DNA of 64,000 nt, taken from positions 4,154,001 through 4,218,000 of the forward strand of contig JBLDXI010000024.1 of assembly GCA_047495785.1 (NCBI GenBank). Direction: 5' to 3'. Below are positions 1 through 64,000 of this stretch, one piece after another. The notes under the pieces are model-generated. The model worked only from the letters and a program-made list of their open reading frames with translations, had not been told where the DNA came from and did no database searches. This stretch comes from Lepidodermella squamata. Taxonomy: Eukaryota; Animalia; Gastrotricha. The translations under genes and the position numbers were made by a program. The number at the start of each line of letters is the position of its first letter. The stretch's first letter is position 1.

Positions 1-3000
1 TCGGAAGTCTAATCGCTGGCTTGATTGTCGGAATGATCACCGGCTGGGAGCTAGCCCTTGTCCTTTTGACATTGTGCCCTTTTGTCGGCATTCTTTCTTT
101 CTTAACGATCAATGTAGTTACGGACTATGCGCAGAAGGAAACAGCAGCGTATTCAAAGGCTGGCGCTATTGCCCATGAGGTTCTCAATGCAGTCAGAACA
201 GTGACGGCGTTCGGCGGGCAAAACGACGAAGTTTCTTTCTACGCGTCAAATCTGGACGAGGCTCGAAAGGTTGGGACTAAAAAGGGCGCCTTGACCGGAG
301 CATTGGTAGGGTTTACTTTTCTAATCAATTTCTCTTTACATGCCGTGGGGCTCATGTATGGCATCTACCTGACTGGGCAGCGAGACTCCGATTACTCACT
401 CGCCAAAGTTTTAACGACGCTGTTCGCTATTTTCCTGGGCACATCACAAATTGGAATGTCTGGTCTTTGCTTTCAGTTGTTCAATGGCGCAAGGGTAGCG
501 GCTTACCACGTTTTCGAAATAATAGATCGAGTCCCGGAAATTGATGCCTATTCGAAAGAAGGCGTCAAACCAACGCCTAATAAATTTCGTGGCAACATCG
601 ATTTGCGGAACGTTGAATTCACATACCCGTCTCGACCGACGGAGAAAGTCCTGAAAGGCATTAATTTGTCCATTCAACCTGGCCAAACAGTAGCTTTAGT
701 TGGAGCTAGCGGCTGCGGGAAGTCAACAATTGTAAATTTGATCCAACGCTTCTACGACGCGAATCACGGCACCGTTTATATCGATGGCATTGACATTCGC
801 AGCTACAACATCTATGCATTGAGGTCTTACATTGGCGTTGTAGGCCAAGAACCGGTTCTCTTCTCTGGAACGATTGCTGAAAATATCAAACTAGGCTGCT
901 CCGATGTCACGAGTGAAGATATTGAAAACGCAGCTAGGCAGGCCAATGCTCATGAGTTCATAATAGAACTGCCTAAAGGATACGATACTCCTATAATCAA
1001 GGGCCAATTGTCAGGTGGCCAAAAGCAGCGAATTGCTATCGCTCGAGCTTTGATCAGGAATCCGAGGATTTTGCTTCTTGACGAGGCAACATCTGCCTTG
1101 GATACGAAATCGGAACAGATCGTTCAGGAAGCTTTGGACAAAGCCAGCCGTGGTCGTACGACTATTGTTGTAGCTCATCGGCTGTCAACGATTGTTAACG
1201 CGGACAAGATCGTGGTTTTCGAGCAGGGGGAAGTCGCAGAAATAGGGACGCATGATGAACTTGTGGCGAAGGGCGGAGTGTATGTTGCCCTCTTCAGTGC
1301 GCAATCAGACAAAAATATTGCTGTAGACAAGGTTCGATGATTTTCCTTGTGATTGAATCAATTTAAAACATTATTGTTAGGAATTTCAGAATGGAACTGC
1401 CGCCTCGGAGGTTGAACGGAGCATTCAAATCAACCCCGAACTAGAAGGCGACCGAAGGCCCATCAAAACTCCTGATAACAAGGCTTCATTTTCTACGATC
1501 CAACTTTGCAAACTGGCTGCCCCTGAATGGCACCTGTATACCATCGGCATTTTTGCATCAGTATTAGCTGGCGGCATTTGGCCGGTTTTCTCGGTTGCAT
1601 TCACCCAAGTCATCGAAGCCTTCAGCTTTTGCAACCCTAATGCACTTCTGGGACAAGGGCTATCTTATGCCGCTGTCATTTTTAGCATTGGTTGCGGATA
1701 CCTCCTGTTACAGAGCGTTCTTTGGACAACACTTTCGATGGCGTCGGAGCGTTTAGTCCAACGGATCAGAGTTATGACCCTCAAGGCAATGTTAGATCAA
1801 GAAATCGGCTACTTTGACCTAGCTGGCAATTCAGTTGGAGCTTTGACTTCGAGATTATCGACAAAAGCATCTGCTGTGAAGGTATATTGCCGGAAAATTC
1901 ATTCAATAGTTTTATTAAATTAATTATACTTTAGGATGGAATCGGTCCACAATTAGGCTCCATGATTCAGGCGATTGTATCGATTTTATTTTCAATCGGC
2001 GTTGTTTTCTACCTAAGCTGGGAGATCGCCTTAATTATGCTAGCCTTCTTACCTCTAATCGTCATCGCCTCGTCTATCAGAATTCATCAGGACAGCAGCA
2101 ACAGGTATATTGAGAAAGCCGCAAATGTTGTTGTCGAGACAACATCATCCATTAAAACCGTAACTGCTATCGGAAATTACGAGCATTTTCGCAACGAATT
2201 CTCCACGCTCAATACAGCTCGTCACAAATACCTGGTAAATTTTCGCTATTTGTTAAATTATCAATCGCAAAAACGTAATTTATTCCAAGATTCCGAGGTT
2301 AATCATTCAAGGGGCACTCTTCGCGTGCAACACCCCCTGTGTGCTCTTCGGCTACGCCGCGGCTTTCTCTGCGGGTGCAATTTTGATTGGAGATGGAACG
2401 CGGAGCTTCGAGGCAGTTTTTTCTTCGCTAACTGTAATCATGTTTGGCGTTTGGTACGCAGTTGGCCAGGCGAGTTCAACCTTGCCTGATATCATGAGAT
2501 CGCGAAAAGCTGCGAAAGAGCTATTTGAGTTATTCAATCGGAACCCAGCGATTCCATGGCGTACAGAAAATGGGACAGCTACAGGATCCGCACCAACTCT
2601 TTGTGGCGGTGGTATTGCGACTGATGGTGTAACTTTCAAGTATCCGACGAGAGAAGCTGCCGCCCTCCGCGATTTCAACTTGGCTATTCAACCCGGAAAA
2701 ACATTGGCTATCGTCGGCTCTAGTGGGTCTGGAAAATCAACCTTTTTCCAGCTGCTTTTGCGGTTCTATGATGTGGATTCAGGAACTATAGCCTTGGACG
2801 GCAACGATATTAAAAACTTGGACATTCAATGGCTTCGCATGCAATCTGGTCTGGTTTCTCAAGAGCCAGTCCTGTTCAACCGCTCTATAGCTGATAACAT
2901 CGCTTACGGATTAAAGGACAGGAAGCCGTCTCTGGCTGAAATCCAGGCCGCAGCCGCTCAGGCTAACGCTGCGAATTTTATAAACGCAATGGCCGACGGT

Positions 3001-3393
3001 TTCGACACAATCGTTGGCGAGAATGGGGTTTGTCTATCTGTAGGCCAGAAGCAGCGAATAGCCATAGCTAGAGCTTTGATTCGCAATCCTAAAATACTGC
3101 TTCTAGACGAAGCGACTTCGGGGCTTGATTCTGAATCCGAATCTAGAGTCCTGCAAGCCTGCGAACAAGCTCGCCAGGGACGTACTACGATTATCGCCGC
3201 TCATCGACTATCAACAATTGAAAACGCTGATTTGATAGCCGTTGTTAAAGGGGGCGTCATTCGGGAGTTGGGATCGCATAGCCGATTGATGCGGAATCGG
3301 GGCATATACTGGGACCTGAGGATTGCACAGGAACCGCCACAACTGCATTTGCACAGCAACAGCGTATATGGAGTTCGCCAAGATTTAAATTGA
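1..3393 (+). CDS. ABCB-family full transporter (P-glycoprotein/MDR1-like), 5'-partial; exons <1-1331, 1381-1881, 1935-2234, 2290-3393
   Basis: TMD1-NBD1-TMD2-NBD2 order. Walker A GASGCGKST and GSSGSGKST, Q-loops VGQEPVLF/VSQEPVLF, signatures LSGGQKQRIAIAR and LSVGQKQRIAIAR, Walker B LLLDEATS twice. Three GT-AG introns of 49, 53 and 55 nt join the ORF fragments in frame. AATAAA at about 3466. Confidence 0.95.
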
Positions 3394-4301
3394 CTTTGAT
3401 CTCTGGAAAACACATTATTGAATTATTTCTAACTAGCGCTTAATAACTCTACGTACATCAATTTAAATAAAAATTGGCCAGTAATTCGCGCTAGTTAGGC
3501 CAGGAAATCAGAGCGTTCAGAGGTCTCAGAGCTGCAGCGTTGAAGCAGTGAGCAACTTCTCACTTGGGCGACAGGTGGTTATTATTATTATTCAAGTTTC
3601 AGGTTATTTCAACAGTAGACGTGATATCGCAACGACTATTAATAAGTAATAAATATATTTCGTTCGTAGGTTTATATATTTCGCAGCATTTTACCGCGCA
3701 CGTTTCGCACGACGGAACAGCTGAGAATTGATAATTTCTTTGCTGCTGATTATGTAATTGATTTAATTATAATCGTAGGCCGCGCATTTCCAGCTGCGCA
3801 AATTTTTCACATCCCATATCATGGCCTGTGGGGCACGGTTGGCATGGGACAGTCAAGGCAGCTATTTTGCTAGGTTTCCTACTGAGTGTTGTCAGCTCGG
3901 TTCGTGAATCTCTGGGTGATTACCACGCTTGTACCAGACTATCAGAAGCCGCGACGTGGGGGTAACACTATTCTCAATAGAGGTAACACTATTAAACTAG
4001 CTGAGCTCAAGCCAATAAGAAGACGGAGAGCAGAAACACCTATATCGATGAGCAAAGACTGAAAAGCCATCATGAAGAGCTTGATGCATTACCGCGGAGA
4101 ATACTGAACTAATTACAAATCGCTGGCGCTAGCACTTTGGTTTATGGTACGGTAGCACATCTTGGATTTCTAGTATATGTATTTTGGAAAATTTATAAGT
4201 ATGGCTTCAACCGCTTGGCAGCGCTCTTGAATTTTATTTGAAACATTTATATGGAGTCGTTCAATCAGCATAACTTTTATAAAATTGAGAACATGAGCCA
4301 T

Positions 4302-5517
4302 TTAACCTTCCTGCATCTTGACCAATTTCAGTATCGGAAAGGCGGTGTAAGCCGAGAGAAATGGGAGGCCGGCTTTTTTCAAGTTTTCATTCCACTCCTT
4401 CGCAAGTACGCCGCTATCGCCATCGACTTGTATGTCATAGCCACGCGAAATGATCGTCCACAACACGTACTTGATAATAGCCTCGCCGTATCGGAAGCCA
4501 ACGCACTGCCGACGAGGTCCGAGGCCGTAGCGATGGAACAAGAAATTCAGCCCAGTTTTAACCTGGCCATTTTCATCGAGAAACCGAGACGGGTCGTAGT
4601 AATCCGGGTTCTGCCAAACGGTTTCATCGTGATTTATCGTGTCAACATCCATCATAACGTCAGCACCTGCCGGTATTCTGTACCCTCCCAGTGTGATCGA
4701 CTTGGTCAATTTTTCAGGCACGGTCAGGGTTACAATCGGCTTGATACGACCCGATTCCCTCACAACAGCGTCCAAGTACGGCAGTTTCGCCACGAAATCG
4801 AAATCCGGCTCGGCATTTTGACTCAAAACTAGCCGGATTTCTTCGTTCAACGCCTGCCTAGCATGTGGAGCTAAGGCGATTAATATCAAATTTGTCATTA
4901 AAACCACGCTGGTTACGTCGAAATTGCCCAGAATTATCTCATTCAAGGTGTCTAGCAGTTCTCGTACCTCGCCAGGGTCGACTTGGTCGATGCTAGGCAG
5001 GTCTTCGTTATTGCCTAGAAAGTAGCGCATTATGAGGGTCGGAAATAGGCCGTGGTCGATTTCGGATGATTCATCGTCGATTTGAATTTCGCGCCATTTC
5101 TTCCGCAATTCCTCGTATTTTCGACGATTAAATTCTCGCCATCTCGCTGCGCAGCTTTCAGTTCGTTTGTTCAAGCTGTGAGGTAGTTTCTTGAAGAATG
5201 GCACCCTCAGCAGCGGGTTAGCGACTGACTCTGACATCAATTCACTCAATTCACCGGCCATTTCGCATATCTCCAAGAAAATTCCCTCCCATTTTTCACG
5301 GTACCAGATAGCCCAGCTGAAACTATTGCAAATTTTCGCAAATAAGAAGTTGACTAATCTAGGCAATTATGTATCTAGAATCTAAAGGTTGCCAGCTAAA
5401 GCCCACACCTTCGTTGCCAAGGACTCTTAAAGAAATACAAGGAAGCATTTCATGATGACCAAATAATGTGTATAGAGAATTAAATTGCCTTTCGTCGCGA
5501 AACAAATTGTGATTCAT
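4302..5517 (-). CDS. Atypical cytochrome P450, apparently lacking N-terminal region (main exon about 4302-5353; possible first exon 5409-5517)
   Basis: K-helix ExxR (ESGR), meander PSRF, heme motif YGLGPRRQCVG, I-helix GNFDVTS. A putative 55-nt GT-AG intron (5354-5408) links an ATG at 5517 in frame, with TATAAA about 25 nt upstream. The 5' model is uncertain; P450 identity is secure. Confidence 0.85.
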
Positions 5518-5692
5518 TTTTTTAACGCGCCAGGCATTTTTATAGGAAAAGGACGGTCATCACTCCAAGAATTGTGGATTCCCCTGGCTTATTGCGCGTG
5601 GCTCTGAATCCAAATCGTCATTGAATTATTTATGGCAGCTTTTTGGACATTAACTATGATGATCATGAGATATATGCCAAGGGTATCTAACG

Positions 5693-6946
5693 TCACCATT
5701 TATTTATTTCGAATTCATCAAATTTCAGGTAGTTTTTCAAGCATTGCGGAAGACAAGTCAAACCATCGATAATGACGCGCCTCCTCCTGACGCCATACGG
5801 CAAAGTTAGCAGTACAGCGTGTCTTGCTAAGGATTGCAACTGCCACGGGTACATTCTGCGCAGTTTTTCATCACTCCGCACATGAACAGGCAGTGAACTG
5901 GGCGATCGACGCGACTGCAGGAAAATTTGAAGCGGCACGTCAGCTCGCGACCAAATGCGCAGACTCGCCTCTTCGAAGCCCGGCAAATCAAAAGCATGCC
6001 ATGGCCCGAAATACACGTCAAATCTAGCGCCAGCTTTTAGAAGAACCAACAAACAATTTGAGATAGACTTTAAAAAGTTCGAAACAGCCGAGCCGTGTTC
6101 ATAAGCGTAGAAATGCCAGCATTCTATCGCCGTTCTCAACGGGTTGTTTTCTCTAGAATTTTCAATTTCAGCCGCTGTTTCAATCATCATTTCAGCAACT
6201 TCAGGCCATTCTCGGCTTAGAACAGCTAAATGGGACAATACTTGATTGTCAGATCTGTGGTCGCTTGGTTGGAAAAGTGTCGAAAATTGCGATGTTCGAT
6301 TGCAATTCTCTAGTAAAATCCGCAAGATTTCCGTAAGCCTTTCTGTCGTTTCTGGATGAGGGTCGTGTAAATTGGACATAATTTCTCGAAGACACAAGCC
6401 AATAGGCTGAAAGTTGTCGTCATGTTCATGATAACTGTGGTACAAAATTGAGCGAACTGCGGATATTCGATTCGAAGCCATTAGGGTTCGAACAATCTCC
6501 ACCAACTGCTGTTCGATTGCGTGAAGGCAAAGTGCGCAAATTAAACAAGTTGGAATGTTGATTTCCTTATCAAGAATTTGCTTCAGTGCCGATGCATCAT
6601 CGAGGTTTAAACACGACCACAGCTTGAAAAACAATGCGGGAGTGAACACATCTTCAATTCGAGTGGTTAAATGTTCGGAAAATAAATTATTGACAGCATC
6701 TTGGCGGTCTCCTAGATTATCGCAATCACTATCGAATTCGAGCCAAATTTCGCTTTCAAGCCGGAGGTAAAAATTGCCGAATAGCTGGAGGTTAGAGCCA
6801 AAGCCAGACACGGTAATTCCGAAGCCGAGTTCCGAGCTGATTTTCGAGGCAATTTCTTCCGCCAAATGCCATAATTTTTGATGAAAATCTGTGTCGGCTG
6901 ATAATTCACACAGGCCGTGGCATACGTATTCGGAATGTATATTCAT
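5693..6946 (-). CDS. Intronless SOCS-box protein with degenerate ankyrin-like repeats (ASB-like Cullin-RING E3 adaptor)
   Basis: 417-aa ORF. C-terminus PWQLQSLARHAVLLTL...IDGLTCLPQCLKNYLKF fits BC-box + Cul5-box (LPxxLxxYL). Ankyrin-like segment NPLRTAIE...CLLVLLKAGA. Confidence 0.8.
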   Translation of the reverse strand: MNIHSEYVCHGLCELSADTDFHQKLWHLAEEIASKISSELGFGITVSGFGSNLQLFGNFYLRLESEIWLEFDSDCDNLGDRQDAVNNLFSEHLTTRIEDVFTPALFFKLWSCLNLDDASALKQILDKEINIPTCLICALCLHAIEQQLVEIVRTLMASNRISAVRSILYHSYHEHDDNFQPIGLCLREIMSNLHDPHPETTERLTEILRILLENCNRTSQFSTLFQPSDHRSDNQVLSHLAVLSREWPEVAEMMIETAAEIENSRENNPLRTAIECWHFYAYEHGSAVSNFLKSISNCLLVLLKAGARFDVYFGPWHAFDLPGFEEASLRIWSRADVPLQIFLQSRRSPSSLPVHVRSDEKLRRMYPWQLQSLARHAVLLTLPYGVRRRRVIIDGLTCLPQCLKNYLKFDEFEINKW

Positions 6947-7548
6947 AAAGCTTTATCAGCTTACTACAAATCTAGAAAGCAGATCACGAATGAAATAAAG
7001 TTTGAGGAGAACTAGAGCCAAGAATGTTCAAAATCTAGCTTATTACGGCCATTGGAATGTTTCCAGATCCAAGATGATTATCATCAATCAAACCAATCAG
7101 TTACAAGTTAAGCAAATCGCAGGCCAAAAAAAATCAATAAATACGACCTGAAAACGCGTGCTAAAACAATTAATGAATGAAAAACTTCTGCTACATACTC
7201 CAAATCAAATGGATGAACAAGTGCTAATTCATCATCTTTCTCTACCGGTTTCAATTTTATAAGCTGAGGGAAACCTATCAGCCTCGAGAAATTTCCGGAA
7301 ATCTCACATTACGGACAAGGCAAGTTGGATTGGCAACAAGAAGGAAAACTACACAGTTTATTTTTGCCTTTTAAATGTCGTCCTGTTAGCCGGGAATTAC
7401 ATTCAAGAATTGAATAATGGAAGGCAGTTGTCGGTTATTCGCCGTGCAATTTAAACCACTATTTTTATGAATATAACTTTATTCATGTTCACCGAATTGC
7501 CGTTCGGATAAGTTTAATATGTTAAGCAGGTGAAGAAGGTGTGATTTC

Positions 7549-9437
7549 TCACTGGCGATCGCATTGGTTAGATACAGTCGTCGATAGCGTAACTGTAGCC
7601 GAGGTAGTGATCGCTGCAGCACAACTCAGAGTTCGGTTGAATTTTGCCAGAGCAGTCGGCTCACTGCCAGCCGTTTCTTCTTCTGCAAGTACAGTGACGG
7701 TTTCACTGCCGAATCGGCAAACAGGCAAGGGCTGCCAGCACGTCGGCATAACTGTAACCCCATCTCGCTCTTTTTCTGTTAAATGAATTGTTTAGGAGAA
7801 GAAGAAAGTATCATGGATAAAATACTTAACACCCCTGTTAGGATTGATTATCTGAGCCTATTCTAGGTCCAATATGCGTAATCCTCGCACGAATCTTCAT
7901 GTTGAGCCCAATACCAATCCCGACTCTATATACGTCAGAGCTTAATAAACTTAAGCCCCCCTCTCTCTGAGCCGCTAGCCGAGATTTATCATTCATGAAA
8001 TCTTTGGCAGACCCAAAACTTACTTTCTATCAGGACCGCCAGATCGCTGACATAAGTGTTCAACTGGCCGAAGTTGGCCAAACATGTCTCAAAGTTGGAT
8101 CCACTATCGTGGCCAGCCCGCCAATCTTCAAATCCATGGCACTCCAGATTGTTACAAGTTCCATTGACCGGTGCCCCGGCTTTTATCAACAGTTGAATAA
8201 CTAATCCAATGGTAGCAAGTGATCTCGGCTTTTTCCGGTACAAAGGCAAAGTTTTGCACAATAGATTATCGACATCAACGCGAGCGCCATGCTGAATTAG
8301 CAAGTGAACAATGGCTGGCAGGTTAGGGTTTGCGAGATAAACCCTGTTCGAGATATCGTCGTGGTAGATCCTATCGCCATGCACCGCGGACAATGCCGCC
8401 GTAAGGGGCCGAATCGAGCATTGTTCGCGGCAGTTAGCATCGGCGCCTAGTTCCAGCAATGCAGTTGTTTGTTCGACGAAGCCGGCTACGGCATATTGAT
8501 GCAGAACACCCCAGACCCACTTAGGATTTTCTACTTTTGCGCCACGGGCTACCAAAGCTCGGATAACTTCTGTTCCACGTGTTTTACTCGAATCGAAAGC
8601 ATTTCTCGGATCCATGTATTTATAAGGACCCATGAGTGAATTAGCCCAGGCGAAGTCGTAATGATGAGAAACATGCGGCAACGCGGTGTTTGGATCAGCG
8701 CCTCGATCGCACAGGAAGTTGACCATGCGTGCAGAAAGAGCCATGTGCAGTACGGTGTTGCCTTCAACGTCCGTGACGAGTGTAGCGCCTCTATCCACTA
8801 GGAGTCTTGCCGCTCTGATGTTATCCCTCAGAATTGCGATGTGTAGAGCCGTGTAGCCAAGCCTATCTCTCGCGTCCAACATTTGCCTCGCCAATTTACC
8901 GCCATCGTAATCTAAAAATGCGTTGATTACATTGAGCTTTCCCCCATCAGCAGCGTAGTGAAGCGGGGTGAATAGAGATTCGTCGTCCCCGCTCCAAACT
9001 TCAACAGGCCACTTCCGAGCCATTAGCAAATTGACGGTTCTGACTGTCGACCCAATAGCAGCTGCGTGCATAATCGACTGACCCTTGTCGTTGCGTAATT
9101 TGCCGAGCAGCAGCGTGTCGTTGAAAAGTTCTTGCACAACGTCTCGCTGGTCGGTGAACAAAGCATAATGCAAAGGGGTGTTACCCTGTAGCTCATCTTT
9201 CGCATTCAAAATTACGCCTATCTCTGAGCTATTGCTTATTTCGTCGAGAATTTCGCGCACATACGTAAAGTTTCGCTGATTTACAGCATCGTGAAGGGCG
9301 TTCGAACGATATGCTATCTCTGTATAGCAGTAAGTGCCGATGTTGTCAACGCATTGATCATCTTCGGTAAACTCATCGAGATCGGTTGCTAATATCGAGG
9401 AAGTAAGCAGAAGCGGTAAGATCAGCAGCGAAAGCAT
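7549..9437 (-). CDS. Signal-peptide-bearing ankyrin repeat protein (exons 9437-8024 and probably 7775-7549)
   Basis: Starts MLSLLILPLLLTSSILA (signal peptide). Multiple ankyrin repeats (GNTPLHYA, FTPLHYAA, GYTALHIA, GNTVLHMA, LVDRGA, LLELGADAN). GTAAGT donor at 8023 (phase 1) matches an AACAG acceptor at 7776 in phase with the 7549-7749 ORF. Confidence 0.85.
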
Positions 9438-9705
9438 TTTCGAAAAATATCTCTTCAGCTGGATGATCACGTTGGTTTTAACTTTGGCAGCACCGAATAT
9501 TTTGATCTCATGCAAATTTTGAGCTGAGGCGTGACGGCGATTGAAACCTGAATACACTGGATTTCCGAGTTTTTTGCGTGATAATAGAAACAACGGGGCT
9601 TGGAACATCGGCCAAACAAAAAATGGTAATTTATTTCGCGCTCAAGCGAATTTTGTTGAAATGTTTCCGCTCTTGGATCAAAGTTTATTCGTACAGAAAA
9701 CGGGA
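9438..9705. promoter_or_regulatory. Putative bidirectional promoter / shared 5' region of the divergent ankyrin gene pair
   Basis: Only 268 nt separate the two head-to-head start codons (9437 on -, 9706 on +). Inferred from geometry only. Confidence 0.5.
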
Positions 9706-12700
9706 ATGAAAATTGCAGCCATAATTGTTGCGGTGCTGCTCGCACCATCAGCGGCAATGCCTCGACAGCCGTGCAGCAGTCAGTACGACTACAGTTCAGA
9801 CTGCGATGAAAGTGGCGGCAGTGCTGCTTCGATGCATGACGCTCTGCTTAGAAATGACGTGAAAGCTCTGGAGGAACTCTATGCGGAATCAGCAGATAAA
9901 GCTAACTTCATCAACGCCAAAAACGTCGATTTGATGTCGAATACCCCGCTGATGACGGCTTTAGATGCTAGTGCCTTTGAAGTTGCGAGTTGGCTACTCA
10001 ACCACGATGCGAACGTCAGTGCAGTGAACGACCAGGGCTCGACGGCGCTTCACTACTTGGTTCAAATGATTGGCAAAATCGACGCGTCAGCAGAGAAATC
10101 CTGCCATGGCATACACAAACTTATGCCGTCCCTGGTAAGCTGCCTTAAGTATCATAAGTAACCTTCACCAGAATTGAAAATATCTGCATGATCCAGAGAA
10201 ATATTTCGAGAATGTTTTAGAATTGGGGAGCGAGGGGGAGAGGGGGGGTGGAGGGGTAGTGGCGAAATCGGAGAGAATGCTCAGCATTTGGGGTTGGGTG
10301 CTAAATTTTGGGGGTGGTTTGGGGTTTGGTTGGGGGTGGCTAGATAAACCCATTCAGACGAGATTTCTCGGACTTATGTATCTTGTTATCCGGATCGTAT
10401 CGTAAAATATGCCTTCTTAATGGCCGAATTATAAACTCATAAAACCTTCTTCCAAGCAGGGATTTTTTGATATTTTCTAAACGGGCAGGCATTTTTTGAT
10501 ATTTTTATATAAAAAAATGCCCGCTTGTCCAGAAAATATCACCAAAAACCCCACTTGTCAAACACACAAGAGAAACCCGAAAAAGCTCAAGCAACACTTC
10601 AAAACGATTTTATTGAAAATCACAAAAATGGGGTGAAAATTGGGCAGAACTCCGGAAGAAAAAGTGCGGACCGGTATCAAATCGGGCAGCATTCACCCCC
10701 ATCGAACAGCACTTGGCCATGAGCTCGTGAAAATCGGGCAGAACTCGTCCAGAATTTCGCGGAAATTGAGCAGAATTCGTCCAGGATGTCGCGGGGATCA
10801 AGCAACGATCGGCCAGCTTTCGATGAAATCGAAGACAGCTCAGGCAGCATTGGATCCGAGAATCCGAGAAATCGCAACAGGGCATCGATTGCGATTTTTT
10901 TAAGTTGGATCTTTTAATTTCAAATCAAATCAATAGAAATTCAGCGAGAGTGTACCATACAATACTAGTAACAATACTAGTAACCCTGAAAATTTTACGA
11001 TACGACCCGGATAACACACATATACGGAAGCCAATCAGGTTATATGGGTTTAAAATCGCCTTCAGGCTGATATTTCGTCCTTCGGCTGCGCCTCAGGCCG
11101 AAATATAAGCCTTCAGGCGATTATAAACCCATATACCCTTCTTGTCTTCCGTATATTATATAATATTTCGCAAATTGCATGCCCACTATGGTGCCATGAT
11201 CAATCTTTTTCTCATCTGATTTTTTTTACTGCAGATCCGTCACAAATCAATGACTGTGGCGACTATTAATGCGAAAGATAATCTAGCCGGCCAAACAGCC
11301 CTTCACCTAGCCGCATCTATCGGAGCACTCCACGTCGTCAAGCTGCTCATCGAAGCCGGCGCTGCTTTGGAAATTAGAGACACAGCTGGTCAAACCGCAC
11401 TCCACCTTGCTGTTCTAAACTGCCAGCTGCCAACAGTTCGTTTTCTTGTTGATAAAGGCGCAGACAAGCAAGCAACGATTCAATCGGATTCTGGAGCTAA
11501 TTCACTGCTTCACTTGGCAACCGTTTACGCGGACTGTTCGGATCATAAACACCAGACGTTGGTGATTAACGTCGACGGAGAATTTAACCCTGACGTGTCC
11601 ACTACTGCTAGGCGATTGTTGCTCATAAAATATTTCCTTGGTCTTTACGGCGAGGCTAACATTCGAAATGGCAGAGACTTACCCCCAACCGGTGAACTCC
11701 TGATGAGTCAACACAGCCAGCCGGCAGATTCGCCAAGCACCCTGCCTCTGCTGAAGTTCCTCTATGAAAACGGGGCGAAAGACTTCTATAACAATAAGAA
11801 TGGCCAGTCGATTTTCACAGCAGCAGTCATCGCAGAGGACCGGCAGGCTTTAGATTGGCTTATCCAGCGGCAGGCTAATGATTCTGAAATAACTGTTTGC
11901 AAGGGACAGTGTGGGGCAGATGATGCCTTGACGCGGGCTGTTATCCACTGCGCTCCTGATTACGTTTCTACCCTACTCGAATACGGAAGTTTCGACCCTC
12001 AGAATTCAGTCTGCCATGCTATTCATTTGAAGCCATCTGAGACTTGTTCGAACAGCTCCATTGAACGCATTGTGACACTGCTGCATCAGCATGGGGCTAA
12101 TTTTCGGTCGATGCTGTGCTACTCGCATTACGTAGGCACCCCAGCGCTACAAACTCGCAGGCAAAGCGGAAACTCGCATAAACGAGTGACGAGGGTAGCT
12201 GTAGCCTTAGCTGTCCCAGCGGTTCAAGTCGCAGGAATTGGACTAGCCTATGGCCTTCTCGGTTTGGCTCTCTTGTCGAGTCTGCCAAAGGGAGGATTGA
12301 AATTGCCGTTCCCACCTCTTCCTGGCAGTCTTGGTTGCCCAAAAAAGCAACCCTGCGAACACGGCGGGTTTCCGGGATCGGGTTCTGCTTGCCAAGCTCC
12401 GGTAAGAGATCTGAAGCAATTTAAATCCATCGCAATACATCGTATTCTATTTATAGCCTGACCAAGCCCCGCCAGTTCCGGATAATACTCCGCCAGTCCC
12501 AGATTTCAATATTCCAGTTTTCAAAATGCCGCACAAGCAGAGAGAAAAGAGAAGGAAAGAAGCTGAACGGCGCCCGTCGCCACCCGGACAAACTGGGCAA
12601 GAACGTGGACTTCGAGGAGCTGGGCCGAGTCAAAAGCCAAAGCTGCATTTCGGAAAATCTGGAACAAGGAAGGATGCGAAAGAGCGGGCGAAAAACGGTG

Positions 12701-12855
12701 GCCATGGGAATGAGCCGGTATGGCATCCGCCTCACGGCCCAGGGCAGGATCCTCACTTCCATCCGGCTGACAAACATGGCAGAATCATAAAGAATGGAAT
12801 GCATTATAGTTATCCTCGTCGCGGACCTTATCACGGAAAGCAAACTAAAAACTGA
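9706..12855 (+). CDS. Signal peptide + ankyrin repeats + predicted TM helix + Pro-rich/basic tail (exons 9706-10134, 11235-12401, 12457-12855)
   Basis: MKIAAIIVAVLLAPSAA signal peptide; ankyrin repeats (SNTPLMTA, GSTALHY, GQTALHLAA, GQTALHLAV). Phase-0 GTAAG..AG introns of 1100 and 55 nt join three ORFs in frame. Hydrophobic VAVALAVPAVQVAGIGLAYGLLGLALL segment. Confidence 0.85.
10384..11016. mobile_element. MITE-like non-autonomous DNA element inside ankyrin gene intron 1
   Basis: 25-bp inverted repeats TGTTATCCGGATCGTATCGTAAAAT (10384-10408) and ATTTTACGATACGACCCGGATAACA (10992-11016), one mismatch. No convincing coding capacity; no clear TSD. Confidence 0.65.
11020..11156. repeat. About 137-bp imperfect palindrome (foldback / palindromic MITE)
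   Basis: Nested complementary arms: ATATACGGAAG/CTTCCGTATAT, TATATGGGTTTAAAATCGCC/GGCGATTATAAACCCATATA, GGCTGATATTTCG/CGAAATATAAGCC. Confidence 0.8.
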
Positions 12856-13712
12856 TGTGGTGCAAGGGACAAATCAGGCTAAGATTATCTAATGTCAAAA
12901 TGTATTTCGATCGTAATGGTCAAATCATCGATTTCAAAAATAATCCACCTTTGAGATTACTGATCATTGTTTAACAAACGTACATTAAAGTTAAGATATT
13001 AATATAAATATATATATATATACGTTAAAGGCCTGGCCTGCCTGAATAGCACTCATTGCGAGAATTATGAGAGAACACACAACACACCCAGCGCGCCAGG
13101 AAAACCTGCTCTGGATCTGGATTTTGGGAGGAGAATTTGCCGATGGAATATGGAAAATGAAAAAAGCAGAACCGAAATCAGTGCGCGAAGTAGCGGGGAG
13201 ACTGGGAGTACGGTACTTTTGGGAGACTTTAGTCCAACTTCTCGGGATTCCAAGGCTACCGTCAGGGCCGTTTTACGTTTGAAATGACCAAAATGCGTCT
13301 CTAAATTATAAACGTTTTTTGTGACTAGAATATATATGTTGGTTGAGTGGCAGAACGAGGTATCCCAGCTAGAAAGTTCTACTTCGCGTACTGACCGAAT
13401 TCATTTTGAGGAACTCGTAAGCATAAAGAACATCTATTTTATTGTCACTGCGACATCGCTTCTATAAAATTGCAACCGGTCAACAGTCACGTCCGCAAAT
13501 AAAGGCCGATTCACACCATGCCCCTGTCAGATTTATCACAATCAAAAAGCACTGTTTATATGAGAAGACAAACTGCCTATCAACCGAAGCGTTGGCATAT
13601 TGAACTCACATATAAACGGATAACCAAGTATAGTCTAAGGCACACGCGGCTCAGTTATTGTTTCCGAGACACTTTTAGATATGTAAATATGCAGTTATTT
13701 TGATTCCATCAA

Positions 13713-16700
13713 TCAGGTATAGTTGACAGTTTTAGAAACAGCGTGTTGGCTGAATCTTCGCATGAAGTCATAACCGGCTCCACCACCGCTGTTGGGCTTC
13801 ACATCATGCAGCAACGTCTGAACAGAGGGAAGCCTCCTGGGTCGCCTGAGACTACCATCAGGGATATTTGAGGATAATCGTCTTGCTTTTAAATATTCCT
13901 GGGTCCATCTAATGGTACAAATCACCCTTTTATCCTCCTCAATAAGCGGCGAATTCTCTGATAGCCGTTCTATTTGCCGCGACAACCGTTCCAGCGATAG
14001 ATAAACTAGATGAAATAAATAGAAGTATCGAGAGGTGTAACTTTATGCTCTGAAGACTTACCATCATAATAAGAACTGCTATCAGCTTGGACCTGATGAT
14101 CTTCATTTGCCTTGACTTTTTTGCCCCGTGAGATAAGCTTCCTCAATTCTTCAGCCAAGTAATCAGAGACTTCTTTGTCCCAGTCGGTATCGCTTTCGAC
14201 GTTGTCAGAAATCCAATTGTAAGTGACATTAATGATGGTCATGAAAATCTGAACGGCTAAGAACATCACAATCGATGAATAAGCCAAGCAGTAGACCATG
14301 ATGAATCGAGACTCAGATCCTAGGGCGATTAAATTTCCTGTTACTCCGATTACGTTTTGCAGCAGGGTCATGATAGAAGCAGTCATAGATCGAAACTCGC
14401 CAAGAGACGAGCCTAGAGCCAGATAGCCAAGACCGGCGAACATGAATGTGATCATTGTGAAAAGAATGGTAAAAGTCGCGATGTCACTCCTGCCCTTAGA
14501 TAAAGTTGCTAAGAACATGCACCAATGCTTGTTGAACTTGAAATGGCGGAAGAACAACAACATTGTCATGAAAAATGTCAACCCGTACAAATTCGCCATC
14601 AACTCGTCCCAATTGACCAGCAGGTCAAGATTGGTGAATGACTTGCGGTCTGTTTGCATCTTTGTGATCACTTTGATGATGGTCGATATGCGGACACAGA
14701 AAAGGCCGACAATGCCGAATGCAATTATTATTGAAAGGAGCTCCAATGAATTCCAGCCGTCTTTCAAATGCTGCACCGCCCCGTTTTTCTTCATGAGATA
14801 GGCAACCTTGATTGCTTCACTGATTAGTAAGATGATCCACAATCCTTGGATAACGTATACTGCAGCGCTGCTGGCGCCAGAGTACTGGTAGAGTTGCAAA
14901 GGGTACACCCGAGTGTGGTAGTTCATTCCACCGGCTGGTGTTGCTTCGAAAACCACTTTCACGGTGAGGAAAAGGTTGATTTGGCTATTGTACAGGTTGA
15001 AATCGACAAAAACGACAGAAGTTGCGTTGTCCAGCCATCTACCTGCTTTCAGATAGTCAACAAATTGCTGGGCTTTCCACATTTTAGTTGGCAGGTCGAC
15101 GTAGTAGCCATCGCTTCGGTAAATGGCGGACCAACCGTTATACGGAACTCCAGCAGTATCTTCTCGGTAAAGCCAAGGAGCGTCGTATGTTGAAATATTG
15201 GATATGTCTATTGAATAAGGTGGTAAATAGACCCATCCGAATGAGAAGTCTCTATTTTCGGAGTTGGAACCGAAGCCATAATTGTTAGAGTATGAATCTT
15301 GACAACGAATGCCTCCGAGATTTTCTGGATAACCGTCAACAAAGGAAATGGGACATGGGCGACTGGAAACTCGCTGCTGCTTGATTCGAATCGGTCCAAC
15401 AAGGACCACGTCATGATTTGGCACAACGTAAATATTTTTCATATTGAAAATTCCGCCGTAGTTCAACTGGTTGCCGTTCAAGAAATTTGGGATGACTTTC
15501 TGGCTGAGCCAGTCGAGAATACGCCCGTGGTCGGATATCGGTTCCAGGACTTCCTGGACTCCGTCAAAAGTTACCAAAGGTTGAATGTCATTTCCTAGCC
15601 GATATCGGTACGTATTTTGAGTAGTGGCAATGACGAGCGCGAAGGTAACGACATATGCAATGTGGTGAGCGATCCCAGCAATAATGTTTCTTAACCGCTT
15701 GAATACAACAGTTTTTTCTGAAACGTTACCTGAAATAATAATGATATGATCATAGAATGATAGGTAAATTCGAAAAACTACATCGCGAGTATACAAGCCT
15801 GCCCATCGCCATACCATCGTCAGGGAGTTTCAACAGTGTCGAAGTAAATATTGACATCAGAACAACTTTCACAGATTGAACTATGATCACATCTTGAATA
15901 ATGTTGAGGCCCATTCCTGACAGCCACTGCAGTGACTTCTCACTGCCCCATTGAAGACTGTAAAGAACGACGACCGATACTGAAACTATGATCGAAATAG
16001 CAACCACTGGTAATGAGGGAAAATCATAACTGGAACTAGCTATAAAGGGACAAGCTTACATGACCAAGCTATACCCACTGTCCAGAATGGAAGTTGTAAG
16101 GGTTTCTTCTTTTTCTTCTTGCCTTTTTCTGTGCTTGAGTCATTCTCAGCATCGTCATCATCTTCTTTAACTGCTGCATTGAAAATAGTTATCCAATTAG
16201 ATTTTTCAGCCGATCGTCTCTTAACTCTCTTGAAGATGAAAGCGATTGCTGTCGTAGGTGGGATGATGATAACACAACTGGCCAAACTTGTGTATAACGT
16301 AAACCATGAAATGCGAAAGAAGCCACCAATATTGATCCCGATCCTCGGCGCGGAGCTTTCTTGCCCGTAAAACAGACAGTTGACCATCATGGCCATGAAA
16401 AGTGCCGACACAACACAAGACAGCCGCTCAACTCGGGTCCAGTTGCTGGGCAGAGGCCTTCTTATAATTGAAAGCCAGGGGTGGCTATCAGTAATGCCGA
16501 ACCTCGAATGACTGGTAACAAGGTATTTGAAGCTTTTGATGACATCTTCTGTCGCAAGATCAGCCTTGACTTTATCACCTGACTGCATCCTCTGCTGAAC
16601 CGGAAAAATGTACTTCTTACCGCCACTCACATCGACAATGACGACCTTGTCCATGAAGATCTGGAAAGGCTTGTTGCCGAGTTCCCAAGGCTTGCTTATC

Positions 16701-19700
16701 ACCTCAAGTTCAATAGAATCGATGAATTCGATTGGATATACAGTTGTCAGCGTGAAATTCCCTGGCACCTTTCCAGCAAAGTTCTGCCTGACCCCATCGC
16801 ACAAACGTCGAAATGATGTTTCGCATCCATCGTCTATGAGGCGGATGAACACTTGCGGCTCCAATTCATATCGCTTAACGCCGTAATAGTCAACAGAAAT
16901 CAAATAGGTGAATTGGTGGTGCAGCTTGTTACTTAGTATTGGCATGAAAGCCCAGTTCTTTAGATCCGCTTTATCAAAGGTAAATGCAAACCATATCGTA
17001 GCAAGGTATGCTACTACGCAAATTATCATCAGCGAAAAGACGGAAGCATTCTCAGCCAGAAGAGTGGTAAAATTGGCCAAAATCTCAGTTAGCTGTATCG
17101 TATTTGGCGAGATTAGAAGATCGGCGCCGAAATCCCCGAAATACGAACATTTGAACGCCACTCTAGATTCCGTTGAATCGGCTTCTAGCTCAAAGTCTTC
17201 GTCATTGGTTGCGTTTGCATCAGAAGTATCTCGCCTCAATCTTCCCCCTATTATCTTATCGTCTGATGCGAAGCCAAGGCGTAAATGATAGCCATAACAT
17301 CTCTGCATCTCGCAAACTGATGGTGGCAAATCGTCCGTAGGTGAAAATCGACTTAAGTTCTTTTTCGCGAATGCGCTAAGCGTGAATGAGTTGTTCGCAT
17401 TTGATCCTAGAGCATTCGACCTCTTGTTGGCAAAAGTAGTAAGAGCTTGTTGGGGAACGATTACACGAAGCTCAGTTTTCGTCTCGTTGCTGGTCTTCAG
17501 GGCGCCATAAATCGAATGTACACTCGTAGCTACGGCGTCTTTGGTTACATTAAGGGACCAGTACCAAGAGCCAGCTGTTGGTGTCGCATTGAGGGAGATG
17601 TAAACAGAATAATCGAATTGAATAGCTGGAAAAATTAGAATAAAATCCCCCGCTTCTACAGATATCGGAAAAGTTGCAAGGGATCCAAGCTTGTCCGCGT
17701 TTGTCGAAATGTCGCATTTCACTTTACTGATATCGCACTGCGACTCGACTTTTTCGGTCGAAAACTGGCTTGCCTTGCGCAACATAGGGTAACCAGTAAG
17801 CCGTACTGGCAAGGTTTTGTTGAGTACCAGTTTGTCGGACCCGTAGAAGGCATGTAGAGATATAGTGGGCATGTTAAATGGCTTCGTGACATCGAATACA
17901 TTCGAAATATAAGCCGTTAGGACAATCGATACTTTACTGGAGTCATCCATGCCCCCAGGAGCTGTTGTAATCAATTCTCTCCAATTCTTAGCTTCAGGGA
18001 CTTCCAAAGTAGCCAAGTTCGAGCTCAGTTTGAGTTTCGATAATTTAGACGGAATCGTGTTGTGGATTACGACTGCGAAGAAGGTTCCATTGAAGCTGAA
18101 GTCCTTGCCAATAGCGAGGGCGCTTTTGACCATCGCAGCGGTAGCTTCCATCATACTCCTGAAATCGCTGAGCAGGCTCTGCGTCTGCGAGATGGTCATT
18201 TCGACTTTTGTCGGCTTCACCACAAGTGACTCGGAATCAAACTTGTCGGCTTCGCAGCGGACGGAAGTTGTTGGTAATATGATACTAGACGATTCCGGCT
18301 GGGGCAAAAGCTCCTTTTCCATAACAGTTTCTAACACGGAGCTCACTGAATCGATGTAAGCTAAAGAAGGAATAGTTCATAAAAAAAACAATTAAACATA
18401 GAAGCAGTCTTGCCTTGAGAAATCGACAAAATGGTCTCTGTCGTCAAATTTGCAGCCATTTTCTGGTATCGATTGAGGAGATCTGCGGAGAGTGACATGA
18501 ATATTTGCTAAAAAGTAGCAAATCGCTTGAAATATGAACATTTCATTATGAACTTTTACCGAATCAACAATCACATTGGCGGCGCTCGATGTGCTGGAAA
18601 TCGCTTTTGCACTTTCTTGAATTTGCTCATTAATGGTAGTTACATTGCTAACAAGGACTTGATCCGGAAGTCTAGCTACTGTTGCCAGCTCTGTAATCAG
18701 CTCGTTTGCTTTAACGGTAGTTGTGCCAATATCGGAAATCGTTGAAGTTGCTGTTGAAGCCGTTGATGTTGATGTTGATGTTGGTGTAGTTGTGATTGCT
18801 ATTGAGTTCTACTTTGAGACGAATATTCAAAAAACAATAGTCAGGATACCTGTTCCACAAGTTTTTCCCGTCCAAAATGCAGAGCAGCTGCAAGTATCTA
18901 CGGCGACACAGTTTCCACCGTTGAGACATCCGCCAATTGATGAGCAGTCCGGATTGGAACAACTCGACCCCGACCAACCAGCATTGCAGTGGCAAACATT
19001 TGTTGAGATGCAAATCCCTCGACCAGAACAATTTCCAACAGATACACAAGTCGCTATATTCCGAAATTAAAAGGTGCGACCTTGAAATACCCAGAAATGA
19101 TTACCATTATCGCAATTGGCTCCATACCATGTTCCAGGGCAAGAACATTGATTCGGAGATGTACACGTCCCGCCATTTTTGCAACCGCCAATATCAGTGC
19201 AATCAGCTATAAAAATGGAGGTAATTTGTATTAAAAACAGTGGCATGAAAAGCTAACCGATTGAACAGTCCGCCCCCAACCATCCGGTGTTGCAAGAGCA
19301 CGTGTTCGCGGTTACGCAAGAACCCTGCCCTGAACAATCGGCCACAGAAGAGCAATTTGCTAAAAAAGGTTTGATAACAATTTTTCTAGAACCTATATTC
19401 GAAAGGAACCTGTTGAACAGTTAGTTCCGGACCAACCACTGGCGCATAAACAGTTATTAGGAGCCACGCAGGTTCCGCCATTGAGACATTGCCCGATAGG
19501 CGCGCAGTTAGCTGAAGAAGGAATCATTAGCAAAAGTTACTGAGGGTAATAGTGCAACTGACGTTTGGAGCAATCGGCACCGTTCCAGCCAGTCAAACAT
19601 GAACAGTTATTATAAGAAATGCAACTACCTTGACCAGTACAATTCGCCAAAGATCGACAATCAGCTGTAAATAATAATGGGAATGTGAAACTCAGATCAT

Positions 19701-22700
19701 GGAAAGAGCCTAATATACGATTGCTGCAGTTTGCCCCAATCCAGCCTACAGCACACGAGCACTGATTGGGGGAGGAGCAGGTTCCCCCATTCAAGCATCC
19801 ACCCAAGCTAGAGCAATCCGGTACACAGCTTCCCACGGTGCCAGCCCACGTCCTTGTAGTTATATTGCATCTGAGATAAGCGTAAGGTTGATTTGTACCG
19901 TTGAAAACGTAACCAGCCGATGAGCAGTTGTATTGCCAAACTGTGTCTCCGATGATTCTGTCACTCAAAGGAATCGACACGGGAACTGTGAAGTTATTTG
20001 TTGTCCCAGGGAACGTCGGCGGCTGCGGGCAGCTAGCATTTTGGCAAATAGGCGTCCCGCCCTGCCAAGAGCCATACGGCGGTGCACAGGTTTGGGTTAA
20101 AATTCCATCAACGAGCGATAAACCGGGGAAGCATTGGTAGTAAAGCCTTGTTACATTTCCGTTGACCTCAACATTCGGGAGTCGACTCGCATTTGTTGCC
20201 GTGAAATCGGGATAAAGCCCGCAGAGGGTCTTACAACGCAACCAATCCCCTTGCCAGTATTTGCTGGTCGTATTGCATGTGAGAACCGTCCAGTCTCCAT
20301 TTGACAACGAGTTGAAATAGCCTTGTAGACACGTGTAGTTTACGGACATCACGCTCGGCATTCCTACGATTTCAAGATCAGTCCACCGCATTGCTGGGGG
20401 TGGACCGCATGTACTGACACCGTCGCACGTATCCATACTAAAGTATAGGTCGGTCAGTGGATCGGCGATACCCTGACCAGGTCTACAGTAGGTGCTATAA
20501 AGTTTACATTCCGAGCCCGTTATCGCTGCCATGTCACAGCTAGAAGCAGTACACTTATCTGTGCATTCCTTCACAGTGCTAACAGATGAATTTGTCATTA
20601 AGGCAGCCGCTGGACATTTAAGCCCTCGAGCTCGGATGTACCTGCCCCTAAGAGGCTGGCCAAAGGGACGAATTTTCATCTCCGTCCATTGCAAGCTTTT
20701 GGGAGTGGCACTGTAAGGTTGACTATAAATTCCAGCTGTTCCGACTCCGTTGTAAGGGCCATTTAGGTTCCAATAGTTACTAGTTGTGGTGTTACAGATT
20801 TGTGGAAACCACCAGCCCCCAGTGCCGCATGGATCCACTCTAAAAGGTTTCCTATCAATAATGATTGGTCCCGCTGTTGAGCAGGTCTCGATTACGCTTA
20901 TCGCTTGTGTATATTGAGGACCGAAGTTGTAAAATGTCGCGAAATAAGCAAAAGCGTATCCATCAGGACCTCGCATTTCGACGAGGATTCCGTATTTCCT
21001 GGAAGCAGTTATCTTGCGCACGCTTTCAAGCCCCATCCAGTAGTTGCCCGTCAGCGATCCGAAGCCTGAGATGTATGAATCTAAATCTCGGTCAAATGAT
21101 ACGGTGTCATCGATTCTTCGTTGAAAAACCATCCATCCACCCCCTGTTTAAAAGTAGCGTAGATAATCAAAACGTTCAGGGCGTCGCATTTAACTAACCC
21201 ATCGTTTCTTGATCACAAAAAACGGTACCATTCCATTCGCCGGACGAAAAATCTGTGTATATTGTCGATACGAATTTCAGGTTTGACGGCTGCTGTTGCT
21301 GATAGTAGATGCAGTCCCTAGGTACTGGCCAAACTTGATATAAAGAAACTCAAGATAGAGAGATAAATAGCCTGAATTGAGAATGAAACTTGTGAAAGTT
21401 GGCTCCTCATTTGAATAGAGATAACCGTAGTTCGCTAGTCGGATTATAACATTATCGCCTGACAGCCATTGAATTGGGGGGTCACGATACAGTGCAACAG
21501 CATCACCATTAGTAATGACAGCACGCAATCCTAGATTTGGGAACTTGCAGTGCGGGGCGCCGGTAACTAAGAACAAAATATAATTCATCGCCAAGTAGTA
21601 ATGGGCGAATATAATAACTTTTCCGTCTAATGCCCATCATTGTGGTCGCCATCGACATGTTCAGTGAACGATATCCCAGAAAAGCCATTGTTTTCGGTTG
21701 AGTGGTAGCACCCCATACGTTGTTCAACTGAACATTATACGCGCAACCAACTTTAACCCACCATCCGCCTTCTAGCTTGGACGCCGCTGGGCCAAAACAA
21801 GCAGAAGCTGACCCATTATCATAGGTGGAGAATGGCTGCCAGTGATGATTGCTATCGAAAGCATTTACTATAATTTGCAAAATTCCAGCATTCAAGCGTG
21901 TCAGAAACCAGAAGTCACTAACTTGCATTGTTAGAAGCCGAGTCATAAAGTTGTGTGTCAATGTAAAGCCTGTAACCAGTATCTTCCGACTGTACTCGAA
22001 AATCTGACCAATGCCCAACATTGGTTTCCCCAGTTATTGGATCAGTAGTGATTGCGAAGAAATCCAAACATGTCCGCCGACCCAGCTGATAGATATACTC
22101 GTTTCCTTGGAATTGATAACCAATTATTGATTTTCGAACCCCATGGATGAAGTAAATTTTATCTGCGCATTTCACTTACCTAGCCAATAGTCGCTGGATT
22201 CGGTGAAAGGTTGGGCTGCAAATCCCCATTTGTAGTCTTGCCAACCTCTGGAGAAGTTCACATTTCCATTTGTTCTTTTCTGAATAATCTGCGAATATAA
22301 TGCACAAATTCTTACTTTTCAAACCTGATTTCAGCTATCTTACTGTAATGCCGCGGTAGTCAGTCGTATTCGATATATAGGGGAGCGTGTCAAAGAAGCA
22401 ATAAACTTTCAGTGGTTTCATTCCAATAGGGAAAATCCAATAAATGCCATTCGTTGAAGTATTATCAGTCTTGAAAATGTCGTAGCAGTCGTAAGGCTTT
22501 GGATTGACCGGCCTTATCATCATCACGCTGCTCTTTATCGAGTTGGCCTTTCCTTTCCAGGACGACCAAACGATTCCCTGCTCGAAGGTATTGTTAAGGC
22601 TTATCCCGTTCAAGTTGGAATCGAGGCAGGAACCGGATACCCAGTTCTTGAACCACCACCCACCGGATCTGTTCGAGTAAACGCGAAATTCTTGGCCATT

Positions 22701-25521
22701 GTGTGTTAACAAGGAATCTCCTGGTGTTTCGGTGTCATTAAGCCAGTTGTAACTGTTGACGTTCAGCTTGTAACTGGTACTAGCATTCCCGATGGAGAAA
22801 CTCTGGTACCTTGCAGTTCGGAAATTTCCATTCGTGTACTCCAGAGTGATAGCCAATTCGTAAATCGGCCCAGCTGTTGTTATTTGATTAATAGCTGTGT
22901 TACCAAGGTAAAAAGCCTGCTTAGTATCGCCGAATCCGGTTTCGTAAGTTGCGAAGTCCTGATCGAAGCTTTGACTTGAGCCAGCGTAATTTCTTTGAAT
23001 CACCGTCCAACCACCCTCATGAGCCGACATCTCACAGTAGGCTTGCACTGCACTGCCGCCAGGGGGATAAATTGTGTAGACTCCGCTTGGTGCGTGCGGT
23101 GAGTTGATAGCTATGTCAGCGCAATCGACAGGGGTCTGAAAATTAAGCGCAACACCTAAAATGCGCCACGTTTAATGAATTTGTATTTTGCCAAGTCATA
23201 TTACCAGGAACACCGAAATAATCATTTGGTTGCCGTCTAACCATCATTTGAATTTTTCTGATGTACTCAACAGTAGGCCAATTTATTCCTTCATAGGCTG
23301 ATGTCGAATTGTAAACACTGCAAAAATTGTATTTCATATTAAATGACTTTTAAAAGTCGAGCTCTCTCCATTTTATATGTCAAAGGCTTCGTATAAATTT
23401 CACTCAAACCTACCCGTTGAGACTATAGACACTACAGGTAGCTCCGTACCACCAACCTCCTTTATTGATATCGGCACAATTTTGACCAGCCACGTTATCG
23501 TTATCTCGATCGCGGGTGCTGAATTGCTTTCCCATTACTGCGTTCAGTGGGCTCGCCGCCATGTTCCCAATGCCATTCCTAGGAAGCGACAGCGTATAGT
23601 TCGTCGACGAATCAGATATTCTGAATCCTCCCCACGTCTGAAAGGCGTTTTGAACATTCTCCAAGTCTGCCACGTAAATTGCAAATCGATAGGAGGTGTA
23701 ACGCGTACTCGTGATCGCAGAAATGCTATCGAGCCCCAACCAAAAGCTGTGATCGAATGAACCGAAGAATGATTGGTATTCGACCCAAGTTCGGTAGAAG
23801 TCGACCTCGGGTGATGCGCGGCGCTGAATTACAGTCCAGCCACCACCTAATGCCTTCATATCGCAGTAGGCTAGAATTGGGCCAGATCCATAGGGATAAA
23901 TTGTATAGGCACCACTGGGCGCGTATGGCTGTCTCATCGCTATATCCTCACAGTCGACCGGAGGTAACGTCAATTGATCTAGAGTGTTCATTTATCCAAC
24001 GTAAATTATTTCAATTTAAAAGGTTTTCGACTTACCACAATGGGGCCAAGGGTTCTGAGCTGTGTCATTGCTTGTATATCCAATGGGGCATTGGCACCCA
24101 GCAGCTGAGCATACAGTGCAGCCAGCATGGGCTAGACAGCCATCAATCAGCATTCTCACTCTCATATTAGGCGGGGGAGAAGAACTATTCACAGGTAAGA
24201 GGCGCAACTTTTGCGTCCTGATTACAGGGCACAATACAGTCGGATGAAAATACGCGGTCGATGTGGCATTTGGTGAAGTTGGGTAAATTACGGGTGGACT
24301 AGTAGGATCTTGTTGATTGATTAGCACGGGAATTAATAACTCGCCCATTCCAGCCTTGGCCAAGAAGGCCAGAGAAAATGAAGTTAAATAACCGAATCCG
24401 AGCTTTCCTAGCGCAATTCTGATAGTTCGAACTGAGACTTCACGACCGAAGTTGATATCCAAATATATGTTGACTTCAGACCCACTAGGTTGCCAACCAT
24501 TGGGACTAGGAAGATTTCCGTTAACGTTTGCTGCTGTACCCGTTGAGGCGGTGATTGATCCGCCCCACTGGGAAATCATCGACATCAGCTCGATATTCTG
24601 GCAAGCCGTTGCTAAGAAAAACATGAAGCTCATTGAGTTCCTACAGATAAGAAATAGTCTATATTTACATTGGGCACATGTTGGCCCTTTCCAGTCATCG
24701 ACACACGTGCACGTGTCTGGAGCTGTACAGCTGCCACCGTTGAGACAAGGATTCGAACACGAGAAAACCGCGCAGTAAGTTCCTGAGTAACCAACAGCGC
24801 ACTGACATGTCTCCGTCGATACACATGTCCCTCCATTTTGACACGGCTGACTGCACACAACTGATTTTGACGCAAAGTCTTATATTTAAATGTTTTCGCC
24901 GTCGAATTTCTCACCGATCTCGCAGTATTTCCCAGTATATTCCGGTCTGCAGTTACATACACTTACAGGGCCCGCACTCCATGTGCAAGTGCCACCGTTG
25001 TAGCAGTAGGGATACTCATAGCCCGTCGGGTGACACATAACTGTTCCTAAATAAATAGAAAATTCAGTGATTTCATGAACTGAAGATCTTGAATCCACCA
25101 GGAAATTGCCAGCATGACGCAGTTAGAGAGGGGTTAGAGAGATTCTTACCTGTCGTTCCACAGGTCACCCCAGTCCACGAGCCCGGGCAGTAGCAGTTCT
25201 TCTCTTTGCAAGTTCCTCCATTGTTGCATTGAGCACTGCTAGTACAAACTGTTTGATACAAGCAGTATTAGCTTCAATATAATAGTGCTGGATCTAACTT
25301 GTTGGCGTTGCTTGATCACACTGCGCTCCGCCCCATCCAATATTGCATTGGCAAGTATTTGGGGCGGTGCAATTGCCATTTTGACATGCCGGGCTGCATG
25401 ATTCTAAAAAGAATCAGAAATGCCATGGGGAGTACTGCGGCTGCTTGAACTTACGCGAGCATGCCAGCCGCAGCTTGCTACTTGAGATTACGAAGATCAA
25501 CGTAAAGGTAATTAATAGCAT
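13713..25521 (-). CDS. Polycystin-1-like gene A: SP-EGFx5-discoidin(FA58C)-4x fibrinogen C-terminal domain-PAN-Sushi x3-4-EGFx~7-S/T stalk-GAIN-like-TM1-PLAT-TM2-5-TOP-channel
   Basis: Signal exon MLLITFTLIFVISS at 25521. FReD motifs (YCDM..GGGWTVIQRR, FWLGL, GGWW, NLNG). PKD1-family hallmarks HPWLSI..RP..SNWTRVERLSC, GPIRIKQQRV, GRWLDNATSVVFVDFNLYN, DGWNSLE. Last exon 14005-13713 joined by a 56-nt intron. Confidence 0.9.
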
Positions 25522-26489
25522 TCCATCAAATGCTGGTTACAGCGACATAAAACTGGATAGGTAAACACGAAACTAATCCCCTGAAAATCAACCTCAATAA
25601 GTGTAGAAAACTTCAACAACATTTGCGAATAGTGGTATTATTTGGTTTAAATGGTTTTTCAGATTTCGTTTCCATTGGATTGATTCAACTTAACATCTTA
25701 TAGCTCTTAAGATCTTGCAAAAGCAAGCAATTTATAGACTTATACCATAGAAGCTGGGAATTCTATTGTTTATAGATGATGGCTGGTTTCGGGTCTAATC
25801 GAACTTTTCGAAACGTTATTCAATGCCTGCACGAAGCACTAGCCTATTGTCCGGGGAGGACAATGGATCACTATAAGCATAATAGATTCCCAACATTTTT
25901 ATTATTACCGTCGCCTTTTACATTCTTAATTGCTTCTAACGCTTCTTCATTCATATTTTGTCAATCGATAATTGCCGCTTTACGTATCAAATCGATGAAG
26001 TCGCGCTTTACGACGATGAGAACGCTATGATGATTCGATTAAAACATTTTATATAACATGTTTTTATAATACTATGTTATTCAATACTAGTCGCGCGATG
26101 CGCAAGTTGAGCGCGACTGGCCCGCGTACCAACCAATAGCGGCCTGCGCTCACCCCCTACACCATGGGTGTATTTTTATATTCAGCCAGGCCTGCCCGAA
26201 CGCAAAAAAAGCCGGGCACTACCAGGCTGTACATTTTTTTATTCTGCCCGCACAGCCAGACTCGGAATATAAACGACAAAACATTCTAATGATGCTCTTT
26301 TTCCAGATGTTTTTCAACGCAAACTCAATTTAAATTGAGAATAAAATTAAAAACAATATCAATGTTTAAAAATAAATGGCTCCTGGATGCGACGCAATTA
26401 CGGTCGAAATGCTCAAGGCCGATGTTGATACCAAAGCCAGCGCGCTTGAATGTATATTTCGAGAGATTTGGCGAGACCAAGCGATTGGC

Positions 26490-27480
26490 TGACCGGCTGA
26501 CTTTGTGGGAACATAGCACTGGATGATGGTGACCTCACAGTGCCGTCCCTGGAACCTGGCGACTTCGAGCAGCGTTTGCACGTTGAGAATCCTAACTCTT
26601 GACACCAGTTTTGCATCCGGCATCCTGGCTGTCGTCGGTCGACCGTCAGGGTATTCGGTTTAAACCCCAACCAGTATAAACCAGTTTAAACCGGTACCGG
26701 TTTATACCGGTTTTTTCAAAAAGCGGTTTTTGGGGTGTTTTCACGCAAAAAAGCTTACATTTTCATAGATAACAGCAAGCCAGAAGTCGTCTAAGAGTCA
26801 TTATACGTCCCCAGGATCAATACCACACAGCTGAAATACTTTAGAAAGACTACAGAAGAGTCTTTAGAAAGAGGGGTAACTTTTCACGGCGGATCCGAAT
26901 CCGTTTTCAGAATTTTACCAATCATCAAATTTCCGGAGATAACTGCGTTTTTTAGTTTTTTTATTGCTTTATTCTTTATTGCACTAAGAAATTTTTTTTC
27001 TTCCAGGTGAGAAAAATGGCCGTGTGATATGTCAAACTATGTAGTTTTTCACGTAGAATCACGTGGTGCAGTCCAAATCTCTATAGGACCAAGTGCTAGC
27101 GAACTCTGGTTATGTCAAATGAGACATTTCATTGATTTTAGCATACGTAAAAAAACCGGTTTTTTCACCGGTTTAAACCGGTTTATACCGGTGGGTGGTT
27201 TTTTCAACAAAAAAACCGGTCGGTATTATACCCTGTCGACCGTCCTTGCGGCTTTGGACCGAACGAGTCAAATAGCGCGCAGAATTTCTGGCCCGGTTAC
27301 CGGCGGCGAGTTACAATTATGTTTGTTTCTTGTTGAGGTTTCGAGAACCGGTGCGCTTTTCAAGTGGCGGCGAGTTGGGCGAGCGCGCAACCTCTAACCC
27401 TGAGAACTGGGTTGCTGATGTTAGTTTGTCTGTTTGAGACTAAACCCCCAAATCACGGCAAGGTACAAGCAACGTGGGGA
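26490..27480 (-). mobile_element. Internally deleted RTE-like non-LTR retrotransposon remnant (AP-endonuclease fragments), interrupted by a hAT MITE
   Basis: Minus-strand translation RILNVQTL...VARFQGRHCEVTIIQCYVPT resembles APE-domain motifs WNVRTL and xARF...TIIQCYAPT of RTE-clade elements, fused by deletion. Boundaries approximate. Confidence 0.55.
26647..27235. mobile_element. hAT-superfamily MITE (589 bp)
   Basis: Ends CAGGGTAT.../...ATACCCTG; perfect 8-bp TSD TCGACCGT at 26639-26646 and 27236-27243; clustered subterminal AAACCGG/CCGGTTT motifs at both ends. Confidence 0.9.
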
Positions 27481-28410
27481 AATTCATTTTGTGTAGTACC
27501 TCACAGAAGACATTAAAAAGCCCTAAAGAACTGTTGTGAATCCTATTTTATCATATCTTATTTGATTTTTGCAACTCAAATCTTCGAAACAACCAAATGC
27601 TGCAGTTCGGTCTGCCTCAAGGAAATAAAGAAAATGAACCACACGTTAATTAATTCAATTCCGCTAAGGTTGAAGTTGAGGTTTGAGCTTTAAGTTGAAA
27701 AATTCCGTTAGCTGATTTGTCAATTGCTCGTTTCTCCTGACACCGCAGTCCTGCCTAAATTCATGGAACTTCTGGAAAATGGAAAAAGTTAAACCAGAAA
27801 CCTTATTTGTTAGCCCATGTCTCTTTTTTAACGACGAGTAAAGATAAAACACGACTGTCGTGTTCCAATATATATGTCTACATATAACACTGTTTACCGG
27901 CAATTTTAAAGCGTTAAAACATTAATAGCGCATGCTTTGCAGTTTCTCACAGGCAAGCACAGGAACGGCCCTATGACGGCAGCAAGCAGCAAAGAAATCG
28001 ATTCGGCCCGAATCTGGACGGAAAGGTCTTGCCGAAGGTCTTTATATTCTGCTTATTACGGTTAACTCATTATATAATAATCTCATAGGTAATATAAATA
28101 TTTTACAGCACCACGAATGTAAACATTTAAGCGCACGCAGCCGGGCGACGCACCTTCAGGTATTGTGCAGCTTCAAAAGTGTGAACATCCCAGCGTTAGG
28201 CGACCATGTTTTTCGAAAACATTCATCAACCGCTCCGCTGCAACGATTATCCCAGTTACCACCCCGCCGGTGCTAATTCTTGCAAAGAGCTTCAATTAAA
28301 AATTAATCTCAGCAATTTGATCAATAACGTCATGCATAGTTCGATATTAATTTCCAGGAGGGCTTCACTCCCAAAGTTTGCTCAGAAAAATAGGCCACCT
28401 GGAACCAACC

Positions 28411-31400
28411 ATGAAAATGCAAACTGCAGAGCTGTTGCTTATTCTATCCATTTTCGCCGACTCTACCCTGCAGCGTGAGCTTGAAAGTTGAAAGATTATT
28501 CCTCATCGTTATTCTCGTCAATGCCCACAGAGTGCTCACCTGCTTGCGAACAAAGAGGAGGAATTTGCGGTTCTACAAACGTATGTCAATGCCTGGCAAG
28601 ATTCAGCGGAACGAACTGTTCTCAAGGTGCGTAACCTCTTCGCTAACCTTTCCTATAATGCACACTTCTTTTTTCCGTGAAAGTGATCGGAGCAATTACA
28701 GATCCAAGAAACTACGTGCCGGAGTATTCTTACATCGGAGATGGGAATTACGGTGTGCATCATTTTACAACAACCATCACTGTTCAATTTTTATGCGCCT
28801 TTTTGAAAAGATGCGAATTGGCTATACACCTGCAATCGCAATTTTCCCGTTCTTGGATCTAGTAACGAAATCTACCTGACGACCAACAGCAACACAACAT
28901 TTACGACATTCATTAACAAAAAGGTAAGTTGCGAACGTAAATCAAACGATGAGATGAAGGTCTCTATTTGTGCCAAGTTCTTCAATCTAAACAGCTTCTC
29001 AATCAATGCTACGATGCAAATTGATGCGCCCGTTGGCCGGGGCTCAGATCAGTACACGATAAGCATTTTGTCAAACTCGACACTGTCATATGAGGTACCG
29101 ACGTCGCTCGCGACCACTCTCTACACGAGCAATTTCGCTGGGCTACATTTCCGGGTCCTGAGCTTTAGAGCCGGCTATCAAATTATGTCATCGCCTAAAA
29201 AGACTTCAATTAATTTGACAGACTGGAAAGGAGCCCCATTTGTTCCATTGTCACAGGATGCGATCAAAGGCCGGCATCACGTTGGAATTGTAGTTAGAAA
29301 CGGCAGCACGCTATGGATGGATATGTGTACCAATGCATCCTGCACAGCGATTTACATCGCACAAGCCATGCCTGCACGACTTTTTCCGATCTCCGCCCCG
29401 GGCATGGAACCGGCTGTTCTTGCCTTGACAGCAGTTAATAATGGCACCTCTGATCCGGTCAGACTGATCGATTTGCGTGTTTACAACTTGGGTAAGCTTT
29501 CCAATTTTTCCTAACGTCCAAGGTAAGGCGAGAAGCTAAAAGCATCGTCAAAACCACCTCGGCTCTTCGGGCCAACAATGTCCAGTGATCAAGATATATC
29601 GATGAAGATGGGCTCAACAGCATACTGCAGTGTACTCTATAGCATATATACTATTAAATTTTAACCGCTTTTATAAGTAGGTTAGGATAGCTAGGAGCTT
29701 ATTGTGTATTCGTAGAATGTCAAATAATTGCATTAAGGGCTGATTTGAGTTTATTTGTCTAAAGAGAATCCTGTCACAACCACCTCTTCTCCTGCTACAA
29801 CAACGACCGCATCCACTAAAATCCCCACAGTTCCTGGTACGACAACGACTGCGCAAACTACACCAATCCCCACAGTTCCTGATTCAACAACGATTGTGCA
29901 ACCTACAACAATCCCCACAGTTCCTGATTCGACAACGACTGCACAAGCTACAACAAGCCCCGCAACAACAGCTAGAACCACAACCGTTCCTACTACGGCA
30001 TCGCAAACTGCAACCACAGCCACCACTACAACGGCACCTGGTACAGGTAGAGCAATGCCACTGTGCAATCATAGCTTTTTCTAGGCTCACCGTTTGAAAA
30101 ATTAAAGGGACATTTTTTTGAGTGCGCTCAAAATTCGTGCATGGGGCGCACATAGGGTGCGCTTATTTCGAAATCAAATTTTGAGTGCATGAAAAAAGCT
30201 TCCCTTTAATTTTTAATTAACGAAGACCCCATACCTATTCAATCGACGGAGAATCGCTCCAATTTTATTGTGGTAAAAAAACCGACAGTTAAAACCCGGC
30301 CAAACATTTGTACGTGCGCCACAGGCTGGACAGGGTTGAATTGCACAGCCGGTGAGTAGAAGCTTTGTGATGTCGGGATATAATCGTCGGATTAAATCTT
30401 ACGATTTCTGTTAACCCTCTAAGGCCGGGAACGTGTATCTCAAACTACGAATTCTCTCCTTAAATTCTCATATTTTCCGAATTTTGCCGGACTAACGGTT
30501 TGGCACAGTTTTAGATAGCCATTTGGGCTCCTCAATTCCGAAAACCGCATACTCGCCACGTTAATTGCGTAACACAGGTGAGCGCGCAAATCACGCGGCC
30601 TGATGCTTTATGTGAATACTCAATCAGGAATTTAGGCCCTTGACTCGATGGGTGCTAGCAGGATCCACCCAGTTTGGTTTCAAATGTTCAAACTAGTGCC
30701 AATACTGGTTTCCATTGACGTCCCTCTGGCTAAATTGGGCGAAAAATATAGGTTGTCTACTTGTTTTGAGATAAAAAATGACACTTTTGATCGAAATGGG
30801 CGATTATCAGATTTGAACAGGTGTTAAGCAACAGAGGATTGCGTAATACGGTCAGTTCATCGGTATAAGGTCTCAGATGGATGAAGAGACCATTCATGAA
30901 AAGTTTGGTCTGGTGGCTGCTCATGATTCTCAAGATACAAGATTGTTTTCATTTGAGTATACTCAAGTTGTATAAACTAAGTAGCTACCGGCCTTAGAGG
31001 GTTAGATAATGTCAAGGTCTCTCGCTTTTATGTTATTTTCAGAAAATATGTTCATTTCCTTAACGGCAACTGTCATTAATTTATCATTAATCATTAATTA
31101 GCGGATTGCTCTTCGATTGGCGGCTGTTTGAACAACGGCACTTGTTCAGCGCCTGGCAACTGCACCTGCACAAGCAAATGGCGTGGAACGAGATGCGAGA
31201 TTCCAAATGATGATTGCTCCAGCCTGGGATCTTGCTACAATGGAGGCAAGTGCATTGGGATAAACGAATGTAGTTGTGCGTTCGGCTGGAATGGCACGAA
31301 CTGCGCATTTCGTAAGCTGGGTTTTTCATCAAATATGTGCCACTAAAATAACCATTGATATGTAGCATCTTGCTCCAGCATCGGGGAATGTAAAAAGGGC

Positions 31401-34400
31401 GGAATTTGTGCACAGCCTAATCGCTGCACCTGCATTGGAAGTTGGACAGGCATTGACTGTTCAAAGAAAAATAACGAAACGACCTCAAAAACTGCCGTTT
31501 CGATCTCTTTCATCTCTGCAATGCCGCCCCAGACATTGATAGCAGCAGCGACTCCAATCAGTTCTGTTGCAATTGAAGCTTCGACACGTATCAGCGCGAA
31601 TGATAATTCAACGGCTTTAGCTGTGTCGTCAACTGCCTTCATGGCTGACTTGGCCCCCGTTATAGCTAAATACGCCGATCTAGCGAGCCAAATGGCCCCT
31701 GATGTTGTAGAAAATATTTCATTGTCTTACGCTACAGCAGCAAGCGCTGTCATGTTCGCGATGTCTGAATCAGTCACCACCATGGAGGAAACAAGCCCTC
31801 TATCTCTTAACCTCAATGATAAAAACACCAAATGCAAGATTGATCAAGCTGCGACTACAACACCGAGCCCTAAAACTGCACTATCAGCTGATGAGGTTAG
31901 TGAGCTTCGAACACTGCAGCCAGATAAACCCTATAATAATTGCTGTTAATTGCAGTCATCAAAGCTTTACCAAAATTTCAATCAAATGATTGATGGTATG
32001 CTTAAAATGGTCGAGGTCAATGTGAAAACGGGCAAAAACTTCACATTTAGTGGCAAATTCTTTTCGATACTTCTAAATGTAATGGATGCCAAAAGGCTGC
32101 CAAATTTAAAAGTGGAGACCATTCACGCAGCTGTGGTGTTTCCCAATACGACATCCGCCGCAGAATTTATCGACTCCAAAGCATCAGGAGTCTCGATTAA
32201 AGAAACTGACACCGTCACTGTTGTCTTAACAGCTTACATCGTTAATGTCCTCGACCCAAAGCAGCCGTTCAACATGCCAACCATTTCGGTTAAACTTCTC
32301 TATCAGAAGAAAGAGCTGATTCTCAAAAAGGGCTATCAGGTAAAAATAACTGGGAAGCCTGTTGTCTCCAAGGCAGCTATGCTTAGCGTTCAAAAGTCAG
32401 ATGCTCAGTGTGACGTTAGTACAATTGCATGCGACGTGAGTACGAACGCGGATACACTGGGATCGCTGGCTCTTTTCCCTGTTTCCTCTGGCTCTGGAGA
32501 TTTTGTGCTGATATTCCCAGTCATCAAGTACAACTACAAGGCATATCTATCTTTGAACAGCACGCCAACTGTGAAGAGCTATACCTGGTCTGTCAATGTT
32601 ACTCAAACCAGTGTCAGCACCAGTTTGAATGCTACCCTCGGAGAACTCAAATCAAGCTACAATACAGATGTCGAACTGCGAATAGTGATTCCACAATCAG
32701 CATTGCAGGACTTTGCTAGGATGCAAGGGGTCTCCTCAACAGAAAATGTCACATTTAAGATGCACGTTTACACAAAGAAAGACTTCTCCAGTTTCTCGAC
32801 TGTGGACGACTTGCCAGCAGATGCTTGCCAACTTCAGCGATGCAATGGTTACCATCTTAAGGTAGGATTCGCCAGGGCGCGGAACACGAATTCAAGGAAA
32901 AGACGCGATGCATCTGACTCGAGCTCTGATGAGGATTTCGAGCTGGATCCCAGTTCTACTGAATCAGCCGTCACCTTCAAATCGTCATATTTCGGCGATT
33001 TCGGGGCTGATCTCGTCATCTCACCGAACACCATCGAATTCTCCGATATCTTCGCCAATTTCGCAACGCTTGTATCTGACAACGCATTTGTACTCGCGTT
33101 CCAAGTAGCCGCTGTAGTGTTCTTCATCATCGGAGTGATTGTTGTTTGGCGATTCGACAAACTGGACATCAAAGAATGGGCATTCATGCCTTTGAAGAGC
33201 AACAAGCCGTACGAAGTCCACAAGTATCTCGTTTCAGTCGATCATTTCGGCGTCAAAAACTATCATCTGAAACCTGTTGTCCTACTACGAGCTTACGGTG
33301 ATATCAGTGATACAAACTGGAGAGTCCTTGAAGATTACGGGAGAGAAAAAAATTTCAACGGGAGGAGACCGGCCAATTTCATGATGACTACAGCATTGCC
33401 TATTGGTCATATCGAGGCAGTTGAAATTCGACTTCATAGTCGATTCAGGGCGCCACACGGCAGCAAGCCTCTTCAGATGCAAATCGATAAAGTTGTCGTG
33501 GTTGACATTGAGAAGGCGCAAAAGTTTGTTTTCTTGACCATGGCTCTCATGAAAAGTGGCGACGTGAAGATTAAGGAACTCGCGACTGAGGACGAGATCA
33601 AAGGATTCAAGTACTTGGTCAGCGCCCATTCTCGAGTTGGCTTGTTCAGCTCTCACCCGTGGCTATCCATCACGAGGCGTCCTCTTCCGAGTAACTGGAC
33701 CAGATGCGAACGGCTAGCTTGTGTCGTCAGTGCCCTTTTCATGGCCATGCTGGTGAATGCAATGTTCTATGGTAAAGAGAGTAAATCACCCCGAGTCGGC
33801 GTCAATATCGGAGGATTCTTTCGCCTGTCGTGGTTTACAGTCTACACAAGTTTCATCGGATGTGTTATCGTCATCCCTCCAACTGCAATAATGGCCTTCA
33901 TTTTCAAGCGAATTCGACGTCGATCAGCTGAGAATAGCCAATACACAACTATTTTCAATGTGGCATTGGGATACCAGCAACGAGATGCCGACGGCAAAGA
34001 AAAGAAGCCATTCCAGCTTCCGTACTATTGTGCCATCATCGCTTGGATTTGTAAGTTTTACATCGCATGCGTCATTTATTGTTGATTTCATTCATTTCTA
34101 GTGGTCGCTGGCTGCGTTGGAGCCTCTTCCTTCTTCATCGTCATGTACAGCCTGATGTGGGGCAAGGAGAAATCGCTGCAGTGGCTCAGTGGAATGGTCA
34201 TGAGTGTTGTTCAGGACATAGTTATCATTCAAACAGTCAAGGTTGCATTGTTGTCTATCTGCAGTTCAACCTTGTTGTCTCTGCCTGATGACGGTCTTGA
34301 CATTGGCAAGGTGACATTCTCGAAGAACAGCTCCAATAAGAAATCAGAGCTCTTCAAGCGCATGCGGAACATCATCGGAGGGATTTTCCACCACATCATC

Positions 34401-36774
34401 TACGTTGTTGCATTTGCTATAGTGATATCTGCAACACAGAACAGACTTGCCTATCAACAAATTGAGGATTTAAAACCACTCGTGGAGATGCGTGATGTAC
34501 CTCAGATGGGTGTGATTAAGGACTACACCCAGATTTACTCGTGGCTGAATAACAATCTACTGCCGCAGTTTTTCGCTGCCAACCAGTTGAGCAAAGGCCT
34601 GAAATTCAACGTGAAAAACATCTATCAAGTTCTCAATCATGATGTGGTAGTTCTCGGGCCAATTCGCTTGAGACAACAACGAGTCCGCACCGGTAATTTA
34701 GCTTGAATTGAAATAAACTAAATGATTCACGTGATTACCTTATTGTAGCTCCCTGTTTGTTGGAAACTTCGGCGATTCCTCAGTATGTCAAGAGATTCAC
34801 AGACTCACTCGTGTTGAATACTTCAAAATGTCAGAATCAATACGTTGGCCAACTTGGAGTGGGTGCGGACACCGAAATAAGGCAATTTTCGAACTTCAAT
34901 TGGACTTACAACGTGAATACTACTGCATGGTTGCCAGAGAATGTCACAACTGAGCAGGCTCCATGGATTCATCGAGAGGACAGTGGAATTCCTTACTCAG
35001 GCTGGCAAGCAACCTACACCAGCGGCGGGTATTACGTCGACCTACCAATTAATCTTGCGAAAGCTCAAGCTTTCATTACTGGGCTTCAGTCGAGGAGATG
35101 GCTGGACAACGCAACTTCAGTTTTGTTCGTCGACATGGTCCTGTTCAATGCTCAGGTCAACTTGTTCATCGCTGTCAAAGTGGTTTTCGAAGCCTTGAGT
35201 GCTGGAGGCATGACCTATCACGCGAGAATGTATCCTCTTCAGTTGTATCAATACATCGGGGCCAGTTCGGTCTTTGTTTTCGCCATACAAGCCATCTGGA
35301 TTTTGCTGGTTATCTCGCATCTGATCAAGATCGTTATCAAAATAAAGAAGCAAGGCTTCAAAAAATTTCGAAGAGATGGATGGGACTTGTTAGAGTTGGC
35401 TCAGATGTTGATAGCCTTGGCCATTGTTGGATTGTTCATTGCTCGAATTGTCGTTGTGATGAAAGTTGTTACTCGACTACAAACCGATAAGACTTCATTT
35501 GTGAACTTCGATCTCCTGGTCAACTGGGAAGCTTTGATGGCTAATCTGTACGGCATCACTTTTTTCATGACTATGCTGCTGTTTTTCCGCCATTTGACCT
35601 TCAATAAGTACTGGTGCATCTTCTTGGGAACGCTCTCCAAAGGCAAGGCGGATATATATTCATTCCTGTCCACTTTTGTCATCATCACATTACTGTTCGC
35701 CCAACTGGGTTATCTGAGCCTTAATACAACTTGTAACGAGTTTCAATCATTCACTGCTTCGATAATGACCCTGGTTCAGAATATCATCGGGGTAACTGGG
35801 TCCCTGATGTCACTGAGCTTCACCTCGCGTTACATCATGCTGTTCTGCATGGCTTATTCAACAATCGTCATGTTTTTGGCTGTTCAGGTCTTCATGACAA
35901 TTATTTCAGTCACGTACCGTCAAGTAGCTGAAAATGTTGAAGAAAACACTAACTGGGATCACGAACTATCGAGCTACATGGCAGAAGAATTAACGTCCGC
36001 TTTTGTTAAAACCCTTGCGAAGGAAACTGCTGCTCCTGTTTTCAAACCTGTTGGAGAACGCAATCTAGCGAAATGTAAGCCTTTGCTTTAGTTTATTGAT
36101 CTAACACTTTATATATTACATTAGTGGAGTATTCAATTTACCGTTTTTCGCGCCTTGTTGAGTCGCGAATCGAGGACGATGCTTACGAGAGAGTTGCGAA
36201 ACGCGAGCGTTGTCTGATGCATTGGATAGACATGAAATTGCATGAATTACGGCTGCAAAGACGTATGAACCCTGTTGAGCGTCAAGTCACCGCATCATCG
36301 AACACCACAACTAAGGTCAAAGATCCAAAGCTGTTCCTATGTGGGGACAAACTTATCACACAACGGGGTCATTTTGTTAAAAATGTCCAGCAATCCCGAC
36401 AACCTGCACCAGAACCTGTTTTAATTTCTCAGGATTGGCCCTGCCAAATAATTCCTGGCTTCAATTTCAATGCCAACACACTACACTCGCCGAAACAGAT
36501 TGTCATGCCTCTTGCTAGAACGGCTATGCCCGACATTAAGTTCAAGGAAAAACCAGTCAACAAAGTGGCTCCAGTCGGTAATCCAGCTTTCAACACGCCA
36601 CAAAAGAGACCAGATGTCAAAATTCAGATCACTCCCGCTCAGAGATCGCTGTGGGGTATGCTTTTCCCGAATAAAAAGCAGCCTGGCAGCTTGCCTGTCG
36701 GATCCGTTCGTGGATTGTACGATCCGAAGAAACAGGGCGGAAGTAGTCAGTTGAACCCATATCCAACACATTGA
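28411..36774 (+). CDS. Polycystin-1-like gene B: SP-EGF-lectin-like domain-Thr-rich stalk-(half EGF)-EGFx3-GAIN-like-TM1-PLAT-TM2-5-TOP-channel-long C-tail
   Basis: First exon MKMQTAELLLILSIFADSTLQ (28411-28474), then an EGF exon 28531-28626. Core ORFs 31950-34085, 34101-34706 and 34757-36091 carry HPWLSITRRPLPSNWTRCERLAC, GPIRLRQQRV, RWLDNATSVLFVD. Last exon 36125-36774 in frame. Confidence 0.9.
29821..29955 (+). repeat. Coding minisatellite, 3 x 45 bp (IPTVPxxTTxxQxTT) in mucin-like stalk of gene B
   Basis: ATCCCCACAGTTCCTG recurs at 29821, 29866 and 29911. Confidence 0.85.
30097..30213. repeat. Imperfect palindromic insertion in gene B intron
   Basis: AAAATTAAAGGGACATTTTTTTGAGTGCGCTCAAAATT pairs imperfectly with AATTTTGAGTGCATGAAAAAAGCTTCCCTTTAATTTT. 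Confidence 0.6.
30415..31001. mobile_element. piggyBac-type MITE (587 bp) in gene B intron
   Basis: Perfect 14-bp TIRs CCCTCTAAGGCCGG / CCGGCCTTAGAGGG, flanked by TTAA (30411-30414) and TTAG (31002-31005). Confidence 0.85.
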
Positions 36775-37022
36775 ATAAGCAGACTTCTAATTGATGAAAC
36801 ATTGGAATTGTGTGTTTATGACATTGAGATTCTTTGCGCGCGTTTTTTTGAACCATATTATCAAACATATTATTCTGACGGTTTCATTGAATAAAAGCGA
36901 CCCTGCGTTTTCTTTATATATAATGAAACTCTCGAACTCAGAAAATTTTATTTTATTTATTAGTGCGTCAAATTATTTATTAACAGGAAAGTGTTGATAT
37001 GAAAGTTCTCATTTAGTGAAAT

Positions 37023-54383
<17,361 letters not shown>

Positions 54384-55315
54384 CGGAAAACTGACTATAC
54401 AAAACAATTTAAACCAGATTTTTCATTCAATCATTGCGAATGCAAGATTTTGACGGTCTGCGTGGGCTGGAACCGCCAGCATAAAGAACTCTAGAATTGC
54501 TAATCGTGCAGTCCAGGGAAACAGCTAGAAATGAATCGCGCCAGATTGGGTTCCAGTAGTTGAGTGTTGTTTTAGTCAATTCGTCGCTCTAACCCGCAAA
54601 GCAAGGTGCTAACCCAGCTTCTTCGCCGGCTGATTGATCTCTAAGCGACCGCTCGAAGCTTTCTTTGTTATTTGTTTGCGTAACACTTTTCCGCTCATTG
54701 TCTGGAAGATATAACATTTAGAAAGATTGGTAATTGCACAAAGCGGCGAATCTATTATTCATCACGTAGAGCCCTGCCCACTCAACGCATAATTGATCAC
54801 GATTACCGCCACCCTCCTCCGCTTTTTTGGGCTAATCAATCAAGAATAAGTTCAATGGCGCAGTTCTCAAAGTTCTGATGGCGTTCGCCTCTTGTCTTAC
54901 GCAAAAAAGCATCACATGATTCATAGGTCTTTGATGAGGCGTAATTTTGTTTGTCGGCGGTTTTTCGATTTTTCTGCCATTTCGATCTGCGCCAAGTACT
55001 TGATAATGAGGGGGATGAGGGGTATCGTACCCTCCAGTTTGGGAGGCCAAAGTGGGAAAACACCCGAAAAACCACAAGGGGGCCTTTTGGATCCTACTTC
55101 GCGCCGTGCGACCGCGTACGGACTAACCCGCGTTCGGGACTAATTCGGGCTCGGGCCCTAACAATGCGTTCAGTTGCCAAACTTCGTTGTGAGGTTCTGT
55201 GAAGTCAAATTTCAATTCAAACGCAGCTGACTGTCAAGAAAAAGAGAAATTTTATTCGTCTGAAAAGTTATTGGTCACACTGTTTCGTCAAATGAATTCT
55301 CACGTACAATCAAGT

Positions 55316-58300
55316 TCACATTTTGCTCTCATAACCGGGATAAAGAGGTTGAAAGTTATCTTTAACGGTTTTACCGTACATGTCTCTTATTGCATCTGCT
55401 GGGTAAAATCGTCCATCAATTCCATTAGGATTTTTCTTCCCAGGCATGAAATAATCCAGAACTGACTCAGCAGGCTTTGCATTCCGAACCGGTCTTGTTT
55501 CGATTGCATAATCAATCTCAAGAGTTGCAGCGATTGGCTGCAGTTCAGCATTGACTGGTCGTGGTGGGTGGTGATATCCCAGCAAAGGCCTAGGCATCGT
55601 CTCAATCGTGGCGATTTCAGGAACCCTGTTTCGCTGGCATTCCTCTAGTACTGTCATGAACTTCTCCTCGTCAATTTCCACTGTTGCGTCCAAAGAATAC
55701 GATTCGGCTAATTTCAAAGCTCGGTGCAGTGCATGCTCCACTGAAATTTGGGACAAATTTGTAGAATATCAACAATGCGGGAATGACTCACATTTTGCGA
55801 AGTTTTTATCCCCAATAGGTTTGAATTGCTGATTTTTCCTGTCCTCGCCATTACGGCGCTTGATCATTTTGCTGAATTCGTCCGTCATATAATCGGAAAC
55901 AGCCTTGTCCCACTCCGTATTCCTTTCAACATTCTCCGCAACCTGGCCGTAAGTTACTGATATGATAGCCATGAAAATCTGAACTGCCAAAAACATGACA
56001 ATGGCCGAGTACGCCAGACAAAACAGCATGATGAAACGCGATGACGAGCTGAGTTGCATCAAAGTCCCAGAGACTCCGATAATGTTCTGCACCAGCGTCA
56101 TTATACTCGCTGTGAAAGTTCTAAATTCGTCTCTTGTATCTCCCATGGTCAAATTTCCCAGTCCAGAGAACATCACAGTGATAAGAGCAAATACAAAAAC
56201 AAATGACGCCAAATCTCTTTTCCCCTTCGACAGAGTGGCCAAAAACATGCACCAATGCTTGTTGAACTTGAGGTGCCGGAAGAAGAGCATCATTGCCATG
56301 AAAAAGGCTATGCCATACAAGTTGGCCATCAATTCCTCCCAGTTGATTAGTAAGTCGAGATTCGCGAACGATGAGCGATCTGTCTGCATTCGGGTGATTG
56401 TTTTGATGATGAAATAAATCCTAGCTCCGAAGAGACCAACAATTGCGAATGAGAGAAGAATTGAAGCGGCTTCGAGAACATTCCAGCCATCGCTGAACAC
56501 TTTTCTGGCTCCCTTTTTCCGCAGCTGATATAGAAACTTCACTGCCAGAGAAATTACGAGAAGGATCCATATTCCTTGGACTATGAATATTGGGACAGAT
56601 CCAGCTCCGGAGTATTGATACAGTTGAAGTGGATAGAGTCTAGCATGATAATTCATGCCACCAGCCGCCAGCGCCTCAAAAACAACTTTCACAGCCATGA
56701 AAACGTTAACCTGAGCGTTGTAGACTACGAAATCGACAAAAAGGACCGAAGTAGCGTTGTCCAGCCATCGCCCTGATTTGAGTTGTCTCACCAATTCCTG
56801 AGCCCTCCACATTTTTGTAGGGAGATCGACGTAATACCCTCCGGTTTTGTAACTTGCCATCCAGCCTGCGTAAACAAAGCCGTTATCATTCTCCCGGAGT
56901 AGCCATGGAGCTTCTTCAGTTGAAATATTGGTAGGTTTCGTCCATGTAACTGGGTAGGGGACCCAGCCGTACTGAAAATCTCTGTTTTCCGAAGTCGCAC
57001 CCACGCCATAAGCGGTAGAATACGGGTCTTGGCATGTCACATTTCCACCAGCTAAGCTGTTGAAATACTTCTGAACAGCAGCCTTGACAATAGTTTGGGT
57101 TAGAGGGCAATTTCTGTTGGCGACCCGTTGTTGGCGGAGTCGAATCGGCCCAGTGATTACCACATCATGGTTCGGCACCGAGTAAATATTTTTTGAATTG
57201 AATATCCCGCCATAATTCAGCTGATTTCCATTCAAGAAATTCGGAATTATCTTGCTATCCAGCCAGTTGAAAATAACGTTGTAGTCTTGAACGGCATCTA
57301 GAACTTGTTGATACCTGTCCACAGTGACCAAAGGCTTAAGATCGTGAACCTGCAGGTAGCGATACGAGTTCTGGGTGTATGAGATGACCAATGCAAAAGT
57401 GATGACGTAGATAATGTGATGGCTGATGCCGACTAGAATGTTGCGAAGTCTCTTGAAAACTTCCGTTTTTTCAGCCGTGTTGTCTGAAAGCAAATAGGCT
57501 ACTAATACTCAAAAAATGTTGCAAATTCTACCTTTCGAATAAATAATCTTTCCGATGTTCAATCCATCATCAGGGAGTCTCAATAAGGATGACGTGAAGA
57601 TTGACAGAATGAATACTTTTACAGTTTGGACGATGATGATGTCTTGAACTAGATGCAAGACCATTCCGGACAGCCATTGTAAAGACTTCTCGCGGCCCCA
57701 AACCAGGCTATACATAACAACCATGAAAGCTGAGATTCCGACACAGGCTGCGACCACTATGAAAAAGTGAATTTGAAAGATACATTTCAGTGAATTAATT
57801 ATTTAATTACGAAGCCATGCGATTGCGAGAGTCCAAAAAGACAGCTGGAATGGTTTTTTCTTCTTTTTACCAGGTTCAGATTCTTCTTCATCGTTTTTCT
57901 TGACAGGAGCGTTAAAAACTGTCAGCCATTTGCTATTTTCAGCCGTTCGCCTTTTGACACTCTTGAAGATGAACCCGATTACAGCCGTAGGCGGGATGAT
58001 GATAATACAGCCGATAAAACTCGTGTAAAGTGTGAACCACGAGATTCGGAAGAAACTTCCAATTTTTATTCCGACACGTGGCGAAGTAGATTCCTTGCCG
58101 TAAAACATGCAGCTTACTAGCATTCCCATGAAAATAGCTGCTACAACACATGACAATCGTTCAGCCCTGGTCCAATTGCTAGGTAGAGGACGTTTAATTG
58201 TCGAAAGCCAAGGATGGTTGTCTGTAATTCCTGTTCGAGAATGGCCACTCACAAGATAACGGAAGCCTTTGATTTGATCTTCTGTAGCCAGATTGGCTAC

Positions 58301-61300
58301 AACTCTATCACCAGCTCTCATTGTTGAGCGGACTGGGAAAACAAACTTTTCGCCACTAGCCACATCGAGAAGAACAATCTTATCGATGTAGAGCTGAAAT
58401 GGTTTGACAGACTGTTTCCGGCTAAGAACCATAACTTCGACAGCATTACAATATCCGATCGGGAGGCTCGTGGTCAAAATAAAGTTTTCAGGATGGTCTC
58501 CATTGAAGTTCTTCCTCTGGCCATCAGCCATGAGCCGCCAGTTAGTACTACTGATCTCGCCCCGAAATCTAGCGTAAATCCGAGGTTGCAGGTCATAGCG
58601 CAGAACTTTGTAGTAGTCGATAGATATCAAATAGTTATGCGTGTGATTAGGTTTGTTTTCGATCAAAGGTAAGAACGCCCAAGCTTTCAGGTCGCTTCTA
58701 TCAAGCGCTATCATGAAGGCTAGGAACCCAAGGTATAGGTAAATTGCAGCGACCATGAAGGCAAGGACGAAAGCGTTATCTGAAACTAGGGTCGAGAAGT
58801 TACCGAAAACCTCAGAGAATTCTATAGTATTAGGTGATATCAGCAAATCTGCTCCGAAATCTCCGAAATAAGAGGATTTGAATGCCACCTCGCTCTCAGA
58901 CGTGCTCGGCTCGACATCGAACCCGTACGATGTGTCATTCAGGACGTATTCTGTCGACCTTTTACGTCTGTTATTGGTGGACTGACCGCTTGAAGCGAAC
59001 CCTATTCGCAGATGGTACCCGAAACACTTAACCATTTCGCAAGCAGAAGTTGGCAAATCGTCCAATGCACTGTAGCCCGAAAAGTCCTTTCGATTGAAGA
59101 CGAAAATGGTGAAGTTAGCATTTTCCCCGAGACCAAGTTGGTCTTTCGCGAATGAATGTAAAACTTCAGAAGGAATGACAACGCGCAACTCTTTAGTAGT
59201 ATCATAGTTGAACTTCAGTTTTCCATACCGTGGATGCAGGCTGTCGCTTACTGACGCCTTCGTAACATTGACAACCCACGTGTAAGATTTTACAGTTGGA
59301 GTAACATTCAGCGAAATGAAGGACGAGTATGAATTCTCTACCACCGGATATATGAGGAAGAAATCGCCGGCTCTCGGCGTTGCTGGGAAACTAGCCAAAG
59401 TTCCAATCGTGTCGCCATTTGTAGACAAGTCGCATTTCACTTTGCTGACGTCACACTGAGCTTCTACTTTACGAGTACTCAGCTGAACTGCTCTGTTGAC
59501 AACTGGCTTGGCCGTGATTCTTATCGGATATTCATTGTTTAGAACAAGCTCAGTCTTATCCATGTAGACCTTGATAGAAACCGTCGGCATGTTAAACGGC
59601 TGATTGACGTCGAACACATTCGAAACATAGGCCGATAGAACTGCCGACAGCTTGGAGTTTGCTTTCAATGCTGCCGGAGGCTTATAGAACATATTCAGTA
59701 CATTAGCGGGGGATTGGAACGTTGCGGTTGCTAGATTGGTTCGTAACACGAGACCAGAAGTGTTGCCGGCTTCGAAGTTAAACACTAAAATTGAGAAGAA
59801 CTTCCCGTTGAAGGTGAAATCTCGCCCGGTAAAGAGGGTTTTCTTAACCATAGCAGCCATTCGGTCAAGCATATCTCTGAAACCTGAGTAAATTGCCTCA
59901 GCTTCGTCTTCGTCTAACGTTGTTTGTGTTTCAAGATTTTTCTCTTCTGTGATGAATTTGTCAGCAACACACTTTTTTGTTCCAGCCTGCGGTGCGATAA
60001 TGTCACCTGGGGGAAGCTGAACTGTCTCAACGAGATTCGACATAACAGTGCTTGAAGCCTGAGCATAGGCCATTGTCATTGCCGTAATAGTTTCGACAGG
60101 CACAGTCGAGGCAATATCGACGTATCGCGAGAGTAGAGGTGTGAGATTAGAGAAAAAATCGTCCTATATAAAAGGGTGCAATGGAATAAATGCAAATAAA
60201 ATCTAAATTCATACTGTGATTTTCGTCAGCTTTGATGCATTCGAAGTTTGAGCGATGAATTGCGAGCTGTCGATAGCGATACTGCTCAGTGCGACAGCCT
60301 GCTCGAGAAGAGTTTGGTTAGACAATTTGCTGAATTGTTCGAGCGCAGTTGTTGGGTCTTTCAAAGTAACAGCCGAGGCTGAGCAATCTGAGCCGAAAAA
60401 TCCGATGAGGCATTCGCATTTGTTAAGCGAAACGCATTTTCCAGCGTTTTTGCAACCACCAAGACCAGAACAGTCAGCTGAAAGAAATAATCTGGCATTA
60501 ATTGATTTTTAACGAAGGCCTAGCCAACCTGTGGAGCATGACGGACCAGTCCAAGATGCGTTACAGATGCAATTACCCGGGGCAACGCAGAAGCCGTTTC
60601 CTGAACAGTTATTGACCGAAGAACAGTCAGCTGATTCAAGAAATTTCAATCAAGAACAATTAATTATAGAGCGGGTTCTGAAACATACGTATCGTGCAGT
60701 TCGTACCCAGCCAACCCGATTTGCAAATGCATAGATTAGGCTGGGAACAGACAGCGTTCTTTGGACAGCCGCCGATTCCAGAACAGTCCGCTGAGCATTT
60801 GTCACATTATCACAAATTAGAATCGAAGTAAAATCGGAAAAACTTACGTGTTGCGCAATCAGAGCCAAGCCAATTAGATTGACAGTTACATGTTGATGGT
60901 GCAGAACAGTTTCCATGACCGCTGCAATTGCTACGGCTTGAACAGTCAGCTAAGTTGAAACCACGTTATCGATTCTCATTACTGCTCTATTTTGTTGAAT
61001 ACTTACGAGTACTACATGTTGCCCCGCGCCAAGATCCCGACACGCATGAACAGACATTTGGCGAGGTACAAGTCCCGCCGTTGAGACATCCACCGATTCC
61101 TGAGCAATCAGCTGTTTGAAAACGTGATTTAGATTTAGATTTCAGCTTGACGAATTGTTTTTCATAAAATTACCGGTGGCGCAATCGACACCAAACCATC
61201 CGGAATTACAGCTGCATGTGTTAGCGGACACACAATTGCCATGATTTGAACAATTTTGACGCAAAGAGCAGTCAGCTTTTAGTATCATTTGTTTTAGAAA

Positions 61301-64000
61301 ATCAACATTATGTCCGGGGGAAACTCACGAATGTTGCAAGTGGCTCCAGCCCAGCCAACAGGACAGGTACATTTGTTGGCGGAGGAGCATGTTCCGCCAT
61401 TGTTACATCCACCAATCGAGCTACAGTCAGCTGATAACCAAAGTATTTAAGTAGAGTTCAAAAGGAGTTAGAGCGGCTCACGTGTTGAACAATTAACGCC
61501 TAACCACCCGGATGCGCAAGTGCACGTGTTTGGGGAAGAGCAGGAGCCATGGCCGGAACAGTTTGCTCGAGATGAGCAATCAGCTGTAGAGAATATAATG
61601 TTTCAATCTCGAAAATTGGGCTCAAACTTAAATCTAACGAGTGCTGCAGTTTTGTCCAATGTACCCTGCCGCACATGTGCAAGTGTTAGGCCCAGTGCAT
61701 GTCCCTCCGTTATAGCAGTTTCCTATTGCGGAGCAGCTGGCTAGAATGAAGATGAGCATTTGAAACTAAAATAATGGGTAGAAGAAATTGTCTAACGCGT
61801 AGAGCAGCTGTTTCCAGACCAGCCAGATTTGCAAGAGCAAACATCCGGTTGAGTGCAGTTACCATTACCGGAACACGAGTTTACGCCGTTGCATGTTGCT
61901 ATTCGGGTTTTTTTCATCATACTTCTCCTGATTTTATAGATAGAAAAATGCTACCGGTTCCGCAGTCAGGAGTCGTCCAGCCAGCAGCGCAGGTGCAAGT
62001 TCCTGGCGCGCTGCACGTTCCACCGTTTTTGCAACCTCCAATGCCGCTACAAACGGCTGGGAACAAAATTGAATCAGTTCGACTTTTATTTAATTGAACG
62101 ATTTTTACAATACCTGTGTTACAATTCGCCCCGGTCCATCCAGCTGTACAAGTACAAGTATTAGCGGTAACGCAAGTGCCGCTATTCAAACAGCCACCCA
62201 GAGCAGTGCAATCGGCTTGGGTAAGATTAAGATGAATATTGAGAGCTGAATTGGCACAATTAGAGCCAAACTTACGAATTGAACAGTTGCTACCAATCCA
62301 TCCTGAGGTACAAGTACAGGTGTTGGCTGATGAGCATACACCGTGCCCTGAGCAGTTATTTCGAGACGAACAATCCGCTGAAGTCAAATAGAGCGTGAAA
62401 TCCTACGAAAAATCAACTCTGAGAGCCAAATTACCAACGCTGCAGTTTGTTCCCATCCAGCCGGCTGGACAGCTACAGGTGTTTGGCGCCGTACAAGTGC
62501 CAGAATTTCGGCAATTTCCGATAGAGGAACAGTCCGCTGTTTGGAAAGAAATCATTTAGCTAGTGATTTTTCAGCAATAAGATGATTTACGATTTGAACA
62601 GCTTGGTCCAAGCCATCCGGCTGTGCAAGTGCACGTATCTGGCTGCGTACAACTGCCATGTCCGGAGCAGGAGTTAACAGCAAGGCATGTTGCTATGGGA
62701 AAGCCATAACGATTAGATGGGAAGTAATTAAAATCTTACCGGTGCTGCAATCAGATGATGTCCACCCTGCAGCGCATGTACAAGTGTTAGGACTGCTGCA
62801 CGTGCCTCCATTCTTACACACACCGAGACTGGCACAGTTAGCTATGAAATAGTTTGAAAAGAATTTCTGCCAATACCCTCACGTGGAAACTTACGCGTGT
62901 TGCAGCTCGCTCCAAGCCACGAAGCTGTACAGCTACATGTATTCGCATTAACACATGTCCCTCCGTTGTTGCAGCCTCCAATCGACGAGCAGTCAGCTAA
63001 AAAATATGTATGCTGTATTTATTTGACAGACTTGCTTATAAAACTTACGGGTAGCGCAGTCCAGTCCAGTCCAACCAGAGTTGCAGGAGCAAGTGCTTGC
63101 AGCGGAGCAAGTTCCATGGCCGGAACACTCATTCCGAGTTGAACAATCAGCTGAAATTAGAAATTATAGAGGAATTAAAATAAAATATACAGCATTTCAA
63201 CACTCACGCGTTGAACAATCTGTTCCCTTCCAACCAGCACTGCAAGTGCAAGTGTTCGCAGCAGAGCAAGTGCCACTGTTTTGACAACCGCCAGGGCAGT
63301 CAGCTGAAAGACAAAATGTTGAATTGCAGAAATTCGCAGCATTTCCCTTACGCTGCGAGCAGTTGGCATTTATCCATCCAGCCGAGCAGCTGCAAGTGTT
63401 GGCAGTAACGCAAGTACCATGACCAGAGCAACTGTTTCGAATGGTGCAGTCAGCTAGGTAGCCATTTGCCGAATAAAGGAATTAGGGGATAACAGATTGA
63501 AAATTGCATATTACCTGTTGCGCAAGTTGTACCGGCCCAACCAGACGAGCAAGTACAAGTATCAGGAGCAGAACACACTCCGCTATTCTGACAACCTCCA
63601 ATTCCTGAACAGTCAGCTTAAATAAAGGCATACTTCAGAGCAATGGAATCCTAATTTTTCCATCTTCTTACGAGTCGCGCAATCCAAGCCAGTCCAACCT
63701 GCACTACAGGTGCAGACATTGGGCGATGTGCAAGTTCCGTGACCGGAACAAGAATTTCGGGCCGGACAAGTTGCTTCAAATCAATTATCATTTTAATTTG
63801 GTGTGATTTCATGGAAACAAATCATACCAACACTGCAGTCTGCAGTTGTCCATAGAGCAACGCAGGTGCAAGTGTTGGGACTGTTGCAAGTGCCTCCATT
63901 CTTGCACCCACCGAGACTGGCGCAATTAGCTATCAAATCGTACTTGAAGTATTTATGCCGAGCACTGCATGCGGCAACTTACGGGTGCTGCAGCTAGCTC
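55316..64000 (-). CDS. Polycystin-1-like gene D, 5'-partial: >=23 EGF exons-GAIN-like-TM1-PLAT-TM2-5-TOP-channel
   Basis: Core ORFs 57803-60103, 57509-57757 and 55769-57493 with HPWLSTIKRPLPSNWTRAERLSC, GPIRLRQQRV, GRWLDNATSVLFVD. Last exon 55740-55316. EGF exons run to the window edge. Confidence 0.9.
60376..64000 (-). repeat. Tandem array of >=23 single-EGF exons in gene D
   Basis: About 102-nt 6-Cys exons separated by about 55-nt introns at a period near 157 nt, mostly alternating CxNGG/NSG-type and CSG[H/N]G-type units. Confidence 0.85.

What the first reader, a model, noticed from the sequence alone, without database searches (positions are those of the whole stretch)
17098..58969. Polycystin-1-like receptors with a dead GPS autoproteolysis site and a conserved furin site just upstream
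Seen: immediately before TM1, at the GPS position (followed by the typical PNTIxF), all four paralogs read E/G-D/F-E-x-x-x-x-S-T-x-S-x-V-x-FK[C/S][10 protein letters not shown][L/V]ISPNTI. About 25-30 aa upstream each has a polybasic convertase motif followed by an acidic/Ser-rich linker: A RLRR|D (17231-17242), B RKRR|D (32895-32906), C RYKR|D (40519-40530), D RRKR|S (58958-58969). Established: PKD1-family and adhesion GPCR GAIN domains self-cleave at W..GC...CxCxHL|T/S, needing His and a Thr/Ser/Cys nucleophile; RxR/KR is the furin consensus. Inference: His, the nucleophile and most GPS cysteines are lost (HL|T becomes YF|G), while the furin motif is kept despite divergent flanks. This suggests ectodomain release switched from autoproteolysis to protease-dependent cleavage, leaving a longer acidic tethered peptide plus the invariant GDFGADL stalk.
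Basis: partly seen in the sequence, partly recalled or inferred. Interest (0 to 1): 0.9.

Follow-up and report, generated by a model that had tools for sequence, protein, structure and literature searches.

The report
Polycystin-like receptors: dead self-cleavage site, furin motif
Four neighbouring polycystin-1-like receptor genes keep the fold of the self-cleaving domain before their first membrane helix but lack every residue needed for self-cleavage, and a strictly conserved furin-type motif in a floppy loop just upstream suggests, without proof, that an outside protease now makes the cut.

Summary
Four paralogs (A, C and D on the minus strand, B on the plus strand) read FK[C/S][10 protein letters not shown][L/V]ISPNTI before TM1. 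Each has an R-x-[K/R]-R motif 27-29 residues upstream, at exactly the stated coordinates.

Mapping about 90 canonical homologs puts Y-F-G on H-L-T of CxCxHL|T. An AlphaFold2 model (pLDDT 82) has GAIN domains as its best structural matches (CD97 Z 10.5), with YFG at the last hairpin turn. The RxxR motif lies in the low-confidence loop before the last three strands.

The motif is the only conserved feature of that loop. It holds in eight lineages: the four paralogs plus four unnamed metagenome relatives at 28-42% identity.

The dead site is old. The genes nest in a well-supported clade of spiralian PKD1L-like proteins (brachiopod, mollusc, annelid, flatworm), all reading FKSN-x-x-G. Many of these carry di- or polybasic motifs in the same loop.

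Gene C is transcribed and spliced. Cleavage itself is not shown. Because three strands follow the site, nicking would more likely give an associated heterodimer than free shedding.

Uncleaved PKD1 paralogs are already known (PKD1L1, PKDREJ). I found no paper on a convertase site inside a polycystin GAIN domain. The scan flagged the same pattern at seven or more other loci of this genome.

The parts
16060..18346 (-). Gene A, large exon (upper bound is the ORF start). It holds the GAIN-like domain, dead GPS, TM1, PLAT-like region and TM2-3. The donor follows 16060 and the next exon starts at 16006.
   Evidence: ORF; translation; splice pattern shared by all four genes
17231..17242 (-). Gene A polybasic motif RLRR, followed by D
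17135..17143 (-). Gene A Y-F-G at the position of GPS H-L-T
17096..17137 (-). Gene A stalk [14 protein letters not shown] (equivalent to the last GAIN strand, the Stachel)
14006..15817 (-). Gene A exon block with the polycystin domain and PKD channel
   Evidence: Pfam PF20519 1.3e-29 and PF08016 1.1e-24
19537..24858 (-). Gene A upstream ectodomain exons: fibrinogen-related and EGF domains
   Evidence: Pfam
31956..34050 (+). Gene B large exon. It is preceded by a 60-nt in-frame GT-AG intron (31896-31955) that contains the TAA at 31947-31949. The next exon starts at 34102.
32895..32906 (+). Gene B polybasic motif RKRR, followed by D
32988..32996 (+). Gene B Y-F-G at the GPS position
32994..33035 (+). 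Gene B stalk GDFGADLVISPNTI
34757..36091 (+). Gene B exon block with the polycystin domain and PKD channel
   Evidence: Pfam
39354..41700 (-). Gene C large exon. The intron 39301-39353 is spliced out in run X1.
   Evidence: spliced joint 39300/39354; same junction found by pattern
40519..40530 (-). Gene C polybasic motif RYKR, followed by D
40423..40431 (-). Gene C Y-F-G at the GPS position
40384..40425 (-). Gene C stalk [14 protein letters not shown]
37352..38927 (-). Gene C exon block with the polycystin domain and PKD channel. A further intron, 37301-37351, is spliced out in X1.
   Evidence: Pfam; joint 37300/37352
57811..60103 (-). Gene D large exon (upper bound is the ORF start). The next exon starts at 57756.
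58958..58969 (-). Gene D polybasic motif RRKR, followed by S. It is residues 340-343 of the model, in a low-pLDDT loop.
58862..58870 (-). Gene D Y-F-G at the turn between the last two beta-strands (model residues 373-375)
58823..58864 (-). Gene D stalk [14 protein letters not shown]
58706..58765 (-). Gene D TM1 (approximate)
   Evidence: helix 405-435 of the model; hydropathy
58301..58633 (-). Gene D PLAT-like region, below the Pfam threshold and placed by transfer from homologs
55769..57493 (-). Gene D exon block with the polycystin domain and PKD channel
   Evidence: Pfam PF20519 3.2e-31 and PF08016 1.9e-26

Best explanation
A, B, C and D are tandem paralogs of an 11-TM polycystin-1-like receptor/channel subunit. 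Their ectodomain ends in a GAIN-type domain that can no longer cut itself. The H-L-T triad reads Y-F-G, with an invariant Gly in place of the nucleophile, and the GPS Cys/Trp framework is gone.

A strictly conserved R-x-[K/R]-R motif sits in a flexible loop 27-29 residues upstream, just before the last three beta-strands of the domain. The most likely reading (inferred, not shown) is that a furin-type proprotein convertase nicks this loop in the secretory pathway. That would give an N-terminal and a C-terminal fragment held together by those strands, much as GPS autoproteolysis does. The C-terminal fragment would then begin with an acidic Ser/Thr-rich peptide, followed by the conserved stalk [14 protein letters not shown].

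The arrangement is not new to these four genes. It is inherited from a spiralian subfamily of PKD1L-like proteins.
For: Polycystin identity: Pfam Polycystin_dom and PKD_channel on the downstream exons; about 11 hydrophobic segments; 1013 HMMER relatives, most of them PKD1L-like.

Dead GPS: Tyr412-Phe413-Gly414 of D maps onto H-L-T of CxCxHLTSFGxxFxVPPNTIDF in canonical homologs. There is no other GPS-like motif in the window.

Fold: the AF2 model has pLDDT 82 and pTM 0.78. Its best structural matches are GAIN domains: CD97 Z 10.5, Gpr126 10.2, CELSR1 9.8, BAI3 8.7. The alignment end (model 384 against CD97 540) places Gly414 on CD97 Ser531, the residue mutated to block autoproteolysis in that structure (PMC12519206).

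Loop: RRKR is model residues 340-343, in a stretch with block pLDDT 54-61 and residues 336-338 below 50.

Conservation: P4, P2 and P1 are the only conserved loop columns across 8 lineages at 28-48% identity.

Wider clade: a 33-row clade with 99% support has lost the triad in every row, and 15 rows carry R.[KR]R. Lingula paralogs have SRRLL, RVKR or similar in the homologous loop. In the model of Lingula P0010, RVKR lies inside the loop 280-293 with pLDDT below 50, and the GAIN match is Z 16.5.

Expression: gene C is spliced in run X1.
Against: No cleavage data of any kind exist. Several members of the same dead-GPS clade lack any basic motif, including the planarian PKD1L-2, which is needed for mechanosensation (PMC11448475). 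So a convertase site is not obligatory for function. Two coral proteins have both HLT/HLS and RxKR motifs, so the two features are not mutually exclusive. Loss of the triad happened only about 4 times on the tree, and the independent-pairs test has no power. N-glycosylation sequons 7-9 residues after the site in A, C and D could hinder a protease.
Confidence: 0.55

Rival explanations
1. The GAIN-like domain is simply uncleaved, as in PKD1L1, PKDREJ or CELSR1. The basic cluster has another role, for example binding sulfated glycans, or pairing electrostatically with the acidic linker that follows it.
For: Uncleaved PKD1 paralogs exist and function (PMC9672506). Several clade members have no basic motif. 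The motif is always followed by an acidic stretch.
Against: A glycan-binding or charge-pairing role does not need the exact R-x-[K/R]-R register. Here P4, P2 and P1 are fixed while P3 and both flanks vary freely. The site is in a predicted flexible lumenal loop, which is the usual setting of convertase sites.
Confidence: 0.3
2. The site is cut, but by an extracellular or tissue-specific trypsin-like or other basic-residue protease rather than a Golgi furin-type convertase. Nicking would then be regulated at the cell surface.
For: Sequence alone cannot tell convertases from other Arg-specific proteases. Lingula relatives have only dibasic SRRLL, which is a weaker furin motif.
Against: The full R-x-[K/R]-R consensus, including P4 Arg, is kept in all 8 lineages of the window's family. 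P4 Arg is the furin signature (R-X-K/R-R; Hosaka 1991, as cited in PMC4890752).
Confidence: 0.1
3. The copies are decaying pseudogenes, and the eroded GPS is part of that decay.
For: There is an in-frame TAA at 31947-31949 in B.
Against: The TAA lies inside a clean 60-nt GT-AG intron. All four copies have long open exons with conserved splice junctions. Gene C is transcribed and spliced. The stalk, TM1 and channel parts are conserved over 28-48% identity relatives.
Confidence: 0.03

Closest known systems
Vertebrate PKD1L1 and PKDREJ (polycystin-1 paralogs without GPS cleavage)
   Same: These are 11-TM PKD1-family proteins that lack the HL-T/S tripeptide and are reported not to undergo GPS cleavage (PMC9672506). 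The PKDREJ rows also lack the triad in my mapping.
   Different: Their loss is separate on the tree. They have a REJ domain. I found no report of a conserved convertase motif before the dead site, and only 1 of 5 PKDREJ rows has an RxRR.
Polycystin-1 (PKD1) and sea urchin REJ3, cleaved at the GPS
   Same: They share the architecture from the GAIN domain onward and the same conserved post-GPS stalk, FGxxLxxPPNTIxF.
   Different: PC1 and suREJ3 self-cleave at HL|T (PMC1934368). Here the triad reads YF|G, the GPS Cys/Trp residues are missing, no REJ domain is detected, and the distal ectodomain is fibrinogen-related plus EGF.
Adhesion GPCR GAIN domains (CD97/ADGRE5, Gpr126/ADGRG6, CELSR1, BAI3)
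   Same: They are the best structural matches (Z 8.7-10.5 for D, up to 16.5 for the Lingula relative). Some, such as CELSR1, are also uncleaved. Gpr126 has an additional furin site in its ectodomain (PMC6954182, listed).
   Different: These are 7-TM proteins, not 11-TM. I recall the Gpr126 furin site as lying outside the GAIN domain, but I did not check this in the paper. The window's domain also carries a nested beta-sandwich of about 150 residues (model 177-328) that the matched GAIN domains lack.
Spiralian PKD1L-like proteins with FKSNFFG (for example Lingula XP_013397161.1 and XP_013397107.1, Haliotis XP_071110902.1, Schmidtea PKD1L-2 AKN21725.1)
   Same: They belong to the same supported clade (99%). 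The same F-K-S-N-x-x-G replaces CxCxHLT, and many have a di- or polybasic motif in the homologous loop.
   Different: They keep the two Trp-bearing GPS strands between the basic loop and the dead site, so the motif lies 50-70 residues upstream. The window's family has lost those strands, leaving 27-29 residues. They also score on Pfam PLAT, whereas the window's proteins do not.

Membership tests
Polycystin-1-like (PKD1/PKD1L/REJ) 11-TM family | C-terminal polycystin domain plus PKD cation-channel domain | tested here: met
   PF20519 and PF08016 on the downstream exon block of all four genes, E 1e-21 to 1e-31
Polycystin-1-like (PKD1/PKD1L/REJ) 11-TM family | Eleven transmembrane segments | tested here: inconclusive
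   Kyte-Doolittle scan of approximate gene models gives about 10-12 segments in the expected pattern. The splice models are only partly verified.
Polycystin-1-like (PKD1/PKD1L/REJ) 11-TM family | PLAT domain directly after TM1 | tested here: inconclusive
   No Pfam PLAT hit even at E<=10. However, D 391-722 aligns in one stretch with Lingula P0006 346-681, where PLAT scores 1e-21 at about 446-556.
Polycystin-1-like (PKD1/PKD1L/REJ) 11-TM family | REJ domain | tested here: not met
   No Pfam REJ hit on any exon tested. Human PKD1L3 also lacks REJ yet is counted in the family (PMC1934368).
GAIN domain (GPCR autoproteolysis-inducing) | GAIN fold (helical subdomain plus beta-sandwich) immediately before TM1 | tested here: met
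   AF2 model with pLDDT 82. Nine of the top 13 VIA matches are GAIN domains, six of them with Z 8.2-10.5 and about 150-170 aligned residues. Foldseek alone was weak.
GAIN domain (GPCR autoproteolysis-inducing) | GPS motif with conserved Cys pairs and two Trp | tested here: not met
   No Pfam GPS hit. The alignment shows the C..W...W..GC strands absent, and only one Cys (in A and C) at the CxC position.
GAIN domain (GPCR autoproteolysis-inducing) | Catalytic H-L-T/S/C at the last hairpin turn | tested here: not met
   Y-F-G occupies that position in all four copies, and Gly is invariant in 8 lineages.
Proprotein-convertase (furin-type) substrates | R-X-[K/R]-R motif in a lumenal or extracellular, accessible segment | tested here: met
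   The motif is present in 8 of 8 lineages. It lies N-terminal of TM1 in the ectodomain, in a low-pLDDT loop in two independent models.
Proprotein-convertase (furin-type) substrates | Actual cleavage after P1 Arg | not testable with these tools
   Needs protein biochemistry or proteomics.

The most novel reading that the evidence does not exclude
A spiralian-wide subfamily of polycystin-1-like sensory receptors gave up GAIN autoproteolysis. Instead it makes its two-fragment form by convertase nicking at the entry to the GPS strands. Formation of the fragment pair, and exposure of the conserved stalk, would then be under protease control rather than automatic. In the window's lineage the two Trp-bearing GPS strands were also deleted, bringing the site to within 30 residues of the stalk.
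Probability: 0.4. Interest if true: 0.7.

Novelty: new variant of a known kind. Interest (0 to 1): 0.55.

Why it matters
GPS cleavage is central to current models of polycystin-1 and adhesion-GPCR signalling, in which a tethered stalk peptide acts as agonist. How uncleaved family members work remains open. Here a whole clade keeps the GAIN fold and the stalk but replaces self-cleavage with a protease-dependent site. That would be a natural experiment separating the 'two-fragment architecture' from the 'autoproteolytic chemistry'. It would also give a switchable system for testing the tethered-agonist idea, by mutating RxxR or blocking the convertase. One member of the wider clade, planarian PKD1L-2, already has a mechanosensory phenotype (PMC11448475).

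Tried and rejected
1. GYHL[R/K] upstream as the real GPS remnant. I rejected this because HMMER/BLAST mapping and the model both place the HLT position at YFG. GYHL lies on an earlier strand.

2. Pfam GPS, REJ or PLAT on the large exon: no hit even at E<=10.

3. Word-indexed protein searches with exon A, and with the ectodomain of P0001, found nothing beyond P0001 itself. Relatives of the ectodomain came only from the exhaustive HMMER search.

4. Foldseek against the PDB gave only weak, scattered matches. VIA-align was needed to see the GAIN fold.

5. A raw Fisher test of lost triad against R.[KR]R (1/75 against 19/47, p 1e-8) overstates the case. On a tree the triad state changes only 4 times, and the independent-pairs test is powerless.

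6. My first two automatic splice models were wrong at the first junction of gene C when checked against the RNA joint. I replaced them with the junction pattern shared by all four genes. Splice sites further downstream remain approximate.

7. Literature searches for polycystin plus furin plus GAIN or GPS found no relevant paper.

8. The organism was not identified, because run and organism names were coded. Relatives point to a spiralian.
Full report
**Observation**

A six-frame search finds GDFGADL and SPNTI exactly four times. Gene A is on the minus strand (17117-17137), B on the plus strand (32994-33014), C on the minus strand (40405-40425) and D on the minus strand (58844-58864). All four read FK[C/S][10 protein letters not shown][L/V]ISPNTI.

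- A: RLRR, 17231-17242
- B: RKRR, 32895-32906
- C: RYKR, 40519-40530
- D: RRKR, 58958-58969

Each motif is 27-29 residues before the Tyr of YFG. The Arg codons differ between copies.

**What the genes are**

Each motif lies in a long exon of about 700-770 codons. This exon is followed, across 51-54-nt GT-AG introns, by exons that score on Pfam Polycystin_dom and PKD_channel (E 1e-21 to 1e-31).

The first junction has the same pattern in all four genes (IAW-x, phase 1). For gene C it coincides with a spliced joint (39300/39354) seen in contigs of run X1. That run also shows a second joint at 37300/37352. Gene C is therefore transcribed and spliced.

The TAA at 31947-31949 in gene B lies inside a clean 60-nt in-frame intron, 31896-31955. 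Upstream exons of A, C and D carry fibrinogen-related and EGF domains. Hydropathy of approximate gene models gives about 11 membrane segments.

The large exon has no Pfam GPS, REJ or PLAT hit, even at E<=10. The PLAT region can be placed by transfer. D 391-722 aligns in one stretch with Lingula P0006 346-681, where PLAT scores 1e-21.

**Is YFG the HL|T position?**

The exhaustive HMMER search gave 1013 relatives. Nearly all align from about residue 390-415 of D onward, that is, from the GPS strand.

Mapping Tyr412 of D onto each homolog puts Y-F-G exactly on H-L-T of CxCxHLTSFGxxFxVPPNTIDF. This held in about 75 of the first 150 proteins and in 90 of 145 rows after adding more. The following FGxxLxxxPNTIxF is conserved throughout. 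No other GPS-like motif exists in any frame of the window.

An AlphaFold2 model of D residues 40-475, built on the family alignment, has pLDDT 82 and pTM 0.78. Foldseek was uninformative. VIA-align against 48,161 chains ranks GAIN domains first:
- CD97: Z 10.5
- Gpr126: Z 10.2
- CELSR1: Z 9.8
- BAI3: Z 8.7
- then GPR110, latrophilin-3, GPR97 and GPR56

In the model, VAFKS (367-371) and DFGADLLI (376-383) form the last hairpin, with S-Y-F-G at the turn. The CD97 alignment ends at model 384 against chain 540. If that tail has no gaps, Gly414 falls on Ser531, the residue mutated to stop autoproteolysis in that very structure (PMC12519206).

Only about 165 of about 360 residues align to GAIN. Residues 177-328 match GOLD/SID1-type beta-sandwiches (Z about 6). 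The domain therefore looks like a GAIN with a nested sandwich.

**The basic motif**

RRKR is model residues 340-343. Residues 336-338 have pLDDT below 50, and the ten-residue blocks around the motif average 54 and 61. The motif follows the long strand that carries GYHLRIGFA and precedes the last three strands ([16 protein letters not shown]).

Only five representatives share the ectodomain part with D: P0001, P0002, P0003, P0005 and the fragment P0136. They are 28-42% identical and come from unnamed metagenome contigs. The four that cover the loop keep R-x-[K/R]-R at -28 to -31.

In the eight-lineage alignment, the loop has only three conserved columns: P4 Arg, P2 Lys/Arg and P1 Arg. The Gly at the former nucleophile position is invariant.

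**Wider family**

A tree was built on TM1-PLAT-TM3 columns, leaving out the GPS itself (FastTree). The four paralogs group together (97%), then with P0001, P0002 and P0003 (100%). That group sits inside a 33-row clade (99%) in which every row has lost the triad and reads F-K-S-N-x-x-G.

Named members of the clade:
- Brachiopod: Lingula
- Bivalves: Argopecten, Mytilus, Ylistrum, Tegillarca
- Gastropod: Haliotis
- Cephalopod: Argonauta
- Annelid: Dimorphilus
- Flatworms: Macrostomum and Schmidtea PKD1L-2

Many members carry SRRLL, RVKR, RKRR or RRRR in the loop that MAFFT aligns with the window's motif. In those proteins the two Trp-bearing GPS strands follow the loop. The window's family lacks these strands.

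A model of Lingula P0010 (pLDDT 77.5) matches the CD97 GAIN domain at Z 16.5. Its RVKR lies inside the only internal stretch with pLDDT below 50, residues 280-293.

Two other clades without HLT also often carry RxKR: the CxC...TF clade and the CFCKDLP clade. Vertebrate PKDREJ mostly does not.

**Limits of the association**

The raw count looks striking: R.[KR]R within 100 residues upstream in 1 of 75 HLT rows (the one is a misclassified family member) against 19 of 47 rows without HLT. The background density is 0.027 per 100 residues.

On the tree, however, the triad state changes only 4 times, and the independent-pairs test has no power. Two coral proteins have both HLT/HLS and RxKR. Several clade members have no basic motif, among them planarian PKD1L-2, which is required for mechanosensation (PMC11448475). 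The pattern is suggestive but not established.

**Interpretation**

Shown by these analyses:
- the genes are polycystin-1-like;
- the model has a GAIN-type fold (predicted, not solved);
- the catalytic triad and the GPS framework are absent;
- a furin-consensus motif is conserved in a predicted flexible ectodomain loop;
- at least one copy is expressed.

Inferred: a convertase cuts at the motif. Because three strands of the sandwich follow the site, I expect an associated pair of fragments rather than free shedding. The C-terminal fragment would start with the acidic Ser/Thr-rich peptide and the conserved stalk.

Main rival: the domain is uncleaved and the basic cluster does something else. 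The fixed P4/P2/P1 register with free P3 and flanks argues against that, but does not exclude it.

**Comparison with what is known**

- PKD1L1 and PKDREJ are already known to lack HL-T/S and to be uncleaved (PMC9672506).
- Earlier work assumed that all PKD1 members are cleaved at the GPS (PMC1934368).
- Furin sites exist in adhesion-GPCR ectodomains such as Gpr126 (PMC6954182, listed).
- Full-text searches found no paper linking a convertase site to a polycystin GAIN/GPS region.

I therefore rate this as a new variant of a known kind.

**Earlier notes of this scan**

The scan flagged the same pattern at seven or more other loci of this genome. One follow-up (s1-374079) reached the same reading on a different gene. 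Another note reports SEA-like domains with a convertase site in place of the G/SVVV self-cleavage motif. None of these were used as evidence here.

**Practical notes**

The source organism stayed coded.

Noticed in passing
window 58997-59455 (gene D, model residues 177-328); same region in A, B and C: The GAIN-like domain appears to hold a nested beta-sandwich of about 150 residues. On its own this sandwich matches GOLD, p24 and SID1 extracellular domains (Z about 6, and 8-9 in the Lingula relative). The matched adhesion-GPCR GAIN domains lack it.
   Followed up: partly
window 31896-31955: Gene B has a 60-nt in-frame GT-AG intron containing a TAA. Read naively, it looks like a premature stop between two ORFs in the same frame.
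   Followed up: yes
window 7549-12855 and L001 7110-9776: Ankyrin-repeat genes lie next to the polycystin cluster. The metagenome contig that carries the closest relative (P0001) also has an ankyrin-repeat gene directly downstream, which suggests conserved gene order.
   Followed up: no
window 17204-17230 (A), 40492-40518 (C), 58931-58957 (D): N-glycosylation sequons (NAT, NSS, NDT) sit 7-9 residues after the basic motif in three of the four copies. B instead has a run of Ser/Asp (SDSSSDED) that resembles secretory-kinase S-x-E/D sites.
   Followed up: no
window about 16075-16110 (A), and the equivalent in B, C and D: A lysine run (KKKKKK) directly precedes the conserved PLQLPFW at the end of the large exon in all copies, in the cytoplasmic loop before the next membrane segment.
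   Followed up: no
window 37823-38091 and 38541-38769: DNA run X2 holds, besides identical contigs, contigs 90-95% alike with many third-position-like differences. These could be close extra paralogs or a divergent haplotype of the channel exon.
   Followed up: no
VIA matches 9fqr_Hn, 8glv_AE and 9y6s_9f: Proteins of the axonemal doublet-microtubule 96-nm repeat (bovine sperm, Chlamydomonas, Leishmania) match the GAIN-like models almost as well as true GAIN domains do (Z up to 12.7). I did not identify these chains.
   Followed up: no
If that is right, replacement of autoproteolysis by convertase sites may be a wider habit of this genome.
   Followed up: no
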